Below are positions 1 to 64,000 of a stretch of 64,000 bases of DNA, in pieces. Both the position numbers and the translations under genes were made by a program. Every line of letters begins with the position of its first letter. Position 1 is the first letter of the stretch. Under the pieces are notes generated by a model. That model had not been told where the DNA came from and made no database searches. It saw only the letters and a list, made by a program, of their open reading frames with translations. Origin of the DNA: an uncultured Planctomycetia bacterium (GTDB lineage: Bacteria > Omnitrophota > Gorgyraeia > Gorgyraeales > Gorgyraeaceae); contig CAYPYS010000006.1 of assembly GCA_964415355.1 (NCBI GenBank), positions 752 through 64,751 on the forward strand, read 5' to 3'.

Positions 1-776
1 CAAGGAATCGCAGAGTAAGATGGTATTCTGCAGAGCGTATCATGTCTGAGATAGAGATGCTGGTAAAAGAATTTGGAGTAAGAGAGATTTCTTTTTTCGA
101 TGATAATATGCTAGCTAACAAAAAACTTTTATCGCAGCTGTGCGAGCGCCTGATTGACGCTAGGCTGGACTTGACATGGAATTGTTACGGTAGCGCTAAT
201 TACGCGGACGAGAAGTTGTTTCGGTTAATGAGAAAGGCTGGGTGCTGGCAGATCTCGTGGGGAGTAGAACATGGAAGACAAGAAATATTAGATGTTTATA
301 GTAAGGGAATAAGGATCAGCAAAATGACTAATGCCCTTAGAGAGGCCAAGAGATCTGGTTTGCGAAACCGGGCATTTATGATGCATGGCAATTTTTTAGA
401 GACAAAAGAAACCGTAGAGGACAATATAAAATATCTTAATTCTTTACCCGTAGAAGATTTTCATGCTACATTTTTTACGCCGCTTCCTGGTACGATAGCG
501 TATGATGAAGTTGAAAAATACGGAAAATGGCTTAAGGATCCAGAAATATGGGAGAATTATGCCTGTTATACTACGTCGATATTCCTTCCGCGGGATATGG
601 AAGAAAAAGAGCTTGTCGAATCATTCAGCAGGATATACAGAAAATTTTATTTTAGACCGAGGGTCTTTTTGTATTTTGCTTTGAAGATGTTGCGTAATCC
701 CAATACGATGGCTCATATAACCAAGACAGCATTTCGTTTCATAAAGGTTTTTGGAAAGAAAAAGGCCAAACAATAA
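1..776 (+). CDS. B12-binding radical SAM protein, C-terminal part (5' end truncated by window edge)
   Basis: ORF is open to position 1. Its C-terminal FYFRPR motif is paralogous to the next two genes and to 27095..28585, whose intact sequences carry the CxxxCxxC radical SAM motif. Confidence 0.55.
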   Translation, partial: RNRRVRWYSAERIMSEIEMLVKEFGVREISFFDDNMLANKKLLSQLCERLIDARLDLTWNCYGSANYADEKLFRLMRKAGCWQISWGVEHGRQEILDVYSKGIRISKMTNALREAKRSGLRNRAFMMHGNFLETKETVEDNIKYLNSLPVEDFHATFFTPLPGTIAYDEVEKYGKWLKDPEIWENYACYTTSIFLPRDMEEKELVESFSRIYRKFYFRPRVFLYFALKMLRNPNTMAHITKTAFRFIKVFGKKKAKQ

Positions 777-777
777 T

Positions 778-2208
778 ATGAAAAAAATATCCAGGATTTT
801 ATTGATCAATCCGCCTCAGATCTCAGATGGAAAATTCCTTGACGGTTATCAAGGTACCAGGCCTGTGCTTCCACCGCTAGGGCTTGCTTATATAGCCTCG
901 TATCTAGAAAGACAAGGTTATAAGGTGGATATGTTTGATGGCATGGTAGAGTCGGCTTCTCCGCAAGAGATAGCCACTAGGACGCTTTCCTATGATATGG
1001 TAGGTATTACCTCTATAACATTTCAGGTAATTTTGACTTATAGAGTGCTTGAAGAGATAAGACGGCAGAATCCAACTATCCCTATTGTCGTAGGGGGTCC
1101 TCATGTTTCGTCTTTGCCTCTCGAGCCGATTGAAAAAGGGCTGGCGGATTTTGTAGTTATCGGAGAAGGCGAGATAGCGATGTCCCAGATAATAAAGGCG
1201 TATGAAAGCGGGGGAGATTTCTTCGCTATCCCGGGAGTAGCCTTTAAAAGAGATGGCAAGATTCATGTGCCTGATGACTCAGGCTTGGTCGATGATATAG
1301 ATTCTTTGCCTTTTCCTGCAAGGCACTTGCTTCCAATGGAAAGATATCGTACGAGTGCAGTGCGCACCAGGCGATTTCCTGCCATGTCAATGATAACCTC
1401 GCGTGGATGTCCCATGAAATGCACCTTTTGTTTTAACAATAAGCCTTATCGCAGGCGCGTAAGATTTGTCTCGGCACCTAAAATGATAGATGAGATGATG
1501 CAGCTTATAGATAAATACGGAGCGAAAGAAATACATTTTTGGGATGATAATTTTCTTATGAACAAGAATCGCATAAATGAATTTTTAAAAATTATGGAAT
1601 CACGCAAGTTATATATTCCCTTTGATTGCGAGGGTATAATAAATGCCTTTGATCCTGAAATATTGATGAGATTGAAAAAGGTAGGCTGTTACAGCGTTTC
1701 TTATGGCATAGAGTCTGGCAATCAAAGGATCCTTGATTTGATGGGGAAGCACACGACTATAAAGGAGATAAGAAGGGTAGTAAAAGAGACCAAGGCGCTG
1801 GGTCTTGATGTGAGAGGATATTTTTTATTTGGGCTTCCCACGGAGACAAGAGAAGAAATCCTCGATACTATAAGGTTTGCCAGATCGCTTAAGCTTACTG
1901 ATGCTACATTTTCTTTACTCATACCTTTGCCTGGAACCGAGATTTACGAAATGGTTAAGGACGAGTCGCAGTTTATGAAAGATTATTGGGATAAGCTTTT
2001 GCTTTCTGAGATAAGTTTTCCAAAGTCCCCTTTGGTATATTGTCCTGATGGAATAAAAGAGGAAGAGCTTTTGCATCTGCATCGATTGGCGTTCAAAAGT
2101 TTTTATTTCCAACCGCGCCAGTTATTAAATAAGATGTTCAGGTGTTTTAAGAGTTACGAAGTTTTTAAAGAGTCGCTTAAAGGGTTAAAATCTTTAGTTA
2201 AAGGATAG
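778..2208 (+). CDS. B12-binding domain / radical SAM protein
   Basis: N-terminal Rossmann-like B12-binding region (ILLINPP...LGLAYIASYL), CPMKCTFC = Cx3Cx2C radical SAM motif; ATG at 778 immediately after upstream stop. Confidence 0.7.
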   Translation: MKKISRILLINPPQISDGKFLDGYQGTRPVLPPLGLAYIASYLERQGYKVDMFDGMVESASPQEIATRTLSYDMVGITSITFQVILTYRVLEEIRRQNPTIPIVVGGPHVSSLPLEPIEKGLADFVVIGEGEIAMSQIIKAYESGGDFFAIPGVAFKRDGKIHVPDDSGLVDDIDSLPFPARHLLPMERYRTSAVRTRRFPAMSMITSRGCPMKCTFCFNNKPYRRRVRFVSAPKMIDEMMQLIDKYGAKEIHFWDDNFLMNKNRINEFLKIMESRKLYIPFDCEGIINAFDPEILMRLKKVGCYSVSYGIESGNQRILDLMGKHTTIKEIRRVVKETKALGLDVRGYFLFGLPTETREEILDTIRFARSLKLTDATFSLLIPLPGTEIYEMVKDESQFMKDYWDKLLLSEISFPKSPLVYCPDGIKEEELLHLHRLAFKSFYFQPRQLLNKMFRCFKSYEVFKESLKGLKSLVKG

Positions 2209-2227
2209 ATAGGTGGTATCAAGAATT

Positions 2228-3580
2228 ATGAGAGTAGCTATTATCAGACCTAGATATTATACGCATCTTGTCACGCCTCCTCTTGGTATGGGTTATGTCT
2301 GCGCTTATCTCAAACAAGCGGGTATAAAGGCAAGTATTATAGACGGCCTCAAAGAGGGGTTGGATAATGAGCAGCTTTTAAGGCGTTGCGAAGATGCGGA
2401 TATAGTAGCTATATTCTGCATGAGCGATTATATCTGGGATGTTATTGACATTAGTAAGAGATTAAAGGGTGCAGGGAAGACAGTCGTGATAGGTGGGCCT
2501 CATGCTACCATAATGCCTAAGGAGACTCTGGGACATACTGACGCAGACTATGCGATTGTTGGTGAAGGAGAAAAGAGCATGTTGGAGCTTGTGCATGCTA
2601 TAAGCAACAAGAAAGACCCTTCGACTATCCAAGGTATTTACTCGAAGGCAACGACAAGATTTTTACCCAGGGAGTTTTTTAATAACCTAGATGAAATACC
2701 TTTTCCTGCGTGGGAGGAGATTGACCCCAGGAGTTATCCGCCAGCTCCGCATGGTGCCGTAGTAAAAGCCTTCCCTGTTGCACCTATTACGTCTTCTCGC
2801 GGATGTCCTTTTTCATGTCATTTTTGCGCCAGCCCTAAGATATGGAAGCGTCAGATAAGGTATCGTTCTGCAAAGAATGTAGTGGATGAAATAGAATTAC
2901 TTGTAAAAAAATATCAGGTAAAAGAGATTCATTTTGAAGATGACAATCTTACCTTAAAGAGATCTCATGTTGAGGGCATATGTGAAGAGATTTTAAAGAG
3001 AAGGCTTAAGGTGTATTGGGCTACACCAAACGGTATACGCGTCGATGCGGTTTCAGAGGAACTTTTAAAGTTAATGAAGAGGAGCGGATGTTACAGTGTG
3101 GCCTTTGGCATAGAATCTGGTTCACAGAAAATACTAGACAATATAGATAAAAAGACAGACTTGAAGATGATGAATTCGGCCATACGAATGGCTCATAGAA
3201 CTGGTCTAATAACACAGGCCTTTATTATTTTTGGCCTTCCCGGAGAAACGCGAAAGACCATAGAAGACACAATAAAAATGGTTATGTCTTTGCCTCTGCA
3301 TAAGTCGCAATTTTTGCTCTTGGATCTCTTGCCCGGGTCTGTTCTATGGGATAGGTTTGGAAATGGCGATATAGAACTGTTCAAAAAAAGGAGTTATCAA
3401 GAGCCTGGATTTATACCTGAAGGCCTTACAGCGGATTATCTTATTAAGGCAAGGACCCAGGCATTCAGAAGGTTTCATTTAAGGCCAAGACAGTTTTGCA
3501 TGATCCTTAGAATGTTAAAGATGAAACAAATTGGGTATATTATGCAAAGGATGAAGGATTTTTATATATTCGGAAAATAA
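2228..3580 (+). CDS. B12-binding domain / radical SAM protein (paralog)
   Basis: VAIIRPRYY...PPLGMGYVCAYL B12-like N-terminus; CPFSCHFC Cx3Cx2C; C-terminal FHLRPRQ motif shared with neighbours. Confidence 0.7.
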   Translation: MRVAIIRPRYYTHLVTPPLGMGYVCAYLKQAGIKASIIDGLKEGLDNEQLLRRCEDADIVAIFCMSDYIWDVIDISKRLKGAGKTVVIGGPHATIMPKETLGHTDADYAIVGEGEKSMLELVHAISNKKDPSTIQGIYSKATTRFLPREFFNNLDEIPFPAWEEIDPRSYPPAPHGAVVKAFPVAPITSSRGCPFSCHFCASPKIWKRQIRYRSAKNVVDEIELLVKKYQVKEIHFEDDNLTLKRSHVEGICEEILKRRLKVYWATPNGIRVDAVSEELLKLMKRSGCYSVAFGIESGSQKILDNIDKKTDLKMMNSAIRMAHRTGLITQAFIIFGLPGETRKTIEDTIKMVMSLPLHKSQFLLLDLLPGSVLWDRFGNGDIELFKKRSYQEPGFIPEGLTADYLIKARTQAFRRFHLRPRQFCMILRMLKMKQIGYIMQRMKDFYIFGK

Positions 3581-3587
3581 CAAGGCC

Positions 3588-3628
3588 CTTAAGTTTACAT
3601 TTCAACGTTGTTGAAATGTAAACTTAAG
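3588..3628. repeat. 41-bp palindromic element (19-bp stem, GTT loop), copy 1
   Basis: cttaagtttacatttcaacgttgttgaaatgtaaacttaag read directly; perfect inverted repeat. Confidence 0.95.
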
Positions 3629-3641
3629 AAGATGAATTACG

Positions 3642-4844
3642 ATGAAGATAGCTTTAGTTGTAGATTGGCATTCGGAAAAGATGGGGTATTCTGATAATTT
3701 TTTACCTAAGGCCTTGGCTTCTTTGGGGCATGAGGTTCATCTGATAAGCTCTAATGGCCAGGTGTATTTTACCTCGTCTATTTACAAGGATGTCTTTGAA
3801 CCTTTTTTAGGGCCTCCGATCGTGGATTGCGGTGTGGAGGAACGCGATGGCTATACATTGCATCGTTTACCGCATGCTACTTTTAGAGGAAAAATGCGGA
3901 TAAAGGGCCTTGCGAAGAAATTACGCACGCTGCGACCAGATATAGTGCAAGCTGGCGAATTTACCTGTCTAACAACTTATGAGGCAGCATTTTTAAAGAA
4001 GATGCTAGGATATAAGTTTTTTGTAGAATGTCACGTGCACGCATCTGTTTTTCCTCCAGCTAATGGAATAGCAAGCGCAAAAGAGCGTTTTTATTGGAAT
4101 ATGTACGCCGCCACTATTGGCAAGATGGTAAACCATATGTCTGAGAGATGTTATCCCATAAGCACTGATGCTGCCGACATATTAGCTAAATTTTTTGGAA
4201 TTCAAAAAAATAAGATTGCTATAAGATCTTTAGGGGTAGATACGGATTTATTTAAACCTGTTTCTGATGAGGTTTCTAGGCAGAGACGTAGCAAGATTAG
4301 GAAAGAGCTTGGTTTTTCGGATTCGGATATTGTATGCGTATATACCGGGCGTTTCGAGTCATGCAAGAATCCTTTGTGTCTTGCGCATGCAATAAAAAAG
4401 CTTGCGGCTATAGGGGAGCCTTTTCGGGGTTTATTTATAGGATGTGGTAGCGAGGTTAACAGAGATAAGATATCGGATTCTTCATGCTGTATTACGCATC
4501 CTTTTGTTCCAGTGAAAGAATTACCCAAATTTTATCAGGCTGGCGATATAGCTGTTTGGCCTAAGCAAGAATCAACTAGCCAACTTGACGCAGCAGCATG
4601 TGGCTTACCCCTAATACTTAGCGATAAAGTAAAAGTAAAAGAACGCATAGAGGGCAATGGACTGACTTACAGGGAGGACGACATTGAGGATATGATTCGC
4701 CAATTGCTTGTTCTTCGTGATCCTGTATTACGTCAGAAAATGGGTGCTTGCGGTGCTGATAAAATGCGTAGGTCGTTTAGCTGGCATAACATTGCCAAAG
4801 AATACGCGACTGATTACGAAGATGCCTTGAGGAAAACAGGATGA
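3642..4844 (+). CDS. glycosyltransferase, GT4/GT1-like
   Basis: GT-B C-terminal region (GDIAVWPKQESTSQLDAAACGLPLILSD); weak N-terminal similarity. Confidence 0.5.
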   Translation: MKIALVVDWHSEKMGYSDNFLPKALASLGHEVHLISSNGQVYFTSSIYKDVFEPFLGPPIVDCGVEERDGYTLHRLPHATFRGKMRIKGLAKKLRTLRPDIVQAGEFTCLTTYEAAFLKKMLGYKFFVECHVHASVFPPANGIASAKERFYWNMYAATIGKMVNHMSERCYPISTDAADILAKFFGIQKNKIAIRSLGVDTDLFKPVSDEVSRQRRSKIRKELGFSDSDIVCVYTGRFESCKNPLCLAHAIKKLAAIGEPFRGLFIGCGSEVNRDKISDSSCCITHPFVPVKELPKFYQAGDIAVWPKQESTSQLDAAACGLPLILSDKVKVKERIEGNGLTYREDDIEDMIRQLLVLRDPVLRQKMGACGADKMRRSFSWHNIAKEYATDYEDALRKTG

Positions 4845-5929
4845 AAAAGAAGATTGTTATAGCAGGAGGGGCACGGCCGAATTTTATAAAAATAGTCCCG
4901 CTTATAAGAGAATTTAAAAGATATAAGAAGCATTTTGATGTTTTATTCGTGCACACCGGACAACATTATGATTTTACTATGTCAGAAATATTTTTTCAGG
5001 ACCTATGTATTCCTAAACCTGATGTTTTTTTGAACGCGGGATCTTCGTCTCATGCTATTCAGACGGCCAAGATTATGATGGGCTTCGAGAGGGTTCTTAT
5101 AAAAGAGAAACCTGATCTAATAGTCGTTGTCGGAGACGTTAATTCTACATTGGCGTGTTCTTTGGTTGCGTCAAAATTAAACATCAAGATAGCTCATGTA
5201 GAATCAGGGTTGAGGAGTTTTGATAAAACAATGCCCGAGGAGATCAATCGCATAGTTACAGATAGTCTCTCGGACTATTTATTCGTAACTGAAAAAAGCG
5301 GGATGGAAAATTTAAAGAAAGAAGGAATCGATAAAAAAAAGATATTTTTTGTAGGCAATGTAATGATAGATACATTACTGTTGAACATGCGCAAGATAGA
5401 CAAATCCGATATCCTTAAACAGTTTTCTTTAAGGCCTGATTCTTATGGCGTTTTGACTCTTCATAGACCCAGTAATGTTGACACAGAGGATTCATTTCTT
5501 GAGATATACGCTATTTTAAAATCTCTTTTAGGCAAAATAAGGATAATTTATCCTGTCCATCCACGTTCCATGCGAATGATGAGATCGTACGGTATTTTAG
5601 GCAAGTTCAAAAAGCTAAATAACCTTTGCATGACGAAGCCACTTGGTTACGTCGATTTTATTAAGTTGATAAAAAAATCCAGTTTTGTCCTTACTGATTC
5701 AGGAGGGATACAAGAAGAGGCTGCTTTTATGAGGACTTCCTGTCTTACGTTAAGGGAAAATACAGAACGGCCCGCTACTTTAAAAGGCACAAATTATTTA
5801 GTAGGTAGAAATAAAGATAAGATACTCAGACACGTGAAAAATATATTGAACGGCAAAATAAAAGATGGCAAAATCCCCGAATTATGGGATGGCAAGGCAG
5901 CACGCAGAATAGCCAAGATTCTAATATGA
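4841..5929 (+). CDS. wecB: UDP-N-acetylglucosamine 2-epimerase (non-hydrolysing)
   Basis: ARPNFIKIVPL...HTGQHYD...KPDLIVVVGDVNSTLA...AHVESGLRSFD motifs typical of WecB/MnaA. Confidence 0.8.
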   Translation: MKKKIVIAGGARPNFIKIVPLIREFKRYKKHFDVLFVHTGQHYDFTMSEIFFQDLCIPKPDVFLNAGSSSHAIQTAKIMMGFERVLIKEKPDLIVVVGDVNSTLACSLVASKLNIKIAHVESGLRSFDKTMPEEINRIVTDSLSDYLFVTEKSGMENLKKEGIDKKKIFFVGNVMIDTLLLNMRKIDKSDILKQFSLRPDSYGVLTLHRPSNVDTEDSFLEIYAILKSLLGKIRIIYPVHPRSMRMMRSYGILGKFKKLNNLCMTKPLGYVDFIKLIKKSSFVLTDSGGIQEEAAFMRTSCLTLRENTERPATLKGTNYLVGRNKDKILRHVKNILNGKIKDGKIPELWDGKAARRIAKILI

Positions 5930-6954
5930 TAGACACAGAAAAGACATTTCTAGAGATGACTAGTTCTTATGAAAATAGCAGATCAAAGGATATGACTTCC
6001 AAATATTGGACAGAGCTAAACAGGAAAAATATAGATCAATTGCAAAGAGAAGGATATTGCAATTTTAAACAAACCGTAGGTAAAAATTATTTTATATGGG
6101 CGACAAGAATACGAGACCCTAAGATTAGATACTTGATGAATAATCTGCCGCTTTCATGCGTGTCGTCGGCTTTTGCTAAGGCGCTTTTTTCAAAAAGACA
6201 TATATATTTTAGTTTAAAAGGTACAATCGTCTATAATTTTCTCAGTCTTTTGCTATGGGAATACACGATAAGAAAAATATCTTTTAACATGGTAGATTCC
6301 ATCGAAGAACCGCTGGAGGGTAACCCTCCTTGTGTCAGAGTAGGTCGTAGGATGATTTCCCAGGACTTGGCTTATTCCGTATTGGAGCTTAATGAAATGA
6401 TAAAAGGAGGCGTAGATTTTAATAGCATAAATACGGTAATGGAGTTAGGCGCAGGGTATGGCAGGACAGCGTATGTTTTTCTTAAGGCATTCCCGCATTT
6501 GAAATATATAGTAGCGGATATTCCCCCAGCGCTTTACATTTCCCAGAGGTACTTATCAGGTCAATTCCCGCATAGAAAGATATTTGAATTCAAAAATTTT
6601 AAAGATTATTCAGAAATCGCGGATGAGTTTGAAGAATCGCAGATAGCTTTTGTGTTACCGTCACAGTTGGAATTGTTGCCAACTAAGACAGTAGACATGT
6701 TTTTGGCTATAGATTCACTTCATGAAATGCTGCCAAAACATATAGAGTATTATTTTAATAATATAGATAGACTTACAAAAAAGTTTTTCTATTTTAAATG
6801 CTGGAAGATAACAGAGATGCTCTACGATGATATCGTGCTTAAGGAAACAGACTATCCTGTACGCGAGAACTGGTACAGGGTGTTTTGGAACGAATGCGAT
6901 GTGCTTACTTCATATTTTGAAGCGCTTTTCAGGATTGATAATGGAGGGAATTAA
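5926..6954 (+). CDS. putative SAM-dependent (sugar) methyltransferase-like protein
   Basis: LELGAGYGRTAYVF GxGxG-like motif; ATG at 5926 overlaps wecB stop (ATGA). Confidence 0.35.
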   Translation: MIDTEKTFLEMTSSYENSRSKDMTSKYWTELNRKNIDQLQREGYCNFKQTVGKNYFIWATRIRDPKIRYLMNNLPLSCVSSAFAKALFSKRHIYFSLKGTIVYNFLSLLLWEYTIRKISFNMVDSIEEPLEGNPPCVRVGRRMISQDLAYSVLELNEMIKGGVDFNSINTVMELGAGYGRTAYVFLKAFPHLKYIVADIPPALYISQRYLSGQFPHRKIFEFKNFKDYSEIADEFEESQIAFVLPSQLELLPTKTVDMFLAIDSLHEMLPKHIEYYFNNIDRLTKKFFYFKCWKITEMLYDDIVLKETDYPVRENWYRVFWNECDVLTSYFEALFRIDNGGN

Positions 6955-8171
6955 TGAAAGAATGCTTGGTTTGTAGAACGCTTATAGAGCCTTTTATGTC
7001 TTTCGGAAAGATGCCTATTGCGAACGGATTCTTGAAGAAAGACCAGTTTGGCGAGGAATACTTTTTTGAACTAAAGGTTGCTTCTTGTCCTGAGTGCGGC
7101 ATGTTTCAGCTTATAGAGCAACCTGACCGCACTAAAATGTTTAACGAAAACTACGCCTTTTTTTCAGGGACATCAAAAAATATGGCTGTTCATTTCCAGG
7201 AGTTTGCAAAACATCTGAAGGGCGATTATCTCTCTTCTAAAGATCCTTTTGTGGTAGAGGTAGGCAGTAATGATGGTATTATGCTGAAGAATTTTGTTGA
7301 TTCAGGAATACGTCACTTAGGGATTGAGCCGTCTGCTAATGTGGCCAAAGCAGCAACGGATAAAGGTATAAATACGATATGTAAGTTTTTTGACGAAGAA
7401 TGTGCCAAGGAGATCGTAGCTAAGCATGGTCAGGCAGATGCCTTTCTTGGTGCAAATGTCATGTGCCATATCCCCTATCTCCATTCTGTGATCAAAGGAG
7501 CCAAGATACTTATTAAGCCAAAAGGCGTGATGATATTTGAAGATCCTTATCTGGGAGATGTCATTGAGAAAACGACGTATGACCAGATTTACGATGAGCA
7601 CGTTTTTTTGTTTTCCGTTTCCTCTATTAAGAATCTTTTTGCGCGACATGATATGGAGCTGATAGACATAGAGCCACAAGAGACACATGGAGGATCGATG
7701 CGCTATATAATAGCGAACAAAGGAAAAAGGCCTGTGTCTGCTAGAGTCAATAGACAGCTGGAAGAAGAAAAGGCTTTGGGCTTGGATAGGGCAGAGACAT
7801 ATGATATGTTTCGCAAAAATTGTGAACGCTATCGCAATGAGCTTATGGGTCTTCTGCGTGACATAAAGAAAAAAGGAAAAAGGATCGTAGGCTATGCGGC
7901 TACATCAAAAAGCACTACTATAATGAATTATTGTGGTATCACTGAGGACCATATAGAGTTTATAAGCGATACTACGCCTTTGAAGCAGGGTAAATTCAGC
8001 CCGGGTGTCCATATACCCGTGCGACCATATGAAGATTTTAAGGCAGATTACCCGGATTATGCGCTTCTGTTTGCTTATAATCACGCTAAAGAGATTATGG
8101 CAAAAGAAAAGGATTTTATGGTCTCAGGCGGGAAGTGGATTACATATGTGCCAAAGGTGCAGATATTATAG
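6954..8171 (+). CDS. NDP-hexose C-methyltransferase-like protein (zinc ribbon + class I MTase + C-terminal domain; TylC3-type architecture)
   Basis: N-terminal CxxC...CxxC (CLVCRT...CPECG), central MTase fold (VVEVGSNDGIML), C-terminal extension; architecture recalled from the Methyltransf_13/14 family. Confidence 0.5.
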   Translation: MKECLVCRTLIEPFMSFGKMPIANGFLKKDQFGEEYFFELKVASCPECGMFQLIEQPDRTKMFNENYAFFSGTSKNMAVHFQEFAKHLKGDYLSSKDPFVVEVGSNDGIMLKNFVDSGIRHLGIEPSANVAKAATDKGINTICKFFDEECAKEIVAKHGQADAFLGANVMCHIPYLHSVIKGAKILIKPKGVMIFEDPYLGDVIEKTTYDQIYDEHVFLFSVSSIKNLFARHDMELIDIEPQETHGGSMRYIIANKGKRPVSARVNRQLEEEKALGLDRAETYDMFRKNCERYRNELMGLLRDIKKKGKRIVGYAATSKSTTIMNYCGITEDHIEFISDTTPLKQGKFSPGVHIPVRPYEDFKADYPDYALLFAYNHAKEIMAKEKDFMVSGGKWITYVPKVQIL

Positions 8172-8185
8172 ATTAAATGACAGTG

Positions 8186-8226
8186 CTTAAGTTTACATTT
8201 CAACAACGTTGAAATGTAAACTTAAG
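8186..8226. repeat. 41-bp palindromic element, copy 2 (opposite orientation, AAC loop)
   Basis: cttaagtttacatttcaacaacgttgaaatgtaaacttaag. Confidence 0.95.
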
Positions 8227-8249
8227 CGAGTTGGGAGGGATTTTAGCTG

Positions 8250-8696
8250 ATGATAGAAGGTGTTGAGGTTAAGGAGTCAGTTGTACATAGAGATGGTAGG
8301 GGTTTTTTCTGCGAGATAATAAGGCGCTCGGATGATTTTTTTCAGGGCAGGTTCGGTCAGCTTAGCCATTCAATGGCGCATAAGGGAGTATTTAAGGCTT
8401 GGCATATGCATAAGAAACAGACTGACTGGATGTATGTTGCTACAGGAGATATTAAGCTAGCCTTATACGATACACGGAAAGATTCCAAGACAAAAGGAAG
8501 ATTGCAGGAGATGCTAATTGGAGAGACGCATGGTCACAAGGTCATAAAAATCCCACCAGGCGTAGCTCATGGTTACAAAATAATAAATGGACCGATGCAC
8601 ATCGTGTATGTGACAGATAGGGAATATGACCCTGGGGATGAATTAAGGATATCGCATGATGACCCGGAAATTGGGTATGATTGGGTGTCTGATTAG
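8250..8696 (+). CDS. cupin-fold NDP-sugar 3,5-epimerase / 3,4-ketoisomerase (RmlC/FdtA-like)
   Basis: 148 aa; WHMHKKQTDWMYVATG cupin motif resembling dTDP-4-dehydrorhamnose epimerase-like proteins. Confidence 0.55.
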   Translation: MIEGVEVKESVVHRDGRGFFCEIIRRSDDFFQGRFGQLSHSMAHKGVFKAWHMHKKQTDWMYVATGDIKLALYDTRKDSKTKGRLQEMLIGETHGHKVIKIPPGVAHGYKIINGPMHIVYVTDREYDPGDELRISHDDPEIGYDWVSD

Positions 8697-8700
8697 ATCT

Positions 8701-9696
8701 ATGGCTAAAAAAAGTAATAATTATTATAAAAATAAAAACATACTTATTACGGGCGGAAGTGGATATCTAGGGAGTTCTCTTGTAAACGCGTTAAGCCTTA
8801 TTCCGTGCAGGATTACTGTTTTAGACCTGAAACCTGATGCCGTGCGCTCGGTTAAAGATCAGGCTGCAGATATAACATTCAAAGAAGGCGATATCAAGTG
8901 TGAAAAAATATGGTTTAAATACCTGAAAGACATTGATATTATTTTTCACTTTGCAGCCCAGACAAGTTCGCGTATCGCCAATGAAAATCCTATAAGCGAT
9001 CTTAGGAGCAATCTTTTGCCTGTAGTGAACCTTGTCGAGACATGTCATAAAAATGGATTTAAGCCTGATATAATATTTGCTGGCACTGTTACAGAAGCAG
9101 GCCTTACTAATAAGTTGCCAGTTAATGAGAATTTTAAAGATAGACCTATAACGGTATATGATATAAATAAACTCGCTGCCGAGAAGTATCTCCAGTATTA
9201 TGCTAATCAAATAGGAGGGAAGTCTGTGACACTAAGGCTAGCAAATCTGTATGGCCCAGGCACTGCTTGTGCTAGCGTAGATAGAGGCATACTTAACTTG
9301 ATGGTCAGAAAAGCGCTTAAAGGAGAAGGGCTGACTGTTTATGGGGACGGTGCTTTTATAAGAGATTATACGTATATAGATGATGTGGTAGTGGCATTTC
9401 TATTGGCAGGAATAAATATAAATGTTTTATCCGGAAGATATTGTGTTCTCGGTACTGGCGTTGGGCATTCTATCAAGGATATGGCAAATATGATCAAAGA
9501 AGAGGTTTTTGATATGACGAGAAAGGAAACCGTAATCAATTACGTTTCTCCAGACAAAGACCTTGCACCTATCGAAACCAGAAATTTTATAGCTGACACT
9601 ACTTCTTTTAAGGAAGCAACGGGGTGGGTTTCGAAAATAGATCTAAGAAGCGGTATTAGGCAGACGATAGATTATTTTTTAAAGGAGAAGATATAG
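8701..9696 (+). CDS. NAD-dependent epimerase/dehydratase (extended SDR)
   Basis: ILITGGSGYLGSSL Rossmann motif; YDINK YxxxK; ATG at 8701 directly after upstream stop. Confidence 0.65.
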   Translation: MAKKSNNYYKNKNILITGGSGYLGSSLVNALSLIPCRITVLDLKPDAVRSVKDQAADITFKEGDIKCEKIWFKYLKDIDIIFHFAAQTSSRIANENPISDLRSNLLPVVNLVETCHKNGFKPDIIFAGTVTEAGLTNKLPVNENFKDRPITVYDINKLAAEKYLQYYANQIGGKSVTLRLANLYGPGTACASVDRGILNLMVRKALKGEGLTVYGDGAFIRDYTYIDDVVVAFLLAGININVLSGRYCVLGTGVGHSIKDMANMIKEEVFDMTRKETVINYVSPDKDLAPIETRNFIADTTSFKEATGWVSKIDLRSGIRQTIDYFLKEKI

Positions 9697-10664
9697 TGGA
9701 TATATTAATATTAGGAGGCGCTGGGTTTTTAGGGAGTAATTTGGTCAGGAGGTGCCTAAAGGAGCCCGGGAATAGAGTAACTGTCGTGGACTCTTTGGAT
9801 CCCAGGCTAAAAAGCACGTCTGATAATTTGAGAGAAGTTTTACAGCAGATAGAATTTATCAAAGGTGACATGAGGGATTCTGTATTAATGGGAAGGATTG
9901 TAAAAGGCAAAGATGCTATTTTTAATTGCGCAGGCCAAACCTCCCATCCATTATCGTTGACAGATCCATTTTTTGATGTCGAGGTGAATTGCGCGGGCAA
10001 TCTCACGCTTTTAGAAGCCGTAAGGAAATACAATAAAGAAGTGCCCGTGGTCTATACATCAAGCAGTACTGTTATAGGAAAGACACAGGGAGAGGTTGTG
10101 GATGAGACGCATGGCGAATTTCCGCTGGATATCTATTCAGCCAATAAAGGCGTAGCAGAGAAATATTACCGTATTTATAACCGCGTTTATGATTTAAATA
10201 CGCTGTCGCTTCGCTTTGCCAATCTCTACGGCCCCTATGGGAAAGGTTATCCCGAATTTGGGTTTATAAATTATTTTATTGCGTTGGCAATGGCAGACAA
10301 GGATATAGAGATTTTTGGGGAGGGCAGTCAGAATCGAAATGTCATGTACGTCGAAGACGCTGTGGAGCTCATTTATAGATCTATATCGCATAAGGAGATC
10401 TTCGGCAATGTCTATTTTGCAGTGCACAGGGAACATTATTCTGTTTTGGATATCGCAAGGGAGATCGTCTCTGTCTTTAAGAAAGGGAATATTAGAAAAA
10501 TAGCATGGCCTGATGTACGCAAGAGAATAGAGATAGATAATGTAATAATTTCTGCGGAAAAGCTTTGTTATGATATGAAATTTGAACCGAGATATAATCT
10601 CAAAGAAGGGCTTCTTAAGACAAGAGAGATTTTAGAAAAAAATGCACTAATTGAATCTTCTTAA
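9696..10664 (+). CDS. NAD-dependent epimerase/dehydratase (extended SDR)
   Basis: ILILGGAGFLGSNL; YSANK; GTG start preceded by aaaggag RBS. Confidence 0.65.
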   Translation: MDILILGGAGFLGSNLVRRCLKEPGNRVTVVDSLDPRLKSTSDNLREVLQQIEFIKGDMRDSVLMGRIVKGKDAIFNCAGQTSHPLSLTDPFFDVEVNCAGNLTLLEAVRKYNKEVPVVYTSSSTVIGKTQGEVVDETHGEFPLDIYSANKGVAEKYYRIYNRVYDLNTLSLRFANLYGPYGKGYPEFGFINYFIALAMADKDIEIFGEGSQNRNVMYVEDAVELIYRSISHKEIFGNVYFAVHREHYSVLDIAREIVSVFKKGNIRKIAWPDVRKRIEIDNVIISAEKLCYDMKFEPRYNLKEGLLKTREILEKNALIESS

Positions 10665-10700
10665 GTTTACATTTCAACGTTGTTGAAATGTAAACTTAAG
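10660..10700. repeat. 41-bp palindromic element, copy 3
   Basis: perfect copy; its CTTAAG supplies the TAA stop of the upstream gene. Confidence 0.95.
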
Positions 10701-10727
10701 TCAGAAGCGTAACCAGGGAGGCATTTT

Positions 10728-11681
10728 ATGAATATCTGCGTAACAGGTGCCCTGGGCCATATAGGCTCAGCGCTTATCCGCAATATATCTACGCCATTAA
10801 TCAAGAAGGTATATTTAGTTGATAACTTTTTAACTCAGAGATATGCTTCTTTGTTTAATTTGCCCTACGGGATAAATTATTCCTTTCATGAACTGGATAT
10901 CCTTTCAGAGGACATGGGACCTATTATAGAGGATTCTGATGTCCTAATACATCTTGCAGCTGTTACGAATGCAGAAAAGAGTTTCCATGATTCTGAGCTA
11001 GTTGAAAAGATAAATAAAAAAGGATTGGAAAATGTTGCCAGTCTATGTTCGCAGCATGACTGCGCCTTGGTTTTTCCTTCTTCTACGAGCGTTTATGGTG
11101 TGCAGGAAGGAGTGGTGGATGAGAATTGCAAAGAGAAAGATCTTATGCCTCAAAGCCCATATGCGGAGTCGAAGATTTACGGGGAAAAGCTGTTAGCGCG
11201 ATTGTCCAAAGAAAAAGGCCTGAGATTCGTGATTTTTCGTCTTGCTACGATTTTTGGATATTCTATTGGGATGAGATTTCACACGGCAGTGAATAAATTT
11301 ATATGGCAGGCATCTTTAGGACAGGATATAACAGTGTGGAAAACAGCATTAAACCAGAAGAGGCCGTATTGTGATTTGCAAGATGCTGTTTCAGCATTTA
11401 ATCAAGTGGTCGAAAAAAATATGTTCGACAGAGAAATTTATAATGTAGTTACTATGAATTTGACAGTTGCTGATATAGTAGCCTCTATAAGGCAATATAT
11501 CCCAGAGCTTAAATTTAAATTCGTAGAGTCAGCGATTATGAATCAACTTTCGTATAATGTATCGAATGAGAAATCGATCAAAGCAGGGTTTAAGTACTCA
11601 GGTGATTTGGATGTTAGCATAAAAGAATCGCTTAAACAAATAAAGAACATCAACGCATCCAATCCCAAGATAGATTTATGA
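10728..11681 (+). CDS. NAD-dependent epimerase/dehydratase (SDR family)
   Basis: ICVTGALGHIGSAL; YAESK. Confidence 0.6.
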   Translation: MNICVTGALGHIGSALIRNISTPLIKKVYLVDNFLTQRYASLFNLPYGINYSFHELDILSEDMGPIIEDSDVLIHLAAVTNAEKSFHDSELVEKINKKGLENVASLCSQHDCALVFPSSTSVYGVQEGVVDENCKEKDLMPQSPYAESKIYGEKLLARLSKEKGLRFVIFRLATIFGYSIGMRFHTAVNKFIWQASLGQDITVWKTALNQKRPYCDLQDAVSAFNQVVEKNMFDREIYNVVTMNLTVADIVASIRQYIPELKFKFVESAIMNQLSYNVSNEKSIKAGFKYSGDLDVSIKESLKQIKNINASNPKIDL

Positions 11682-13651
11682 ACAAGAGTCCAAAAGTAGG
11701 CATAGTTATACCCAGTTACGAACGCCTGGAATACCTTAAAGAGGCTGTAGATAGCGCTATAAACCAGACCTATGGAAATCTCGAGATAGTCATAATAGAC
11801 GACAATTCTCCAGATCCGGCTATAAAAGAATATCTGAGTAAGATAGGAGATTCAAACGTCAGGTATTTTATCAATAAGACAAACATTGGCACTACAAGAA
11901 ATTATGATACAGGCGTAAGGCTTTTAGCCCGAGACGTCGAATGGTGCGTGATACTTGATAACGATGATTTTTTGGACAAAGATTTTGTCAAGGAAGCTGT
12001 GGAGTTGCATTTGAAATATCCTAAATCAAAGGTAGTGCATTGCCATCAAGTGTTTATAGATGTTGATAAGAGAAAAATACGAGAGGATTCTGGCTTTGCT
12101 TCTCTTGAGAAGGCAGAGGATTATTTGTTTTCAAGATGCATGGGCCGTCGCGATATAAGATCATCCAGCATCTTTTTTAATACAGAAGAATACAAGAAGG
12201 TGGGGGGGTACCCTATATTTTCCTCAGGCATGTGTACTGATACGGTATTTCCTTTTTCTCTTGCATTCGATAACATGCTGGCTTTTTCCGAAAAGGCATT
12301 GGTATATATAAGAATCCATGATGAGGCAGAATCTCTTACAGCTGACAATATAAAAGGCAAACTCGTGTCTATAAAACAGATGCAGGAATATTGCATGGAT
12401 GTGTATAAGACCAATAATATGGATAATTCTTTTGGAAATAAGGTGAGAACAAAAGTATATTTAAGACGTTACGGCATGTCTTTGACTTATGCCTTGCTTA
12501 TAAGAATGTACAAAGAAACATTGCTTAAAAAGGATAAGAATTCTGCCAAGGCCTATATAAAGGATGTTGTAAATTTCTGCAGAGAGAACGGATTGACTGT
12601 GTCGTCAAGGTTTTTGCTCTTATTCGGTTCCTTCAATTGTTTTAATTTAGATTTAAGCAAGGCAGGTTTTGGCAAGTTTGTCCGTATGCTGGAGGCCGGC
12701 AGAGGTTTCCTGTCAAATAGATATGCTAATCTTAGAAAATATTTGAGCAGAATACAACTTCTATCATTCGTAAAGAGACAATCGATGGTTATTTTAAACA
12801 CTTTAAAAGGCAGATTCGCTTTAGTTGATTTTAAATATTGTCCCTCTTGCGGATGTTATAGTTTATTTTATTGGTGGCGTTATTATGAAGAGATACTTAG
12901 AGAAAGTGTTCCCGAATGGGGAGTCAGCATAGATTATACCGAACAGATGATAAAAAGAGAAAATAAGCTTTGCGCCAATTGTGGTACTGTTTTTAGAATA
13001 CGAGCTCATGCCCAAACAATACTGAAGATATTTGGTTGGAGCAGATTGTCGGGTTTTGTGTCTTTTTTAAGGAATAATCCTTCTTTTGTGGTATACGAAT
13101 CCGCGAATTACAATGTCTTTCGCAATAGAGCATTAAAGCAGCTGGATAATTATATGGTTTCCGAATTTCACCCAGAGTATAGATTCGGACAAGATGCAAA
13201 TGGTGTGAGGAATGAAAATCTCGAGAGATTGACCTTCGAAGATAAACTATTTGATTTAATAATAACCAGTGATGTGCTCGAGCATGTTTCTGATCTGGAT
13301 AAGGCATTGTCTGAAATACACAGGGTTCTTAAGCCAGGTGGTTATCATATCTTTACAGTACCCGTAGATTCTTCTTTGATCAGAACAAGACAAAGGGCAT
13401 TGGTAGGTACGGATGGAAAACTGAATCATCTTTTACCTCCCGTGATACACGGAGACGATATCAGGGACGGTATACTGGCTTATAGAGATTTTGGTACTGA
13501 TATAAATAAAATAATGGAAACATATGGATTTACATGTGAAGAAAATAGATATTTTATAAACAAAAAACATATTGTCTCTATTTACATAGCACAGAAGATC
13601 AGCGCAGGTGTATTTTTACAGGCAGCTTCAAAAAGACGCTCGGCCAGGTAA
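11678..13651 (+). CDS. bifunctional GT2 glycosyltransferase / class I SAM-dependent methyltransferase
   Basis: N-terminus VGIVIPSYERLEYLKEAVDSAINQTY...IIDDNS (GT2); C-terminus DLIITSDVLEHVSDLDKALSEIHRVLKPGG (Methyltransf_11-like). Confidence 0.6.
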   Translation: MNKSPKVGIVIPSYERLEYLKEAVDSAINQTYGNLEIVIIDDNSPDPAIKEYLSKIGDSNVRYFINKTNIGTTRNYDTGVRLLARDVEWCVILDNDDFLDKDFVKEAVELHLKYPKSKVVHCHQVFIDVDKRKIREDSGFASLEKAEDYLFSRCMGRRDIRSSSIFFNTEEYKKVGGYPIFSSGMCTDTVFPFSLAFDNMLAFSEKALVYIRIHDEAESLTADNIKGKLVSIKQMQEYCMDVYKTNNMDNSFGNKVRTKVYLRRYGMSLTYALLIRMYKETLLKKDKNSAKAYIKDVVNFCRENGLTVSSRFLLLFGSFNCFNLDLSKAGFGKFVRMLEAGRGFLSNRYANLRKYLSRIQLLSFVKRQSMVILNTLKGRFALVDFKYCPSCGCYSLFYWWRYYEEILRESVPEWGVSIDYTEQMIKRENKLCANCGTVFRIRAHAQTILKIFGWSRLSGFVSFLRNNPSFVVYESANYNVFRNRALKQLDNYMVSEFHPEYRFGQDANGVRNENLERLTFEDKLFDLIITSDVLEHVSDLDKALSEIHRVLKPGGYHIFTVPVDSSLIRTRQRALVGTDGKLNHLLPPVIHGDDIRDGILAYRDFGTDINKIMETYGFTCEENRYFINKKHIVSIYIAQKISAGVFLQAASKRRSAR

Positions 13652-13685
13652 GTAGTTTAAAGATGTGGGCCTCGCTTCGTTTATT

Positions 13686-14711
13686 ATGAAGATTCTTTAC
13701 GATAATACTATTTTTAATCTACAGAGATACGGCGGCATATCAAGGTATTTTACCGAGATCATAAGACGCATAGAGGAAGACAAAGATGTAGGCGTAAGCC
13801 TATTTAAAGGTATGGATATCTTGCCTTATAGATTTTTGAATCTCAATAATCCATTTCTAAATCACAAGCTATCTAATCCCAAATGCGATATATATCATCC
13901 TACTTATTATTCATCCATGGTTAAAAGGAGAAAAGGTGTTAAGACGATAGTTACAGTCTACGATATGATACATGAATTATATTTATCTAAGATAGATGAC
14001 CTTAATAAAGACCTGGAGGTCAAAAGAAAGTCTATTCATAATGCAGATCATATAATTTGCATTTCGGAAAAGACAAAGCAGGACCTCCAGGAGATATATA
14101 AGATAAAGGACGATAGCGTATCAGTAGTTTACTTTGGATCGTATGTAGATAGCTTGAAGCAGGAAGGGGAGGGATTCAGACAGCCAGACAAACCATATAT
14201 ATTCTATGTAGGAAAGAGGTCGCACTATAAGAATTTTAGAGTACTGGTTCAGGCTTTTAACTCGTTGGGACTAAAGAAAAAATTTGATCTTATTTGTTCT
14301 GGAGGAGGGCCTTTTTCAAAGCAAGAATTATCAGAGTTTAGAAGAATGAAATTAGAAGACTCGATAAAATATGTTGCAGGCCCAAATGAATTTCTATATC
14401 TATATTACAAAAACGCAGTTTTTTTAGTATACCCCTCGCTTTATGAAGGATTTGGACTGCCTATCCTTGAAGCAATGGGTAATGATTGTGCTGTTATTGC
14501 CGCTAACGCAGGGTCTATTCCCGAAGTTGCAGGTGATTCAGCATTGCTTTTTTCTCCTGAGGACGTGGACGAGCTGTGTCATTGCATGAAAACATTCTTA
14601 AACAATGATTCTGTTAGGAATGATTATATAAAGAGAGGGAAAGAAAGGGTCAAATTATTTTCTTGGGATAAAACAGCGAAGGATACTCTCGAGGTATACA
14701 AGAAGTCTTAA
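13686..14711 (+). CDS. glycosyltransferase GT4 (paralog A)
   Basis: C-terminal YPSLYEGFGLPILEAMGNDCAVIA motif; start chosen by alignment with paralog (MKILYDNT); alternative GTG at 13665. Confidence 0.55.
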   Translation: MKILYDNTIFNLQRYGGISRYFTEIIRRIEEDKDVGVSLFKGMDILPYRFLNLNNPFLNHKLSNPKCDIYHPTYYSSMVKRRKGVKTIVTVYDMIHELYLSKIDDLNKDLEVKRKSIHNADHIICISEKTKQDLQEIYKIKDDSVSVVYFGSYVDSLKQEGEGFRQPDKPYIFYVGKRSHYKNFRVLVQAFNSLGLKKKFDLICSGGGPFSKQELSEFRRMKLEDSIKYVAGPNEFLYLYYKNAVFLVYPSLYEGFGLPILEAMGNDCAVIAANAGSIPEVAGDSALLFSPEDVDELCHCMKTFLNNDSVRNDYIKRGKERVKLFSWDKTAKDTLEVYKKS

Positions 14712-14747
14712 GTTTACATTTCAACGTTGTTGAAATGTAAACTTAAG
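14707..14747. repeat. 41-bp palindromic element, copy 4
   Basis: perfect copy between the two GT4 paralogs; provides TAA stop of upstream gene. Confidence 0.95.
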
Positions 14748-14758
14748 CTGTGAGATAT

Positions 14759-15778
14759 ATGAGGATACTTTACGATAATACAATATTTGCCCTGCAGAGA
14801 TACGGTGGCGTATCGCGTTATTTTAATGAGATCATCGATCATATGCAAAAGCGAAACGATATCGAAGCGCGCGTATTTAAAAGGGTAAACTGGAAATTCA
14901 CAAAGTTCAATGATCTGATAATGGATGCTATTCTTAGATCAAATAGATATGAGATATATCATCCTACTTACTATTGTTCTGCGGTTAAAAAGAGGAAAGG
15001 TATCAAGACTTTTGTCACGGTCTATGATATGATCCATGAAATCTATTCGGCGAGATTCCCGGAACTTGATGATGGGATTGAGATAAAGAGATCTTCTATT
15101 TTGAACGCGGAACATATAATTTGTATTTCTAATGCTACCAAGAAAGACTTGAAAGAAATATATAAAATAGAGGACAGGCGCATATCAGTTATTTATTTAG
15201 GGATTTCTTTGAATAATGCCGGTAAAGATTTTAATAAACTACCCAAACCTTATCTCTTGTATGTAGGGAGGAGATCTTCTTATAAGAATTTTAATGCCCT
15301 CCTAGAGGCTTTTCACGCGTTGGATCTCAAAAAAGATTTTGATCTTATATGCTTTGGAGGAGGCATGTTTTCGGAAGAAGAATTGACGAAATTTAAAAAG
15401 TTAGGACTCGAGGATTCTATAAAATACGCAGAAGGTGTTGACGAAGAATTAAGCGCTTATTATAAAAATGCTCACATCTTTATATGCCCATCTATTTACG
15501 AAGGCTTCGGGTTGCCTGTTTTAGAGGCTATGGGTAATGACTGCATGGTCATTGCTTCTAACGGAGGCTCTATCCCTGAGATAGCAGGTGATGCCGCGAT
15601 GTTTTTTTCTCCCGACAAGATCGATGAGTTATGTTCTTGCCTGAAGCAGGTTATAAATAATGATCGTCTTAGGCAGGAATATATAGATAGAGGCAGGAAA
15701 AGAGTTAAATTGTTCTCGTGGGCCAGAACAACCCAGGAGACATATGATATATATAAAAAGGTATTAGATGACAAATAA
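14759..15778 (+). CDS. glycosyltransferase GT4 (paralog B)
   Basis: MRILYDNTIFALQRYGG... CPSIYEGFGLPVLEAMGNDCMVIA; clear tandem duplicate of 13686..14711. Confidence 0.55.
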   Translation: MRILYDNTIFALQRYGGVSRYFNEIIDHMQKRNDIEARVFKRVNWKFTKFNDLIMDAILRSNRYEIYHPTYYCSAVKKRKGIKTFVTVYDMIHEIYSARFPELDDGIEIKRSSILNAEHIICISNATKKDLKEIYKIEDRRISVIYLGISLNNAGKDFNKLPKPYLLYVGRRSSYKNFNALLEAFHALDLKKDFDLICFGGGMFSEEELTKFKKLGLEDSIKYAEGVDEELSAYYKNAHIFICPSIYEGFGLPVLEAMGNDCMVIASNGGSIPEIAGDAAMFFSPDKIDELCSCLKQVINNDRLRQEYIDRGRKRVKLFSWARTTQETYDIYKKVLDDK

Positions 15779-16514
15779 ACCACTAATAAGCGTTGTAACT
15801 GCTTGCTTGAATTCAACGAATGTGCTTGAGCGAACGATTCAGAGCACCTTGAGTCAGGACTATTCCAATATAGAATATATTTTAGTGGACGGAGGCTCTG
15901 ATGATGGCACTGTGGATATTATTCGTAAATACGAAAACCGTATTTCTCGCTGGATAAGTGAAAAGGATAAAGGGATTTCAGATGCATTCAATAAAGGACT
16001 TTCTTTATCAAGAGGGGATTGGGTGGCATTTTTAAACGCAGGCGATGAATATCACGGACAGGACTCTATTTCGCGATTGATGTCTGCCTCAAACGGATAC
16101 GATATTGTATTCGGCGGATTGAAACATATCAAGATCAATAGGCCGCCTAGTTATTACGACCCTATGAAAGTCGATGGAGATGCTTACTGGCTTAGGAGGT
16201 CCATACCTCATCAATCTTCTATAGTGTCAAGAAAGGTGTTTGATAATATAGGAGATTTTGATATTAATTTGAAATACGCAATGGATTATGAACATTTTTT
16301 AAGGGCATATAGAAAAGGATACAGGTTTTTTGCGATTATGGATATTATTACAGACGTGAGAGTCGGAGGAGTCAGTAGCGTTTACTGGAAAGAACAACTC
16401 AAGGAATTCAAATTATCGCAAGAGAGGCATAATGTATTGCCTTTTCTTCGTGCCTTTTATTATTGGAAAAGATATTTAAAACAACTTTATTATAATAAGC
16501 TGGATTTGCTGTGA
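15768..16514 (+). CDS. glycosyltransferase GT2
   Basis: ISVVTACLNSTNVLERTIQS...YILVDGGSDDGT. Confidence 0.7.
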   Translation: MTNKPLISVVTACLNSTNVLERTIQSTLSQDYSNIEYILVDGGSDDGTVDIIRKYENRISRWISEKDKGISDAFNKGLSLSRGDWVAFLNAGDEYHGQDSISRLMSASNGYDIVFGGLKHIKINRPPSYYDPMKVDGDAYWLRRSIPHQSSIVSRKVFDNIGDFDINLKYAMDYEHFLRAYRKGYRFFAIMDIITDVRVGGVSSVYWKEQLKEFKLSQERHNVLPFLRAFYYWKRYLKQLYYNKLDLL

Positions 16515-17653
16515 AAGATATAAATATTCTTCATATAATAGAGAGTTTGGGGCCAGGAGGAGCAGAGCGCTTAATGACGTCTACTTTGCGCTACCTGGAT
16601 AGAGATAGGTTCAGGAGCGTTATTGCATATCTATATGATGAAGATCATTTTTCGGATGATCTTTTGGGAATGAGCTTCAATGTGTATAAGTTGCATGCGA
16701 AAAACATCTATCAGGCACCTAAGATAATAAAAAGCCTTTTAAAAATCATAAGAGATGAAAAGATCGACATGATACATACGCATTTATTTGGAGCCAGTAT
16801 CTACGGCAGATTATCCGGATGGCTATCCAGAGTTTCGAGCATAGTAACGACGTTGCATAATCCGGATTACAGCCCGTATTTTACATTTCGCAACAAGTTT
16901 TCGTTTGAAAGAAGAAGGTTTTTGGATAGGTTGAGTGGAAATTTATTCAATGATTCCTTTATTGCGGTCTCAGAGGCAGTAAAGGAATCTGCCGAGCGAT
17001 TTTTAGGTTTTAAGGATATAAAGGTGATGTATAATTCCATAGATCCTGATGAGTTCGAGCCTTTGAGTGATAAAGAAAGGAGCGAAGAGAGAAAAAGACT
17101 TGGTATTCCAGATGGCTGCATTGCATTGGTTATAGTGGGCAGACTAGATCCACAAAAGGGCCATACTTTTTTATTTCGAGCGCTTAATGATGATAGATTG
17201 AAAGGTCGGGATATAAAGTTGTTTGTGGCGGGCAAGGGACAACTTGAGAATGAACTCAGAAGAGAAGTCGAAGCGCTGGGATTGCAGGATAAAATAGTAT
17301 TCCTTGGGAGCACAAAAGATGTAAGAGGCACAATAGGTTGCTGTGACATATTTATATTACCTTCTGTATACGAGGGTTTTGGCATAGCTTTGCTTGAGGC
17401 AATGGCGTTAAAGATACCGTGTATTGCTTCATATGTAGATGGCGTTAAGGAGATTGTTGTAGACAAAAAAGAGGGATTGTTAGTTGAGCCTTGTTCTCCT
17501 CAATCTATAACAGAAGCAATAGTACATCTTATAGAAAATCCAGACAAGAGATCAAATATGGTTGAAGCAGGGTATTCAAAGGTCATAAAAGATTTTAATA
17601 TCAAGAAACAGGTTAGGTTGTTGGAAGACGTTTATTCGCATGTCTTAAGATAA
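16511..17653 (+). CDS. glycosyltransferase GT4
   Basis: PSVYEGFGIALLEAMALKIPCIAS; GTG start overlapping upstream stop. Confidence 0.7.
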   Translation: MKDINILHIIESLGPGGAERLMTSTLRYLDRDRFRSVIAYLYDEDHFSDDLLGMSFNVYKLHAKNIYQAPKIIKSLLKIIRDEKIDMIHTHLFGASIYGRLSGWLSRVSSIVTTLHNPDYSPYFTFRNKFSFERRRFLDRLSGNLFNDSFIAVSEAVKESAERFLGFKDIKVMYNSIDPDEFEPLSDKERSEERKRLGIPDGCIALVIVGRLDPQKGHTFLFRALNDDRLKGRDIKLFVAGKGQLENELRREVEALGLQDKIVFLGSTKDVRGTIGCCDIFILPSVYEGFGIALLEAMALKIPCIASYVDGVKEIVVDKKEGLLVEPCSPQSITEAIVHLIENPDKRSNMVEAGYSKVIKDFNIKKQVRLLEDVYSHVLR

Positions 17654-17656
17654 GTG

Positions 17657-17697
17657 CTTAAGTTTACATTTCAACAACGTTAAAGTGTAAACTTAAG
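17657..17697. repeat. 41-bp palindromic element, copy 5 (AAC-loop orientation, 2 arm changes)
   Basis: cttaagtttacatttcaacaacgttaaagtgtaaacttaag. Confidence 0.9.
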
Positions 17698-17708
17698 CAA
17701 GAGTATAT

Positions 17709-18641
17709 ATGTTACATGATAATATAAAGTGTCTGGTCTGTGATTCCAAGAATTCAAGAGAGTCTATTTATCCGGGTTATTTGTATAAAGATAAAAAATA
17801 TAAGAAGTATCAATGCAAGAGATGCTCTTTTATTTTTATTGATCCCATACCTGATAAAGGTGAAGTAAGAGAAATATATAATAACCATGCTTACTTTGAC
17901 GATTATTTTGTGCCAAATGCCAAAGGGTGTGGATATTTAGATTCTCAGGAGGCTGCTTTCGGCAATGCCGAAAAGACATTGGATAAAATAAAATTATATT
18001 CAACCGGGACTAGGTTGCTTGAGATAGGTTGTGCCGGAGGGTTTTTTCTTAGGGCAGCAAAGAAGTCTGGTTTTGAGGTTACCGGAATAGAAATCAATAA
18101 AGAAATGGTAGAGATCGCCCGTAAAGAATTAGGAGACAAGGTTATTCACGGCGATATCATGGATCTAGAACTCAGGGATGCAAGATTCGATATTGTTTGC
18201 ATGGGCGATGTCTTTGAGCATCTAATCGACATATCTAAAATCACAGGACGTATTAAGGATATTTTAACGGATAGAGGGATTTTATTAATAGAGGGCCCTG
18301 TAGCATATTATAAAACTTTATACAATTTTCTTCTGAAATTGAAATTTTTCTTAAAGAGAAGATGTTACAGTACGAATCCGCCTACACATCTTTGGGAATT
18401 TACGCCTGGGAATCTTAGATTATTTCTGGAGAGACATGGTTTTAAGGTGTTGTATATGGAGCTATGGGAAAGTTCTGCACCTGATAGAAAAGTATTTTTC
18501 AAACAAGACAAGCATGTTTTTTTGAAATCAATTGCCTGGTATATAAAGGCACTCTCTGGTTGTATATCAAATAGCTGGTTTGGCAGGATAATGGGACTAG
18601 GAGACAGGGTAATCATAATAGCATCAAAATCAACTTTTTAA
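17709..18641 (+). CDS. class I SAM-dependent methyltransferase with N-terminal zinc ribbon
   Basis: CLVCDS...CKRCSF; LLEIGCAGGFFL; FDIVCMGDVFEHL. Confidence 0.6.
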   Translation: MLHDNIKCLVCDSKNSRESIYPGYLYKDKKYKKYQCKRCSFIFIDPIPDKGEVREIYNNHAYFDDYFVPNAKGCGYLDSQEAAFGNAEKTLDKIKLYSTGTRLLEIGCAGGFFLRAAKKSGFEVTGIEINKEMVEIARKELGDKVIHGDIMDLELRDARFDIVCMGDVFEHLIDISKITGRIKDILTDRGILLIEGPVAYYKTLYNFLLKLKFFLKRRCYSTNPPTHLWEFTPGNLRLFLERHGFKVLYMELWESSAPDRKVFFKQDKHVFLKSIAWYIKALSGCISNSWFGRIMGLGDRVIIIASKSTF

Positions 18642-18677
18642 GTTTACATTTTAACGTTGTTGAAATGTAAACTTAAG
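18637..18677. repeat. 41-bp palindromic element, copy 6 (C>T variant)
   Basis: tttaagtttacattttaacgttgttgaaatgtaaacttaag. Confidence 0.9.
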
Positions 18678-18691
18678 GGGATATAGGGAAT

Positions 18692-20602
18692 ATGTGCGGG
18701 ATTGCAGGAGTCTTATATAGGGATAATAGGAAGGTAGATCAAGGGGTCCTCAAGCGGATGACTGACACCTTGATACACAGAGGTCCTGATGACGAGGGTT
18801 TTTATATTAACAGGTCTGGGAATCTAGGGCTGGGGTTTAGGAGGCTGAGTATCATAGATCTTGTCACTGGGCATCAACCTGTTCCGAACGAAGATAAAAC
18901 AATTTGGACGGTCTTAAACGGAGAGATATATAATTTTATAGAAATCAGAGAGCAGTTAGAGAAAAAAGGTCATATATTCAGCACAAAGGGCGATGCTGAA
19001 GTACTCGTGCATTTGTATGAGGATAAAGGCATTGATTGCCTGCATGATTTAAGAGGGATGTTTGCATTTTGTATATGGGATGATAGGAATAATTTGTTGT
19101 TTATGGCGAGGGATAGGGCAGGCAAAAAACCTCTTGCTTATCTGCAGAAAAACGGATGCATGATCTTTGCTTCAGAGATAAAGGCCATATTGCAACATCC
19201 TGATGTTAGTGCGGAACTTGACATGGGTTCGATGGATCACTATCTGACCTATGGATATTCTTTGCCTGGGAGCTCTATGTTTTCCGGGATAAAAAAGCTT
19301 CCACCCGCACATTATCTTATTTGTGACAAAAACGGAATAAAGATAAAGAGATATTGGGGGTTGAATTATGAAGATAAGTTAAGGTTAAAAGAAGAAGATT
19401 ATGCGGATCTGATTTTAAATAAATTAAGAGAGGCGACGAAGCTTAGGATGATAAGCGATGTTCCTCTTGGCGCATTGTTGAGCGGAGGAGTGGATTCGAG
19501 TGCAGTAGTAGCTTTGATGAGCGAGGTATCCAGTAGACCCGTAAAGACTTTTTCTATAGGATTCAACGAGAAGAACTATAGTGAGTTAGATTACGCAAGA
19601 TTGATCTCAAAGAGATTTAATACCGAACATTATGAATTTGTCGTAAAACCTGATGTCTTGGGTCTTCTTCCGAAGCTGGTGTGGCATTATAATGAGCCGT
19701 TCGGTGACTCTTCCTGTATACCTACGTATTATGTGGCAAATATGGCGAGAAGGCATGTTACTGTGGCGCTTAACGGAGACGGAGGAGATGAGTCATTCGC
19801 TGGATACGAAAGGTATATAGGCTTAAAATTTTCAGAACTCTTTAAAATTATACCAGCGCCGCTTTTGAAATTCTCATATTCTATGTTAACTGGCATAAAT
19901 CGCGTTGCGAATAAGAGCGAGACATCGAGGTTTTCAAAAATATGTATGTATATCAAGATACTCTCGGATTATAAAAAGAGATATATTTATCCTAGATTTA
20001 TATCTTATTTTACCCCGGAAGAAAAGGAGTTTTTATATAATGAAGAATTCAAGAGAAGGAATAATCTTGGCTACTCTTTTGATTTCTTGGCAGATGTAAT
20101 GGATGGTTTTCAAGGCAGGGATACAGTGAATAGGGCAATGGCTACTGATATACTTACGTATTTACCCGAAGACCTTCTGGTGAAGATGGATATAGCTGCA
20201 ATGGCCAATTCGTTAGAAGGGAGATCTCCTTTTCTTGATCATAAGGTTATGGAGGCAGCTTCGAGAATCCCATCGAACTTAAAACTTAGAGGCATCATGA
20301 CAAAATATATATTGAAAAAATCTTTACAACCCATAGTGCCCAAGCAAGTTCTTTATAGAAAAAAAATGGGGTTTGGCGTGCCTCTCCCGAGTTGGTTCAG
20401 AAATGATTTAAAAGGATTTATCCAGGATATCTTGCTTTCCGATGAATTCATAAAGAGGGGATTTTTTAATAAGGTATTTATTAAGAAAGTGCTTGATGAT
20501 CATATATCAGGCAGGCGGAATAATGCTAATAAGATATGGGCGTTATTGAATTTTGAGCTCTGGCACAGAATGTTTATTGATAAATCATGGACATATTCTT
20601 AG
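18692..20602 (+). CDS. asparagine synthetase B-family glutamine amidotransferase (probable sugar/uronate amidotransferase)
   Basis: N-terminal MCGIAG Ntn Cys; SGGVDSS PP-loop; 636 aa. Confidence 0.8.
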   Translation: MCGIAGVLYRDNRKVDQGVLKRMTDTLIHRGPDDEGFYINRSGNLGLGFRRLSIIDLVTGHQPVPNEDKTIWTVLNGEIYNFIEIREQLEKKGHIFSTKGDAEVLVHLYEDKGIDCLHDLRGMFAFCIWDDRNNLLFMARDRAGKKPLAYLQKNGCMIFASEIKAILQHPDVSAELDMGSMDHYLTYGYSLPGSSMFSGIKKLPPAHYLICDKNGIKIKRYWGLNYEDKLRLKEEDYADLILNKLREATKLRMISDVPLGALLSGGVDSSAVVALMSEVSSRPVKTFSIGFNEKNYSELDYARLISKRFNTEHYEFVVKPDVLGLLPKLVWHYNEPFGDSSCIPTYYVANMARRHVTVALNGDGGDESFAGYERYIGLKFSELFKIIPAPLLKFSYSMLTGINRVANKSETSRFSKICMYIKILSDYKKRYIYPRFISYFTPEEKEFLYNEEFKRRNNLGYSFDFLADVMDGFQGRDTVNRAMATDILTYLPEDLLVKMDIAAMANSLEGRSPFLDHKVMEAASRIPSNLKLRGIMTKYILKKSLQPIVPKQVLYRKKMGFGVPLPSWFRNDLKGFIQDILLSDEFIKRGFFNKVFIKKVLDDHISGRRNNANKIWALLNFELWHRMFIDKSWTYS

Positions 20603-20603
20603 T

Positions 20604-20644
20604 CTTAAGTTTACATTTTAACGTTGTTGAAATGTAAACTTAAA
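20604..20644. repeat. 41-bp palindromic element, copy 7
   Basis: cttaagtttacattttaacgttgttgaaatgtaaacttaa. Confidence 0.9.
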
Positions 20645-20653
20645 AGGGGAGTT

Positions 20654-21346
20654 ATGAAGCTGTCGATAATAATACCTGTTTTTAATGAGAAAGATACGAT
20701 TCTTCCGGTTCTTGATAAGATCCAAAAGGCCTATTCTGGAGAAAAAGAGATAATTATAATAGACGATTATTCTAGTGATGGCACAAGGGAGTTGCTGACC
20801 GAATATTGCAGCAGGCGCGATCATATACGTTTGAGTTTCAACGAAGCAAATTACGGAAAAGGCAGAAGCATACGAAATGGATTGTTGCATGCGACCGGTG
20901 ATTTCGTAGTAATACAGGATGCGGATTTAGAGCTCGATCCAAGTGAATACAATAAATTAATAGCTTTTGGCGTAGAAGAAAAAGGGTCTGATGTAGTATT
21001 TGGTTCGAGGTTTCTCGAGTCAAAAAAAGGAAATGTACCTATAAACAGAGTGGCTGCGAATAAGATACTCACTTCCATGATCAATATCTTGTATGGCAGC
21101 AGGTTAACGGATATCATGACCTGTTATAAATTGATAAAGAGAGACGTGTTTTTGTCGTTGGGCCTGAAATGCGATAGGTTTGATATAGAGGCAGAGATAA
21201 CGTGCAAACTCCTCAAAAAAGGCATTGGAATATCAGAGGTACCAATAGATTATAATCCAAGAAGTTGGGAACAAGGAAAGAAGATACGGGCCAAAGATTT
21301 TTTCAATGTAAGTAAAGCTATTTTTAAATACAGATTTTCAGATTAA
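20654..21346 (+). CDS. GT2 polyprenyl-phosphate sugar synthase-like (DPM1/ArnC-like, soluble)
   Basis: MKLSIIIPVFNEKDTI...IIDDYSSDGT...DADLELDP; ATG at 20654 with RBS aaaagggga; the track's upstream extension is repeat-encoded. Confidence 0.65.
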   Translation: MKLSIIIPVFNEKDTILPVLDKIQKAYSGEKEIIIIDDYSSDGTRELLTEYCSRRDHIRLSFNEANYGKGRSIRNGLLHATGDFVVIQDADLELDPSEYNKLIAFGVEEKGSDVVFGSRFLESKKGNVPINRVAANKILTSMINILYGSRLTDIMTCYKLIKRDVFLSLGLKCDRFDIEAEITCKLLKKGIGISEVPIDYNPRSWEQGKKIRAKDFFNVSKAIFKYRFSD

Positions 21347-21366
21347 AAGGATATAGAGTGTAAGTT

Positions 21367-22785
21367 ATGCTATTCAATTCTTTACAATTTGCCGGATTCT
21401 TCATTATAGTCTATTGCCTTTATTTAGCTATGAATCATAAATGGCAAAACAGAATGCTTCTTATAGCTAGTTTTATTTTTTATGGCGCATGGGATTGGAG
21501 ATTTCTATTTTTAATGTTCGTTACTATAATCACGGACTATTTCTGTGCACTCAAGATAGACGAATCAAAAGAAGATAAAACAAAAAAAAGATTTTTGTTT
21601 TTAGGGATATTCGTAAACCTGCTTATATTGAGTTTCTTTAAATATTTCAATTTCTTTGCCACGAGTCTCCAGGGGTTATTCGGCTATTTTGGTTTTTCTG
21701 CCAACCCGAAACTTCTCAATATAATACTTCCTGTCGGTATATCTTTTTATACATTTCAGGCGTTGAGCTATATCATAGATGTCTATAGAGGAGATATAAG
21801 ACCTACAAAGAGTCTTAGAGATTGCGCGCTTTTTATTTCTTATTTTCCACAGCTTGTAGCCGGGCCTATCATGAGGGCAAAAGACCTTCTTCCTCAGGTC
21901 ATTAGGCCGAGAAAATTATCACTCGAGAAATTTTATGAAGGATGCTACCTTATTTTCTGGGGCCTTTTTCTGAAGATCTTCGTTGCAGATAATCTGGCAA
22001 CTATAGTAAATCCAGTGTTTGCATCTCAGGGGCCTTACAATGCAGCGAGAGTGCTTATAGCGTTATATGCATTTGCATTTCAGATATACTGTGATTTTGC
22101 AGGGTATTCCAATATAGCCAGGGGCCTTGGTAAGTGCATGGGGTTTGATATTATGGTTAACTTTAATCTACCGTATTTTGCTACTAACCCCAGTGATTTT
22201 TGGAAAAGGTGGCACATAAGCTTATCAACTTGGCTTAGGGATTACTTGTATATACCTTTAGGAGGCAACAGGGTATCTGGATTTATTACTTATAGGAATC
22301 TGGCAATAACTATGCTCTTGGGTGGCCTTTGGCATGGAGCTGCATGGACATTTGTTATCTGGGGGGCTTATCATGGCTTGTTGCTTATCATACATAGATC
22401 GCTTAAACCAGTACTTGCAAAACTCCCTGTCCCCAGGAATCCCGTTTTGGAAAGGGCATGGTTTTTTCTGCGCGTTATTTTCTTTTTTCACTTTACCTGC
22501 CTGGGTTGGTTGATCTTCAGGGCTGAATCTGCAGGGCAGATATTTAGTATGCTCGGTAGCTTTGTTTCTGGTTTTAATCTTGGTTCGAATATGGGTCTTT
22601 TTAGCCTAGTCCGATTGATCTGGTTACTGACATTAGTACAATTTATCCAGTTTATAAGGAGGGATAAGATGGTTATATATAGATCAGGGGTAATAGTTAA
22701 AGCAGCATTTTATATAGTCTGTTTTTATTCTATGATAATATTTGGAGTAAATAGTGGAAAAGAATTTATCTACTTTCAATTTTAA
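21367..22785 (+). CDS. MBOAT-family membrane O-acyltransferase (AlgI/DltB-like)
   Basis: polytopic; FYTFQALSYIIDVYRG; WHISLSTWLRDYLYIPLGGNR; conserved His. Confidence 0.8.
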   Translation: MLFNSLQFAGFFIIVYCLYLAMNHKWQNRMLLIASFIFYGAWDWRFLFLMFVTIITDYFCALKIDESKEDKTKKRFLFLGIFVNLLILSFFKYFNFFATSLQGLFGYFGFSANPKLLNIILPVGISFYTFQALSYIIDVYRGDIRPTKSLRDCALFISYFPQLVAGPIMRAKDLLPQVIRPRKLSLEKFYEGCYLIFWGLFLKIFVADNLATIVNPVFASQGPYNAARVLIALYAFAFQIYCDFAGYSNIARGLGKCMGFDIMVNFNLPYFATNPSDFWKRWHISLSTWLRDYLYIPLGGNRVSGFITYRNLAITMLLGGLWHGAAWTFVIWGAYHGLLLIIHRSLKPVLAKLPVPRNPVLERAWFFLRVIFFFHFTCLGWLIFRAESAGQIFSMLGSFVSGFNLGSNMGLFSLVRLIWLLTLVQFIQFIRRDKMVIYRSGVIVKAAFYIVCFYSMIIFGVNSGKEFIYFQF

Positions 22786-23929
22786 GAGATTGCCAGGCGC
22801 ATTTCTTATTGCACTTTCGATTATAGTTATTGTTTATTTTGTCGAGATCTTTATATTGCCAATTAACTTTTTTACTTTTAGAACCTGGGAGGCCTTAATG
22901 GTAAAAGGCCTTCTTCCCGGAGAATTTTATCCTAATATGAAGATATCGATGATTGAAACAGGAGACTTGGGACATCATACTAAATTTGCTGTAGAGAAAG
23001 AAGTAGAGTGGGAGACTGATCGTTATGGATATAGGAAACACGATATAGGAACAATTAGACATCGAATAGTAATTCTTGGAGATTCTGCTGTAGCAGGAAC
23101 AGCGCTTACTCAAGAAGACATGCTTTCAGAGGTTTTGGAGCGAAGACTAAAGGTTAGCGTCTATCCCTTTACTCCTTCTAGGTATCCCCTAGTAGATAGT
23201 TTTTTAAATGAAAAGCGTTTTATTGATAATCCTCCAGATGTAGTCATTCTAGAGAGGATTGAAAAAAAGATACCGGAGTTGTCCGTTTTCAAACTGGATT
23301 TTGAGGCAGGGCACAGATATTCCTGGCTAGAGCGAGGCTGGAAAGATTTTCTAGGCAAACATCAAGATCTTGCAGTATTACTCGACAGGATCTACAAAAA
23401 TAATATGGGTAATTATTTTAAGAGCAGACTCGAAATTATGATCCAGCACCCTGTACAACTGGTTATCAAGCCGAGCCAGAGACATGATTCACCTAGTGCT
23501 GTACGTGGTACAGCAGATAATGGCATGCTCTTTTTGAAAGAGACGGTTGACAGTATGGCTACTGGAATAGATATCTTACCCGAAGACATAGATAGGATCG
23601 CAGAAACCATAGATTCTTATGACAAAGCGTTTAGAAAAATGGGTATTAATTTTGTTTTCATGCCTGTGCCGAACAAGGAGAGTGTTTATTACGAAGAGTT
23701 ACCTATCGAAGATAACAAAAAGCCGAGATTTCTCAAAGACTTGGTCTTGAAATTACGACACAGAGGAGTAGAGGTAATCGATGTGCAGCAGGCTCTTGAG
23801 GAAGCATCTCGAAAAAATAATATCTTGCTTTATCATACAGATGACACGCACTGGAATGCAGAAGGCATAAAGATAGTAGCTGATTTAATCGAGCAAAGGT
23901 TGTACCATATGGGATTTGACTCAAAATGA
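22754..23929 (+). CDS. membrane-anchored SGNH/AlgJ-AlgX-like O-acetylation partner protein
   Basis: single N-terminal TM helix; C-terminal HTDDTHWN motif as in AlgJ/AlgX-type proteins; position immediately after MBOAT. Confidence 0.45.
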   Translation: MEKNLSTFNFKRLPGAFLIALSIIVIVYFVEIFILPINFFTFRTWEALMVKGLLPGEFYPNMKISMIETGDLGHHTKFAVEKEVEWETDRYGYRKHDIGTIRHRIVILGDSAVAGTALTQEDMLSEVLERRLKVSVYPFTPSRYPLVDSFLNEKRFIDNPPDVVILERIEKKIPELSVFKLDFEAGHRYSWLERGWKDFLGKHQDLAVLLDRIYKNNMGNYFKSRLEIMIQHPVQLVIKPSQRHDSPSAVRGTADNGMLFLKETVDSMATGIDILPEDIDRIAETIDSYDKAFRKMGINFVFMPVPNKESVYYEELPIEDNKKPRFLKDLVLKLRHRGVEVIDVQQALEEASRKNNILLYHTDDTHWNAEGIKIVADLIEQRLYHMGFDSK

Positions 23930-25605
23930 CAAGAAGGGAGCACCTGGTGAACAAAAGGACATTTTTGATATGCTTTTTTATTGTGTTGATATTGGCCTCT
24001 TTTCTGAGATTTACCGGACTAAGAGATAGAGGTATATTTTTATGCGACGAAGGCGATTATCTTGCAGGGGGTCGCACGGTCGTAGCTGCACTTGATTTTG
24101 CTTTTAAAAGAATATTCAGTTCAGGAGAAACAGGTATTTCTTTTTCTGAATACCTATCTGAACATGGAGGAGGTTATGCCTCGGCAGTAAAACCTGGATA
24201 TTATCTTCTGGTCGCAATATCTTTTTTGGTAGGAGGCGTACATGATTATTCGGTTCTTTATCTTTCGGCTATATTGGGACTTTTGACTATATTGGTGACG
24301 TCTCTTATAGGGGGGCTTTTGTATAATAGGCGCGTTGCGCTTTATGCTGCTATACTTTTAAGCTTTTCGGTGTACCATATAAATTATTCCCGTTCGACTT
24401 TTTCTGTAGCTGCTGTCGCGTTTTTCCTGTATTTGGGCGTGTATTTCATATTGAAATACTTCAAGGATCTTAAGGCTTCGCATAAAGATAATCCTGTGAG
24501 TTTGATATTAGGCGGGTTTGCTCTGGGTTATTCGTTTTCGTGTCATTATAATTTGTTAGCAACTATAGGCATTATGTTTTTGATCTGCGGATTCTTTTTA
24601 TTTAAATATTCAAAATTAGGTCGCTTAAAACATCTTATCGTATCATTTATTACCCCTCTTGTTTTGCTGGAAATACCTTATTGGGCAGTGAAATATCTGA
24701 CTAGAGGGATGACTGGGGTCACGACAGGCAAGCCATATGCCATAAAGAGTTATTTTGAGCAACTCACTTTTATTTTCAATAAAACGTTTTTTTATACCAA
24801 TAGACCTCAGGCCCCGTTTTTTTCTTATACTGATTTATTGCTTAAGACAGAAGGCGCAGTGGTTGTTTTATTATTTTTGGTAAGTTGTATTTTTATTATT
24901 AAGCGGGATTGGTTTAGAAGAGAAACGGCAGGAGCAGTTTTTTTATTTACCATGGGCCCCCTTATGTTTGTCTTTTTTTCCATGCTTGGCGAAAAAGCAC
25001 CGCGTACCATATTATCTGTTATACCGGCTTTTTGTGTAATAGCGGCGTTATTCCTGGCCGATTTTGAAAAAAGAGTCATTAAGATATTTAAAAACAGATA
25101 TATTGGTTATGGGCTTTTGGTTTTGCCTGTATGGCTTTGTATTATTTTTAGCCAGTTTTTCAATTCCCTCGATTATATAAAATTCAGGTCTCCTTATGTA
25201 AAGGCAATAGAGTTCATAAAAAGACAAGGTGATTATAAACATTTTTCAACCAGTCCGCCTGTTTCAGTGTTTTATGCTGGACTTAAGAATGCAAGTCCTT
25301 ATTGGGATATGAAACTGGAAGAGGCAAAGAGATTATATAGTAAAGAGGGCTATAGGTTTCTTATATTAGAGGTAGGGGAAGAAGGGCAGAGATATAGACA
25401 TGAGCTAGTAGATGTAGTTCTTAGGTCTGGCGTAAGGCCTGCGTTTGAAATTTTCTATAATCCTTTGCCGCTTGCACTGGAAGATCTTTTTTTCTATACA
25501 TATAAAAAAGGAGAGCCGGTTATTATTTATCATAGATACGAGAAAGATAAGCCCGGAGTTTATCCGAGTGTAAGAGTGATAGACCTTAAAGATATATTCG
25601 GATAG
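23926..25605 (+). CDS. GT-C-fold membrane glycosyltransferase (ArnT/PMT-like)
   Basis: about 12 TM helices; DEGDY acidic motif in first loop (CDEGDYLAGG) typical of GT39/GT83. Confidence 0.45.
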   Translation: MTRREHLVNKRTFLICFFIVLILASFLRFTGLRDRGIFLCDEGDYLAGGRTVVAALDFAFKRIFSSGETGISFSEYLSEHGGGYASAVKPGYYLLVAISFLVGGVHDYSVLYLSAILGLLTILVTSLIGGLLYNRRVALYAAILLSFSVYHINYSRSTFSVAAVAFFLYLGVYFILKYFKDLKASHKDNPVSLILGGFALGYSFSCHYNLLATIGIMFLICGFFLFKYSKLGRLKHLIVSFITPLVLLEIPYWAVKYLTRGMTGVTTGKPYAIKSYFEQLTFIFNKTFFYTNRPQAPFFSYTDLLLKTEGAVVVLLFLVSCIFIIKRDWFRRETAGAVFLFTMGPLMFVFFSMLGEKAPRTILSVIPAFCVIAALFLADFEKRVIKIFKNRYIGYGLLVLPVWLCIIFSQFFNSLDYIKFRSPYVKAIEFIKRQGDYKHFSTSPPVSVFYAGLKNASPYWDMKLEEAKRLYSKEGYRFLILEVGEEGQRYRHELVDVVLRSGVRPAFEIFYNPLPLALEDLFFYTYKKGEPVIIYHRYEKDKPGVYPSVRVIDLKDIFG

Positions 25606-25613
25606 GAGTTTTT

Positions 25614-26309
25614 ATGCATGATTATGACGAGTCTTGGAGTCAATGGCTAGATTGCGAAAAATACGGACCTACGTTGCGTCATCAAAGAAGAAATATAGAA
25701 TTTCTTTTAAAGGATCTTGATTATAAGTCTATCTTGGATGTAGGTAGCGGTAGCGGCGATAATCTGTATCATATGCTGAATGCTAAGAAGGTCGAAGACG
25801 TATGTCTTATAGATGTTTCTTCCAAGGCTTTGGCTAGAGCAAGGACATTGGTACCTGGAGCCAGGCTTGTCCAGCTGGATATACAGAAAGAGAGCGTTGA
25901 TCGTAGGTTTGATATGGTTCTTTGTTGTGATGTATTGGAGCATATACCTAATGATGCAGCTGCATTAAAGAATATAAGAAATATGTCAGATAAATACTTT
26001 GTGCTTTCCACCCTTTCTGGAAAAATGCGCGAATCAGAAAAGCATGTTGGACATGTAAGAAATTACACGTTGGATGGTCTTTTGAGTAAATTAAAAGAAG
26101 CTCGCTTTAAGCCAGTGAAGGTGATAAGGTGGGGATTTCCTTTTTATTCGCCGTTATATCGCAATCTCTGGAATAGATTGCCTCAAGAAATAAATTATGG
26201 AAAATTTGGCTGGTTCAGAAGAGTATGCGCGCAGATGTTATATCTTTTATTTATATTGAATTCTAGGACAAAAGGAGACTACCTTTTTATTTTATGCGAA
26301 TCAGTCTAA
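25614..26309 (+). CDS. class I SAM-dependent methyltransferase
   Basis: ILDVGSGSGDN; VLCCDVLEHI. Confidence 0.65.
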   Translation: MHDYDESWSQWLDCEKYGPTLRHQRRNIEFLLKDLDYKSILDVGSGSGDNLYHMLNAKKVEDVCLIDVSSKALARARTLVPGARLVQLDIQKESVDRRFDMVLCCDVLEHIPNDAAALKNIRNMSDKYFVLSTLSGKMRESEKHVGHVRNYTLDGLLSKLKEARFKPVKVIRWGFPFYSPLYRNLWNRLPQEINYGKFGWFRRVCAQMLYLLFILNSRTKGDYLFILCESV

Positions 26310-26350
26310 GATAAGTTTACATTTTAACGTTGTTGAAATGTAAACTTAAG
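26310..26350. repeat. 41-bp palindromic element, copy 8
   Basis: gataagtttacattttaacgttgttgaaatgtaaacttaag. Confidence 0.9.
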
Positions 26351-26378
26351 CGAAAGAGGGATAGCAATAGGAGATGAT

Positions 26379-27074
26379 ATGAAACAAAGATGGCAGAAGA
26401 TGACGGATGGTCTCATTGGAAAAAGGGAATATTTTTTGATAGATACTACGATCTATAGTTTTTACAAGGAGATCACGCGTTATATAGATAAATACGTGAA
26501 AGGCGATGTCCTGGATGCAGGGGCAGGCAGGCTTGCTTTTAAGTATTTGTTAACAGGAAAAGCAAAGAGATATTATGCCATGGATAAATATATTGCCAGG
26601 CAGGGACTGGACATAGTAGGTGACTTGAACTCAAGCCCTTTTAAGAAGCATGCATTCGATACTATAACATGCCTTCAAGTGATAGAGCATGCTAAAGATC
26701 CGGTAAGTATTATAGAGAATCTGGCGGATTCATTGAAAGACAATGGCGTGCTTATAATTTCAGCACCGCATGTCTCATATTTACATAGCGAACCAGAGGA
26801 TTATTATAGATACACGAAGTATGGATTGCATCATATTGCTGAAAAAAACGGGCTTGAGGTACTGGGGATCAGCGTAGCAGGAAGCATATTCGGTTTTTTG
26901 TTTACTCCTATATCGGATTTTTTGCTCTCATATACATATAAGGTGCCGGTAATATTTAATTTAGTATTTTTTGTGAATAGCCTTTTTGTGCGCTCTATAT
27001 GTAAGCTGGACGAGTGGTTTTTTAGAAATTGCATCATGCCGACTAATTATATCATGGTGGCGAGAAAAAAATAA
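26379..27074 (+). CDS. class I SAM-dependent methyltransferase
   Basis: VLDAGAGRLAFKYL; ITCLQVIEHAKDP. Confidence 0.65.
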   Translation: MKQRWQKMTDGLIGKREYFLIDTTIYSFYKEITRYIDKYVKGDVLDAGAGRLAFKYLLTGKAKRYYAMDKYIARQGLDIVGDLNSSPFKKHAFDTITCLQVIEHAKDPVSIIENLADSLKDNGVLIISAPHVSYLHSEPEDYYRYTKYGLHHIAEKNGLEVLGISVAGSIFGFLFTPISDFLLSYTYKVPVIFNLVFFVNSLFVRSICKLDEWFFRNCIMPTNYIMVARKK

Positions 27075-27094
27075 CCTTAAGAAATTATCGTAGG

Positions 27095-28585
27095 ATGAAG
27101 ATTACACTTTTTTGCATAGGTTCGAATTTTACATGTATAGGCCCCAGGAGGATATCTTCTTATTTGAGGTCGAAGGGAATAAAGGTCAAGATAGTTTTTG
27201 TCCAAACAGATCGTAATCTTAAGATTTTACTTGAAGGAGATTGCAAGAAAGATTTGCTGGGCATGGTAAAGGATGATATAGCTGTGGGCATGTCTTTTAC
27301 TTCTAATTACCTAAATGTTGCCGAGACCTTGACCGCGTTAATAAAAAAGCATATGCCTATCCCGGTAATTTGGGGCGGGGTGCATGCGACTGTTTCTCCG
27401 GAGGAGTCACTTAATGTTTGCGATGCTGTTTGTCTGGGAGAAGGAGAAGATCCGATCTTAGAATTTCTTGAGGGTGGAGCCGATATAAAGGGTAATAACC
27501 GGATAGATAATATATGGCTGAGATCGGGTGATCAGATAATAAAGAATAAACAGAGGCCGCTAAGAGTCAATCTCGATCGATTACCTTATCAGGATTACGA
27601 CATCGAAAATCACTTTATTTTAGAAAATCAGCGTCTAAGACATCTCCAGCGTAACGACCTGAAGAGAAATTACGGTTTTTCTCTTACGCGAATGATGACA
27701 TTCGGCTGTCCCTTCAGTTGCACGTATTGCGTAAACAGCAGATATAAATCATTGGATAAGGGAAATTCAAGAATAAGGTCCTATTCAGTGGACTATTTTA
27801 TAGGAGAGACAAAGGATATTTTAAATAGATTACCTTTTATTAGCTACTTACTGTTTGACGACGATGCCTTTTTAAGCTTATCCTCAAATGCCATTGAAGA
27901 ATTTTGCCAGAAATACAAAAGAGAGATAGGGCTACCGTTTGGCATAGGTGGCATAAAAGCCGAGATGGTAAAAAAAGAAAAACTTGCACCGTTAGTGGAG
28001 GCGGGGTTGATAACAGTAAGGATGGGAATTCAAACTGCTAGCGAGAAAACAAACAGGAATATTTTTCACAGGCAGTTCTCTAGAGAAGAAAACTTGAAGG
28101 CTGTTCAGACATTCAAATCGTTAGGAAAAAAGATAAGGCCTCCTTTTTATGATCTTATTTTGGATAATCCATGGGAAGATACTGATGATAAATTGGAGAC
28201 CCTAGATTTTTTTAGGTCGCTTCCGCTACCCTATTTTTTAAATGTTTTTTCTTTAACTTTTTTTCCCGGGACAGAGTTGTATAAAAGGGCATTGACAGAG
28301 AGACTGATAGGCAATTATGACCCCTATAGGCATTATCATGATTTCAAGAAGACATATTTAAATCTCATGATATTATTTTCGAGTCTTTTCAAGCTACCAG
28401 ACAGTTTATATAAAAGGCTCGCCAGATCAAAAAGAATAAGGAATCAAATTAAGGAGTACCCATTTTTTTATTATATCTACAAGACCTTTGATTTATTATT
28501 TCGTTTAATGTCATATTATACTAACCGTAGATTCATTGCTGTACATATGTGCAAGAGGAGGACGTCCTATGAAACGCAATCCTGA
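27095..28585 (+). CDS. B12-binding domain / radical SAM protein (fourth copy)
   Basis: CPFSCTYC Cx3Cx2C; N-terminal B12-like domain; 496 aa. Confidence 0.7.
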   Translation: MKITLFCIGSNFTCIGPRRISSYLRSKGIKVKIVFVQTDRNLKILLEGDCKKDLLGMVKDDIAVGMSFTSNYLNVAETLTALIKKHMPIPVIWGGVHATVSPEESLNVCDAVCLGEGEDPILEFLEGGADIKGNNRIDNIWLRSGDQIIKNKQRPLRVNLDRLPYQDYDIENHFILENQRLRHLQRNDLKRNYGFSLTRMMTFGCPFSCTYCVNSRYKSLDKGNSRIRSYSVDYFIGETKDILNRLPFISYLLFDDDAFLSLSSNAIEEFCQKYKREIGLPFGIGGIKAEMVKKEKLAPLVEAGLITVRMGIQTASEKTNRNIFHRQFSREENLKAVQTFKSLGKKIRPPFYDLILDNPWEDTDDKLETLDFFRSLPLPYFLNVFSLTFFPGTELYKRALTERLIGNYDPYRHYHDFKKTYLNLMILFSSLFKLPDSLYKRLARSKRIRNQIKEYPFFYYIYKTFDLLFRLMSYYTNRRFIAVHMCKRRTSYETQS

Positions 28586-29756
28586 TTTTGAAAATAGAGA
28601 AATAGAGGTATCGGTTGTCATGCCTTGTCTCAATGAAGAAGACACTATTGGGATATGTATCGAGAAGACTAAAAAGGCATTTATCGAGCACAGTATAAAG
28701 GGCGAGATAATTGTTTCTGATAATGGCTCTAGCGATAGGTCTGTAGAGATATCCACGAGATCGGGTGCTAGGGTCGTACACCAGCCATTAAGAGGTTATG
28801 GAAATGCATATATAAAAGGGATAGAGAGCGCAAGAGGAAAATATATAATCATGGGTGATGCGGATAATACCTATGATTTTTCAGAGATCCATAAATTTAT
28901 AGAGCCCTTGAGAAAAGGTGCTGATATGGTTATGGGGTCGCGGTTGAAGGGGAAGATATATAAGGGAGCGATGCCTTTTTTGCATCGATATATAGGCAAT
29001 CCTATACTTTCGGGTATCCTTAATCTATTATTTAAGGCAAAGGTTTCTGATTCGCATTGCGGCATGAGGTCTTTTAAAAAAGAAGTATTTAATAAATTGC
29101 GATTAAAGACACCAGGGATGGAATTTGCATCCGAGATGGTAATAAAGGCTGCAAAGGCAAGGATAAAGATAGTGGATATCCCTATATCATATTATCCCAG
29201 AGAAGGCGAATCAAAGCTTAGGACATTCAAAGATGGTTGGCGTCATTTGAAATTTATGCTTTTATTAAGCCCAAAGTATTTATTCTTATTGCCTGGCTCA
29301 TTGATGTTTGCCTTTGGTTTTATTTCTCTTGTCATGCTCGTAAAAGGCCCGATTATAATACGGGGGCATAACTTTGATCTGCACATGATGATCCTTTCAA
29401 GTCTCCTTACTATATCAGGACTTCAGATGCTGTCGCTCGGTTTGTTCACCCAGATATATGCCCACGATCTATTCGATACCAAGAACAGATTTGTTGCGGT
29501 TTTGATAGAATATTTTTCCTTAGAAAGAGGTTTGTATACGGGTTTTTTCCTTCTGGTTATAGGGTTTATGTTCTGCCTGAAGGTTTATTATAATTATTTA
29601 AACGGTATAATAGGGAATTCTATTTATTACAATGCCAGGCTCGCAGTTTTTGGTACTACATTTATGATATCTGGTATTCAGATATTATCGTCATCGTTTT
29701 ATATAAGTTTTTTAGGCACAAGGAAAGAGCATGAAGATTTTAATAATATGCCATGA
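28569..29756 (+). CDS. GT2 polyprenyl-phosphate glycosyltransferase with C-terminal TM helices (GtrB/ArnC-like)
   Basis: VSVVMPCLNEEDTI...VSDNGSSD...GDADNTYD; 4 C-terminal TM segments; ATG 28569 with aggagga RBS. Confidence 0.7.
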   Translation: MKRNPDFENREIEVSVVMPCLNEEDTIGICIEKTKKAFIEHSIKGEIIVSDNGSSDRSVEISTRSGARVVHQPLRGYGNAYIKGIESARGKYIIMGDADNTYDFSEIHKFIEPLRKGADMVMGSRLKGKIYKGAMPFLHRYIGNPILSGILNLLFKAKVSDSHCGMRSFKKEVFNKLRLKTPGMEFASEMVIKAAKARIKIVDIPISYYPREGESKLRTFKDGWRHLKFMLLLSPKYLFLLPGSLMFAFGFISLVMLVKGPIIIRGHNFDLHMMILSSLLTISGLQMLSLGLFTQIYAHDLFDTKNRFVAVLIEYFSLERGLYTGFFLLVIGFMFCLKVYYNYLNGIIGNSIYYNARLAVFGTTFMISGIQILSSSFYISFLGTRKEHEDFNNMP

Positions 29757-30867
29757 GTTCCCTCCGGTAGGAGGAGGTGCAGCCAATGCTACGTTTTATT
29801 TGGCAAAGCACATGGCTGCCAGTCAGCATCAAGTAACAGTGCTTACGTCCAAGTTTAAAAAGGCACGTTATAAAGCACCTGGCTTTGATGTTGTGCGCCT
29901 TCCTGTTCTAAGGAGATATATAGATAGGGCAGCTCCTATAGAATTACTATCTTTTGCTTTATCAGGAATTTTCTATGCCTTGTTTAATATAAGAAAACAG
30001 AAATACGACACATGTCTAGCTATGCATGGTATTCCCAGTGGATGGGTCGCGCTGTTTATTTATAAGATATTCAAGATTCCCTATGTGGTTTCGTTGCGCG
30101 GAGCAGACGTCCCTGGTTTTTTACCTCAAGAGTACGACAGGTTGCATAAAAAAGTAAAAATATTGACTCGAGCGTATTGGAAAAATGCGAAGTCTATTAT
30201 TACCAATAGTCAAGGTTTAAAGGCACTGGCAGAGGTTATCGCCTGCAAGCTAGGAAAGGAAGTAAAGATTATACCAAATGGAGTTGATTGTCAGAAGTTT
30301 AATCCTGATTACTCACTAAGAGATACTAAAAATATAAGATTGCTTTATACCGGCAGGATTACCTTGCAGAAGGGACTAGGACCTTTTATAGAGGCCCTAA
30401 AGCAAGTAGTGGGTAGTATAAAAAATAATTTTAATATGAAGATCATAGGCAATGGTTATTTGAAAAATCATCTTAAGGAGATATCGTCCGAGCTTAGCAG
30501 TAGAGGGACAATAACGTTTTGTGATTGGATGGATAAGCAAAAATTAAGAGAAGAATATAAAAAGGCCCATATATTTGTTCTCCCTTCGCTTTATGAGGGC
30601 ATGTCAAATTCGCTTCTTGAGGCTATGTCTTGCGGATGCATGGCTATAGTAAGTGATATACCGGGTTCGAGGGAGTTAGTCAAAGGATGCAAAAATGGTT
30701 TTGTTTTTAATGTAGGCGATTCATCTAGCCTAAAGGATATATTGATAACGGCGTTAAGCAGAGATGTCGCTGCTATAGAAGAGATGGGCAGACAAAGCAG
30801 GGCAATAGCTCAGGGGTTTGACTGGAATAAGGTATCGGATTTATATATAAAAGAGTTCTATGCGTAA
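29731..30867 (+). CDS. glycosyltransferase GT4
   Basis: MKILIICHEFPPVGGGAANATF; PSLYEGMSNSLLEAMSCGC. Confidence 0.7.
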   Translation: MKILIICHEFPPVGGGAANATFYLAKHMAASQHQVTVLTSKFKKARYKAPGFDVVRLPVLRRYIDRAAPIELLSFALSGIFYALFNIRKQKYDTCLAMHGIPSGWVALFIYKIFKIPYVVSLRGADVPGFLPQEYDRLHKKVKILTRAYWKNAKSIITNSQGLKALAEVIACKLGKEVKIIPNGVDCQKFNPDYSLRDTKNIRLLYTGRITLQKGLGPFIEALKQVVGSIKNNFNMKIIGNGYLKNHLKEISSELSSRGTITFCDWMDKQKLREEYKKAHIFVLPSLYEGMSNSLLEAMSCGCMAIVSDIPGSRELVKGCKNGFVFNVGDSSSLKDILITALSRDVAAIEEMGRQSRAIAQGFDWNKVSDLYIKEFYA

Positions 30868-32203
30868 AGAATACCTGATAATTTTTATAGTAGCATTTTT
30901 AATAGCCAGTGTTTTTATATGTCTTGATACAGAAGGCAGAAAGATACAGGCGGATTCTGCTATTTACTATGGCATAGCGAGTAATATTGTAAATGGCCAT
31001 GGTTTTTCTGGCAGCACAGCCCCACCGTATTTACCTACGATGTCCCGCGAACCCGTATATCCTTTATTTTTGAGCAGCGTTTTTTATCTATTTGGAAGAA
31101 ATATCGCAGTAGTTCAATTCATGCAGGCCTTTATATATGCCTTGACCTGCGTACTTATACTTAAAATAGCTTCTATATTATCGATTAAAAACAGGATGAG
31201 GTTCAAACTCTCACTCGCAATAGCCCTTTTACCTGTTATACCGAGTTACGTACCATATTTATTGACAGAGATCTTGTTTACGTTTCTATTGGCGCTGTGT
31301 ATTTTTTGTCTGATAAATAGCATGAGGCAGGGTAAGTTGATATGGTATTTTTTTTCAGGTATCATGCTGGGTATTGCTGTATTATGTAAGGCTGTATTGA
31401 TTTTTTTATTCGCCTTTATATTGATCTCGATATTCGTGCATTTTTATAGAAGAGACAAAAAGATAATTAGCGCTAGGTTGGCGAAGGCCTGTATATTATT
31501 GTTATTTGGATGCGGTCTTGTAGTGACGCCATGGGTTATAAGGAACAAGTTATTGTTGGACAAGCCAGCCATTACATTAAGAGGTCATGACAGTGTCTAT
31601 ATAAGGGCTGCAAAAGTGGATTTAAATAAACATGAATTCAGGATGTATAGCGTCTATTGTCTTTCAGAATATATGGCCAGGAGACTGTATCCGGGTTATA
31701 ATCTTAGGTCTATAGCCGGAGGTTATTTTTATAGACCCTTGCTTCAAAAGATAGAAGAATATTCGGATAAAGGGCTTTCGTCGGAAGAGGTAGACAGCAT
31801 GCTTAAGAAAGAGGCCTTGGATTTAATCCGGAACCGGCCCGTGAAATTTATAGGTATGGGTTTTTTTGAACTAGTAAAATTGAATTCTTTTTTTCAGGTT
31901 TTGTTATTAAATCAAGAAAATATAAAGGTCCTTGTGCCTGACAGATATATTTTGCCTCTAGCAAGGGGATTTTTCAAATTTCTTGGATTTTTTATTGTTA
32001 TCATAGCTTTTATAGGCATGTTTTCTGCGTCTAGGCATGCGCCTGAATGGATGGTTTTGTTTTCTGTGGTCATGTATTTTAATATGGTACATTTTTTTCT
32101 AGATGCTACGGGTAGATACGCTGTGCCTATATTACCGTATTATTTGTTATTTTTTGCGTTGCAGGTAGATAAATGTACAAAAGGTCACTCTCGTGATATT
32201 TAA
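30860..32203 (+). CDS. GT-C-fold membrane glycosyltransferase (ArnT/PMT_2-like)
   Basis: polytopic; periplasmic loop DSAIYYGIA after first TM. Confidence 0.45.
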   Translation: MRKEYLIIFIVAFLIASVFICLDTEGRKIQADSAIYYGIASNIVNGHGFSGSTAPPYLPTMSREPVYPLFLSSVFYLFGRNIAVVQFMQAFIYALTCVLILKIASILSIKNRMRFKLSLAIALLPVIPSYVPYLLTEILFTFLLALCIFCLINSMRQGKLIWYFFSGIMLGIAVLCKAVLIFLFAFILISIFVHFYRRDKKIISARLAKACILLLFGCGLVVTPWVIRNKLLLDKPAITLRGHDSVYIRAAKVDLNKHEFRMYSVYCLSEYMARRLYPGYNLRSIAGGYFYRPLLQKIEEYSDKGLSSEEVDSMLKKEALDLIRNRPVKFIGMGFFELVKLNSFFQVLLLNQENIKVLVPDRYILPLARGFFKFLGFFIVIIAFIGMFSASRHAPEWMVLFSVVMYFNMVHFFLDATGRYAVPILPYYLLFFALQVDKCTKGHSRDI

Positions 32204-33542
32204 ATCAGAGATATTAAACAGATATAAGCCGTGGTTATCAATATCAATCGCAGTAGCGCTTGCAGTGTGTTTCCTGCCTTCCGAAGGCATCTTGTTTCCT
32301 TTTTTTGTTTTCTGCATGGGGCTGTTTATAGGCATATTTTTTATTAGGTTATTGCCGGAGGCCGACAGAGACTTTTTAGTTACATTGTTTCTGGCGGCAT
32401 TTTTACTGAGGATTGTAGCGGCTTTATTTTTTTATAATGCTATTTTCTTGCGTAATGGCACAGGTATGGTCGGGGATGCATGGCCATATAGTCAAAGCGG
32501 CTATGAGATTCTTAAAATGTGGATGATGGGGATCAGAGACCATAAAGTCATTTACGAAAATATGATGAAGGTAACTGCGAGCGGGACTCTGAGTAGTTAT
32601 GATTATTGGAATGCGGTTGTTTATTTTTTTACAGGCAAAAGCCCTCTTTCGGTGATATTTATTAATTGCCTGGCAGGTTCTTTGGCCGTTGTTTTTATAT
32701 ATTTTATCACAAAACAGATCAAGGATATAAGAGCAGCCAAGATAGCGGCTTTATTGACAGCCTTTTGGCCTTCGACATTTATGTGGTCTATACAAAATTT
32801 TAAAGAGCCCATAAGCATATTTTTGATAGTAGCTCTTGCATGGGCTATTTTAAGCCTAAGGGTACGTTTTAGATTTTATCTTATATTTCTAGTATTTATT
32901 TTAAGTGTAGCCCTTAAGGAGATGAGACTCGTCTCTTTTACCGTATTCTATATCTTGGTTATACCTGCTTCTTTGTTTTTATTAACATTGAGATCCAAAA
33001 AGCCTGAATTGATATTTCCGTTTCTATTGATTATCCTCGTTGCTTTTTTATCATTCGGAGCGATAAAGCTATACATAGCAAAATATATACCTTTTTTTCC
33101 TGCAAAAGGCAATGTTGAATTTTTAAAATGGGCACAGGCAATGAGGAGCGTCAGGGCTACTGGAGGAACGGCATTTCTTGTAAACTGGGATATATGTAAT
33201 CCTTTAGTCCTTATGCTTTTTATACCAGCTGCTTTATCTATTGCATGGTTGGCGCCTTTCCCCTGGCAATTGGGGAGCGTGCAGCAGATAATGGCTGTTC
33301 CTGAAATGATAATTTATTACATGCTTATTCCGTTTATGTTTTCGGGGTACAGGTTTGTTATGAAAAACAAACCCTTTGAGGGCGGTATAATTACAGTCTA
33401 TGTTTTTATCATGATGGTCATATTGGCTTTTATAGAGGGCAACATAGGTACTTTATTTAGACATAGGGCTATGGTCATGCCTTTTTTATTTATATTGATA
33501 GCAGTAGGATCAGACAGGCATAGGATTAGAATTACGATATAG
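32193..33542 (+). CDS. polytopic integral membrane protein (possible Wzy/ligase-like or GT-C; undetermined)
   Basis: about 12 predicted TM segments by hydrophobicity only. Confidence 0.3.
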   Translation: MIFKSEILNRYKPWLSISIAVALAVCFLPSEGILFPFFVFCMGLFIGIFFIRLLPEADRDFLVTLFLAAFLLRIVAALFFYNAIFLRNGTGMVGDAWPYSQSGYEILKMWMMGIRDHKVIYENMMKVTASGTLSSYDYWNAVVYFFTGKSPLSVIFINCLAGSLAVVFIYFITKQIKDIRAAKIAALLTAFWPSTFMWSIQNFKEPISIFLIVALAWAILSLRVRFRFYLIFLVFILSVALKEMRLVSFTVFYILVIPASLFLLTLRSKKPELIFPFLLIILVAFLSFGAIKLYIAKYIPFFPAKGNVEFLKWAQAMRSVRATGGTAFLVNWDICNPLVLMLFIPAALSIAWLAPFPWQLGSVQQIMAVPEMIIYYMLIPFMFSGYRFVMKNKPFEGGIITVYVFIMMVILAFIEGNIGTLFRHRAMVMPFLFILIAVGSDRHRIRITI

Positions 33543-33556
33543 CGATAGATAGGAAT

Positions 33557-34771
33557 ATGATAAAGAGTTTATTTATTTCTTATAACGGTGCATTGGAACC
33601 ATTAATGCAATCCCAGGCCATTCCTTATTTAAAGGGGCTTTCCGAGAAAGGGGTGGGATCTTTCCTGTTGACTTTTGAAAAGACAAAAGACAAAGAAAGA
33701 ATTCGGAATCTAAAAAGAGAGTTAGAGAGTTATAATATAGAATGGCACGCCTTTAGATATCACAAGAGACCTTCAGTGCCTGCTACTTTATTGGATATAT
33801 TTATAGGTATTGTGGCGGGGTTATGCCTAGTTATTTCTAAAAAGATAGATATCATACACGCGCGCGCCACTGTCCCGGCAGCCATGGCTTATGTGATAGC
33901 GAAGATCACTCGCAAGAAGTTCATTTTTGACGTGAGAGGGCTTATGGCAGAAGAATATGCGGACGGAGGCATATGGAGGCGAGAAAGCTTACGTCATAAG
34001 TGCACGCTATATTTTCAGAAGTTATTTTTGAAAAGCGCTGATGAACTCGTTGTTATTACCGAGAATATAAAAAATTTTTTATACGAGAGCGATTATCTCG
34101 ACAAAAAGAACAAAAAGATCAGCGTTGTATCATGCTGCGTAGATACAGGAAGATTCAGGAAGGCCTCTTCGCGTAATGAGGCCTTGAGGCAGAAATTTGG
34201 ACTTATGGGAAAATTCGTGTTTTTGTATATAGGGTCTGTCGGTACATGGTATATGTTAAGAGAGATGATGGATTTTTTTATTGCTACAAAAAGCGTTATA
34301 TCGAATTCCCATTTTTTAATATTGACTCATGTCGACAAAGACATGGCCAAGAGAGTGCGTGACGAAAAAGGTCTTTCTTCAAAAGACATTACCATTGACG
34401 AGGCAGGATTCAACGATATGCCTGAATATATAAACTTGGCAGATGTTGGCATCTTTTTTATAAAGCCTGTTTTTTCCAAAAGGTCGTCATGTCCCACTAA
34501 GTTTGCGGAATATTTATCATGCGGTTTGCCTCTTGTGATAAATTCCAAGATAGGGGATACTGACAATATAGTAAAAGAACGCAAACTAGGCGTTGTCATA
34601 GATGATTTTGATAAGGATTCTTATTTGTCGGGTTTACGAGAATTATCGGTTCTTATGAAAGAGAAAGAGTTATTGACTAAAAGGTCTCGAATGACAGCAG
34701 AAGAGTTATTTTCTTTAGAAAAGGGCGTTTCTGTGTATTTTGATATTTACAGGAGGTTAGGATGCAATTAA
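33557..34771 (+). CDS. glycosyltransferase, GT4-like
   Basis: GT-B-like; weak motif support. Confidence 0.45.
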   Translation: MIKSLFISYNGALEPLMQSQAIPYLKGLSEKGVGSFLLTFEKTKDKERIRNLKRELESYNIEWHAFRYHKRPSVPATLLDIFIGIVAGLCLVISKKIDIIHARATVPAAMAYVIAKITRKKFIFDVRGLMAEEYADGGIWRRESLRHKCTLYFQKLFLKSADELVVITENIKNFLYESDYLDKKNKKISVVSCCVDTGRFRKASSRNEALRQKFGLMGKFVFLYIGSVGTWYMLREMMDFFIATKSVISNSHFLILTHVDKDMAKRVRDEKGLSSKDITIDEAGFNDMPEYINLADVGIFFIKPVFSKRSSCPTKFAEYLSCGLPLVINSKIGDTDNIVKERKLGVVIDDFDKDSYLSGLRELSVLMKEKELLTKRSRMTAEELFSLEKGVSVYFDIYRRLGCN

Positions 34772-35640
34772 AGGCTTTGATTACTGGTGCAAATGGGATG
34801 TTGGCGGATGCGCTTATACCGCTTTTGAAGAAAAAAAGCTACATAATATATCCAACGGATATTGTCGGTAATGAGAATGTTATAAAAATGGATATAAGAA
34901 ACTCGGAGCAATTAATGGAGTTTGGCGCAAGGAATAAGCCGAATGTTATATTTCATCTCGCCGCTGAGACAGATGTAGACAAGTGTGAATTAAACGAGAA
35001 ACATGCGTATGAGACAAATGCCAAGGGCACAGAGAATGTAGCACTTGTTTGCAAGGCACTTGATATCCCGATGGTTTATATAAGTACAGGGGCTGTATTT
35101 GATGGTAAAAAAGAGGGAGGTTATACAGAGGAGGACGAACCTGGGAGCCCGGTGAATGTATATGGTAGAAGCAAATTAAAAGGAGAAGAGATAGTACGGT
35201 CACTATTGACTAAATATTATATTATAAGGGCTAGTTGGATGATAGGGGGATTTAATAAAGATAAGAAATTTGTCTGGAAGATAGTTCATCTTTTAAAGAG
35301 CAAAAAGGAAATAGAGGTCGTCATTGATAAAGCAGGTAGCCCTACTTTTACAAGCGACCTTGCAAAAGGCATGATTGATATTGTGTCTACCGGTAAGTAT
35401 GGCGTATATCATTGTGTCAATAAAGGTATATGCACGAGATTCGATATTGCCAAAAAAATAGCCGAGTATTTAGATAAAAAAGAGGTCATTCTGAAGCCAG
35501 TTACCTCAGAAAGATTTCCGTTGCCTGCGCCAAGGCCAAAGTCAGAAGCATTGATCAATCATAAGCTTTGCTTAATGGGAATAGACAATGCGAGGCCATG
35601 GGGAGATGCTTTAAGGGAGTATATAGAAGAGATAAAATAA
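34762..35640 (+). CDS. dTDP-4-dehydrorhamnose reductase-like (RmlD family)
   Basis: ITGANGMLA; STGAVFDG...YGRSKLKGE pattern characteristic of RmlD. Confidence 0.65.
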   Translation: MQLKALITGANGMLADALIPLLKKKSYIIYPTDIVGNENVIKMDIRNSEQLMEFGARNKPNVIFHLAAETDVDKCELNEKHAYETNAKGTENVALVCKALDIPMVYISTGAVFDGKKEGGYTEEDEPGSPVNVYGRSKLKGEEIVRSLLTKYYIIRASWMIGGFNKDKKFVWKIVHLLKSKKEIEVVIDKAGSPTFTSDLAKGMIDIVSTGKYGVYHCVNKGICTRFDIAKKIAEYLDKKEVILKPVTSERFPLPAPRPKSEALINHKLCLMGIDNARPWGDALREYIEEIK

Positions 35641-36716
35641 TGAGAATATTGTTTATAGAACCGTATCCAATCGAAGGGCCGAGTAGTCGTTATAGGATAG
35701 AGCAGTACATACCTTATTTTAAGCATAATGGGATAGAATGTGTTGTCAGGCCGTTTGTTTCTTCAAAGTTTTACAGGATTATTTATAAAAAAGGTTTTTA
35801 CTTTCAAAAGATGTTGTTTTTTTTACAGAGTACCCTTAGTAGATTTTTTGATATTTTTAGCGCGCTGAAATCAGATATTATTTTTATACACCTGGAGGCC
35901 TTTCCATTTGGACCTCCATTGTTTGAATGGGTTCTATCAAAGGCGGGCAAAAAGATTATATATGATCTTGATGATGCGATATATATGGGTATTACAAGCT
36001 CTGCCAATAGCTTTTTGAGGTATTTGAAATGTCCGTCAAAGATCAAAAAAATAATTAAAATGGCCGATCATGTCATAACTTGTAACGGATATCTGGCTGA
36101 CTATGCCAAGAAATATAATAAAAATATCACAGTTATACACACTTCCGTAGATACGGAAAAATTTAAACCAATAAATAAGGAGAAGAAAGAGGGCTTAATA
36201 ATAGGATGGATAGGGAGCCATAGTACTGCAAAATATTTGTCGGAATTAAAAGGCATCTTTGTCAGGCTCGTTTCAGGCAGATACCATTTTGTCCTAAAAA
36301 TCATAGGGGCAGGAGACGAATATGATTTTGATGTACCAGGGATAGAAATTATTAAACTCGGCTGGAATCTTAAAGACGAAATAGATCAATTTCAATCTCT
36401 TGATATAGGCGTGTATCCTTTGCCGGATAACGAATGGACTAGGGGCAAGACAGGCTTCAAAACCATTCAATATATGAGCGTAGGGGTTCCCTGCGTAGTG
36501 TCGGCAGTAGGAGCAAATAAGAGCATAGTGGAAGATGGTATAAATGGTTTTATAGCAGCCTCTAAAGAAGAATGGATAAAAAAGATATCGATGCTCATAG
36601 AGGATGTTGATTTACGGAAGCGAATAGGCTCTAATGGCAGGCAAACAGCCGAGGAGAATTTTTCTATAAAGGTAAATGCCCCGAAATATTTGCATGTAAT
36701 AAGAAGCCTGGCGTAG
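35640..36716 (+). CDS. glycosyltransferase GT4
   Basis: MRILFIEPYP...; GW.GS...; ATG overlaps upstream TAA (TAATG). Confidence 0.65.
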   Translation: MRILFIEPYPIEGPSSRYRIEQYIPYFKHNGIECVVRPFVSSKFYRIIYKKGFYFQKMLFFLQSTLSRFFDIFSALKSDIIFIHLEAFPFGPPLFEWVLSKAGKKIIYDLDDAIYMGITSSANSFLRYLKCPSKIKKIIKMADHVITCNGYLADYAKKYNKNITVIHTSVDTEKFKPINKEKKEGLIIGWIGSHSTAKYLSELKGIFVRLVSGRYHFVLKIIGAGDEYDFDVPGIEIIKLGWNLKDEIDQFQSLDIGVYPLPDNEWTRGKTGFKTIQYMSVGVPCVVSAVGANKSIVEDGINGFIAASKEEWIKKISMLIEDVDLRKRIGSNGRQTAEENFSIKVNAPKYLHVIRSLA

Positions 36717-36741
36717 TATTTTGTTGAGAGTAGTTATCGCG

Positions 36742-36782
36742 CTTAAGTTTACATTTCAACAACGTTAAAATGTAAACTTAAG
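36742..36782. repeat. 41-bp palindromic element, copy 9 (AAC orientation)
   Basis: cttaagtttacatttcaacaacgttaaaatgtaaacttaag. Confidence 0.9.
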
Positions 36783-36798
36783 TGAATGAAAGATTATT

Positions 36799-37602
36799 AT
36801 GTTGCCAAAAGTTTCAATTATAACGGTCTGCCTTAACAGTAGTAAATATTTGGAAGATGCAATAAGAAGCGTAACAAGGCAAAGCTACGAAAATATAGAA
36901 TATTTGGTCATAGACGGAGGTTCTACTGATGGGACAGAGGAAACCCTGGATAAATATAAAAGCAGAATAAATAAGATCGTTGCAGAAAAAGATGAGGGTA
37001 TTTTTGATGCAATGAATAAGGGCATTGGTTTTGCTTCAGGGGAGCTTATTTATTTTTTAAATTCAGATGATAAATTATATAGGGCTAATACAGTAGAGAA
37101 TATGGTAAGTTTTTTTATGAAAAATAAAGATGCAGATTTTATATATGGAAACATAGAGGTTTTTGATCCGGTTGATAATTTTTCATATATCGAGAGGTAT
37201 CCATATAAAATTACCAAAAATCTTTTTATAATTAAAACAATTGCACAGCCAGGAACTTTTTTTAAAGCAAGTTGCTTTAAAAAAAGTGGTTATTTTAATA
37301 TTAATTATAGATTTGCGGCTGACCACGACTGGTATTTAAAAGCCATATTTACTAAAGGATTAAAAGGTATCCATGTAGAGGATACCATTTCTGTTTTTAG
37401 GCTAGGGGGCAAAAGTACTCAAGCCAGAAATATGAGTTCATATTTTCGCGAAAGAGATTTGATACAAAAGAAATATTTCAACATCTTGGAATTATTATGT
37501 TCTAGGTTTTTGTTCGGAGTAAAAAAACTGTTAGGAAAGAGAAACAGTAAGTTTTTACATCGGTTAAAGATATGTTGTTTTGGGAGAAATGTTAAATGTT
37601 AG
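36799..37602 (+). CDS. glycosyltransferase GT2
   Basis: VSIITVCLNSSKYLEDAIRSV...YLVIDGGSTDGT. Confidence 0.7.
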   Translation: MLPKVSIITVCLNSSKYLEDAIRSVTRQSYENIEYLVIDGGSTDGTEETLDKYKSRINKIVAEKDEGIFDAMNKGIGFASGELIYFLNSDDKLYRANTVENMVSFFMKNKDADFIYGNIEVFDPVDNFSYIERYPYKITKNLFIIKTIAQPGTFFKASCFKKSGYFNINYRFAADHDWYLKAIFTKGLKGIHVEDTISVFRLGGKSTQARNMSSYFRERDLIQKKYFNILELLCSRFLFGVKKLLGKRNSKFLHRLKICCFGRNVKC

Positions 37603-38426
37603 ATTATAATGATAAAACAAAAAAAGCCTATGGATTTTTATGGAAAACTCATAAAAATGCCTTATTCATAAATACATGGCATTTTAATGAAGTACAGGAA
37701 AGCGTTTCTGAGCCTATAGTAAGGGGTGGCTTTGGTATAGACATTGGTTCCGGATGTGGTTACGATACATATATTATGGCTAAAACCAATCCTTCAGTAA
37801 AGATATATAGCATGGATATAAGTGATGGAGTATACAAGACGAAAGAATTTAGTCAAGGGTTGGAGAATGTATTTGTGATAAAAGGATCTGTTTTGGATCT
37901 TCCAATAAAAAATAATATATTTGATTTTGCATATTCTTTCGGAGTATTGCATCATGTCTCTGATTCTGAGCGTGGCCTCAAGGAAATAACAAGGACTCTT
38001 AAGAAAGGTGCTCCTGTTTTTTTGTATCTTTACGAAGATCATTCAGAAAATCGTATTAAATATTATACATTAAAGCTGGTTACTGTTTTAAGAAAATTTA
38101 CAGTAAAGATACCTCCTAAAATTTTGTATGGTATTTCATATTTGATTTCTCCTATTATGGTAATTTTGTTTTCTTATCCCGCCAGAATTTTTAATAGATT
38201 TAGAATTTTAAAACCATTATCTGAAAAAATGCCTTTTAATTTCGGAACCCATCTTTTTTCTCTGGTGGGTAGTCTGTACGATAGATTTAGCGTCCCCATA
38301 GAAAATCGTTTTAGTAGGCAGGAGGCTTTTGATTTACTTAGTAAGAATAAATTTACCAAAGTCAAAATTAATAGATTAAGAACAAAAGCAGGGTGGGTGG
38401 TTTGGGGGCATAAAGATAAATGCTAA
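37596..38426 (+). CDS. class I SAM-dependent methyltransferase
   Basis: GIDIGSGCGYDTYIM; FGVLHHVSD. Confidence 0.6.
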   Translation: MLDYNDKTKKAYGFLWKTHKNALFINTWHFNEVQESVSEPIVRGGFGIDIGSGCGYDTYIMAKTNPSVKIYSMDISDGVYKTKEFSQGLENVFVIKGSVLDLPIKNNIFDFAYSFGVLHHVSDSERGLKEITRTLKKGAPVFLYLYEDHSENRIKYYTLKLVTVLRKFTVKIPPKILYGISYLISPIMVILFSYPARIFNRFRILKPLSEKMPFNFGTHLFSLVGSLYDRFSVPIENRFSRQEAFDLLSKNKFTKVKINRLRTKAGWVVWGHKDKC

Positions 38427-40258
38427 AATACGAAAATATAATCTGCATATCTTCTATTGACTGGGATTTTATATGGCAGCAGCACCAGTCTATCATGTCC
38501 AGACTCGCGAAAAATGGCAATAAAGTGCTGTTTATCGAGAACACAGGCGTTAGGACGCCTACAATAAAAGATATAGGTAGGATAAGACGGCGTATAATCA
38601 ACTGGTTTAGTAGCAGTAAAGGATTTAGGAAAGAGGCTGAAAACCTCTATGTGTATTCTCCGTTGATATTGCCGTTTCCTTATTTGAGAATCGCACGATT
38701 AGTAAATAGATTTTTATTACTCAGCCCTATAAAAAGATGGATGAAGGCGGTTGATTTCCATGACCCAATCATATGGACATTTTTACCTACCCCTATTACT
38801 TTGGATTTTACGGAAAACATATTTCACAAGGCCCTTGTCTATTACTGTACGGATAAGTTTTCAGCCACTTCAAGATCAGCTAAAAAGATAACCAGGTATG
38901 AGGAAGAAGTTATGAGAAAGGCTGATGCAGTATTTGTAATGGCGAGAGGGATGGTGGATTATTGTGCCAAATTTAACAAAGATGTTATGTGTATACCTAT
39001 GGGCATTGATGTGGGGAGATTTACCGATGATAAGAATGTTGCTGAACCTCTAGAGATAAAGGGAGTCAGTAGGCCTGTGATCGGCTTCATAGGAGGAGTG
39101 AGGAATTCCATAGACAAAGAGCTTGTTGTGTATCTTGCAAAGAGATTCAGCGGCTATACATTTGTTTTCGTGGGACCTATACAGACGGATATATCTAGGT
39201 TAAAGAGGATTGGAAATGTAATATTTACAGGCTCAAAGGATCACGAGGAGCTTAAAAGATATATAAAATTTTTTGACGTATGCATGATACCATACAAGAT
39301 AGACGATTATACGAATAATATTTCACCTGCCAAGCTAAACGAATATCTTATCATGGGAAAACCTGTGGTCTCTACTAGGCTTGGAGAGGTAGAGCGTTTC
39401 AATAGAGAGAATGGCAACATCTTGTTTGTAGGGGGTAATATAGAAGAGTTCGGAGATCTTATAATACAGGCTGTAGAAAAGGATAGTGATATTTTAAGGA
39501 AAAAGAGAAAAGAAGTTGCTTGTAATAATAGTTGGGACAAGAAGACAGAGAAGATGTCCGATATTATAATGACCGTGATTAAAAGAAAAGAAGAAGCGAT
39601 GGAATTAAATTGGAAGACAGGCCTTATGAGGCTATACCGAGAAGCCAGAGGCAAAACAGCAAAAGCTGTTGTTGCTATTGCAGCGTTATGGTTGATAATT
39701 TTTTATTCTCCTTTATTGTGGTTCATTGCTGAGCCTTTAAGGATTTCGCAGGTGCCGCAGAAAACAGACGCTATAGTTGTGTTTGGGGGCGGGGTCGGTG
39801 AGACCGGAAGCCCAGGCAAGAGCACCATAGAGAGAGCAAGATATGCCGTGAGTTTGTATAAAAAGGGGTATGCCGACACAATAATATTCTCATCGGGTTA
39901 TACCTATATATATAACGACGCCGAAAACATGAGGCTTTTTGCTGTCTCTATGGGCGTGCCCAAAAGAGATATTATATTAGAACAGAATGCGGATAGCGCT
40001 TATGAAAATGTAAGATTTTCCAAGGATATAATAAAAAGAAATGACTGGGATTCCATATTACTGGTCAGCTCGCCTTACAATATGCGTCGTGCTTCGCTTG
40101 TTTTTAATAAATGGGATCCTGATATAAAAGTTACCTATACTCCTGTGCCTGATAGCCAGTTTTATGATAAAAGCAAAGGTGTGAGGCTGGAACAGATACG
40201 AGCAATCGCTCACGAGTATTTGGGGATAATATATTATTTAATAAAAGGGCATATCTAA
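38420..40258 (+). CDS. GT4-like glycosyltransferase fused to C-terminal DUF218 (ElyC/YdcF/SanA-like) domain
   Basis: N-terminal 400 aa GT-B-like; C-terminus TDAIVVFGGGVGETGSPG...IIFSSGYTY...LLVSSPYNMRRA matches DUF218 signature. Confidence 0.5.
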   Translation: MLKYENIICISSIDWDFIWQQHQSIMSRLAKNGNKVLFIENTGVRTPTIKDIGRIRRRIINWFSSSKGFRKEAENLYVYSPLILPFPYLRIARLVNRFLLLSPIKRWMKAVDFHDPIIWTFLPTPITLDFTENIFHKALVYYCTDKFSATSRSAKKITRYEEEVMRKADAVFVMARGMVDYCAKFNKDVMCIPMGIDVGRFTDDKNVAEPLEIKGVSRPVIGFIGGVRNSIDKELVVYLAKRFSGYTFVFVGPIQTDISRLKRIGNVIFTGSKDHEELKRYIKFFDVCMIPYKIDDYTNNISPAKLNEYLIMGKPVVSTRLGEVERFNRENGNILFVGGNIEEFGDLIIQAVEKDSDILRKKRKEVACNNSWDKKTEKMSDIIMTVIKRKEEAMELNWKTGLMRLYREARGKTAKAVVAIAALWLIIFYSPLLWFIAEPLRISQVPQKTDAIVVFGGGVGETGSPGKSTIERARYAVSLYKKGYADTIIFSSGYTYIYNDAENMRLFAVSMGVPKRDIILEQNADSAYENVRFSKDIIKRNDWDSILLVSSPYNMRRASLVFNKWDPDIKVTYTPVPDSQFYDKSKGVRLEQIRAIAHEYLGIIYYLIKGHI

Positions 40259-40292
40259 GTTTACATTTTAACGTTGTTGAAATGTAAACTTG
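40255..40292. repeat. 41-bp palindromic element, copy 10 (slightly truncated)
   Basis: ctaagtttacattttaacgttgttgaaatgtaaacttg; provides TAA stop of upstream gene. Confidence 0.85.
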
Positions 40293-40296
40293 TCTT

Positions 40297-41169
40297 ATGG
40301 CGAATTCGTGCAATATTTGCAATAGCAGTTCTTATGAAACTATTTTTATCAAAGATAGATATAATATAGTCAAATGTCTGTCCTGTGGCCTGGTCTATAT
40401 CGAAAATCCTTTAAAGGATGACGAATTGAAGAAGTTGTATTCTTTCGATTCGGATTATCACAAGTGTTTCAGTGACGCTAATTCTTATCAATGCAAGAGG
40501 CAGTCGAAATTGGCCTACAAAAAATACAAATATCTTAAGCGGCATAGTAAAAAAGGTCGAGTTTTAGATATAGGGTGTTCCGCTGGTTTTTTTCTTAAAA
40601 TCGCGAAAGATAATGGATGGGAGGCACGTGGCGTAGAGATATCGGGCGATACGTCACAAATTGCAAGGGATAGATATGGCTTGAACGTGTTGACAGGTGA
40701 TCTAGAGGTAGATAGTTTTTCTCCAGGTTCGTTTGATGCTGTCACGTTATGGGATACGTTAGAACATGTTAGGGATCCAAGAAAGACTATGTCTATAGTT
40801 AATAAGGTACTTAATGTCGGAGGGACAGTAATTATATCTACGCCGGATATAGAGGGGCTATTTCCTAGATGTGCTCGTAAGATATCTGGGGTGACAGGTG
40901 ACTGGATTCATCCCGAACCTCCTCATCACCTTTACCAGTTTTCAAAAAATACGCTGCGAATGTTATTAGAGCTGTCAGGCTTTGAATTGATAAGGATGTA
41001 TTATGAAAGGATACCTATTACATATACTTTCAAAAGTTTTAAGATCTTAAGAAAATCATTGCACAGCTTATTGCGCGCATCTATGATTGTGCCGTTGAGT
41101 TTCGTGGGTCCATGGATAAAGTCAGGCGATATTATAGTAGTCGTAGCTAGAAAGATAAGAGGTATATAA
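40297..41169 (+). CDS. class I SAM-dependent methyltransferase with N-terminal zinc ribbon
   Basis: CNICNS...CLSCGLVY; VLDIGCSAGFFL; AVTLWDTLEHV. Confidence 0.6.
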   Translation: MANSCNICNSSSYETIFIKDRYNIVKCLSCGLVYIENPLKDDELKKLYSFDSDYHKCFSDANSYQCKRQSKLAYKKYKYLKRHSKKGRVLDIGCSAGFFLKIAKDNGWEARGVEISGDTSQIARDRYGLNVLTGDLEVDSFSPGSFDAVTLWDTLEHVRDPRKTMSIVNKVLNVGGTVIISTPDIEGLFPRCARKISGVTGDWIHPEPPHHLYQFSKNTLRMLLELSGFELIRMYYERIPITYTFKSFKILRKSLHSLLRASMIVPLSFVGPWIKSGDIIVVVARKIRGI

Positions 41170-41173
41170 CGTT

Positions 41174-42139
41174 ATGGAATACGAGAGAGGCGGAAAACAA
41201 AAGGAATTTTACGATAAGGATGATGTTATATATAGATGCTGCCCTTTGTGCAACAGTAAGGATAATCGTAATATCTATACTGAAAGAGGACATATAGCTA
41301 TAGTTAGTTGCAAGAAATGTGGTCTTATTTATACAAACCCCACAGTAAGAAGTTCTGAGAAAAACTACTGGGGTGAAGAAAATAAATATTACGAAGAGGC
41401 TCGTTTGATATTTCATAACACGGGGAAACATCACAGGGATACTAATTATTTGGAAGATATAAGCATAATAGAGCGCTTAAAGTCAGTCGGGTATTTTCTG
41501 GATATAGGAACGAATATGGGCATGTTTTTAAGGCATACGCGTGCGAAAAAATGGATTGTTACAGGAATCGAACCTTCGCCGGCTTTGTCTGAAATGGCTC
41601 GTAAATACTTTGATTTAAATGTAAAGACATGTTATTTGAACGAAGCGGGTTTTAAAGACGAATCTTTTGATATAGTGACAATGACGGATGTTTTTGAGCA
41701 TATAGCAGAACCTAAAAAGATGTTGGTTGATATAAAAAGAGTTCTTAAGCACAATGGTATATTATTCATAAAAGTGCCGAATGGGAGATGTAATCTATTA
41801 AAATTATGGCTCGCTAAGATATTCGACAGGTTAAAAGATTATGATATTTTTGACTCTTATGAGCATCTTACACATTTTACCCATGATACATTAAAAAGGA
41901 TGCTAGAGGAATGTGGTTTTAAGATCAAGAAAATCTATATAGGAAAACCCATACAGTTACCTGTCTGGCATAAATATGTGGGGCATTATTATCAATATCC
42001 TAGTCCGTGGTTTTTAGATTGGAAGAATTATATATTGAGGCAGGTGTTTTACTGGATATCTAAGTTAGAGCGGTTGCTAAGGTTTGGTAATATAGGTTAT
42101 TTTGCACCTAATATCGTGATGATAGCTTCTAAAATATGA
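41174..42139 (+). CDS. class I SAM-dependent methyltransferase with zinc ribbon (paralog)
   Basis: CCPLCNS...CKKCGLIY; FLDIGTNMGMFL; IVTMTDVFEHI. Confidence 0.6.
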   Translation: MEYERGGKQKEFYDKDDVIYRCCPLCNSKDNRNIYTERGHIAIVSCKKCGLIYTNPTVRSSEKNYWGEENKYYEEARLIFHNTGKHHRDTNYLEDISIIERLKSVGYFLDIGTNMGMFLRHTRAKKWIVTGIEPSPALSEMARKYFDLNVKTCYLNEAGFKDESFDIVTMTDVFEHIAEPKKMLVDIKRVLKHNGILFIKVPNGRCNLLKLWLAKIFDRLKDYDIFDSYEHLTHFTHDTLKRMLEECGFKIKKIYIGKPIQLPVWHKYVGHYYQYPSPWFLDWKNYILRQVFYWISKLERLLRFGNIGYFAPNIVMIASKI

Positions 42140-43314
42140 AAATCCTTAGAATAATTACGAGGCTTAATATAGGCGGGCCGGCGAGGAATGCGGTGTTTCT
42201 TACAGAGGGAATACCTCGAACAATATTGGTTTGCGGGGAGGTCAGTGAAGATGAGGGGGATATGATGTATCTGGCAAGGGAGAAAGGGATCGAGCCGGTT
42301 ATTGTACCCGAACTTGGCAGAGAATTATCCATTGTCAATGACTGGAAAGCGTTTTGGAAAATATATAGAATTATTAGCAGGGAGAGGCCGAATGTTGTAC
42401 ATACTCATACGGCAAAGGCAGGTACGCTGGGAAGAGGAGCAGTAATTTTATATAGATTGCTTCGTCGCTTTGCTCCTCGCAATGACATGGTAGATTCCCG
42501 CTTTCGCGGGAATGACAGAACGGTTATTTTGGTACATACCTTCCATGGGCATGTGCTGCATAGTTATTTTGGAAAAATTAAAACATTTATTTTTATATGT
42601 ATAGAAAAGATCCTGGCTATATTCACTGATAGGATAATAGCAGTTAGTGAGTCTTTAAAAAAAGAGCTGGCAGGGAGATTCAGGATAGCTCCTGAAGAAA
42701 AATTTTCTGTTGTGGAGCTGGGGTTTGAATTAGAGAAATTATTGGCATTAGAACCAAGGCTTAAATCCGATCGCGTGAATATTGGTATCGTAGGGAGGTT
42801 GACAGCAGTGAAAAATCATAAGATGTTGTTTAAAGTAGCCTCAAGGCTTAAGGCTCAAGGCTTAAGGCCTGGAATTATTGTTATCGGAGACGGAGAATTA
42901 AGAGGCGAGTTAGAAGTATACGCGAGGGAGTTAGGTATAGGAGATACAGTGAAATTCCGGGGATGGGTCAAGGATGTCACAGAGATATACAGAGAGCTGG
43001 ATATCGTGGCATTGACGTCTCTGAACGAAGGCACACCTGTCTCTATAATAGAGGCCATGGCCGCAGCAAGGCCTGTTGTCGTTGCCAGGGTTGGCGGGGT
43101 TAGTGATATCGTTCAAAATAGAAAGACAGGATATCTGGTTGATGCTGGCAATGAGGAAGGTTTTACGGAAAAATTAACGGATTTAATCAAAAACAAAGAG
43201 AGGCGCGTAGAATTTGGAAGATATGGTAGAGAATCGGTAAAAGATAGATTTTCAAAAGATAGGTTGATAGAAGATATGAAAAAAGTGTATGGATTCCCGC
43301 TTTTGCGGGAATGA
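42136..43314 (+). CDS. glycosyltransferase GT4 carrying an in-frame 25-bp repeat insertion
   Basis: HTHTAKAG...VHTFHGH GT4 N-domain interrupted by DSRFRGND encoded by the GATTCCCGC repeat; C-terminus LLRE also repeat-encoded. Confidence 0.65.
   Translation: MKILRIITRLNIGGPARNAVFLTEGIPRTILVCGEVSEDEGDMMYLAREKGIEPVIVPELGRELSIVNDWKAFWKIYRIISRERPNVVHTHTAKAGTLGRGAVILYRLLRRFAPRNDMVDSRFRGNDRTVILVHTFHGHVLHSYFGKIKTFIFICIEKILAIFTDRIIAVSESLKKELAGRFRIAPEEKFSVVELGFELEKLLALEPRLKSDRVNIGIVGRLTAVKNHKMLFKVASRLKAQGLRPGIIVIGDGELRGELEVYARELGIGDTVKFRGWVKDVTEIYRELDIVALTSLNEGTPVSIIEAMAAARPVVVARVGGVSDIVQNRKTGYLVDAGNEEGFTEKLTDLIKNKERRVEFGRYGRESVKDRFSKDRLIEDMKKVYGFPLLRE
42493..42517. repeat. 25-bp palindromic element GATTCCCGCTTTCGCGGGAATGACA (REP2), copy inside the CDS
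   Basis: read directly; translates in frame as DSRFRGND. Confidence 0.9.
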
Positions 43315-43337
43315 CGATTATGAGAGTGGGAATGACA
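43292..43337. repeat. REP2 copy plus partial second copy
   Basis: gattcccgcttttgcgggaatgacg ... gggaatgaca. Confidence 0.85.
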
Positions 43338-43441
43338 GTAAAAGAAAATAGATACTCCTGTGTCTATATATAAGAGAGGGGGTGAATTAAAGAGGTTGAT
43401 TTTTAAAGTCAGATGGCAGTATAATGCACAGGAGGAGAGCT

Positions 43442-43858
43442 ATGAAAAAAGATACTGGGAAAAAGACAATGCTAAAAGAAATCAAAGGCTATATTGATTC
43501 ATCATTAAAAGAAATCAAAGGATATGTTGATTTATCATTAAAGGAAGTCAAGGGATATGTCGATTCATCATTAAAGGAAGTCAAAGAAGAATTACAAGAG
43601 ACCAAGAGATATACGGGAGTTTTGGTCGAAGGTCTGCGGTCAGAGGTCAAGCTGGTGTTTGAGCAATATGGTACTGTTATAAGAAAGCTCGAGGATCATG
43701 ACAGAAGGTTTGATGAGATTGATAGAAGGTTTGAGAATATAGATGTTAGATTTAACTGCGTTGATCTTGAGCTTAAAGGTATGAAGACGGCATTGTTTGA
43801 CAATAGCCATAGGCTTAATGACCATGAGGGCAGGATCAGGAACTTGGAAATGAATTAA
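43442..43858 (+). CDS. hypothetical coiled-coil protein with 3x tandem 10-aa repeat (SLKEIKGYVD)
   Basis: aggagga RBS then ATG; 30-nt tandem repeats at about 43490-43580; no recognisable family. Confidence 0.4.
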   Translation: MKKDTGKKTMLKEIKGYIDSSLKEIKGYVDLSLKEVKGYVDSSLKEVKEELQETKRYTGVLVEGLRSEVKLVFEQYGTVIRKLEDHDRRFDEIDRRFENIDVRFNCVDLELKGMKTALFDNSHRLNDHEGRIRNLEMN

Positions 43859-43860
43859 TG

Positions 43861-43885
43861 GATTCCCGCTTTCGCGGGAATGACA
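43861..43885. repeat. REP2 copy
   Basis: gattcccgctttcgcgggaatgaca. Confidence 0.9.
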
Positions 43886-43896
43886 AAGGGGTCATC

Positions 43897-44859
43897 GTGA
43901 GGGTATTAATTACAGGCGGGGCAGGGTTTATTGGGTCGCACCTGGCAGATGAGCTGATAAAGGCCGGGAATGAAGTTGTGGTGCTTGATAATCTCTCAAC
44001 AGGCAGCTTTGAAAACATCGAGCACCTGACCGGGAACAAAATGTTCAAGTTTGTAGAAGGCACTATTTTAAATGAGTCCCTTGTGGACAAACTGGTCGGA
44101 CAGTGCGATGCAGTATACCACCTGGCAGCGGCAGTAGGCGTGGACCTGATAGTGAAAAAGCCGCTCGAGTCGCTCGTCACGAATATAAAAGGGAGCGAGA
44201 TAGTGCTTGAGATGGTGCATCGCTATCATAAAAAAATCCTTATAACGTCTACGTCTGAGATATATGGCAAGAACGCGAACGGTCCTTTAAAAGAAGAAGA
44301 TGACAGGATCCTTGGTTCGCCTTTGAAGTCCAGGTGGGGATATTCTACTGCAAAGGCAGTGGACGAGATGCTCGCGTATATATACTGGAGAGAAAAAAAA
44401 GTGCCGAGCGTGATAGTGCGGCTTTTCAATACTGTGGGTCCAAGGCAAACCGGCGCTTACGGCATGGTAATCCCAAGATTCATAAGCCAGGCGCTCAAAG
44501 GTGAAGACATAACAGTATATGGCAGCGGAAAACAATCTAGATGTTTCTTGCATGTTAAAGATGTAGTTATTACGCTTATAAAATTGATGAATAGCCATGA
44601 TGCCGTGGGAAAGGTTTTTAATATAGGCAGCCAGGAAGAGATAACCATAGAGGGCCTTGCGAAAAAGGTAATCGACATTACAAAAAGCAGGTCAAGATTG
44701 GTTTACGTGCCTTATGACAAGGCCTATGAAGAAGGTTTTGAAGATATGCAGCGCAGGGTCCCTGATACCAGCAAGGCAAGAGATGCGGTAGGTTTTAAGC
44801 CTACAGTGGATCTCAATGGAATTATTAAGAACGTAGTCGAATATTATAAAAATAGATGA
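43897..44859 (+). CDS. NAD-dependent UDP-sugar epimerase/decarboxylase (extended SDR, UXS/GalE-like)
   Basis: VLITGGAGFIGSHL...VVLDNLSTG; YSTAK; GTG at 43897 after aaagggg RBS. The upstream ATG at 43858 would make the N-terminus repeat-encoded (MDSRFRGND). Confidence 0.7.
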   Translation: MRVLITGGAGFIGSHLADELIKAGNEVVVLDNLSTGSFENIEHLTGNKMFKFVEGTILNESLVDKLVGQCDAVYHLAAAVGVDLIVKKPLESLVTNIKGSEIVLEMVHRYHKKILITSTSEIYGKNANGPLKEEDDRILGSPLKSRWGYSTAKAVDEMLAYIYWREKKVPSVIVRLFNTVGPRQTGAYGMVIPRFISQALKGEDITVYGSGKQSRCFLHVKDVVITLIKLMNSHDAVGKVFNIGSQEEITIEGLAKKVIDITKSRSRLVYVPYDKAYEEGFEDMQRRVPDTSKARDAVGFKPTVDLNGIIKNVVEYYKNR

Positions 44860-46637
44860 TATTGAAAAGCTACCTCATACCGTTTTTTCTGTCATTCGCG
44901 ATTTCAATCCTGCTCACCCCTTTTATAAAAAAAATAGCTGTTATTAAAGGCTATGTGGCACACCCTAACGGAGACCGCTGGCACAAGAAAGAGACCGCGC
45001 TTTTTGGCGGCATAGCTATTTTTATCTCGTTTATTATTCCTTATGTTATTTTTGTAAAACCTGACATCGAGGCCATTGGTATTCTTTTATGCGGAACTAT
45101 TATTTTTGCCTTAGGTGTTTTTGACGATATAAAGCGCATAAAGCCATACACGAAGCTAATAGGGCAGATCGTCATAGCGTCTTTACTGGTCAGTTTTGGC
45201 GTGAGCATAAAAATCATTCCTTACAGGATAGTGAGCATGCCGCTTACGATACTATGGATGGTGGCGATCGTAAATTCCTTTAATCTACTCGATAATATGG
45301 ACGGGCTTTCAACCGGCATTGCGGCGATCGTGACCGGTATCCTGTTTCTGTGTGCGGTTTTTAACGGAAATATTTTATTGGCATCAACGGCATTGATACT
45401 GGCAGGGAGCCTTTTAGGTTTTCTCAGGTATAATTTTAATCCCGCGAAGATCTTTATGGGAGATTGCGGCAGCATGTTTATAGGCTTTATGCTGGGCGCG
45501 ATAACTCTGCAGGGCAGCTGGAAAGAATCAACGCATTTGGTGATGATATTAGCTATCCCTGTTTTGGTATTGGCCGTGCCTATATTTGATACGACATTTG
45601 TAACGCTTGCGAGAGGGATAAGCGCGCGCAAGATCTTTCAGGGAGGCAAGGATCATATATCTCACAGGATGGTGGTTCTTGGGCTCTCAGAGAAGAATAC
45701 GGTGCTTGTGTTGTATTTCATAGGTTTATTTTTCGGAGGCATAAGCGTGCTTTCGATGTTTGTCGCGCCGATAATAACGCTAATGCTTGTCCTGGTTGCG
45801 GCTGTGAGCCTTATATATTTCGCGACATTTTTAGGCAAGGTCAAGGTCTATAGCGACGACAAGGCAAAGACATTGAAGAAGAAAAACGGCAACGTGGTGC
45901 TGGGCGGCGCGTTGATGCATAAAAGAAGGATGTTGGAAGTAGCCATTGACTTTATATTGATATGCGTGGCGTATGTCTCAGCGTATCTTTTGAGATTCGA
46001 AGGCGTATTGTCTCATACAAATCAGGAGCTTATCGTAAGGTCTCTTCCTGTTATATTGATAATAAAATACATCGTGTTCTTTAAGTTCGGGCTTTACAGG
46101 GGTATATGGAGATACGTGAGCGTGCCTGACCTTATAGACATATTTAAGGCAGTATTGACGGCATCTTTGTTTTCGGCAGTGGCTGTGCTTTTTATGTGGA
46201 GGTTTCATGGTTTTTCAAGGGCAGTGTTTATTATTGACTGGCTTTTACTTTTTATGCTGATTTCAGGCGCAAGAATACTTGAGAGGATCTACAAGGAGAT
46301 ATTTGACCAGGTAAGATTGGGCGATAAAAAGGTCTTGATATACGGGGCTGGCGATGCAGGAGAAATCGTTTTAAGAGAGATAAGGAACAATAAGGCATTG
46401 GGTTATAAGCCGGTCGGGTTCCTGGATGACGACGAAGAGAAATTAGGGAGGCGCATACATAACGTATCGGTCTTAGGCTCAAAGACTGACATGGCGCGTT
46501 TGATAAAACAGAAAGAAGTGGGGGAGATCATAATAGCAATACCAGACCTTCCAAAAGATATCTTTGAAGACACTGTGAGTATCTGCAGAAGCTTAGACGT
46601 AAGCTGCAAAAAGATGCACGACATCCTGCCAAAATAA
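44856..46637 (+). CDS. WecA/MraY-family polyprenyl-phosphate HexNAc-1-phosphate transferase fused to PglF/WbaP-type N-terminal (4 TM + CoA_binding_3-like) module
   Basis: NSFNLLDNMDGLSTG and other PNPT motifs in residues 1-330; C-terminal 260 aa with 4 TM and IYGAGDAGEIVLREI...PVGFLDDDEEKLG...VLG. Confidence 0.7.
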   Translation: MILKSYLIPFFLSFAISILLTPFIKKIAVIKGYVAHPNGDRWHKKETALFGGIAIFISFIIPYVIFVKPDIEAIGILLCGTIIFALGVFDDIKRIKPYTKLIGQIVIASLLVSFGVSIKIIPYRIVSMPLTILWMVAIVNSFNLLDNMDGLSTGIAAIVTGILFLCAVFNGNILLASTALILAGSLLGFLRYNFNPAKIFMGDCGSMFIGFMLGAITLQGSWKESTHLVMILAIPVLVLAVPIFDTTFVTLARGISARKIFQGGKDHISHRMVVLGLSEKNTVLVLYFIGLFFGGISVLSMFVAPIITLMLVLVAAVSLIYFATFLGKVKVYSDDKAKTLKKKNGNVVLGGALMHKRRMLEVAIDFILICVAYVSAYLLRFEGVLSHTNQELIVRSLPVILIIKYIVFFKFGLYRGIWRYVSVPDLIDIFKAVLTASLFSAVAVLFMWRFHGFSRAVFIIDWLLLFMLISGARILERIYKEIFDQVRLGDKKVLIYGAGDAGEIVLREIRNNKALGYKPVGFLDDDEEKLGRRIHNVSVLGSKTDMARLIKQKEVGEIIIAIPDLPKDIFEDTVSICRSLDVSCKKMHDILPK

Positions 46638-47701
46638 TGAAAATAGGGATAGATATTCGTCCGACACTCAAGAAGACAACAGGCATAGGCAAGTATACCC
46701 TTCATCTGATCAATGCCCTTGCAGAAGTAGATCCCGAAAATAGATATTTTCTCTACAGCAGAAAAAAGATATTGGATTTTAAAAGGCGGTTGCCAAGGTT
46801 GCCCGGCGCTAATTTTTCGCATCGCGTGGATCATTTTAAAAAAGGCGTGAGTGCAGCGATGCCGGAGATAGATATTTTCCACACCTCTTCTTATGACCTG
46901 GATAGGCCGAAAAAGGCAAAATATATCGTCACTGTCCATGATGTAATTATAAAGGCATATCCGCACGGCCATAGCGAGAAGACTATAAGAGAAACAGATG
47001 AAAAATTAAAAAAGATTTTAGGCGAGGCAGATGTGTTGGTGGCGGATTCCCATAGCACCAAAGCGGATCTGATGAGGTTTTATGATGTGGCCGAGTCAAG
47101 GGTAGCGGTAATCTATCCCGGAGTTAATTTTACGGAATACGGAATACGGGATGCGGAATGCGAAGACTATATTCTCTTTGTCGGGACGCTTGAGCCGCGA
47201 AAGAATGTAGATGGAGTCATAAAGGCGTATAGCTGGCTGAGAAAAAACTCAGGCGTGAGGCATAAGCTTTATATAGCGGGCATGAAGGGATGGATGTACG
47301 AAAATATTTTTAAGGAATACGAGAAGAGCGAATTTAAAAAAGATATTATCTTTAAAGGTTATGTAAGCGAACGAGAACTGAGCGCGTTGTACCAGAATGC
47401 GTCTTTATTCGTGTATCCGTCCTTTTATGAAGGTTTCGGGTTTCCTGTGATAGAGGCGTTTAGCTATGGAGTACCTGTTGTTACTTCGAAGACTTCTTCT
47501 TGCGGAGAGGTAGCAGGCGATAACGCATTATTGGTAGACCCTTCTAATATAAAGGAGATTAGAGAAGCAATGGCAAGACTCATTGCCGATAAAAACTTAA
47601 GGGAGCAGCTGGCGAGGCGCGGCCGAGAGAGAGCGAAGCAATTCACCTGGCGCAACACCGCCTCCGCCTTAAGTATACATTTCAACAACGTTAAAGTGTA
47701 A
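46637..47701 (+). CDS. glycosyltransferase GT4
   Basis: YPSFYEGFGFPVIEAFSYGVPVV; last 10 codons lie inside a 41-bp element. Confidence 0.7.
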   Translation: MKIGIDIRPTLKKTTGIGKYTLHLINALAEVDPENRYFLYSRKKILDFKRRLPRLPGANFSHRVDHFKKGVSAAMPEIDIFHTSSYDLDRPKKAKYIVTVHDVIIKAYPHGHSEKTIRETDEKLKKILGEADVLVADSHSTKADLMRFYDVAESRVAVIYPGVNFTEYGIRDAECEDYILFVGTLEPRKNVDGVIKAYSWLRKNSGVRHKLYIAGMKGWMYENIFKEYEKSEFKKDIIFKGYVSERELSALYQNASLFVYPSFYEGFGFPVIEAFSYGVPVVTSKTSSCGEVAGDNALLVDPSNIKEIREAMARLIADKNLREQLARRGRERAKQFTWRNTASALSIHFNNVKV

Positions 47702-47707
47702 AGTTAG
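47668..47707. repeat. 41-bp palindromic element, copy 11 (subfamily 2, tatac/ctaac variant)
   Basis: cttaagtatacatttcaacaacgttaaagtgtaaagttag. Confidence 0.85.
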
Positions 47708-47709
47708 GG

Positions 47710-47734
47710 GATTCCCGCTTTCGCGGGAATGACA
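47710..47734. repeat. REP2 copy
   Basis: gattcccgctttcgcgggaatgaca. Confidence 0.9.
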
Positions 47735-47743
47735 TTTTTCGCT

Positions 47744-48253
47744 ATGATACATATTTACACGGGTAATGGAAAAGGGAAGACTAGTGCGGCGTTTGGGCTG
47801 GCAATGAGGGCAAGCGGCCAGGGGCTCAAGGTCATTATATTTCAGTTTCTAAAGCCAAAGGAGATTGTGTCAGGCGAAGAGATCTCAGCAAAAAAGCTAA
47901 AGGGTTTAAAAGTGGTAAGATTTGACCAGGCGCACCCTATATTTAAAAATAAAAGCGAAGGCGTAAATAAGACTATAGAAGAAGATTTCGAAAAAACAAA
48001 AAAGGCTGCTTTAAGCGGTAAATACGATATGGTGGTGCTTGATGAGATCATCAATGTCGTGGACCAGGGTTTTATAAAAAAAGATAGTTTTATTAGTTTG
48101 CTAGGATCCGTTCCAGGGAAGTTAGAGTTAATCCTTACGGGCAGAGGTGATACTTTAGGGATAGAGGAATATGCGGATTATGTGACCGTAATGACAGATA
48201 AAAAACATCCTTTTAAAAAGACAACAGACGCACGGAAGGGTATAGAGTATTAA
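47744..48253 (+). CDS. cobO: cob(I)yrinic acid a,c-diamide adenosyltransferase (CobA/CobO/BtuR type)
   Basis: MIHIYTGNGKGKTSAAFGLAMRASG P-loop and overall 170-aa size. Confidence 0.8.
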   Translation: MIHIYTGNGKGKTSAAFGLAMRASGQGLKVIIFQFLKPKEIVSGEEISAKKLKGLKVVRFDQAHPIFKNKSEGVNKTIEEDFEKTKKAALSGKYDMVVLDEIINVVDQGFIKKDSFISLLGSVPGKLELILTGRGDTLGIEEYADYVTVMTDKKHPFKKTTDARKGIEY

Positions 48254-48263
48254 GGTTTTTTTG

Positions 48264-48303
48264 CTTAAGTATACTTTTAACATTGTTGAAATGTATACTT
48301 AAG
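48264..48303. repeat. 41-bp palindromic element, copy 12 (compensatory tatac variant)
   Basis: cttaagtatacttttaacattgttgaaatgtatacttaag. Confidence 0.85.
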
Positions 48304-48313
48304 GATTTTTTAA

Positions 48314-48342
48314 TTGACATAGCTGTAAAATAGTTGTATAAA
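48314..48342 (+). promoter_or_regulatory. sigma70-like promoter TTGACA-17-TATAAA
   Basis: read directly; located immediately upstream of the riboswitch. Confidence 0.45.
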
Positions 48343-48359
48343 ATAAGAAACCGAATATA

Positions 48360-48560
48360 TATTATATTGTTTAAGGGAAGCTGGTGTGAGTCCAGCGCAG
48401 CCCCGCTGCTGTAATAGGGTACGAAATCTGCAAAAAGTCATTGTCCTGGAGATTTAGGACGAGAAGGCGCAGAGATTAGAGCGATCCTTAAGTCAGAAGA
48501 CCTTGCAATGTGATCTTTAAAAAGCTACGCAGGGTAGCTTTGAGGGCCAAGTAAATCAGG
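48360..48560 (+). promoter_or_regulatory. cobalamin (AdoCbl) riboswitch
   Basis: GGGAAGCTGGTGTGAGTCCAGCGCAGCCCCGCTGCTGTAATAGGG core and AGTCATTGTCCTGGAGA B12-box-like segment; upstream of btuF. Confidence 0.7.
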
Positions 48561-48565
48561 GTGCA

Positions 48566-48600
48566 ACCCCGACTAAAAAAGTCGGGGTTTTTTATTTTGT
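48566..48600 (+). terminator. riboswitch expression-platform intrinsic terminator
   Basis: ccccgactaaaaaagtcgggg hairpin followed by ttttttatttt. Confidence 0.65.
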
Positions 48601-48606
48601 GATAAT

Positions 48607-49452
48607 ATGAGAAGATTTTTTATTATTAAATTTTTAATAATGTTTTTTCTAGCTTTTAGCAGCTATTCCTTTTCTTCGGAAGGCAAAAGGTTGAGGGTAG
48701 TCTCGCTTGCGCCGTCTACTACTGAGATATTGTTCGCGCTGAGGCTGGATGAGGAGATCGTAGGTGTAAGTTCATTCTGTAATTATCCCTTAAAAGCTCA
48801 GGAAAAAGATAAGATAGGGACTTTTAGCCACCCAAACATTGAAAAGATCCTGTCTCTAAAACCAGATATTGTGTTTTGTACAGGGCTTGAGCAGGCGCCT
48901 GTGATCAGTAAGTTAAAACAATTAAATCTGGAGGTCTTTGTCAGTGATCCGCAGAACATAGAAGAACTTTTTGATTCGATCAGGGATATGGCCGTGCTTA
49001 CAAGTCGCAGCAAAGAAGGCAAAGAGTTGATTAATAAAATGAAAAAAGGTGTAGAAGAAATAAGGTCAAAAACAGAGTCTATTCCAAAAGAAGACAGGGC
49101 GAGCGTTTTTATAGAATTTTGGAATGATCCCTTGATGAGTGCGGGTGATAATTCTTTTATCGGCGAATTGATCGCATTGGCTGGAGGCATAAATATTGCC
49201 CATGACGTTAAGAGACCTTATAGTTATTTTAGCCCCGAAGAAGTAATAAAGCGCAATCCCGATCGCATCATTCTGGCTTATATGGTCAATGAAGACGCGG
49301 CAAAGACAATAAGAAAACGCCTGGGCTGGAAAGATATATCAGCGGTTAAAAATAATCGCGTATATAGCGATGTTGATCCTGATATGCTTTTGAGGCCTGG
49401 ACCGCGTTTAGTAGAAGCCCTAGGGGAGTTATATAAAAGGCTATACCCGTAG
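48607..49452 (+). CDS. btuF: periplasmic cobalamin-binding protein of ABC transporter (BtuF/TroA-like)
   Basis: signal peptide; RVVSLAPSTTEILFAL...IVGVSSFCNYP. Confidence 0.75.
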   Translation: MRRFFIIKFLIMFFLAFSSYSFSSEGKRLRVVSLAPSTTEILFALRLDEEIVGVSSFCNYPLKAQEKDKIGTFSHPNIEKILSLKPDIVFCTGLEQAPVISKLKQLNLEVFVSDPQNIEELFDSIRDMAVLTSRSKEGKELINKMKKGVEEIRSKTESIPKEDRASVFIEFWNDPLMSAGDNSFIGELIALAGGINIAHDVKRPYSYFSPEEVIKRNPDRIILAYMVNEDAAKTIRKRLGWKDISAVKNNRVYSDVDPDMLLRPGPRLVEALGELYKRLYP

Positions 49453-49476
49453 ATTCCCGCTTTCGCGGGAATGACA
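49452..49476. repeat. REP2 copy
   Basis: gattcccgctttcgcgggaatgaca. Confidence 0.9.
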
Positions 49477-49480
49477 TGTG

Positions 49481-49519
49481 TTTAAGTTTACTTTTAACAT
49501 TGTTGAAAGTAAACTTAAG
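49481..49519. repeat. 41-bp palindromic element, copy 13 (short variant)
   Basis: tttaagtttacttttaacattgttgaaagtaaacttaag. Confidence 0.85.
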
Positions 49520-49529
49520 GGAGAAAATT

Positions 49530-50480
49530 TTGAAGAAGAAAATAGTATTTTTATTTTTAATATTGTTAGGCGTTGCGTTATTAGCGGTTAGCAAGGGGTC
49601 TGTTAGCTTGACCCTTAGGGAATTATTGCTTCAGGAAAATAGAAATATATTGTATCTGCGGTTTGCGCGTATTTTAATGGCGGCCCTGGCAGGCGCAGGC
49701 CTTGCAGTCTCAGGCATAGCGCTCCAGGCTATTCTGAGGAATTCGCTTGCCGAACCTTATATCCTGGGAACGTCTAGCGGCGCTGGGTTAGGGGCTATCT
49801 TGGCTATAATTATAGGTATAGGTGCTTCATTTTTACCTGTAATAGCATTTATAGGGGCAATATTAGCCATTGTACTAGTATATAACCTGGCAAAAGAAGG
49901 GAACCGCGTCGGTGTACAATCGCTTATTTTATCAGGGGTCATCGTGTCTATAGCGTTTTCTGCCATAATAGTCTTTATGGTTTCTCTGTCGAGCAACGAG
50001 GCCCTTCACGGGATGATGTGGTGGTTATGGGGGAATTTGCAAGTGTACGATGTTAAGCACTTATTTATAGTAGGCGCTATAGTGATAGCAGGCATTATCA
50101 TGATATATATATTGGCGCAAGATTTGAATGCGATAAGCATAGGAGAAGAAGAGGCAATGCATTTAGGTATAAACGCAGAGACAGTAAAAAAGATATTGTT
50201 CGTTATTACATCCATGATCACGGCGAGTCTTGTCTCCATATGCGGTATAATCGGTTTTGTGGGGCTCATTGTCCCTCACATGATGCGGTTTATAATAGGC
50301 CCTAACCATAAGGCGCTTATTCCTGCTACTTGCGTTGCAGCCGCGATATTTATGATAACATGCGATCTGATCTCCCGAATACTTTTGTCTCCGCTGGAGA
50401 TCCCTATAGGAGTCATTACAGCTGTTATAGGCGCGCCTGTGTTTATTATTTTATTGAAGCAGAAACAGAGGATCAGGTAG
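49530..50480 (+). CDS. btuC: cobalamin/siderophore ABC transporter permease (FecCD family)
   Basis: FecCD-like polytopic sequence; TTG start after aaggga RBS; the track's longer N-terminus is repeat-encoded. Confidence 0.7.
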   Translation: MKKKIVFLFLILLGVALLAVSKGSVSLTLRELLLQENRNILYLRFARILMAALAGAGLAVSGIALQAILRNSLAEPYILGTSSGAGLGAILAIIIGIGASFLPVIAFIGAILAIVLVYNLAKEGNRVGVQSLILSGVIVSIAFSAIIVFMVSLSSNEALHGMMWWLWGNLQVYDVKHLFIVGAIVIAGIIMIYILAQDLNAISIGEEEAMHLGINAETVKKILFVITSMITASLVSICGIIGFVGLIVPHMMRFIIGPNHKALIPATCVAAAIFMITCDLISRILLSPLEIPIGVITAVIGAPVFIILLKQKQRIR

Positions 50481-51278
50481 ATGCAGTCATTGGTCAGAGT
50501 GGATAGGCTTTCAGGAGGCTATTATAAAAAACTTGTAATAAAAGATGCCCTTTTTGAGATAAAAAAAGGGGATTTTTTGGGGATCATAGGGCCCAATGGT
50601 TCAGGTAAATCAACCCTTTTAAAGTTAATGACAAGGGTCTTGTCTCCGCAGTCAGGCAGTATTTTTCTTGAAGAAAAAGATATAAGAGGCATGGGGCTAA
50701 AAGAATTTTGCAGAAAGGTAGCGTTTGTGCCCCAGGATACGCTGATTAATTTTTCATTCAGCGTTGAAGAGATAGTGCTTATGGGCAGGATCCCGCATCT
50801 CAAGAGGATGCAGTTTGAGACAAAGAAGGACTTTTCAATAGCTTGCAATGCGCTTAAGCTGACAGATACCTTATATATAAAGGAGAAGGAGATAAGCCAG
50901 CTTAGCGCTGGCGAGCGCCAGAGAGTCATAATCGCAAAGGCGCTTGCGCAGGAGCCAATGCTTTTATTTCTGGACGAACCTACTTCCCATCTGGACATAG
51001 GCCACCAGGTGCAGATATTGGATCTATTGAAGAGGCTGAATAGAGAGAGCGGGCTTACAGTGGTTATGGTGATGCACGACCTGAATCTTGCGAGCGAATA
51101 TTGCAATAGGATAATGTTGTTTGATGAAGGCCGCATTTTTAAAGAGGGGACTCCTGAGCAAGTCCTGACCTATCAGAACATAGAAGCAGTATACAAGACA
51201 GTCGTGGTAGTGAAGAAGAGCCCTGTTTCTTCCAAGCCGTACGTAATACTGGTGTCGGGGAATAAGAGCATAGCCTAA
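50481..51278 (+). CDS. btuD: ABC transporter ATP-binding protein (BtuD/FecE-like)
   Basis: GIIGPNGSGKST Walker A; LSAGERQRV signature; LLFLDEPTSHLD Walker B. Confidence 0.8.
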   Translation: MQSLVRVDRLSGGYYKKLVIKDALFEIKKGDFLGIIGPNGSGKSTLLKLMTRVLSPQSGSIFLEEKDIRGMGLKEFCRKVAFVPQDTLINFSFSVEEIVLMGRIPHLKRMQFETKKDFSIACNALKLTDTLYIKEKEISQLSAGERQRVIIAKALAQEPMLLFLDEPTSHLDIGHQVQILDLLKRLNRESGLTVVMVMHDLNLASEYCNRIMLFDEGRIFKEGTPEQVLTYQNIEAVYKTVVVVKKSPVSSKPYVILVSGNKSIA

Positions 51279-51420
51279 GTTTACGCTTTAACATTGTTGA
51301 AGTAAAACCAGAGACGTTTACCGAGCCAATCGGGAACCTGTCTCATGTTTAAGGACAGGTTCCCGATTGGCTCGGTAAACGTCTCTAAAATACTTTAACA
51401 TTGTTGAAATGTAAACTTAG
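51274..51420. repeat. composite element: two 41-bp-element cores flanking a 33-bp-arm perfect inverted repeat (13-nt loop)
   Basis: ctaagtttacgctttaacattgttgaagtaaaac | agagacgtttaccgagccaatcgggaacctgtc-tcatgtttaag-gacaggttcccgattggctcggtaaacgtctct | aaaatactttaacattgttgaaatgtaaacttag. Confidence 0.85.
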
Positions 51421-51430
51421 ACAAGGTGAG

Positions 51431-51979
51431 ATGGCGACGAGATTGATATTGATCAGACATGGTGAGACAGATTATAGCACAGAGAAGAGATATTGCGGGC
51501 TTACGGATGTATGTTTGAACAAGAGGGGCATTGAACAGGCAGAAGGACTTTGTCAAAAACTTGGCGAAGAAGACGTTGATAAAGTCTATAGCAGCGATTT
51601 GAGGCGTGCATCAGAATTTGCGAAGATAGTATTTAAGAATAAAGAAATAGAACCCGCGCCTGAATTCAGGGAAATAAATTTTGGGATTTTTGAAGGATTG
51701 ACATATGAAGAGATCATGGATAGATATGCCGAGATATATAAAAAGTGGTTAAACGAGCCATACGAGAGCGTTATCCCTGAAGGTGATAGCTTGGCCGATT
51801 TTAAAAATAGGGTACAAAAGGCATTAAAAAAAATTATCCAGCTTAATAGAGGCAAGACATTGGCAATAGTTACTCATGCCGGGCCTATAAAGATAATAAT
51901 GAGAAATGTCACAAAATCCAAAAACATATGGGATATAAACCCTGAATTAGGAGGCTTCTGGAGATGCGCGTATGAGTAA
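51431..51979 (+). CDS. cobC: histidine phosphatase family protein (alpha-ribazole phosphatase CobC-like)
   Basis: RLILIRHGETDY RHG motif; operon context with cobU/T/S. Confidence 0.7.
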   Translation: MATRLILIRHGETDYSTEKRYCGLTDVCLNKRGIEQAEGLCQKLGEEDVDKVYSSDLRRASEFAKIVFKNKEIEPAPEFREINFGIFEGLTYEEIMDRYAEIYKKWLNEPYESVIPEGDSLADFKNRVQKALKKIIQLNRGKTLAIVTHAGPIKIIMRNVTKSKNIWDINPELGGFWRCAYE

Positions 51980-52499
51980 AATCACATTTATTTTAGGCGG
52001 GGCAAGGAGCGGTAAAAGTAAGTTTGCGACAGAAGAGGCTAAGGGGATCGGGAAAAAGGTTGCATTCATCGCAACCTGTAAGCCAATGGACAAAGAAATG
52101 GAAGAGCGTATCTCTATTCATAAAAAGGCAAGGCCAGCTGAATGGCAGACTTTTGAAGAGCCGCGGGATATACCTTTATTATTGAAAAAAATGAGCCGGG
52201 GATTCGAGGTTATTATAGTAGACTGCCTGACTCTCCTCGTGTCCAATCTGTTATTAGACGGATTTAAAGAAAAAGATATCGAGGAGAATATTAACGAGAT
52301 ACTTTTTGTATTAAATAAGCTAAAGGCTCATGTGATAATCGTATCCAATGAAGTAGGATTAGGTATAGTCCCGGATAATAAACTTGCAAGAGAATTCAGG
52401 GATATTGCCGGCAGGGTGAATCAGCTAGTAGCAAAGGAAGCCAATAAAGTGTTTTTTATGACATCCGGCCTGGCTTTAAAGATAAAAGGAGAGAAGTAA
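51972..52499 (+). CDS. cobU: adenosylcobinamide kinase / adenosylcobinamide-phosphate guanylyltransferase
   Basis: [17 protein letters not shown]-loop; 175 aa. Confidence 0.85.
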
Positions 52500-53554
52500 T
52501 GAATAAAACAAAGAAAGCCATTGCAAAGATAGGAGAAGTCGATAAGGGCCTTATGGATAAGGCACAGGAGAGGCTCGATAATCTCACTAAGCCTCAGGGC
52601 AGCCTGGGTCGATTAGAGGAACTTGCAAAACTTATCGTCGGTATTACTGGAAAAGAAAATCCTATGCTTAAAAACAAGGTCATTTTTACTCTTGCGGGTG
52701 ACCATGGCGTGACAGAAGAAGGCGTGAGTGTTTTTCCAAAAGAGGTGACTCCTCAGATGGTCTATAATTTTTTAAGGGGCGGGGCGGGTATAAATGTATT
52801 GGCAAATCATGTTGGCGCGAAAGTCAGAGTAGTGGATGTCGGAGTGGATAGCGGCCTGGAGTTACATCCGGAATTAATTGTTAAAAAAATAGACTATGGC
52901 ACAAAGAATATGACAAAAGGTCCTGCAATGACAAAGGAACAAGCGACAAGGTCAATAGAGGCAGGGATAGAGGTGTTCGAAGAGGAATTCAATAAAGGTA
53001 TAGATATAGTCGGCACTGGTGATATGGGAATTGGAAATACTACGCCGAGTAGTGCCATAACAGCTGTTTTTACTGGTAAACCAGTCGAAGAGGTTACGGG
53101 AAGAGGCACTGGTGTCGATAACAGCGGTTTAAAAAACAAAATAGATATTATTAAAAGAGCTCTTAAAGTAAATAAGCCGGATCCAAAAGACGCAATAGAT
53201 GTGCTGTCAAAGGTAGGTGGTTTTGAAATAGGTGGGCTTGCCGGAATAATACTTGCAACTGCTTCGCGAAGGATCCCTGTTGTAATAGATGGTTTTATCT
53301 CAGGCGCCGCAGCGCTTATAGCGTATCATCTAGAGCCAAAGGTTAAGGATTACATGATCGCAGGGCATTGCTCAGTGGAGAGCGGACACAAGATTATCTT
53401 GCAGCATATAGGACTTGAACCCGTATTAGACCTAAATCTGAGGCTCGGTGAGGGGACAGGGGCTGCGCTCGCAATGAGCATAATAGACGCAGGCCTTAAG
53501 ATCATGACACAGATGGCGACATTTAAGGGCGCCGGAGTTTCGGAAAAATGCTAA
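52499..53554 (+). CDS. cobT: nicotinate-nucleotide--dimethylbenzimidazole phosphoribosyltransferase
   Basis: [14 protein letters not shown] and overall CobT similarity. Confidence 0.9.
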
Positions 53555-53559
53555 CGGCG

Positions 53560-53598
53560 CTAACTTTACACTTCAACAACGTTAAAGTGTAAAGTTAG
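53560..53598. repeat. 41-bp palindromic element, copy 15 (subfamily 2, ctaac termini)
   Basis: ctaactttacacttcaacaacgttaaagtgtaaagttag. Confidence 0.85.
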
Positions 53599-53606
53599 AG
53601 ATCAAT

Positions 53607-54356
53607 ATGAAAAACTTTTTATTGGCCTTACAATTTTTGACGATTATTCCTGTTAAAGTCAGGGGCGTTGAGGAGAAAGACATAGGGCGCTCGGTCGTGT
53701 ATTTTCCTCTGGTCGGGTTATTTTTGGGCCTTATTTTAACAGGCGCTAATAATCTTTTTTTGTTTCTGGGCTTCGGAGAAGTTTTTATAAATATTACCCT
53801 GGTTGTCTTGCTGATTGTCCTTACAGGCGGGATCCATATGGATGGTCTGGCTGATACTGCAGATGCCTTCCTGAGCAGAAAGAATAAAGATGAGATGCTG
53901 AGGATCATGCGTGATTCACGGATAGGCGCAATGGGCGTCTTGGCTCTTATTAGCGTTGTGCTTTTGAAAATAGTTTTTCTCTCGTGCGTAAATGTCCCTT
54001 TAAAACCCGCTTCACTTATTATTATGTGTGTTCTGAGCAGGTGGTGCTTGGTCTTTTCGCTATTTTTATTTCCGTATGCCAGGCAAGAAGGGAAAGCAAA
54101 ACTATACACAGAAAGCGCTAATTTTAGAGCACTTATTTTTTCTACGATAACTGTTTTATGCTGTGCATTTCTGTTTTTAAAAATACACGGGTTGCTGGTC
54201 TTATTGATAATAGCGATCTTAACTTACGCAATGGGACGTTTCATCGTAGGTAAGGTCGGTGGTATCACAGGAGATACGCTTGGCGCAGCAAATGAGATCA
54301 TAGAGGTGTCGGTGCTTTTTATTCTATGTTTATTGGGGAGGCTGATCTATGTATAA
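53607..54356 (+). CDS. cobS: adenosylcobinamide-GDP ribazoletransferase (cobalamin synthase)
   Basis: polytopic; MDGLADTADAF motif. Confidence 0.85.
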   Translation: MKNFLLALQFLTIIPVKVRGVEEKDIGRSVVYFPLVGLFLGLILTGANNLFLFLGFGEVFINITLVVLLIVLTGGIHMDGLADTADAFLSRKNKDEMLRIMRDSRIGAMGVLALISVVLLKIVFLSCVNVPLKPASLIIMCVLSRWCLVFSLFLFPYARQEGKAKLYTESANFRALIFSTITVLCCAFLFLKIHGLLVLLIIAILTYAMGRFIVGKVGGITGDTLGAANEIIEVSVLFILCLLGRLIYV

Positions 54357-55056
54357 TTCAGAGATAATATCATCCTGGAGCGGAGGAAAGGATAGCTGTC
54401 TTGCTTGTTATAAGGCAATCCAGGCAGGCTATAAAGTAAAACATCTTTTGAATTTTATCTCCAGGGAATCGGGTCGCGGGTGCTTTCATGGTATAGAAAA
54501 AAAACTCCTTAGGCTACAGGCAGAAGCAATAGGCATACCACTGACTCAAAAAGAAACAACAGCAGATATGAAAGAATACGAAAAAGAATTCAAGGAAGCT
54601 ATCTCAGAATTTAGAGATAAGGGCATAAATAAAATGGTCTTCGGCGACATCTATCTGGACGAGCATAAAGATTGGGTGGAGCGGGTCTGTGGAGATATAG
54701 GCATCGAGCCGCTCGAACCTTTATGGAATAAATCGCCCTTATCTCTTGTAGAGGAATTCGTGGACCTTGGCTTTAAATCGATTGTTGTCAGCTGCCACGC
54801 GGATAAATTCGAAAAGGATTTTGTGGGCAGAGTGATCGACAGGACGTTGATAGATGAATTAAAGGAAAAGAATATTTGCCCGTGCGGCGAAAACGGAGAA
54901 TTTCATACGTTTGTCGTTGACGGCCCAATGTTTAAAAAAAGAATAGATATAACAAAAAGTGAACCGGTTTTTAAAAAAGGTTTTTGGGAATATTATTTTT
55001 TGGACATCAAAGATTATGAGGTTAGAGAGAAGGGCCAGGTAGTCAAAACGAAATGA
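54349..55056 (+). CDS. PP-loop ATPase of the MJ0570/Dph6 (ATP_bind_4) family
   Basis: SSWSGGKDSCLACYKA PP-loop; GDI..DEHKDWVE; CGENGEFHTFVVDGP. Confidence 0.7.
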   Translation: MYNSEIISSWSGGKDSCLACYKAIQAGYKVKHLLNFISRESGRGCFHGIEKKLLRLQAEAIGIPLTQKETTADMKEYEKEFKEAISEFRDKGINKMVFGDIYLDEHKDWVERVCGDIGIEPLEPLWNKSPLSLVEEFVDLGFKSIVVSCHADKFEKDFVGRVIDRTLIDELKEKNICPCGENGEFHTFVVDGPMFKKRIDITKSEPVFKKGFWEYYFLDIKDYEVREKGQVVKTK

Positions 55057-56918
55057 GAATATATAGCGTAGCATTAAGCCTGATTTTCTTGTGTTTGCAT
55101 TGCTTGGTTTGCAATTTTGAAGTCGAGGCAAAAGAAGAGAATTCAGATTATTATAATATTGATTTAGAGAAGATTATCATTACCCCATCCAAGATAGAGC
55201 AGGGATATAAATACTCTACTCAAAACATAAGTATTGTCGGTAAGGAAGATATCGAAGCTAGTGCCGTTACTGAGGTAACAGAGATCCTGGACCTGTTGCC
55301 TTCAGTAGATATATTAGAGTACGGTTCTGCTGGTTCCACGAAGACTGTCCACACGAGAGGCGCTTCTTCTTCCCAGGTCCTGACCTTGATAGACGGAAGA
55401 CCTGTCAATACGCCCAGAGACGGAGTCACAGATTTTAATCAGATCCCTATTTCAAATATTGAAAGGATAGAGGTGCTGCGTGGGCCTGCCAGTAGTATGT
55501 ATGGGGCGAATGCCGTGGGAGGCGTTATAAATATAATAACAAAGAGCGGCGAAAAAAAGGCGCGCACTGAGATGCTGAATAAATTTGGCTCTTTCAATAC
55601 AAAGTTTTCCTCTTTTTCGCACGGCCGCAAGATAGATGAAATAGATTATTTTATATCCCATGATTACCTGGCTTCTCACGGCCACAGAGATAATGCTGAT
55701 TATTTAAGCAATAATGTGAATTGGAAATTCGGCTATGATCTGAATCCTGAGAATCATATGGGTCTTTCCGCAGGATATTATAATTCAGAGGCAGGTACGC
55801 CAGGGTTGCTCTCCAATACAGATCTTGATGACAGGCAGGAGAATTTTAAGAAATACATAGATTTTACTTATAACGGAAAGATGTTTGAAGGACAGGATAT
55901 TGTTTTGAAATTATTTCAGAATAGTGACAGGCTTGAATTTATAGAGACATTTGACCCTCTGGATAAAGATACTCACCATACCAAGATCTACGGATTGGAT
56001 ACCCAGATATCGCAGACTTTTTTCGATATATTTCGTACGGCATTAGGCTGCAGCTATCAAGAGCACAATCTAAATAGTTCAACCAGCAGCAAGCATACAT
56101 ATAATGCAAGGGCATTTAATTTTGAGACAGAGGTCGATATATTAGACAAAAGCACCTTGAAATTTGGCGCTCGCTGGGATGACTATTCAAATTTTGGAGA
56201 TAAGATAAGTCCGAGCGCAAGTTTTAATTTTTGGTTATTTGATAAAATAAAGGCCCATGCCTTGGCCGCCAAGTCTTTTAGGGCGCCTACCTTTAATGAC
56301 CTCTATTGGCCCAGGGAAGACTGGGGGATCTGGGGAGGAGTAGAGGGTAATTCCAGTCTTGGCCCTGAAAAGGCGGAGTCTTATGAGATTGGAATAAGCG
56401 GATATTTTTTAGAAAAGATAAAGACAGACATCACTTTGTTTAGAACAAACTTTGAGGATCTGATAGAATGGACCGTTGATGATGCCTGGTGGTGGCGGCC
56501 TCAAAATACGAGTTCTGCTGTAACAAAAGGCCTTGAGCTCGAGACAGAAGTCGTTCTAAAGGATAATCTCAAAGCCAATTTTAATTATACTTATCTGGAA
56601 TCCAAAAACAAGAACACGAGAAAATGGTTGATATATCGTCCGCGTCATTTATATAAGCTAAGATTGACATTTTCACCTTTTCCTAAATATGAACTTGGGG
56701 CGAACGCTATATTCAAGACGAAGAGGTTTGCTAATGCTGCGAATACGAGCATCCTCGATCATTATTTTATAGTAAATTCGAACCTGTCTTATAAAATAAA
56801 TGACAGCGTCAGTGTCTTATTAGAGGCTAAAAACATATTTGATAAATATTATGAGGAGGAAAGGGATTATTCAATGCCGGGCCGCGCCTTCTACACCGGC
56901 ATTAAATTGGGCTTCTAA
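55053..56918 (+). CDS. btuB: TonB-dependent outer-membrane receptor (vitamin B12/BtuB-like by context)
   Basis: signal peptide; plug VEVLRGPASSMYGANAVGGVINIITK; beta-barrel; C-terminal Phe. Confidence 0.8.
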   Translation: MRIYSVALSLIFLCLHCLVCNFEVEAKEENSDYYNIDLEKIIITPSKIEQGYKYSTQNISIVGKEDIEASAVTEVTEILDLLPSVDILEYGSAGSTKTVHTRGASSSQVLTLIDGRPVNTPRDGVTDFNQIPISNIERIEVLRGPASSMYGANAVGGVINIITKSGEKKARTEMLNKFGSFNTKFSSFSHGRKIDEIDYFISHDYLASHGHRDNADYLSNNVNWKFGYDLNPENHMGLSAGYYNSEAGTPGLLSNTDLDDRQENFKKYIDFTYNGKMFEGQDIVLKLFQNSDRLEFIETFDPLDKDTHHTKIYGLDTQISQTFFDIFRTALGCSYQEHNLNSSTSSKHTYNARAFNFETEVDILDKSTLKFGARWDDYSNFGDKISPSASFNFWLFDKIKAHALAAKSFRAPTFNDLYWPREDWGIWGGVEGNSSLGPEKAESYEIGISGYFLEKIKTDITLFRTNFEDLIEWTVDDAWWWRPQNTSSAVTKGLELETEVVLKDNLKANFNYTYLESKNKNTRKWLIYRPRHLYKLRLTFSPFPKYELGANAIFKTKRFANAANTSILDHYFIVNSNLSYKINDSVSVLLEAKNIFDKYYEEERDYSMPGRAFYTGIKLGF

Positions 56919-56953
56919 CTTTACATTTCAACAACGTTAAAGTGTAAAGTTAG
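56915..56953. repeat. 41-bp palindromic element, copy 16 (subfamily 2)
   Basis: ctaactttacatttcaacaacgttaaagtgtaaagttag; supplies TAA stop of btuB. Confidence 0.85.
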
Positions 56954-57001
56954 GCGCGATTGATTTGACAAAGCAAAGGGCAATTGTTATTATATAGACA
57001 A

Positions 57002-57661
57002 ATGTATGGCGGAAAGAGTTTTAAAATCGCGGTTTTGGTTTCTGTTTTAATCCATTCGGCGCTATTTTTTTCTATTCCTAATCTATCGTTTTTCCCCAGC
57101 AGAAGGTCTTTGGAGAATCTGAGAATCACGTATTATAAGATCAAACAGCAGCCAAAGTCAAAGACTATAGCCAGGAAAAAAGCAAAGCCAGTAGCGCAAA
57201 AACTTCCAGAGATAAAAAAAGATGAGATACTCAGGCCTCCGAGACCTGCCAGGAAAGAGGCAAAAAAGGTCAAGCGCGTGACTAGGCACGTCAAGCCTGT
57301 TGAAAAAAAGGAAGAGAAGAAGTTTGAGACAGTCATCAAAGAAGAAAAAGACGACGCCAGGAAAGCGGCATACATAAGTTATTATCGGGCAGTCAGAGAG
57401 AAAATAAAGCGATACGCTGACAGGAATTATCTAAGGAATCGCAGGCTGGGCGAAGGAGAGGTATTTTTATCTTTTGTCGTGGCTTCCAGCGGAGAGCTTC
57501 TGCATGTTAAGGTGGCTAGCGAAAGGTCTGTGGATGACCCTTTGCTAAGAAATATTGGTATAAATAGCATCAGAGATGCGAGCCCATTTTCTTCCTTCCC
57601 TAAAGGTATGAGTCAATACCAGATTACCTTTAATGTCATAATCGCATTCGAGCATAGGTAG
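57002..57661 (+). CDS. tonB: energy transducer TonB family protein
   Basis: N-terminal TM anchor, Lys/Pro-rich spacer, C-terminal TonB_C-like domain. Confidence 0.6.
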   Translation: MYGGKSFKIAVLVSVLIHSALFFSIPNLSFFPSRRSLENLRITYYKIKQQPKSKTIARKKAKPVAQKLPEIKKDEILRPPRPARKEAKKVKRVTRHVKPVEKKEEKKFETVIKEEKDDARKAAYISYYRAVREKIKRYADRNYLRNRRLGEGEVFLSFVVASSGELLHVKVASERSVDDPLLRNIGINSIRDASPFSSFPKGMSQYQITFNVIIAFEHR

Positions 57662-57670
57662 GCGCGCTTG

Positions 57671-57695
57671 GATTCCCGCTTGCGCGGGAATGACA
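57671..57695. repeat. REP2 copy (one substitution)
   Basis: gattcccgcttgcgcgggaatgaca. Confidence 0.85.
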
Positions 57696-57712
57696 AAAAG
57701 CGCAAAAAAAGC

Positions 57713-57741
57713 TTGACAAAATATCAGGTTTTGGTAAGATA
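57713..57741 (+). promoter_or_regulatory. sigma70-like promoter (TTGACA -35; TAAGAT -10) for groESL
   Basis: read directly. Confidence 0.45.
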
Positions 57742-57752
57742 GTAAAACATTT

Positions 57753-57780
57753 CTGGCACTCCTCTTGTGAGAGTGCTGAT
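57753..57780 (+). promoter_or_regulatory. CIRCE-like HrcA operator
   Basis: TGGCACTC-N9-GAGTGCTGA matches TTAGCACTC-N9-GAGTGCTAA consensus at 15/18 positions. Confidence 0.7.
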
Positions 57781-57817
57781 AACAAAAACCAATAACTATA
57801 ATCAAGGAGGTGTTGGT

Positions 57818-58105
57818 ATGGGAATACAGCCTTTAGGTGACAGGGTTCTAGTAAAAAGGCTAGAGGCAGAAGAGAAGACCAAAGGCGGCATTGTTCTGCC
57901 TGATACTGCAAAGGAGAAGCCGCAAAAAGGAGAGGTAGCAGCTGTTGGCAAGGGTAAGGTGCTTGAAAGCGGCAAGGTCGAGGCATTAGAGGTAAAGAAG
58001 GGTGACAAGATTCTTTTTGGTAAATACGCTGGCAATGAGATCACTTATAAGGATGAAGAGTATCTTATTATGCGAGAGGAAGATATTTTAGCGATATTAA
58101 AATAA
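57818..58105 (+). CDS. groES: co-chaperonin GroES
   Basis: [36 protein letters not shown]; aaggagg RBS. Confidence 0.95.
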
Positions 58106-59773
<1,668 letters not shown>

Positions 59774-59807
59774 TTTAAGCAGGTAAGAGACAAGTAATAG
59801 ACCCCGT

Positions 59808-59848
59808 TGGTAATAAACATTGCCAACGGGGTTTTTTTATTTTCACTC
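59808..59848 (+). terminator. Rho-independent terminator
   Basis: ccccgttggtaataaacattgccaacgggg followed by ttttttta. Confidence 0.75.
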
Positions 59849-59850
59849 CC

Positions 59851-59889
59851 CTAACTTTACACTTTAACGTTGTTGAAATGTAAACTTAG
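59851..59889. repeat. 41-bp palindromic element, copy 17 (subfamily 2, GTT loop; flanked by cccc/gggg and T-run)
   Basis: ctaactttacactttaacgttgttgaaatgtaaacttag. Confidence 0.85.
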
Positions 59890-59899
59890 GGGTTTTGTT

Positions 59900-59928
59900 T
59901 TGACAATAGTTATTGCCTATGATATATT
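59900..59928 (+). promoter_or_regulatory. sigma70-like promoter TTGACA-17-TATATT
   Basis: read directly; upstream of the moxR operon. Confidence 0.5.
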
Positions 59929-59976
59929 TAATGTAATTCATAGCCCCTATATTGAGTATATAAATGGAGGTCGCGC

Positions 59977-60915
59977 ATGCCAAGTCTACATGAGATCCCC
60001 CAGAAATTAATAGACAATATTTCCAAGGTAATAGTAGGGAAGCTCGAGGTCATACAGCTTGTCGTGGCAGGCTTGCTTAGCAACGGTCATGTTCTTTTAG
60101 AAGATGTGCCAGGTCTGGGCAAGACAATGCTTTCGCGCTCCCTTGCAAAATCCATAGCAGCAAATTTCAAAAGATTACAATTTACTCCTGATCTTTTGCC
60201 GTCTGATGTGACAGGCGTTTCTATATATAATCAAAAGAGTCAGGAGTTTGAGTTCAGGAAAGGACCTATATTCGCGAACATAGTGCTTGCTGATGAAATA
60301 AACCGCACGACGCCCAGGACGCAGTCAGCTCTTCTGGAGGCCATGCAGGAGTTCAAAGTGACTGTTGATGGCACGTTGAGAGAATTGCCTCGGCCATTTT
60401 TTGTCATAGCCACCCAGAATCCCATAGAATTTCACGGCACTTATCCTCTCCCTGAATCTCAAGTGGATAGATTTTTGATGCAGCTCGATGTAGGATATCC
60501 GTCTGACAAGGAAGAGACAGATATCCTGGCCAGGAATCTTAAGGAGTCTCCCCTGGAGAGATTGCAGAGCGTGGTTAAGATAGAAGAGATCGTCGAATTG
60601 CAGAATGTGGTGAGCGTGGTCCATGTCGAGAATAAAATATACGATTATATAGTCAAGATAGTTTCGACAACGAGAAATCTACCAGGCGATATTAAACTGG
60701 GCGCAAGTCCTCGCGCGTCTCTCGCGCTAATGCGCTCCGCAAGAGCCCTGGCGTTTCTTGACAAGAGAGATTATGTGATACCCGATGATGTAAAGAGATT
60801 GGCTTATCCTGTCTTAAGGCACAGACTTATATTGCAGCCGAGGTCCATAGTGCGCGGCCTTAATACCAGGGATATCGTGAATCATATATTGAAAAAAGTA
60901 ACCGCTCCGGTTTGA
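59977..60915 (+). CDS. moxR: MoxR-family AAA+ ATPase
   Basis: EDVPGLGKTMLSRSLA Walker A; LADEINRTTPRTQSALLEAM. Confidence 0.9.
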   Translation: MPSLHEIPQKLIDNISKVIVGKLEVIQLVVAGLLSNGHVLLEDVPGLGKTMLSRSLAKSIAANFKRLQFTPDLLPSDVTGVSIYNQKSQEFEFRKGPIFANIVLADEINRTTPRTQSALLEAMQEFKVTVDGTLRELPRPFFVIATQNPIEFHGTYPLPESQVDRFLMQLDVGYPSDKEETDILARNLKESPLERLQSVVKIEEIVELQNVVSVVHVENKIYDYIVKIVSTTRNLPGDIKLGASPRASLALMRSARALAFLDKRDYVIPDDVKRLAYPVLRHRLILQPRSIVRGLNTRDIVNHILKKVTAPV

Positions 60916-60919
60916 GCAT

Positions 60920-62149
60920 ATGTTTACCCCAAAAAGCATATTTCTGCTCATAGTAACCATCGCCCTCCTTGCCATTTCATGGAATACAGACATAACAATG
61001 GTGTACATTTTTTTTACAGTGACGCTTGTTATGTTTGTGCTTTCTTTTGTACACCTCCAGATCACTAAGCCTGATATAGTTATTTCTCGTGAATTATATG
61101 ACACTGCATATGAAGATGATATGCTGAGTGTAAATCTAGATGTGCATAATAAACGTGGTTTCGCTGTTCATTTTTTTGAGATCTGCGATTTTTTTCCAGG
61201 TGCTCCTTTGGATAAAAAAGAGGCGTCTTTATTTGTTTTAAAAATGGAGTCGAATGAGCGCAAAAAAATAAACTATATAACGACCTGTTACAAAAGAGGG
61301 CTCTGGAGGATCGGCCCTATATCAGTTATTTCACAGGACGCGCTCGGGTTTTTTAAGACAAAAAAGCTATTAAAGATTTATTCGGATATTCTGGTTTATC
61401 CGAGATTGTTCAGGGTATTTGCTTTTCCGCCGCTCGCGAGCGGCTCTGCGTCCTGGGTAGGCGTTGAGACATCTAAGATAAGCGGCGACAGTCATGAATT
61501 TTTTGGTATAAGGGAATACCAGCGCGGAGACATGATCAGTCGTATTCATTGGCCTTCGTCGGCAAAGCACAACAAGCTTATCGTGAAACAGTTTGAACGA
61601 AATGCTGTCCAGGAAGTGACGATAGCGTTTGATTTAAAGAAAGGCCATGACATTGGAACCGGCAGAGAGACGACGTTGGAATATGCAGTCAAGATAGCAG
61701 GGTCTATTGCGTCGTATCTTTTAAACGAAGGCGCGCTCGTGCAGATGGTCGGGTATGGCAAGGAGTCGTCGATCCTGCCTTTAGGAAAAGGTGAGTCGCA
61801 CAAGTATAAGATCCTGGAATATCTGGCAAAGATTCAGGCCGACGGCGATTTTAAACTCAGCCAGGCTCTGGATGAAGCGAGTTTTGTTGTTCCTCATCGC
61901 TCAACATTGGTGACTATTATACTGGATAATGATATAGATAGCCTGACCAGCCTTATTCAGTTTAAGGTCAAAGGTATAAAACTCATAATTATCGTGCTGG
62001 CTACTTCGACATTCGGTCCTATTGAAGAAAAGGATTTTATGGATGCGGAACGGGCCAGGAAATTTGACGAGGCCTTAGCCGGACTCGAGGCGTATGTATA
62101 CAAGATCTCCAAAGGAGAGGTCCTGGAGAAAAAGTTTGAGACACTGTAA
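60920..62149 (+). CDS. DUF58 (vWA-like, MoxR-associated) protein
   Basis: N-terminal TM helices; REYQRGDMISRIHWPSSAK DUF58 signature. Confidence 0.8.
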   Translation: MFTPKSIFLLIVTIALLAISWNTDITMVYIFFTVTLVMFVLSFVHLQITKPDIVISRELYDTAYEDDMLSVNLDVHNKRGFAVHFFEICDFFPGAPLDKKEASLFVLKMESNERKKINYITTCYKRGLWRIGPISVISQDALGFFKTKKLLKIYSDILVYPRLFRVFAFPPLASGSASWVGVETSKISGDSHEFFGIREYQRGDMISRIHWPSSAKHNKLIVKQFERNAVQEVTIAFDLKKGHDIGTGRETTLEYAVKIAGSIASYLLNEGALVQMVGYGKESSILPLGKGESHKYKILEYLAKIQADGDFKLSQALDEASFVVPHRSTLVTIILDNDIDSLTSLIQFKVKGIKLIIIVLATSTFGPIEEKDFMDAERARKFDEALAGLEAYVYKISKGEVLEKKFETL

Positions 62150-62152
62150 GTT

Positions 62153-62190
62153 CTAACTTTACATTTCAACAACGTTAAAGTGTAAAGTTA
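62153..62190. repeat. 41-bp palindromic element, copy 18 (subfamily 2)
   Basis: ctaactttacatttcaacaacgttaaagtgtaaagtta. Confidence 0.85.
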
Positions 62191-62202
62191 CGGATGTGAG
62201 AC

Positions 62203-63852
62203 ATGGATAGAGACGCATTATATTTTCATATTTCAAATCTTATCCTGGTTCTTCTAGCGCTGGTAAGCATAGGACCTGTTTTAAATCCTTTTATCGCAAT
62301 GATTCTGATTCCCGGCACTATCGTTGGTTTTATTGTAAGCTGGCAGATAAAGGAACGCAGGCCGCAGCAGATAGATACATTTATCGGGATGCTTTCTCTC
62401 GCCGCCATTATCATTATCTTTGGACGGTTATACGATACAGCTATCGTAGTCGATAATCTCCTGAAGATTTTTTCTTTGGCCTTAGCATGGCTTACATTTT
62501 TTCAAAGCTTCGGCCTTAAAACCGGCAAAAGCTATGCGATGATGCAATTTATATCAGTAAGTTTATTACTGTCGTCTGTTGGCCTGGCCCTCGAGCAAGA
62601 GGCGTTTTACATGGTGCTCCTTACCGTTTTTCTCTTTGTGTTTATTTTTACTATGCGGTTGAATTTGGTGTGCGATAAAAAACGCAAGGGTTCTCATATC
62701 ATAGGTTATCAGCGCGAGATAATGAGCCTGCCTCAGCAGATAAAAACAGTTTCTCTTATGTTTTCGTTTATCTTGATAGTCGCTTCTTTTGTGTATCCGC
62801 TTGTCCCTAGATTTGAAAATATTTCTTTCAGACAGATACCGTCTTCTCTCGTAGGATTTCCTGAGCAGGTGCCTTTGCTCAAGATGTTTGTTAGTGCGCC
62901 GAAAACCGTAGAGGATGACAAAAAGGCCAAAGAAGCGCAATTTGTTGATGACCAGAGCAGGATAAGAGAAATAAATGACAAGAAAACAAGGGATGGCGAT
63001 AACCAAAAAGATTCCGAAGGCAAAGTCGATGGTTCTATTATTACTAGATTCCCGTCAGAGGGCTTTGATGAGAGCATAGATATATTTCAGATAGAATCCC
63101 TTACTATAGATTCAGATAAAGAAGAGGTGGCAGCCGGAGGGCAATGCAATCTCAGCGCAGAAATAAAACTGATAGACGGCTCAGTTATTCCAGTGACCGA
63201 GATCGTTGACTGGAAGGTGACCGGTTCTAAAAAGGTTTCTGTGGATAGAGGTATTCTGGTCCCAAAGGAAAAAGGCCGCATAAGCATTTCAGCCTCATAT
63301 CTGGGTAGTTTTAGCAATGATGTAGACATAAAAGTAACAGAGGCCCTGGGGGCGCAGAGAAAAATAGATTGGATGCGTAGAACGTGGACGATTTTAGCAT
63401 GGTTGATTATATTTGCCTTGCTTGGCTTGTTTTTCTGGGCTTTTATAAGGAGCAGCAGATTAAGAGAGCTGGCGATCAAGGATCCGCGGGAGTTCATAAA
63501 AGAGATATATGTCACGCTGTGCAGGGGATTTAAGATCTATGGCATCCCCAGGCTGGATTGCTTTGCCCATAGAGAATTTTTTGAATTTTCTAAAAAACTT
63601 GTATATTCAAAGCCAGAGCCGTTGTGTATTATGACTGAGAATGTGCTGGAGGCGCGTTTTTCCGCTCATGATATTTCCGCAGAGCATTCGAAGAAAATAT
63701 TGGGATTATTCCATGATGTCAGGAGGATAGTTCTTGGCAGGCCCGGATTTAAAGAGAGCGGGAAGAAATTCTTATTCACCTTGCTCATGTTGGATGTCCT
63801 GATGCTGGGGCAATTTATTGCATGTCATTCCCGTGCAAACGGGAATCCATAA
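62203..63852 (+). CDS. membrane protein with bacterial Ig-like (Big_2) domain, MoxR-operon partner
   Basis: N-terminal TM helices; Big_2-like segment (IDGSVIPVTEIVDWKVTGSKKVSVD); last 10 codons lie in an inverted REP2 copy. Confidence 0.35.
   Translation: MDRDALYFHISNLILVLLALVSIGPVLNPFIAMILIPGTIVGFIVSWQIKERRPQQIDTFIGMLSLAAIIIIFGRLYDTAIVVDNLLKIFSLALAWLTFFQSFGLKTGKSYAMMQFISVSLLLSSVGLALEQEAFYMVLLTVFLFVFIFTMRLNLVCDKKRKGSHIIGYQREIMSLPQQIKTVSLMFSFILIVASFVYPLVPRFENISFRQIPSSLVGFPEQVPLLKMFVSAPKTVEDDKKAKEAQFVDDQSRIREINDKKTRDGDNQKDSEGKVDGSIITRFPSEGFDESIDIFQIESLTIDSDKEEVAAGGQCNLSAEIKLIDGSVIPVTEIVDWKVTGSKKVSVDRGILVPKEKGRISISASYLGSFSNDVDIKVTEALGAQRKIDWMRRTWTILAWLIIFALLGLFFWAFIRSSRLRELAIKDPREFIKEIYVTLCRGFKIYGIPRLDCFAHREFFEFSKKLVYSKPEPLCIMTENVLEARFSAHDISAEHSKKILGLFHDVRRIVLGRPGFKESGKKFLFTLLMLDVLMLGQFIACHSRANGNP
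63823..63847. repeat. REP2 copy, inverted orientation, variant
   Basis: tgtcattcccgtgcaaacgggaatc. Confidence 0.8.
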
Positions 63853-63865
63853 ATACCGTTATATA

Positions 63866-63890
63866 GATTCCCGCTTTCGCGGGAATGACA
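63866..63890. repeat. REP2 copy
   Basis: gattcccgctttcgcgggaatgaca. Confidence 0.9.
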
Positions 63891-64000
63891 AAGAAGCTCT
63901 TGACTTAAAGGCGATATTGCTGTATTATACAAAAATTAAATTAAAAAAACGGAGGTAGGTACAATGGGTATGTGGGTTGGAAGGGGAAGAAAGGCTCGCA

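Follow-up and report, generated by a model that had tools for sequence, protein, structure and literature searches.

Gene content and setting of the locus

What would a bacterium build with a gene array in which nine SAM-dependent methyltransferase (MTase) genes or domains lie among glycosyltransferase (GT) genes? We examined this question in a 64,000-nucleotide stretch of DNA (i.e., the window) from an uncultured bacterium catalogued under Planctomycetia, in which genes are named here by their start positions. A co-directional array of 42 genes occupies positions 42 to 47701 on the + strand, with 23 gene overlaps and a largest gap of 109 nt; it covers at least 48 kb within the window and continues upstream. 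The array contains 19 GT-type genes (Pfam) together with WecB and RmlD equivalogs (NCBIfam). Its G+C content is 0.36 to 0.39, compared with 0.40 to 0.47 downstream, where a riboswitch-controlled cobalamin salvage and uptake operon directly follows. The best genome match has an identity of 74%. Domain identities, gene order, and conservation, as reported below, are observations. We read the region, with a probability of roughly 0.7, as one long cell-envelope glycan biosynthesis array of a bacterium of, or near, Omnitrophota, in which the genes have the roles proposed below. As such it is an unusual version of a locus type that is already known.

The window shows no flippase, polymerase, ligase, or ABC exporter, so the glycan could be an O-antigen, a capsule, an EPS, or a protein glycan. 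Wzm/Wzt was not seen there either, and no initiating transferase other than 44856 was found. Other identities for the locus were considered and rejected. The G+C content and one-strand layout suggested a Leptospira rfb locus or another O-antigen locus of a cultured organism, which was dropped because the named homologues of 41174 all belong to Omnitrophota MAGs. A PEP-CTERM/XrtA EPS locus was rejected on the AsnB score (18692; 621.6 bits versus the TIGR03108 cut-off of 816.9), a weak stp3-like match, and the lack of a visible exosortase, and a hopanoid side-chain pathway, suggested by HpnJ matches and by the weak DUF3463 match of an upstream radical SAM protein, was rejected on HpnJ scores (66 to 197 bits versus a cut-off of 578) and the absence of hopanoid genes from the window. 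The HpnJ matches are kept solely as a hint of sugar-rearranging chemistry; HpnJ is a sugar ring-contraction enzyme.

Members of Omnitrophota are uncultured bacteria, many of them ultra-small and perhaps dependent on hosts, and their surface chemistry is not known to have been characterized. A literature search for glycan loci in Omnitrophota that are rich in MTases or contain B12-binding radical SAM genes found no specific report.

The nine methyltransferases

In agreement with a preliminary description of this DNA, nine SAM MTase genes or domains were recovered on the + strand at 5926, 6954, 11678 (C-terminal domain), 17709, 25614, 26379, 37596, 40297, and 41174 (Pfam, NCBIfam). The designation of the region as an MTase-rich glycan locus also stands; 9 of the 42 array genes encode MTases versus 0 of 15 downstream genes. 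Under the rough assumption that 1 to 3% of genes encode class I MTases, the chance of finding at least nine in 43 genes is 4e-10 to 4e-6. MTase counts in related loci were obtained with phmmer, which undercounts relative to Pfam (two versus four in locus L007), and are used qualitatively.

The same description had named ubiquinone or rRNA MTases as examples of identities that would overturn its reading. None of the nine reaches an equivalog cut-off for UbiG, UbiE/MenG, or rRNA or tRNA MTases. The scores fall far below the NCBIfam cut-offs for UbiG (20 to 47.2 bits versus 103) and, at best, for MetW (47.2 versus 189.5), BioC (40.3 versus 185), RsmA (24 versus 171), and RlmA (16.9 versus 303), and identities of this kind, including the JGI "benzoquinol methylase" labels, which are generic COG names, were rejected. 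SAM motif I (acidic-x-G-x-G-x-G) is intact in the translations of eight MTases and is a variant in the 11678 domain. None of the nine has a signal peptide; given this and their use of SAM, all must act on the cytoplasmic side.

Pfam places 17709, 25614, 26379, 37596, 40297, and 41174 in Methyltransf_11/23/25 (E = 1e-11 to 1e-24). The seven MTases other than 6954 and 5926 have generic class I family matches only, so their substrates are unreadable from sequence; a specific sugar reaction is predicted for just the remaining two.

Predicted C- and O-methylation of a deoxysugar

The genes that would make and methylate a nucleotide-linked sugar are as follows.

5926..6954, + strand: candidate sugar O-methyltransferase of the TIGR04371/NanM family (NCBIfam), motif I ELGAGYG
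6954..8171, + strand: putative NDP-hexose 3-C-methyltransferase of the TcaB9/KijD1/TylC3 type, with a Cys4 Zn domain, an MTase domain, and a C-terminal domain
8250, + strand: RmlC-like cupin (Pfam dTDP_sugar_isom)
8656, 9696, and 10728, + strand: three SDR epimerase/dehydratase/reductase genes (Pfam Epimerase/GDP_Man_Dehyd)

Three Pfam domains of 6954 exceed their cut-offs, namely, PF08421 (Methyltransf_13 [Zn]; 57.7 bits), PF13489 (Methyltransf_23; 53.3 bits), and PF08484 (Methyltransf_14; 187.6 bits). In the PDB, residues 3 to 405 align ungapped with KijD1 (E = 6.8e-127) and TcaB9 (E = 4e-120), and Y67/H172/Y213/E215/H216 align with the TcaB9 active-site residues Y76/H181/Y222/E224/H225. By its three domains and full-length similarity, 6954 is thus predicted to be an NDP-hexose 3-C-methyltransferase. 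The product of 5926 scores 125.5 bits against TIGR04371 ("putative sugar O-methyltransferase"; cut-off, 44; model positions 7 to 271 of 273), with a weak Pfam match (Methyltransf_2; 24 bits), and is called publicly as a 342-aa protein with its start at 5926. The genes that follow the C-MTase (8250 to 11681) are probable NDP-sugar tailoring genes; their best NCBIfam matches are dTDP-glucose 4,6-dehydratase and GalE, all under cut-off.

These assignments bear on the earlier prediction of a "heavily O-, N-, and C-methylated polysaccharide." The C-methyl part is retained, for which 6954 argues strongly, as is the O-methyl part, which 5926 supports. The N-methyl part is unsupported; the window contains no sugar aminotransferase, and the NodS-like match of 25614 is generic (28.9 bits in Pfam; 21.5 versus 300 in NCBIfam). 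The word "heavily" presupposes that nine enzymes work on one product, and more than one glycan or chain-end capping is possible.

Cys4-ribbon and small methyltransferases

The other seven MTases are listed below.

11678..13651, + strand: GT2 that carries a Cys4-ribbon MTase domain as a fusion (ribbon around aa 388 to 434, MTase to aa ~622)
17709..18641, + strand: Cys4-ribbon class I MTase within the variable, accessory portion of the locus (Pfam Methyltransf_11, 67 bits)
25614..26309, + strand: small class I MTase, 231 aa, motif I LDVGSGSG
26379..27074, + strand: small class I MTase, 231 aa, whose C-terminal part includes a hydrophobic segment (Pfam Methyltransf_23, E = 7e-11)
37596..38426, + strand: 276-aa class I MTase that has a hydrophobic segment near aa 174 to 194 (Pfam Methyltransf_11, 55 bits)
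40297..41169, + strand: Cys4-ribbon class I MTase (Pfam Methyltransf_23, 82 bits)
41174..42139, + strand: Cys4-ribbon class I MTase of the core glycan gene set (homologues, synteny, AF2 model)

The preliminary description had assigned a CxxC...CxxC ribbon plus MTase architecture to 17709, 40297, and 41174. All three have it in their translations (C8/C11/C36/C39 in 17709, C5/C8/C27/C30 in 40297, and C23/C26/C46/C49 in 41174), but the count rises to five with 6954 (C4/C7/C45/C48, in PF08421) and the C-terminal domain of 11678. The first three are distant paralogues (26 to 29% identity over the full length; E = 1e-22 to 1e-28), and their Cys4 and MTase core aligns with 6954. Their isolated ribbons do not match PF08421 even at E ≤ 10, and Pfam finds no PF08484 C-terminal domain in them; with similarity confined to the ribbon and MTase core, membership among the NDP-hexose 3-C-methyltransferases was rejected. 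They may work like these enzymes from outside the family. Since they lack the dTDP-sugar-binding C-terminal domain and their ribbons lie outside PF08421, the TcaB9 analogy fixes no substrate.

The ribbon MTases differ in distribution. Close homologues of 17709 number only two (58% and 51% identity) in 5.8e9 proteins. At E ≤ 1e-30, the 40297 family numbers 575 cluster representatives, in most of which the match begins at residue 3 to 5, and its long relatives are GT4-MT, GT11-MT, or MT-MT fusions. For 41174, there are 561 homologues (the best 120 with 58 to 78% identity over the full length) and 40 genome loci, and the named close relatives are all from Omnitrophota MAGs. In other phyla as well as in Omnitrophota, its orthologues always lie among GT4, AsnB, WecA-like, and GT-C genes. 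The Cys4 residues, motif I D110/G112/G116, Y65, H176, and Y229-E230-H231 are invariant in 34 orthologues. The AF2 model of 41174 (pLDDT, 87.7) aligns in Foldseek with KijD1, TcaB9, and MtmC over 281 to 350 columns; solved relatives also include phospholipid N-MTases and sterol MTases (E = 1e-6 to 1e-7).

In 11678, Pfam detects Glycos_transf_2 at aa 9 to 136 and Methyltransf_11 at aa 510 to 559 within an MTase region of about aa 510 to 622. The C-terminal domain has stand-alone homologues of ~284 aa, and its CxxC pairs are invariant in 12 family members. Its motif I reads YESANYN; the variant is kept across the family (YETAxYN), which speaks against decay. Among the MTases without a ribbon, 25614 matches Methyltransf_12/25/23 (E = 1e-12 to 1e-13) and reaches no NCBIfam equivalog. 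Kyte-Doolittle windows of 19 residues score at least 1.6 at aa 158 to 208 of 26379. The start of 37596 overlaps the upstream GT2 gene by 7 nt, and its orthologue in locus L024 has 51% identity.

B12-binding radical SAM genes

Four genes for B12-binding radical SAM proteins (B12-rSAMs) lie in the window (Pfam), as described earlier.

42-776 (running off the window edge), 751-2208, and 2213-3580, + strand: three tandem B12-binding radical SAM genes (Pfam B12-binding and Radical_SAM)
27095..28585, + strand: fourth B12-binding radical SAM gene (Pfam, NCBIfam, PDB), directly 3' of two MTases and 5' of a polyprenyl-phosphate hexose synthase-like GT2

PF02310 and PF04055 are above cut-off in 751, 2213, and 27095, and an exact look-up of 751 gave no record. 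A sister contig (L009) carries, directly upstream, at least one further B12-rSAM and a 374-aa radical SAM protein with a weak DUF3463 match. The best NCBIfam matches of the B12-rSAMs are to HpnJ, BchE, a ladderane-lipid family, and PhpK, all far under cut-off, and 751, 2213, and 27095 fall outside the characterized methylase subfamilies (GenK/KedN5, HpnR/HpnP, PhpK, TsrM, and TokK).

Conserved core and variable modules

The rest of the array divides into a core and an extracytoplasmic modification module.

18692..20602, + strand: AsnB-type glutamine amidotransferase of the conserved core (Pfam Asn_synthase, 343 bits)
20624..33542, + strand: extracytoplasmic modification module (Pfam, NCBIfam)
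20624 and 28536, + strand: AglJ/DPM-like polyprenyl-P-hexose synthases (Pfam)
21367 and 22754, + strand: O-acetylation pair, MBOAT and AlgX-like (Pfam)
23926, 30860, and 32193, + strand: GT-C/PMT_2 transferases (Pfam)
33557..47701, + strand: conserved core block, with GT4 (33557), RmlD (34762), GT4 (35568), GT2 (36799), MTase 37596, GT4-DUF218 (38420), two ribbon MTases, GT4 (42136), a 144-aa ORF, SDR (43858), the WecA-like initiating transferase (44856), and GT4 (46637)

Orthologues of the core block in other Omnitrophota loci have identities of 45 to 87%. RmlD (34762) is an equivalog (242.4 bits versus 224), and AsnB orthologues (44 to 56%) occur near 41174 orthologues. The MTase 41174 belongs to a core that is conserved across Omnitrophota (WecA-like initiator, SDR, GT4s, AsnB, and GT4-DUF218), and the other eight MTases lie in variable parts of the array. 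The extracytoplasmic module, which also holds two small MTases, a B12-rSAM, and a GT4, has NCBIfam matches to AglJ, a dolichyl-P hexose transferase, and PpgS, all under cut-off.

Proposed product and alternative explanations

The product is likely a methylated surface glycan with C- and O-methyl groups, which is a reasonable reading of the locus. The array would combine two kinds of content, namely, a lineage-conserved core and variable tailoring modules with the other eight MTases. In the proposed pathway, 6954 would methylate C-3 of an NDP-4-keto-6-deoxyhexose, 5926 would probably O-methylate in the same sugar pathway, and the cupin, SDRs, and RmlD would finish a branched, methylated 6-deoxyhexose. 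The ribbon MTases 17709, 40297, and 41174 and the GT2-fused domain of 11678 would most likely methylate sugars of polyprenyl-linked intermediates, as would the small or membrane-anchored 25614, 26379, and 37596, just after the neighboring GTs act; these methyl groups could be internal decorations or chain-end caps. The resulting glycan would have O-acetyl and amide modifications as well as C-methyl groups and several O-methyl groups. What each enzyme acts on, and how many methyl groups the finished product carries, are inferences.

That the array is a composite of at least two glycan pathways (e.g., a conserved core glycan, an O-antigen or capsule that varies by strain, and a system for extracytoplasmic side chains), with the nine MTases spread over several products and no single heavily methylated polymer, is a serious possibility that we place below even odds. 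Some MTases might then add a single terminal methyl group that stops chain growth, as WbdD does; such capping is an established MTase role in glycan assembly (PMC3482155). Consistent with a composite array, 41174 and partly 37596 have orthologues at 45 to 78%, whereas the other MTases have paralogue-level matches only (26 to 33%) and 17709 is nearly unique. Separate side-chain additions, of the kind made by three-component systems (PMC11127046), are suggested by the two polyprenyl-P-hexose synthase-like GT2s and the three GT-C enzymes, hypervariable polysaccharide cassettes have been reported in Omnitrophota (10.64898/2026.05.20.726742), and the G+C content of the array differs from that downstream. 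However, the array is unbroken on one strand, the window has a single initiating transferase, and none of the nine MTases has the kinase or coiled-coil domain of a WbdD-type chain terminator (Pfam). It is improbable that several generic MTases act off the glycan (on lipid, protein, or small molecules) and merely travel with the array, or are inactive paralogues in a fast-evolving cassette. The seven generic matches, the lipid and sterol MTases among the relatives of 41174, and the noncanonical motif I of 11678 would fit such roles, but the MTase genes overlap tightly with GT genes, GT-MT fusions occur in the same families, synteny with GT genes is conserved across phyla, the SAM and active-site motifs of 41174 do not vary among its orthologues, and the 11678 motif is conserved family-wide.

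The B12-rSAMs had been counted as methylases. They might be cobalamin-dependent C-methylases of unactivated sugar carbons, like GenK/GenD1, and add further C-methyl groups, a proposal that we hold to be possible but doubtful. Gentamicin is an established case of sugar C-methylation by enzymes of this class (PMC5819394, PMC4340712), the architecture recurs in the four window genes and upstream, the 41174 orthologue has a B12-rSAM homologue no more than 10 kb away in 7 of the 13 distinct Omnitrophota loci that span at least 17 kb, and solved relatives include the methylases TokK (E = 3e-13), TsrM, and CysS. Nevertheless, no methylase cut-off is approached (KedN5, 55 to 70 bits versus 700; HpnR, 35 to 84 versus 650), the best NCBIfam match is HpnJ for three of the four and the ladderane-lipid family for 2213, and the best match among solved structures is to the sugar diol dehydratase AprD4 (E = 3e-21 for the tandem group; E = 4e-9 for 27095). 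The same architecture also performs nonmethylating chemistry (PMC9204698), and the adjacent cobalamin operon, suggestive here, is not kept beside other loci. A broader model joins both themes, namely, an envelope glycan conserved in Omnitrophota and scattered other phyla, whose lipid-linked intermediates are tailored by a dedicated family of Zn-ribbon MTases (TcaB9-like core, invariant Y...H...YEH, no nucleotide-sugar domain) and by several cobalamin-dependent radical SAM enzymes, the latter through C-methylation or rearrangement of sugar carbons; we consider it unlikely.

Significance and comparison with known systems

If the envelope glycan reading is true, a conserved, methylated, and possibly radical-SAM-tailored glycan would offer structural glycobiology a concrete target, would allow Omnitrophota cells to be labeled with antibodies or lectins, and would help in understanding how these bacteria attach to hosts. 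In the Zn-ribbon MTase families, which are large and uncharacterized (575 representatives for the 40297 type), one substrate assignment would annotate many genes. The recurrence of B12-rSAMs beside these genes is a lead to new sugar chemistry and to a link between cobalamin scavenging and the surface glycan.

In WsaE of the Geobacillus S-layer glycan, a SAM MTase domain lies within a glycan assembly enzyme and has the lipid-linked chain as its target. WbdD of Escherichia coli O9a/O8 likewise joins a SAM MTase physically to glycan assembly, with methylation of the lipid-linked chain (PMC3482155). The same logic is suggested by the GT2-MT fusion of 11678 and by the relatives of 40297 in which an MTase is fused to GT4 or GT11, although the locus has no kinase, coiled-coil ruler, or ABC exporter in the window and nine MTases rather than one capper. 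Clustered class I MTases perform multiple O-methylations, which give these glycans their character, in mycobacterial polymethylated polysaccharides (MMP and MGLP) and in methylated glycolipid clusters (PMC9883506, PMC2674218). MMP and MGLP differ in being cytoplasmic and lipid binding, with a handful of genes and one to four MTases, and their systems lack the GT-C enzymes, C-MTase, and B12-rSAMs that are all present here. Three-component extracytoplasmic (Gtr-type) glycosylation requires a polyprenyl-P-sugar synthase, a flippase, and a GT-C (PMC11127046). The locus has matches to two of the three components (synthase-like GT2s 20624 and 28536; PMT_2 GT-Cs 23926, 30860, and 32193); the window yielded no GtrA- or MATE-type flippase, and interleaved MTases and a B12-rSAM are absent from the known systems.

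In aminoglycoside pathways, sugar carbons are the site of action of the cobalamin-dependent radical SAM enzymes GenK and GenD1 (PMC5819394) and of AprD4. The B12-rSAMs of the locus share the B12-binding and radical SAM architecture of GenK, GenD1, and AprD4, but those enzymes belong to secondary metabolism, whereas at least five copies, none reaching a family cut-off, lie in a primary envelope glycan array. As for TcaB9/KijD1/TylC3 (MtmC), 6954 resembles them in its three-domain layout over ~400 ungapped residues and keeps the active-site Tyr/His/Tyr/Glu/His; 17709, 40297, and 41174 resemble them in the Cys4 ribbon plus MTase part and two His positions but differ in identity (14 to 23%) and in lacking PF08421 and the C-terminal sugar-nucleotide-binding domain. 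In actinomycetes, the known enzymes supply deoxysugars for antibiotics, whereas 6954 sits in a cell-envelope glycan array. If tailoring by both MTases and radical SAM enzymes is true, chemistry so far known only from antibiotic pathways would enter primary cell-surface polysaccharide synthesis and would tie surface-glycan synthesis to the supply of vitamin B12.

Methyltransferase content of the glycan array

Every gene in the window was scanned with Pfam models, and all of the long ORFs that matched a family lie on the plus strand. Positions 42 to 47701 hold 42 genes with a largest intergenic gap of 109 nt and 23 overlapping neighbor pairs. A 353-nt gap with a cobalamin riboswitch then opens a different operon, and the G+C content of most of the region is 0.36 to 0.39, versus 0.40 to 0.47 downstream. 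The Pfam matches include 10 GT4-type, 5 GT2-type, and 3 GT-C/PMT_2 genes, one WecA/MraY-type initiating transferase, several SDR sugar-nucleotide enzymes, one AsnB-type amidotransferase, an MBOAT plus AlgX-like O-acetylation pair, and nine SAM methyltransferase (MTase) genes or domains; WecB and RmlD were matched by equivalog models. The region is a cell envelope glycan array: a familiar type of locus, here in an unusual form and from an uncultured lineage.

Features of the array and its surroundings (single numbers are gene starts)
42-776 (cut by the window edge), 751, 2213, and 27095, plus strand: B12-binding radical SAM genes
5926, plus strand: MTase; TIGR04371 "putative sugar O-methyltransferase" (125.5 bits; cut-off, 44), weak Pfam match
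6954, plus strand: MTase with PF08421, PF13489, and PF08484
11678, plus strand: GT2 with an MTase domain at the C terminus
17709, 40297, and 41174, plus strand: Methyltransf_11/23/25-type MTases with a CxxC...CxxC ribbon
25614, 26379, and 37596, plus strand: Methyltransf_11/23/25-type MTases
18692-20602, plus strand: AsnB-type amidotransferase
38420-40258, plus strand: GT4 with a DUF218 (ElyC-like) domain fused at its C terminus
43424-43858, plus strand: 144-aa ORF with no Pfam or NCBIfam match
44856-46637, plus strand: WecA/MraY-type initiating transferase
47729-56918, plus strand: cobalamin salvage/uptake operon
56984-57661: 225-aa ORF with no Pfam match

The preliminary description of an MTase-rich locus with about nine MTases, three of them with zinc ribbons, is right and slightly understated. 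All nine were recovered at the given coordinates with Pfam and NCBIfam models. Their number among 42 genes greatly exceeds any plausible background, for which we assumed a rate of 1 to 3% class I MTases. The translations show the CxxC pairs of 17709, 40297, and 41174 (all four cysteines of 41174 are unchanged across 34 orthologues), but a count of three is too low. Since 6954 (C4/C7/C45/C48) and the 11678 domain (CPSC...CANC ahead of the MTase domain, both pairs invariant in its family) also carry Cys4, the ribbon-plus-MTase architecture occurs in five of the nine.

None of the nine reached the curated cut-off of the UbiG, UbiE, MenG, BioC, MetW, rRNA, or tRNA models; therefore, the objection that they could be rRNA or ubiquinone MTases fails. 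The JGI label "benzoquinol methylase" on relatives of 41174 is generic. Eight of the nine sequences have an intact motif I, and the 11678 domain has YESANYN in its place. Because 12 members of that family retain YETAxYN together with the downstream SE, EH, and LKPGG motifs, this is a conserved variant and not decay, with putative SAM binding. No signal peptide was found in any of the nine, and hydrophobic segments lie toward the C termini of 26379 and 37596, a combination that fits action at the inner membrane face. The start of 40297 differs between annotations (JGI, 219 aa from 40510, with the Cys4 ribbon lost; ENA/NCBI, 290 aa); paralogue alignments starting at the first CxxC favor the long form.

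Relationships among the methyltransferases

Clustering by family, proposed as a check in the preliminary description, yielded one paralogue group, with the other MTases looser or separate. In an all-against-all BLAST search, 17709, 40297, and 41174 were distant paralogues (26 to 29% identity over the full length; E values, 1e-22 to 1e-28), to which 26379 and the 11678 C-terminal domain were loosely attached, while 25614, 37596, and 5926 stood apart. A weak relationship links the group to the first two domains of 6954 (E values, 2e-6 to 5e-3).

Alignments identify 6954 unambiguously as homologous to the dTDP-sugar 3-C-methyltransferases KijD1 (E value, 6.8e-127) and TcaB9 (4e-120). The gap-free alignment places Y67/H172/Y213/E215/H216 on the TcaB9 active-site residues Y76/H181/Y222/E224/H225. 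When 6954 is aligned with the ribbon MTases, the two CxxC pairs coincide, as do motif I, the histidine of DVxEH, and the EH within the YDEH motif. Y65, H176, and Y229-E230-H231 do not vary in the 41174 family. Generic class I MTases ranked first in a structure search with the AlphaFold model of 41174 (pLDDT, 87.7; pTM, 0.88), and the longest alignments (281 to 350 columns; TM, about 0.5) were with KijD1, TcaB9, and MtmC. The ribbons of 17709, 40297, and 41174 searched alone did not match PF08421, and these proteins have no C-terminal nucleotide-sugar domain; they are thus C-methyltransferase-like in their core and not family members.

Conservation in other genomes

Of the 561 homologues of 41174, the best 120 are full length (58 to 78% identity), and those among the 120 that carry names all come from Candidatus Omnitrophota MAGs. 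A scan that took one genome from each species returned 40 loci; most are titled as Omnitrophota MAGs, and several bear only the label "uncultured Planctomycetia" or "uncultured bacterium" (identity, up to 74%). Similarity is the basis on which the window is placed in or near Omnitrophota. More remote relatives, at 43 to 57% identity, come from Nitrospinia, Gemmatimonadota, Acidobacteria, Bacteroidota, Deltaproteobacteria, and other MAGs. The syntenic core around 41174 comprises GT4 genes 33557, 35568, 42136, and 46637, GT4-DUF218 38420, AsnB 18692, the 144-aa ORF, RmlD, SDR 43858 (up to 87% identity), and WecA-like 44856 (up to 83%). In contrast, the other window MTases find only paralogue-level matches (26 to 33%) in these loci, and 17709 has only two close homologues among 5.8 billion proteins. 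Therefore, 41174 belongs to the core, and the majority of the other MTases are accessory. Several MTases are also present in related loci (four in 21 kb of locus L007 by precomputed Pfam); thus, MTase richness is a lineage trait, with the window at its high end.

The uncharacterized family to which 40297 belongs is very large (575 cluster representatives at an E value of ≤1e-30, most aligning from the first CxxC). Among nine long relatives scanned, three join the MTase to a GT4 or GT11 domain, five are tandem MT-MT proteins, and one has an N-terminal extension lacking a family match. The glycosyltransferase fusions, together with the GT2-MT fusion at 11678, support a role for the MTases on glycans.

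Several core genes have further peculiarities. The initiating transferase 44856 is an unusual fusion, in which a WecA/MraY-family domain (aa 11 to 325) is followed by a stretch matching TIGR03023 (positions 2 to 229) and CoA_binding_3, which corresponds to WbaP/WcaJ-type phosphoglycosyl transferases in their N-terminal half and lacks their catalytic C terminus; the fusion is kept in Omnitrophota at up to 83% identity. GT4-DUF218 38420 (45 to 57% identity) adjoins 41174 orthologues in several Omnitrophota loci, and the 144-aa ORF recurs between GT4 and SDR genes in loci L007 and L013 (60 to 62%). AsnB 18692 accompanies 41174 orthologues in different genomes; its top model is the XrtA/PEP-CTERM EPS amidotransferase (621.6 bits; cut-off, 816.9), and no exosortase was seen in the window.

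B12-binding radical SAM genes and the cobalamin operon

All four of the B12-binding radical SAM genes previously noted are present in the window. The array extends upstream of it: the sister contig L009 carries the full-length 490-aa form of the truncated gene at 42-776 and, in positions 1 to 3823 (upstream of window position 1), a further such gene (505 aa) and a gene for a 374-aa radical SAM protein that weakly matches DUF3463. Also encoded there are two hydrophobic proteins of small size (173 and 187 aa). In 7 of 13 distinct Omnitrophota loci, homologues of the B12-binding radical SAM genes lie within 10 kb of the orthologue of 41174; the association therefore recurs.

For these radical SAM proteins, the top NCBIfam models (HpnJ, BchE, a ladderane-lipid family, PhpK, and Sden_1168) all score far below cut-off, the best solved relative is the sugar diol dehydratase AprD4, followed by the methylases TokK, TsrM, and CysS, and the class is known for both methylation and other reactions (PMC9204698). 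Given these matches and this mixed chemistry, we treat C-methylation by these enzymes as a hypothesis and not as a reading.

Directly after the last glycosyltransferase, the cobalamin operon comprises CobO, followed by the riboswitch (RF00174; 48350 to 48524; 88.7 bits), together with BtuF/C/D-like ABC transporter genes, CobC, CobU, CobT, CobS, a Diphthami_syn_2-like gene, and a gene for a TonB-dependent receptor. The operon adjoins the glycan array, which has five or more B12-binding radical SAM genes, but this adjacency was not seen in the other Omnitrophota loci examined. The 225-aa ORF lies between the TonB-dependent receptor and groES/groEL.

Proposed pathway and comparison with known systems

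In the cytoplasm, 6954 would C-methylate an NDP-4-keto-6-deoxyhexose, 5926 would O-methylate in the same NDP-sugar pathway, and cupin 8250, SDRs 8656, 9696, and 10728, and RmlD 34762 would complete the sugar. The 6954 step is the best supported, because its homologues catalyze a known reaction. At the membrane face, 44856 may initiate a polyprenyl-linked glycan that the GT4 and GT2 enzymes lengthen, and the ribbon and small or anchored MTases may methylate specific residues or the chain end, a role suggested by gene overlap, the fusions, and the missing nucleotide-sugar domain. Outside the cytoplasm, AglJ-like GT2s could produce polyprenyl-P-hexoses for attachment by GT-C enzymes, with acetylation by MBOAT/AlgX.

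The predicted heavily O-, N-, and C-methylated polysaccharide is accordingly reasonable for C- and O-methylation (6954 and 5926), but N-methylation is without basis, since no aminotransferase occurs among the window genes; "heavily" holds only if the nine enzymes share one product. A literature search found no paper describing an MTase-rich glycan feature in Omnitrophota. The main value of the array is the lead that it offers to an uncharacterized family of Zn-ribbon MTases and to the tailoring of envelope glycans by radical SAM enzymes.

The extracytoplasmic steps are modeled by analogy on three-component systems (PMC11127046); no flippase was seen in the window, and the array has candidate counterparts of their GT2 and GT-C components. 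Although the ribbon MTases differ from the sugar 3-C-methyltransferases KijD1, TcaB9, and MtmC in the ribbon and at the C terminus, the two resemble each other in their core.

Follow-up and report, generated by a model that had tools for sequence, protein, structure and literature searches.

Four genes lie in series at positions 20654-25605 of the 64,000-nucleotide stretch of DNA analysed here (the window), and the question is whether they form one pathway. An earlier note had seen in them O-acetylation machinery combined with an ArnC/ArnT-like transfer of a lipid-linked sugar; domain evidence was found for both halves of this combination, but it is not one inherited module, one gene pair being inserted into another. 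The reading that we favour, with a probability of roughly 70%, is that two separate two-gene modules modify a glycan of the cell envelope beyond the inner membrane and are interleaved within a glycan cluster exceeding 47 kb. It rests on domain identities, conservation of motifs, the fold of the SGNH protein and two synteny patterns.

Layout of the four genes

All four genes are on the + strand and are tightly packed or overlapping. They encode GT2a (20654..21346), a 230-aa GT2 and candidate polyprenyl-phosphate sugar synthase of the DPM1/ArnC/PpgS kind; an MBOAT acyltransferase of 472 aa (21367..22785); its 391-aa SGNH partner (22754..23929); and GT-C1 (23926..25605), a 559-aa membrane glycosyltransferase that is ArnT/PMT-like. 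The series of GT2, MBOAT, SGNH protein and GT-C that had been proposed is thus confirmed, with open reading frames at these coordinates and each of the four proteins passing Pfam gathering thresholds. These are real genes rather than chance open reading frames, and ordinary members of already known enzyme kinds. In a hydropathy scan GT2a showed no membrane helix, the SGNH protein a single anchor at its N-terminus, and the MBOAT and GT-C1 about nine hydrophobic segments each.

The longest reading frame of GT2a starts at a TTG at 20624, and its ATG is preceded by a GGGGAG ribosome-binding site. The SGNH gene starts with GTG, has GGAG upstream and overlaps the 3' end of the MBOAT gene by 32 nt, and GT-C1 overlaps the SGNH gene by 4 nt. 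Neither DltX nor DltC could fit into the intergenic gaps inside the series, which are at most 20 nt each. From 16 to 35 kb, sites resembling promoters or terminators were no more frequent than expected from shuffled sequence, which is consistent with one long operon.

The acyl-transfer pair

The assignment of the second gene to the MBOAT acyltransferases was upheld by Pfam PF03062 (1.5e-25). The protein carries the histidines H283 (in RWHISL) and H323 (in WHG) and ends in FIYFQF (residues 467-472), an FxYxxF motif with Tyr469, which is the acyl-shuttle motif of bacterial MBOAT-SGNH systems (PMC12148441). FxYxxF stands at the C-terminus of 75 of the 77 partner MBOATs in related loci and reads exactly FIYFQF in 74.

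The SGNH partner has a single membrane segment, an N-terminal signal-anchor at residues 17-35, and matches Pfam ALGX (8.5e-13) at residues 282-381 only. The DxHW and SGNH catalytic residues that the earlier note had suggested looking for are present: block I is GDS (Ser111), followed by P306-x-K308 and D364-T-H366-W367, and among 60 homologues G109, S111, H366 and W367 are invariant and D364 and K308 nearly so. The 115 homologues found are almost all tagged PF16822. The SGNH/AlgX fold, on which the same note had made its claim depend, is confidently predicted to be that of an SGNH hydrolase: the AF2 model has a pLDDT of 90.9 and Foldseek aligns it with SGNH/GDSL esterases over about 290-350 columns and with AlgJ over 150 columns only.

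The closest solved relatives by sequence are AlgJ (3.5e-14), PatB1 (8.6e-9) and AlgX (1.5e-5). All signature residues of AlgJ are present, and the distance from P-x-K to D-x-H-W is 56 residues both here and in PpAlgJ. Nevertheless, when the family profile is aligned with AlgJ, the match falls into two stretches whose order is swapped. AlgJ, AlgX and PatB1 are circularly permuted, with the order H-S-G-N (PMC9487903, PMC4148444), whereas Ser111 here precedes Asp364-x-His366, so the protein is not permuted. Judged from sequence, it is an AlgJ homologue with the canonical motif order; of the AlgJ/AlgX-like partner that had been proposed, the homology to AlgJ stands and the permuted order does not.

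The paradigm of MBOAT-SGNH pairs is PatA/PatB, the peptidoglycan O-acetyltransferase of Gram-negative bacteria (PMC12148441). The present pair resembles it in that the MBOAT combines a catalytic His with a fused C-terminal FxYxxF tyrosine shuttle, in that the SGNH partner is a separate extracytoplasmic protein of canonical Ser-first order, and in having adjacent genes with neither a carrier protein nor a microprotein. It differs in that its SGNH partner is a homologue of AlgJ/PatB1 (DxHW, P-x-K) and not of PatB, which is of the DxxH type, and in that the pair lies in a giant glycan cluster, and therefore the acceptor is probably a polysaccharide and not peptidoglycan. With AlgI/AlgJ/AlgX (alginate), WssH/WssI (cellulose) and Bacillus cereus PatA1/PatB1 (secondary cell-wall polysaccharide) it shares the N-terminal membrane anchor of the SGNH protein, but block I is GDS and not GTSYS or KDS. 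Unlike the alginate and cellulose systems, it is accompanied by no AlgF, second SGNH protein, carbohydrate-binding module, or alginate or cellulose synthase genes.

DltB is the sole NCBIfam model and the sole solved structure matched by the MBOAT (8jem/6bug, about 5e-29, with RWH and WHG aligned), and the SGNH homologues are named 'AlgJ' in public annotation, so that a Dlt-like D-alanylation or an alginate AlgI/AlgJ system might be considered. We regard this explanation as very improbable. At 165 bits the match to DltB falls far short of the 375-bit cut-off; no DltA, DltC or DltX gene and none of alg8, alg44, algK, algE, algG, algL, algF and algX was found in the window; the MBOAT itself carries the shuttle motif as a fused segment, like the systems that use acyl-CoA; and the SGNH protein lacks the permutation of AlgJ. 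As for DltB/DltD/DltX/DltC/DltA, the system of teichoic acid D-alanylation, DltB is the solved structure that the MBOAT core resembles most, and the SGNH partner is, like DltD, N-terminally anchored and Ser-first. However, that partner has no Pfam DltD match and the host, probably one of Candidatus Omnitrophota, is a diderm, as a TonB-dependent receptor encoded at 55053 indicates.

In the favoured two-module reading the acyl group, acceptor, topology and order of reactions are what we infer by analogy to PatA/PatB. At the cytoplasmic face the MBOAT would use His323 to pick up an acyl group, most likely the acetyl of acetyl-CoA, and would then move it to Tyr469 in its own extracytoplasmic FIYFQF tail. 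The anchored SGNH partner would receive it on Ser111 of a putative Ser111/Asp364/His366 triad before transferring it to a hydroxyl group on the exported glycan.

The sugar-transfer pair

GT2a matches Pfam PF00535 (Glycos_transf_2) at 3.2e-32 and has a DAD motif at residues 89-91. Its best NCBIfam matches are AglJ, ArnC, PgfS, Dol-P-hexose transferase and PpgS, all far below equivalog cut-offs, and its best solved relatives are the Pyrococcus furiosus Dol-P-Man synthase 5mlz (1.6e-16, over query residues 1-225) and ArnC (about 1e-15). The proposal of a soluble polyprenyl-P-sugar synthase-like GT2 agrees with these relatives and with the absence of any hydrophobic segment, and GT2a is accordingly kept as a candidate synthase closest to Dol-P-Man synthase and ArnC.

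The lack of a membrane segment and the scores below every equivalog cut-off would also suit an ordinary cytoplasmic GT2 extending an Und-PP-linked repeat unit, with GT-C1 using another donor as a polymerase- or ligase-like enzyme, or one related to the Agl23 flippase-associated family, which it matches weakly (25.8 bits). Over the 48 kb of the cluster that the window covers, no flippase gene of GtrA, SMR or MATE type turned up, which points the same way. We nevertheless think this improbable. Full-length similarity of GT2a is specific to polyprenyl-P sugar synthases, other GT2s reaching at most 38 bits and in the N-terminal half only; some synthase models are likewise short and free of membrane helices (PpgS, 226 profile positions; Dol-P-hexose transferase, 213); and a small GT2 is repeatedly linked to a GT-C1-type gene in distant loci.

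GT-C1 passes the Pfam cut-offs for PMT (4.5e-08, 33.4 bits against 22.7) and PMT_2 (30 bits against 26.1). D41-E42 lie in the first loop after TM1, and the C-terminal part of roughly 130 aa is soluble and presumably periplasmic. Its family comprises 1582 cluster representatives at E<=1e-3; D41, K89 and R156 are nearly invariant. Pairwise similarity to solved GT-Cs was not detectable, and only at the profile level was similarity to ArnT found: a 62-sequence profile matched ArnT 5ezm best (2e-5, with DEG.Y aligned on DEGRY of ArnT), in keeping with the GT-C membrane transferase of the earlier note. The weak Pfam scores and this profile match tentatively suggest a GT-C fold.

The second-best solved match of the profile is the protein O-mannosyltransferase TMEM260 (0.0052). 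Together with the Pfam family PMT, this raises a protein O-glycosyltransferase that would glycosylate envelope proteins, rather than a polysaccharide, from the polyprenyl-P-sugar of GT2a, for which the actinobacterial Ppm1/Pmt pairs, which glycosylate proteins from polyprenyl-P-sugar, are a precedent. We hold this to be improbable, as ArnT is the better match, no obvious target protein gene adjoins GT-C1, and the gene stands mid-cluster among about 20 glycosyltransferases, sugar-nucleotide enzymes and a WecA-type initiating transferase.

The pair was also compared with the three-component periplasmic glycosylation systems GtrA/GtrB/Gtr*, ArnC/ArnEF/ArnT, mycobacterial PpgS/Rv3779 and Citrobacter ORF12-15 (PMC11127046). 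As in these, a GT2 that most resembles polyprenyl-P sugar synthases is paired with a GT-C bearing an acidic motif in its first loop, in an O-antigen or EPS-type cluster, and GT2a is short, like PpgS-type synthases. Unlike these, the cluster has two synthase-like GT2s and three GT-Cs. Counting against the two-module reading are the missing flippase and exporter genes, the low equivalog scores of GT2a and its lack of membrane helices such as GtrB, ArnC and archaeal DPMS possess, and the failed AF2 model of GT-C1 (pLDDT 38.9). Within that reading we infer the sugar and its route by analogy to PpgS/Rv3779, ArnC/ArnT and GtrB/Gtr*: a peripheral GT2a would transfer a nucleotide-activated sugar to polyprenyl phosphate, a putative transporter would flip the lipid-linked sugar across the membrane, and GT-C1, with its acidic Asp41-Glu42 loop, would attach the sugar to the glycan at the periplasmic face of the membrane.

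Gene order in related loci

An MBOAT gene is followed directly by an SGNH gene in 77 of 82 related loci, which span Omnitrophota, Thermodesulfobacteriota, Pontibacter, Elusimicrobia, CPR and Planctomycetota. Independently of this, GT2a directly abuts GT-C1 in the loci of the closest relatives (L007/L008 and L090-L092, probably belonging to Candidatus Omnitrophota), with neither MBOAT nor SGNH gene between, and a GT2a-like gene also lies next to a GT-C1-type gene, or one gene away from it, in the distant loci L094 and L089. These two independent patterns argue for two pairs rather than one four-gene unit. The series therefore consists of two independent, separately inherited pairs, which in this locus happen to lie interleaved.

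A single coupled pathway, in which the MBOAT-SGNH pair acylates the side-branch sugar added by GT-C1 or the polyprenyl-P-sugar donor itself, would explain the insertion of the pair between GT2a and GT-C1. The interleaving, the overlapping or 20-nt junctions and the lack of a terminator excess favour it, as does the probable co-transcription and translational coupling of all four genes, although a shared transcript in a 47-kb operon tells little about common substrates. Also in its favour, another small GT2 and a PMT_2 GT-C follow two genes after MBOAT-SGNH in the closest relative, L002. Nevertheless the insertion is unique to this lineage among the loci compared, the closest GT-C1 orthologues lack the acyl pair, and most of the 77 MBOAT-SGNH pairs elsewhere have no GT-C within 8 kb; we consider a coupled pathway rather unlikely.

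The surrounding glycan cluster

The 48 kb of the cluster that lie within the window yielded no Wzx, Wzy or ABC exporter. Upstream of GT2a, on the + strand, lies an AsnB-type glutamine amidotransferase (18692..20602; Asn_synthase 4e-102; Eps_aminotran_1 621 bits, below the 816.9-bit cut-off), a conserved upstream neighbour of the GT2a/GT-C1 pair which may act by amidating a uronic acid in the glycan. L007, L090 and L091 all preserve the order AsnB-(rSAM)-GT2a-GT-C1. In the same three loci GT-C1 is followed by orthologues of the next genes here, which Pfam identifies as two SAM methyltransferases (25614..26309 and 26379..27074, both +) and a B12-binding radical SAM enzyme (27095..28585, +).

A second synthase-like GT2 of 406 aa, GT2b (28536..29756, +), ends in about 3-4 hydrophobic segments, a C-terminal membrane tail resembling that of Dol-P-Man synthase, and has NCBIfam scores of 162 bits for AglJ, 106 for Dol-P-hexose transferase and 78 for PpgS; its orthologue in L007 bears PF26629 GT2_TM_C. 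GT2a is 34% identical to it across the whole catalytic domain. Further downstream on the + strand are GT-C2 (30860..32203; PMT_2 36.9 bits) and the PMT_2-type GT-C3 (32193..33542; 26.0 bits, marginally under the 26.1 cut-off), and the order GT2b-GT4-GT-C2-GT-C3 is also kept in L007. GT2b, GT-C2 and GT-C3 (28536..33542) belong to the same theme as GT2a and GT-C1.

Four genes in series

The earlier note had placed four genes for a lipid-linked glycosylation and O-acetylation module in series at 20654-25605, and all four open reading frames are present on the + strand, with each of the four encoded proteins exceeding its Pfam gathering threshold. The small glycosyltransferase GT2a (20654..21346, +) matches Glycos_transf_2 (3.2e-32) and its ATG is preceded by a GGGGAG site. 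It is followed by the MBOAT acyltransferase (21367..22785, +), matching PF03062 at 1.5e-25, and by the SGNH protein (22754..23929, +), matching ALGX at 8.5e-13 (49 bits) and having GGAG before a GTG start. The last gene encodes the membrane transferase GT-C1 (23926..25605, +), which matches PMT with 33.4 bits (cut-off 22.7) and PMT_2 with 30 bits (cut-off 26.1). The start of the SGNH gene overlaps the end of the MBOAT gene by 32 nt, and the SGNH and GT-C1 genes share 4 nt. GC content is about 38% over the whole window, in which all sizeable genes lie on the + strand. Between 16 and 35 kb no excess of promoter-like or terminator-like sites over the shuffled expectation was found.

The reading given to these genes in the earlier note is correct in substance. 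They are further members of well-known kinds of systems that modify envelope glycans. Only three features are mildly unusual, namely an unpermuted AlgJ homologue, the lack of a recognisable flippase and the placing of one gene pair inside another.

The MBOAT protein

The sole solved MBOAT relative of this protein is DltB (approximately 5e-29; structures 8jem and 6bug), with which the histidines H283 (RWHISL) and H323 (WHG) align. The DltB family model nevertheless scores 165 bits against a cut-off of 375 bits. The last six residues of the protein are FIYFQF, and thus form a C-terminal FxYxxF acyl-shuttle motif. A 2025 study of PatA/PatB described this C-terminal motif in bacterial MBOATs that have an SGNH partner, its tyrosine being auto-acetylated from acetyl-CoA and then serving as acetyl donor to the SGNH serine (PMC12148441). 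Only in the Dlt system is the motif carried by a separate microprotein, DltX, alongside a carrier protein (PMC12148441), whereas here it is fused to the MBOAT itself.

The kinship with DltB raises the question of a Dlt D-alanylation system. DltA and DltC genes were not found among the ORFs of the window, and the gaps of at most 20 nt between the four genes leave no room for DltX or DltC. With these three components missing and the shuttle motif fused to the MBOAT, the Dlt reading was rejected.

The SGNH protein

A search for homologues of the SGNH protein returned 115 sequences, almost all tagged PF16822, and several of them are named "AlgJ" by JGI. The catalytic residues of the SGNH and DxHW motifs are conserved in an alignment of 60 sequences, where G109, S111 (GDS), H366 and W367 are invariant and D364, K308 and N368 nearly so. 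An N-terminal membrane anchor occupies residues 17-35. The SGNH fold supposed in the earlier note was recovered in an AlphaFold (AF2) model built from the same alignment (pLDDT 90.9, pTM 0.89), for which Foldseek against the PDB returned canonical SGNH/GDSL esterases, with alignments of approximately 290-350 columns and a highest target TM-score of 0.67. AlgJ was aligned over only 150 columns. The outcome that the earlier note had named as refuting, a product lacking the SGNH/AlgX fold, thus did not occur.

A phmmer search of the protein against PDB sequences gave nothing meaningful, and solved relatives emerged with a family profile: AlgJ (4o8v) at 3.5e-14, PatB1 at 8.6e-9 and AlgX at 1.5e-5. 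The AlgJ match is split in two swapped stretches, profile positions 240-364 (PxPxK ... DTHW) aligning with AlgJ 16-142 and positions 122-191 (PdIVIlEsvER) with AlgJ 231-302 (PQVVVWEFPER). All of the AlgJ signatures are present (P306-x-K308 and D364-x-H366-W367), and the lysine and the aspartate are 56 residues apart, just as they are in PpAlgJ (K134 to D190). Ser111, the nucleophile, lies in an N-terminal GDS block ahead of D364-x-H366, and the predicted triad would be Ser111, His366 and Asp364.

AlgJ, AlgX and PatB1 of B. cereus are circularly permuted, with the block order H-S-G-N and DxH as block V (PMC9487903; PMC4148444). The permuted H-S-G-N/Y order is absent from the SGNH protein of the window, which has the serine first instead. 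The protein was therefore only partly described by the label AlgJ/AlgX-like: the homology to AlgJ, the P-x-K and the D-x-H-W stand, but the permutation does not. By its sequence it is a true AlgJ/PatB1 homologue in the canonical Ser-first order. No description of unpermuted AlgJ/PatB1 relatives was found in the searchable literature, although this is weak evidence.

The resemblance to AlgJ could also point to an alginate system. None of alg8, alg44, algK, algE, algG, algL and algF occurs among the ORFs of the window, and this reading was likewise rejected for missing components.

GT2a and GT-C1

GT2a has 230 aa and a DxD motif at D89-A-D91. Its top solved relative is the Dol-P-Man synthase of P. 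furiosus (5mlz; 1.6e-16, 63.6 bits, query positions 1-225), followed by three ArnC entries (approximately 1e-15, 60-62 bits), while the remaining solved GT2s reach at most 38 bits and cover only the N-terminal 90-135 residues. Among NCBIfam models, AglJ, ArnC, PgfS, Dol-P-hexose transferase and PpgS give the best matches, none of which reaches its equivalog cut-off. The full-length similarity of GT2a is thus specific, at the level of sequence, to the polyprenyl-phosphate glycosyltransferase clade and not one shared with generic GT2s. Less probably, the protein might be an ordinary repeat-unit transferase. A hydropathy scan found no hydrophobic segments in its 230 aa, and it is without the C-terminal helices of the GtrB/ArnC/archaeal DPMS subtype; family models without membrane helices do exist in PpgS and Dol-P-hexose transferase, both short. 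GT2a is 34% identical across the whole catalytic domain to a second synthase-like protein, GT2b (28536..29756, +), which has 406 aa, about three to four C-terminal hydrophobic segments and 162 bits with the AglJ model.

By hydropathy GT-C1 has about nine hydrophobic segments; its N-terminus is positively charged, and its C-terminal part, approximately 130 aa long, is soluble. Word-index searches, whether started from one sequence or from a profile, found no more than six close clusters, and an exhaustive search gave 1582 cluster representatives at E<=1e-3, so that the family is large. A phmmer search of GT-C1 against PDB sequences yielded nothing meaningful and solved matches needed a family profile. 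With a profile of 62 sequences the best match was ArnT (5ezm, 2e-5, positions 11-394), followed by TMEM260 (0.005) and AglB (0.0055). D41, which lies in the predicted outer loop following TM1, is nearly invariant across the 62 diverse homologues, E42 is kept in the close ones, and D41-E42 aligns on the DEGRY motif of ArnT 5ezm. The GT-C fold is therefore inferred from these profile matches and not demonstrated, because the AF2 model from a six-sequence alignment of close homologues had a pLDDT of 38.9. The PMT match would also fit a PMT-like enzyme performing protein O-glycosylation, but this reading is less probable than the ArnT-like one, for which the best profile match and the DEGRY alignment speak.

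Two pairs interleaved

Of 82 non-redundant loci encoding relatives of the SGNH protein, 77 have an MBOAT gene immediately upstream in the same orientation, usually with a gap of -4 to +16 nt. Of the five loci without this arrangement, three lie at a contig end. The FxYxxF motif is found at the C-terminus in 75 of the 77 partner MBOATs. Such loci occur in Omnitrophota, Thermodesulfobacteriota/Syntrophia, Pontibacter, Elusimicrobia, CPR, Planctomycetota and further groups. The named sequences closest to the SGNH gene belong to Candidatus Omnitrophota MAGs (65% and 55% identity), which makes Omnitrophota the probable origin of the DNA. No GT-C1 orthologues were found near the MBOAT-SGNH pairs of related loci.

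A search for relatives of GT-C1 with a 13-sequence alignment gave 12 metagenome loci. In the loci with the closest GT-C1 orthologues (L007/L008 and L090-L092; 55-59% identity) the gene order is GT4, MTase, AsnB, (rSAM), GT2a, GT-C1, MTases and rSAM, GT2b, GT4, GT-C2, GT-C3, with GT2a immediately next to GT-C1 and neither an MBOAT nor an SGNH gene separating them. A small GT2 is adjacent or one gene off in the loci of two distant relatives (L094 and L089). Moreover, in the Omnitrophota relative UBA10183 (L002/L009) the MBOAT-SGNH pair is elsewhere, after a GT4-DUF218 fusion; the orthologous fusion of the window (38420..40258) has methyltransferases directly after it.

As related loci conserve the two pairs separately, the four-gene series is an interleaving, specific to this lineage, of two pairs that are conserved independently of each other. 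The composite module of the earlier note holds as regards its acylation and GT2/GT-C parts, but not as one unit, since a single conserved four-gene module is contradicted by the synteny counts. The pairs may still be functionally coupled, a possibility for which the shuffled synteny gives no support. A horizontally acquired island was also considered and rejected, as the GC content is uniform (36-39%) over the region and shows no foreign sign.

Other arrangements were seen as well. A metagenome contig (L097, 22-2728) carries an MBOAT ending in FIYFQF, then, in the place of an SGNH gene, an overlapping gene for a 612-aa membrane protein distantly like GT-C1. Another recurrent association with a small GT2 occurs in loci of the Thermodesulfobacteriota type (L004/L005, L011, L013, L016, L017, L019, L021 and L022), where a GT2 of about 240 aa, whose closest relative in the window is GT2b, lies approximately 0.4-1.8 kb upstream of the MBOAT-SGNH genes. 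In L004/L005, the two of these with gene calls, the GT2 is separated from the pair by a methyltransferase and a small DUF2304 membrane protein.

Proposed reactions and their meaning

From the domain identities, motifs, SGNH fold and linkage patterns found here, two reaction schemes can be proposed by analogy with characterised systems. In the first, the MBOAT would use acetyl- or other acyl-CoA via His323 and pass the acyl group to Tyr469 on its C-terminal tail, from which it would be accepted by Ser111 of the anchored SGNH protein and placed onto a glycan hydroxyl. In the second, GT2a would join a nucleotide sugar and polyprenyl phosphate at the membrane surface, a transporter would flip the lipid-linked sugar, and GT-C1 would add the sugar to the glycan.

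A further reading, to which we would give a probability of roughly three in ten, is that the SGNH protein belongs to a widespread branch, so far uncharacterised, of the AlgJ/AlgX/PatB1 lineage, which has kept the ancestral unpermuted Ser-first order but already has DxHW and P-x-K. Having been inserted in this genome between a lipid-sugar synthase and the corresponding GT-C, it may also mark a coupled step in which sugar is added and then acylated. If the branch is of this kind, the circular permutation of AlgJ-type acetyltransferases would have arisen within an MBOAT-coupled family.

Little is added on mechanism, as bacterial surface glycans are already known to be decorated both by MBOAT-SGNH acylation and by GT2/GT-C periplasmic glycosylation. 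The value lies mainly in annotation, with functions assigned at the level of motifs to genes of an uncultured lineage, probably Omnitrophota. Metagenome proteins routinely labelled "AlgJ" are a distinct, unpermuted relative that has an MBOAT as its partner across many phyla, and its carriers include cultured Pontibacter, where the pair is testable. The series is also a clean case of module shuffling within a giant glycan cluster.

The surrounding glycan cluster

Positions 1 to approximately 47.7 kb form one giant cluster for glycan biosynthesis. At 44856 (+) it has a WecA-type initiating transferase that carries a fused CoA_binding_3 domain. There are about a dozen genes of the GT4 type and several of the GT2 type, and the cluster further includes a UDP-GlcNAc 2-epimerase, RmlC-like and RmlD-like enzymes, several SDR epimerases/dehydratases and an AsnB-type amidotransferase. 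Nine SAM methyltransferase-like genes suggest a heavily methylated glycan, and genes for B12-binding or radical SAM proteins number at least four (42..776, partial; 751..2208; 2213..3580; 27095..28585; all +). Two fusions are unusual. A GT2-SAM methyltransferase fusion of 657 aa is at 11678-13651 (+), and the GT4-DUF218 fusion, also on the + strand and found in L002, has 612 aa.

The stretch 28536-33542 (+) holds GT2b, a GT4 and the PMT_2-type GT-C2 and GT-C3, in an order conserved in L007, and GT2b, GT-C2 and GT-C3 probably form a second synthase/GT-C set. This second GT2 and the two further GT-Cs bring the cluster to two candidate lipid-sugar synthases and three GT-Cs.

Neither Wzx, Wzy nor an ABC exporter was seen in the window, and export may be encoded ahead of its first position. 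The relative L002 carries a Polysacc_synt (Wzx-type) gene. No flippase of the GtrA, SMR or MATE type and no small polytopic + strand ORF was found in the cluster, where the sole small + strand ORFs are an RmlC-like one at 8250 and an unassigned non-membrane one at 43424. The former (8250-8696, +; 148 aa) matches dTDP_sugar_isom with 86 bits. The same residues also match Polysacc_synt_C with 32 bits, above the cut-off, a match which is probably spurious.

The cluster is directly followed by a B12 supply operon. CobA/BtuR lies just upstream of a cobalamin riboswitch (48350-48524, +; RF00174, 88.7 bits), and 3' of it are a BtuF/BtuC/BtuD-like transporter, CobC/U/T/S-type salvage genes and a TonB-dependent receptor (genes 47729-56918), the last of which indicates a diderm host. 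Further on are GroEL (58130..59773) and, in a row at 59977-63852 (+), a MoxR-type AAA ATPase, a DUF58 protein and a TgpA_N-like membrane protein, the genes of this row being unrelated to the glycan cluster. The DNA of the window is also present in JGI metagenome 3300009374.

Follow-up and report, generated by a model that had tools for sequence, protein, structure and literature searches.

The locus and its repeat copies

The window analyzed here, a 64,000-nucleotide stretch of DNA, comes from a Candidatus Omnitrophota genome, and the part of interest carries a GT4 glycosyltransferase gene, a small ORF, and a gene for an extended short-chain dehydrogenase/reductase (SDR; Table 1). The assignment of the first ORF to the GT4 family, made in an earlier sequence-only reading, is borne out by Pfam matches to Glyco_transf_4 (PF13439, E 1.6e-14) and Glycos_transf_1 (PF00534, E 5e-36). 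The small ORF has no match in Pfam, and small ORFs are found at the equivalent position in three other loci (L205, L207, and L084). A block of genes in the order GT4, SDR, PF00953 transferase, and GT4 is conserved in five loci (L205, L206, L207, L209, and L210), with the GT4 gene first, and the genes upstream of this block vary between loci.

A 24-nt sequence, GATTCCCGCTTTCGCGGGAATGAC (repeat A), occurs eight times in the window at three or fewer mismatches, compared with no matches in 100 dinucleotide-preserving shuffles, and all copies lie at 42–64 kb (i.e., in the last 22 kb). The repeat had been described as 25 bp long; its core measures 24 nt, and the conserved flanks bring this to 28 nt. 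Every copy has the pattern ATTCCC-N8-GGGAAT, and the copy at 42493–42516 forms a hairpin with an 8-bp stem (ATTCCCGC/GCGGGAAT) and a 4-nt loop, with a folding energy of −9 kcal/mol (z −5.3). The tag is CGTC in the copy starting at 43292 and TGTC in the other seven.

Judged by its sequence, repeat A is probably a member of the very widespread CGTC/HGTC-tagged REPs, a family of short hairpin repeats, and is the same kind of element as the Neisseria dRS3/NTS repeat and the published Ssn-related motif (SRM). With NTS given as CGTCATTCCCGCGMAVGCGGGAATCYRG and SRM as HGTCWYN(0-2)YYVSBRHN(0-5)WNVSBRGN(0-2)RNCYNB (PMC11893778), the dRS3 consensus from the same paper is matched by all eight window copies, the SRM pattern by seven (0.08 expected in mononucleotide shuffles), and the 24-nt NTS core, GTCATTCCCGCG-MAV-GCGGGAATC, by six; none matches the full 28-nt NTS, as every copy lacks the 5′ C, the 3′ YRG, or both. 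Copies in Neisseria gonorrhoeae are 100% identical to repeat A over 26 nt, and similar ones occur in Legionella, Azospirillum, and sphingomonads. At least 120 metagenome contigs, whose GC contents range from 0.30 to 0.72, contain the exact 24-mer; since only ∼1 in 137 copies in random metagenome contigs lies clearly within a real CDS (in L157), an intragenic location is the exception for this repeat.

SRM is recognized by the Ssn nucleases, GIY-YIG enzymes that act on single-stranded DNA (Nat Commun 2025, PMC11893778). In two unrelated metagenome contigs (L087 and L102), inverted copies of the 24-mer flank a GIY-YIG gene of 94–96 aa (PF01541, E ∼8e-16), and in two others (L143 and L117) a GIY-YIG gene adjoins a copy. 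Neither the 64-kb window nor the Omnitrophota loci compared gave an ssn gene (GIY-YIG, cd10448 type) in a tblastn search, so the link to Ssn is indirect in the window's genome, where the spread of the repeat may depend on an Ssn-like protein encoded elsewhere.

Table 1. Genes and repeat copies discussed in the text (window coordinates; for repeat A, the strand is that of the NTS/SRM sense)
Feature	Position	Strand	24-mer match start (strand)	Basis or remark
Intact gene for a 392-aa GT4 glycosyltransferase (GT-B fold), with repeat-derived loop and C-terminus	42136..43314	+		Pfam, AlphaFold2, Foldseek
Repeat unit B, TTGCTTCGTCGCTTTGCTCCTCGCAATGAC	42457..42486	+		Encodes L108-D117 (LLRRFAPRND); DNA alignment with L082/P0012
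Repeat A, in GT4 gene	42487..42517, core 42493-42516	-	42493 (+)	Exact repeat match; SRM match 42490-42517
Repeat A, GT4 3′ end	43289..43316 (24-mer 43292-43315)	-	43292 (+)	Repeat match
Half copy of repeat A, truncated, GATTATGAGAGTGGGAATGAC	43316..43336	-		GGGAATGAC match at 43328
Small ORF, 144 aa, between GT4 and SDR genes	43424..43858	+		33-nt tandem repeats (KEIKGYIDSSL, several units)
Repeat A, intergenic, upstream of SDR gene	43858..43885	-	43861 (+)	Repeat match; SDR orthologue N-termini
NAD-dependent sugar epimerase/dehydratase (extended SDR), 320 aa	43897..44859	+		Most likely start GTG 43897
Repeat A, intergenic, between the second GT4 gene, which stops at 47701, and the corrinoid adenosyltransferase gene	47707..47734	-	47710 (+)	
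Repeat A, whole spacer between periplasmic-binding-protein gene (stop ends 49452) and FecCD permease gene (ATG 49476)	49449..49476	-	49452 (+)	
Repeat A, intergenic, upstream of groES	57671..57694	-	57671 (+)	+ strand loop variant TTGC
Repeat A pair, opposite orientation	63823..63890: 63823-63850 and 63863-63890	+ and -	63824 (-) and 63866 (+)	

The insert in the GT4 gene and its orthologues

The sequence-only reading had noticed that the N-terminal GT4 domain is interrupted by about 20 residues that include DSRFRGND, an in-frame translation of the repeat. Both observations hold: the copy at 42493–42516 is read as D120-S-R-F-R-G-N-D127, and the segment from HTHTAKAG to HTFHGH is 37 aa long compared with 15–16 aa in the shortest orthologues, which leaves ∼21 extra residues. 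The insert is moreover composite, with two 30-nt units in tandem, B followed by A (42487–42516), the latter encoding M118-D127 (i.e., MV plus DSRFRGND). Unit A is the dRS3/NTS-type hairpin. Unit B belongs to a related family with a GTCATT head, in which it forms one arm of an element of the GTCATTGCGAG...GCAATC type; it is present once in the window, forms no hairpin alone (z ∼0), and is paired with its own reverse complement (CHCEAAGRSNL) in P0022, P0044, P0100, and others.

In a codon alignment, the window reads TAT AGA, unit B, unit A, AGA ACG. At the same codon, L082/P0012 has unit B only and L081/P0004 unit A only; the site is empty in P0008 (TAT AGA CGT AAA TTA GTG CAT) and in P0064, and P0002 has a different 27-nt filler. 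Orthologues with A only, B only, or neither are found at 66%–76% identity. The tandem may be the outcome of two successive insertions or of a recombination of A and B alleles at the AATGAC that they share.

An AlphaFold2 model of the GT4 protein has an overall pLDDT of 92, and Foldseek relates it to BshA, MshA, PglA, and HepE with a probability of 1.0, as a canonical GT-B fold. Residues 111–130 have pLDDT values of 62–68 and lie between helix 94–112 and strand 131–136. The insert is thereby placed in the helix 4-strand 5 connection of the N-terminal Rossmann domain; from this alpha-to-beta position and what is generally known of Rossmann and GT-B folds, the loop would be at the sheet end that faces away from the catalytic cleft.

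Across 120 GT4 orthologues there are three internal indel blocks (after aa 27, at aa 108–128, and near aa 240), all of them helix-to-strand connections. At the spot occupied in the window, orthologues carry either unit alone, neither, or other repeat-derived peptides, these loop states are patchy across a neighbor-joining (NJ) tree, and the same repeat peptide families appear at different sites, and at the termini, in different orthologues. In L205, another repeat family, multicopy in that locus, occupies the first and third sites and matches a shorter stretch, of 14 nt, at the second; it also matches within two adjacent GT genes. GT4 homologues from other phyla have 16, 21–23, or 28 aa at the site without repeat peptides, and differences in length are naturally tolerated at this site. 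In a second GT4 family there is a separate hot spot, at a different kind of site; no insertion hot spot was seen in 120 SDR orthologues.

The GT4 3′ end and the start of the SDR gene

A further copy within the GT4 ORF, missed in the sequence-only reading, forms the 3′ end of the gene. Read in another frame, the copy at 43292–43315 provides the final seven codons, G386-E392 (GFPLLRE), and the TGA stop (43312–43314). Orthologous 3′-end hairpins are found in L081, L084, L209, and L211, and because it is common to related genomes, this hairpin is old; in L209 and L211, arrays of a full repeat A copy followed by half copies occupy the same place. Elsewhere in the window, the copy at 63823–63850 gives the final codons and the TAA stop of ORF 62203..63852.

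The intergenic copy that abuts the TAA stop of the small ORF creates a spurious ATG and, as had been pointed out, lets ORF 43858..44859 begin with ATG GAT TCC CGC (MDSRFRGND), with the GTG at 43897 lying 13 codons downstream. The latter start, offered earlier as the alternative, is the better one. A predicted ribosome-binding site, AAAGGGG, is located 6 nt upstream of GTG 43897, and the match to Epimerase (PF01370, E 1e-56) begins at residue 16 of the long ORF. Translation from GTG 43897 reads MRVLITGGAGFIG and gives a protein of 320 aa with the TGGAGFIG Rossmann motif near its start, as in extended SDRs. Among 120 SDR orthologues, 115 start with M[KR][VA]LITGG and 107 are 318–322 aa long, and in L082 the SDR begins ATGAAGGTTTTAATTACAGGC directly at the GT4 stop. 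These starts and lengths favor GTG 43897 as the most likely real start, and the MDSRFRGND N-terminus is therefore probably an annotation artefact.

Readings of the insert and comparison with known systems

We consider it highly probable that a dRS3/NTS-type repeat is tolerated in frame in a dispensable surface loop of an otherwise intact GT4 enzyme, with the 3′ copy absorbed into the gene and the copy near the SDR gene intergenic. Units B and A are in tandem and in frame within the helix 4-strand 5 connection, adding ∼21 residues; both 30-nt units are whole numbers of codons, no stop codon lies in the frame that is used, and the loop would face away from the cleft, and for these reasons the enzyme is still under purifying selection. 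The 3′ copy has been absorbed in the only frame with a TGA, so that it stands in place of the native C-terminal tail and supplies the stop, and the copy upstream of the SDR gene is intergenic, with SDR translation most likely from GTG 43897. The inserted peptide itself is presumably without function.

Could the insert be kept instead for a function at the nucleic-acid level? The minus-strand hairpin of unit A might be an Ssn-type target, or, in another form, it might mark the border of the variable and conserved parts of a polysaccharide gene cluster as a signal for recombination or processing, with the peptide a by-product in both cases; even taken together, we regard the two forms as unlikely. 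Neisseria SsnA cuts single-stranded DNA beside NTS and limits integration of transforming DNA, and dRS3 repeats lie near variable genes there (PMC11893778). Also in favor are the confinement of repeat A to 42–64 kb, the NTS sense on the minus strand in seven of the eight copies, and the location of the GT4 gene at the head of a conserved block downstream of genes that vary between loci. The same GT4 codon position, after TAT AGA, is moreover hit over and over, which could mean targeting rather than mere tolerance. Against this, the window has no ssn gene, unit B does not fold alone, and close relatives manage well when the site is empty (P0008 and P0064) or holds unrelated fillers; the second GT4 family behaves alike at a different kind of site, as would be expected of structural tolerance more than of a specific signal.

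The sequence-only reading had left the choice between a tolerated loop insertion in an active enzyme and early pseudogenisation, in which the loop and C-terminal repeats inactivate, or have inactivated, the GT4 protein and the open frame is transient. The first part of this choice stands and the second is very improbable. In favor of decay, the gene carries a loop insert as well as a replaced C-terminal tail, both repeat-derived, and model confidence is low for the inserted residues. But of the 141 residues conserved at 90% or more across the family, the protein keeps 137 (97.2%; family median 97.9%), dN/dS relative to the closest orthologue is 0.131/0.911 (∼0.14), and the EX7E motif (E298..E306), HTHTAKAG, and HTFHGH are intact. 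Further, the identical protein is found on at least six contigs, dozens of orthologues with comparable inserts are still full length at 50%–76% identity, and the age of the 3′-end hairpin argues in the same direction. Because of the conserved residues, the dN/dS ratio, and the low-confidence loop, the insert is a tolerated insertion, not decay, and conservation suggests that the enzyme is active.

A native, vertically inherited 37-residue loop that resembles the repeat by chance or convergence is hardly credible, although the site varies naturally in length; homologues with an equally long native loop had been named as the counter-evidence to look for, and Acidobacterial homologues do have 28 aa without repeat peptides, but none reaches 37 aa. 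The DNA of unit A is identical to other copies at 24/24 nt, and at 27/27 nt to the copy at 49449–49475, and this identity to dispersed copies refutes the native-loop reading; the A-only, B-only, and empty states of orthologues, and the same peptides at other sites and termini, also stand against it. That an assembly artefact collapsed or mis-joined a repeat into the GT4 gene is just as improbable: short repeats do cause mis-assemblies, and one contig (L208) is an obvious palindromic artefact, but the six contigs with the identical protein come from NCBI, JGI, and ENA records and extend to 113,839 nt, all five members of the GT4 protein cluster (90% identity grouping), four of them near-identical to the one in the window, bear the insert, and the gene is colinear with its orthologues in frame and on either side of the insert.

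The host enzyme of the tolerated insert shares with the GT4 enzymes BshA, MshA, PglA, and HepE the two Rossmann-like domains, EX7E, and the PF13439 plus PF00534 architecture, but is just 16%–21% identical to them, and the repeat-derived loop and tail are its own. As for the repeat, the Neisseria dRS3/NTS has the same ATTCCC-N8-GGGAAT pattern, and the window core, GTCATTCCCGCG-AAA-GCGGGAATC, falls inside the NTS consensus; the CGTC-1 REPs (Di Nocera et al., 2013, PMC3733652, Table 1), with a stem of 8–9 bp, a loop of 4–5 nt, and a short tail, likewise agree with the hairpin of repeat A. Like the window copies, of which one pair is in opposite orientation, these elements are mostly located at gene ends. 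The differences are the TGTC tag in most window copies, compared with the CGTC REPs, and the 3′ YRG of the NTS consensus, which is not kept. The window also has one copy within a CDS and two more as C-terminal tails, on which the Neisseria work (PMC11893778) is silent; neither that paper nor PMC3733652 mentions Omnitrophota, the host phylum.

GTAG REPs and REPINs, which are mobilised by RAYT (IS200/IS605-like) transposases, are likewise short, GC-rich hairpins headed by a conserved tetranucleotide, found at gene ends, occasionally within genes, and sometimes giving stop codons. The head of repeat A is (C/T)GTC rather than GTAG, CGTC REPs have no known RAYT (PMC3733652), no Y1 transposase was found among the window ORFs scanned, and the gene associated with the 24-mer in other contigs is a GIY-YIG nuclease, not a RAYT; repeat A is thus not a REP/REPIN-with-RAYT system.

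Among the intragenic CGTC and GTAG REPs already described, over half are dimers that encode 20–30 aa and are presumed to lie in loops, and Rickettsia RPE-4 and RPE-6 are CGTC REPs (PMC3733652, PMC10969869). In the Rickettsia RPEs, palindromic repeats are read in frame in housekeeping genes and the host protein is retained; the GT4 insert is alike, in behavior only. The classical RPE-1 type is ∼150 bp long compared with the 30-nt units here. Intragenic repeats of the superfamily of repeat A are already known from Rickettsia, and the event in the GT4 gene is real but of a known kind. What is new is the phylum, Omnitrophota, and a notable recurrent hot spot: unlike in the RPEs, inserts from many different repeat families recur in one and the same loop of a single enzyme family across the phylum.

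A composite repeat insert in a GT4 loop

The repeat that interrupts the GT4 glycosyltransferase ORF (42136..43314), repeat A, has the sequence GATTCCCGCTTTCGCGGGAATGAC and is found eight times in the window when up to three mismatches are allowed, as compared with no occurrence in 100 dinucleotide-preserving shuffles. It folds back into a hairpin (8-bp stem, ATTCCCGC/GCGGGAAT; 4-nt loop; folding energy as single-stranded DNA −9 kcal/mol; z = −5.3 against shuffles); on the minus strand, the copies read (T/C)GTCATTCCCGCGAAAGCGGGAATC(C/T)A, and most window copies carry the tag TGTC, not CGTC. An Rfam scan of the whole window returned no family for repeat A, its sole match being a cobalamin riboswitch. 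As no run of T follows any copy, we rejected from the sequence the idea that the repeat is an intrinsic terminator.

The sequence-only reading was right in describing one copy (42493-42516) as lying in frame within GT4, where it encodes D120-SRFRGN-D127, and missed both a further copy at the 3′ end of the gene and the repeat origin of the residues before DSRFRGND. The best protein matches of GT4 are Candidatus Omnitrophota GT4 proteins (50-76% identity), and the segment between the invariant motifs HTHTAKAG and HTFHGH, 37 aa long in the window, measures 15-16 aa in the shortest orthologues (e.g., TLGRLAGILYGKAVLI) and up to 47 aa elsewhere. When the loop alleles are compared at the codon level using orthologue DNA, the window insert resolves into a unit B followed by a unit A (see table). 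Both units end in AATGAC at the 3′ end, GTCATT being the start of both on the opposite strand. Unit B is present once in the window and does not fold alone (z ∼0); because other orthologues pair it with its reverse complement (…PRND…CHCEAAGRSNL…), it is one arm of a larger palindromic element. An initial candidate, that 42457-42486 is a decayed repeat A copy, was dropped, the orthologue DNA showing a different family with a single window copy. The B-A tandem could have arisen by a second insertion or could equally be the product of a B allele and an A allele having recombined at the common AATGAC. The intragenic copy GTAGATTCCCGCTTTCGCGGGAATGACAGA differs from the 3′-flank copy of the orthologue P0008 at 1 of 30 positions, and a local origin of the intragenic copy is possible.

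Positions of repeat copies, loop alleles and related features (P, orthologue proteins; L, fetched loci or contigs)
Feature	Source	Position	Description
Repeat A starts, + strand	window	42493, 43292, 43861, 47710, 49452, 57671, 63866	
Repeat A start, − strand	window	63824	
Repeat A copy	window	49449-49476	whole spacer between two transporter genes
Repeat A copy	window	63823-63850	last codons and TAA stop of ORF 62203..63852
GT4 loop allele	window	B 42457-42486; A 42487-42516	TAT AGA + TTG CTT CGT CGC TTT GCT CCT CGC AAT GAC (B) + ATG GTA GAT TCC CGC TTT CGC GGG AAT GAC (A) + AGA ACG GTT
GT4 loop allele	P0012 (L082)		unit B alone (first 30-nt unit, LLRRFAPRND)
GT4 loop allele	P0004 (L081)		unit A alone (second 30-nt unit, IM + DSRFRGND)
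GT4 loop allele	P0008 (L209)		empty site, TAT AGA CGT AAA TTA GTG CAT
GT4 loop allele	P0002 (L084; closest relative, 76% identity)		unrelated 27-nt Cys/Lys-rich filler
GT4 indel block, H14-25/E29-34 on model	orthologues	after residue 27	inserts 0-32 aa
GT4 indel block, H94-112/E131-136 on model	orthologues	residues 108-128	inserts 0-31 aa
GT4 indel block, H228-240/E246-251 on model	orthologues	around residue 240	two adjacent blocks, 0-17 and 0-21 aa
Other repeat family	L205	10085-10144, 10379-10447, 10799-10873, 15330-15369, 18938-18998, 19565-19619	
24-mer and GIY-YIG regions	L087; L102; L143; L117	1043-1451; 218-580; 15-485; 2-109	
AT-rich palindrome, examples	window	3589-3629, 10661-10701, 14708-14748, 20605-20645, 40255-40292, 47669-47709, 59851-59891	
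Small unannotated ORFs between GT4 and SDR	L205; L207; L084	11480-11776; 11299-11571; 1408-1692	

The 392-aa GT4 protein matches PF13439 (E = 1.6e-14) and PF00534 (E = 5e-36), and its AlphaFold2 model (117 family sequences; mean pLDDT 92.2, pTM 0.90) retrieves the GT-B GT4 enzymes BshA, MshA, PglA, and HepE in Foldseek with probability 1.0. The only internal low-confidence stretch of the model is residues 111-130 (pLDDT 62-68), between helix 94-112 and strand 131-136. The conserved GT4 motifs sit at strand-to-helix junctions (NIGGPA, HTHTAKAG, and HTFHGH, following strands 1, 4, and 5, respectively), which is where Rossmann-type domains bind their ligands; placed by topology, the helix-to-strand connection that contains the insert is predicted to lie at the other end of helix 4.

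Whether the insert is an early stage of pseudogenisation or a tolerated loop had been left undecided by the sequence-only reading. Pseudogenisation is unlikely given that GT4 keeps 137 of the 141 positions with at least 90% conservation across the other 119 orthologues (97.2%; family median 97.9%), that its EX7E motif (E298, E306) is intact, and that the comparison with P0002 gives dN = 0.131 and dS = 0.911 (ratio ∼0.14). Moreover, the exact GT4 protein (P0121) has been recorded by NCBI, JGI, and ENA on six contigs, and the same insert is present in five of five members of its cluster (90% identity grouping), among which an insertion-free variant was sought and none found; this repeated recovery makes an assembly error unlikely as well. 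The conserved residues, the dN/dS ratio, and the low pLDDT of the helix-to-strand connection favor the other option, and on the best explanation REP-type hairpin units (REPs being short hairpin repeats) have inserted in frame, as a tolerated composite, into what would be a permissive loop of a functional GT4.

Recurrent insertion sites among orthologues

Apart from variable termini, an alignment of 120 GT4 orthologues contains only three internal indel blocks, all of them helix-to-strand connections on the AlphaFold2 model. The insert peptides are translated repeat families, e.g., DSRFRGND, LLR(R)FA(P)RND with CHCEAAGRSNL, LTLSPKGRG, SWLMAHG, FSTQPNILRACREDIRPRSNN, KPRRMPSAT, EIASAPISSGSRND, and GLNLPYR/GFQTRPYR, and identical families occur at different sites or termini depending on the orthologue. 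Loop states are patchily distributed over a neighbor-joining tree built from the core columns: A, B, A+B, empty sites, and unrelated fillers all occur within the small clade that surrounds the window, and unit B is present in a distant clade too. The L205 locus (MAG GCA_030649895.1) has several copies of another repeat family (peptides SSSEVEK/KYSSSGHE), which is found in the first and third GT4 sites (27-51 nt matches), with only a 14-nt match in the second, and which also matches inside two neighboring genes, a second GT4 gene and a Glyco_transf_9 gene. Two further families served as controls: a separate hot spot, after residue 172, exists in a second GT4 family of the window (46637..47701), where 52 of 114 orthologues have inserts of at least six residues, many of them recognizable repeat peptides, and the SDR (NAD-dependent epimerase/dehydratase) family from the same genomes has no insertion hot spot. 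In-frame repeat insertions seem to be common in Omnitrophota envelope-sugar genes. Three short contigs (L082, L206, and L207) searched with the insert DNA held no other copies, and L208 (7306 nt) was left out as a public-record assembly artefact, being a perfect inverted self-duplication with its genes mirrored around position 3650.

At the third hot spot, GT4 residues 236-245 of the window (SRLKAQGLRP; 42841-42870) are encoded by AAGGCT-rich DNA (AAGGCTTAAGGCTCAAGGCTTAAGGCC) with no significant fold (z = −1.0). The similar peptides RLKAQG/RVKGEG are present in orthologues at this site and elsewhere, and the stretch may be a third repeat-derived patch within the gene.

In GT4 homologues from other phyla, the corresponding native loop segments are 16, 21-23, or 28 aa long and hold no repeat peptides. 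An equally long native loop in repeat-free homologues had been named as the observation that would speak against a repeat insertion; native loops do reach 28 aa without a repeat, short of the 37 aa in the window. Because the native lengths vary across phyla, the site is naturally length-tolerant, and in Omnitrophota it serves as a sink for hairpin repeats. That the recurrence reflects targeting or a DNA-level function, and not tolerance alone, is in our judgment improbable, and we give still less credence to the specific proposal that the helix 4-strand 5 loop and the two further GT4 loops are a targeted landing site with a recombination-boundary hairpin. Under this proposal, Ssn-related hairpins and other REP families would be repeatedly inserted, swapped, and deleted at one codon by a mechanism working on single-stranded DNA, and the intragenic hairpin would mark a recombination boundary where the variable half of the Omnitrophota envelope-polysaccharide locus meets the conserved one; if true, a coding loop would be part of a gene-exchange control system. 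The repeats provide a naturally occurring map of the sites at which GT-B enzymes tolerate insertions.

Gene boundaries and the SDR start

A second repeat A copy is absorbed as the GT4 C-terminus: copy 43292-43315, read in another frame, encodes GFPLLRE of the C-terminal peptide VYGFPLLRE and the TGA stop (43312-43314), and a half copy (43316-43336) follows directly. At the same 3′ end, P0008 and P0030 have a full A copy and then two half copies (GGGAATGACAG…), stem variants (CCTGC…GCAG) are seen in P0004 and P0002, and genomes differ in whether the stop precedes the hairpin, falls within it, or follows it. Since related genomes have an orthologous hairpin here, the 3′-end array is old within the window clade. 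The gene layout is very compact and single-strand, and the remaining copies coincide exactly with gene boundaries; those not described in the table are within a few nucleotides of stops or starts. ORF 62203..63852 (549 aa, weak TgpA_N match) has another repeat-derived C-terminus, and a second copy in the opposite orientation lies 16 nt past its 3′ copy.

The long SDR ORF (43858..44859) would start with MDSRFRGND, translated from copy 43861, unless translation begins at GTG 43897. The latter start, raised earlier as an alternative, is the one that the orthologues (81-88% identity) point to: 115 of 120 begin with M[KR][VA]LITGGAGFIG, 107 of 120 are 318-322 aa long, their alignment has no internal indel block, and the five that are longer have other repeat-like peptides upstream. 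The Pfam Epimerase match begins at residue 16 of the long ORF; from GTG 43897 the protein (MRVLITGGAGFIG) is 320 aa, with AAAGGGG 6 nt upstream; and in L082, SDR begins directly at the GT4 stop (ATGAAGGTTTTAATTACAGGC). Together, the orthologue starts, the Pfam start, AAAGGGG, and L082 indicate that copy 43861 is most probably intergenic, upstream of a GTG 43897 start, and MDSRFRGND an artefact of first-ATG calling. At least one public gene call contains the error (P0125, 333 aa). The analysis corrects a double annotation trap that is met repeatedly in public Omnitrophota data, SDR proteins with a spurious MDSRFRGND-type N-terminus and a GT4 C-terminus and stop codon supplied by a repeat.

The GT4-SDR interval also contains a 144-aa ORF (43424-43858, +) with three to four 33-nt tandem repeats (KEIKGYIDSSL), a coiled-coil look, and no Pfam match; in related loci, the corresponding position is taken by small unannotated ORFs (table), and L082 lacks the ORF. 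GT4 heads a gene block (GT4, SDR, PF00953 transferase, GT4) whose conservation extends to related loci with differing upstream genes. Repeat A is confined to the last 22 kb of the window (42000-64000; GC 0.40-0.46), and positions 1-42000 (GC 0.34-0.41), a long run of glycosyltransferase and methyltransferase genes, hold only a second, larger family: an AT-rich, nearly perfect ∼41-nt palindrome (CTTAAGTTTACATTTCAACGTTGTTGAAATGTAAACTTAAG) present in at least 17 copies between 3585 and 62203. It has no Rfam match; each copy fills a short intergenic spacer between co-oriented genes, none lies inside a gene, and those at 47665 and 49479 adjoin repeat A copies. The cobalamin riboswitch (RF00174, 48350-48524, +, 88.7 bits) follows a corrinoid adenosyltransferase gene and precedes periplasmic binding protein and FecCD permease genes.

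Relation to known repeat systems

The Neisseria dRS3 consensus ATTCCC-N8-GGGAAT is matched by all eight copies, the 24-nt core of the Neisseria transformation sequence (NTS; CGTCATTCCCGCGMAVGCGGGAATCYRG) by six, and the degenerate Ssn-related motif (SRM) by seven, as compared with ∼0.08 SRM matches expected in mononucleotide shuffles (NTS and SRM patterns from PMC11893778). SsnA, a 94-aa single-domain GIY-YIG protein, cuts single-stranded DNA beside the NTS on one strand only and restricts integration of transforming DNA, and ssn genes are typically SRM-flanked in many phyla (PMC11893778). Regular-expression and tblastn searches found no ssn/GIY-YIG gene in the window. Our contig data agree with the published findings. 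The exact 24-mer is present in at least 120 metagenome contigs (GC 0.30 to 0.72), of which only L157 resembles real coding sequence on both sides; in GC-rich contigs, most long ORFs through it are spurious, in the wrong frame. L087 and L102 hold a 94-96 aa GIY-YIG gene (PF01541, E ∼8e-16) between two inverted 24-mer copies ∼340 nt apart, which matches the published NTS-ssnA-NTS arrangement, and L143 and L117 have the same neighborhood; these four contigs are probably not from Omnitrophota. Copies in Neisseria gonorrhoeae are 100% identical over 26 nt in at least 40 places, and near-identical copies occur in Legionella, Azospirillum, and sphingomonads.

Mobilisation of the RAYT/IS200 type was dropped because the repeat head is not GTAG, the ORFs scanned include no Y1 transposase, and none is reported for CGTC REPs. 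dRS3 is "CGTC-1" in the CGTC-tagged REP superfamily, whose members have 8-9 bp stems and 4-5 nt loops and lack a dedicated transposase (Di Nocera et al., 2013, PMC3733652). According to the same study, both REP superfamilies are found inside genes, more than half of such inserts being dimers that encode 20-30 aa; N-terminal cases are often mis-annotated starts; and the Rickettsia palindromic elements (RPEs) RPE-4 and RPE-6 are CGTC REPs. The GT4/SDR case fits this picture closely. The kind of event is already known from intragenic CGTC/GTAG REPs and from Rickettsia RPEs, the repeat family is known as dRS3/NTS/SRM, and no previously unknown mechanism is established. What is new is Omnitrophota as a host phylum, a repeat there that is identical to Neisseria copies over up to 26 nt, and the reuse of three loops by many repeat families. 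A hairpin recently tied to Ssn nucleases is thus found unchanged in a candidate phylum far from Neisseria, in compact genomes where REP-type repeats regularly lie inside genes at a few structurally permissive loops; a phenomenon known from Rickettsia RPEs is thereby extended to a phylum that is free-living or epibiotic.
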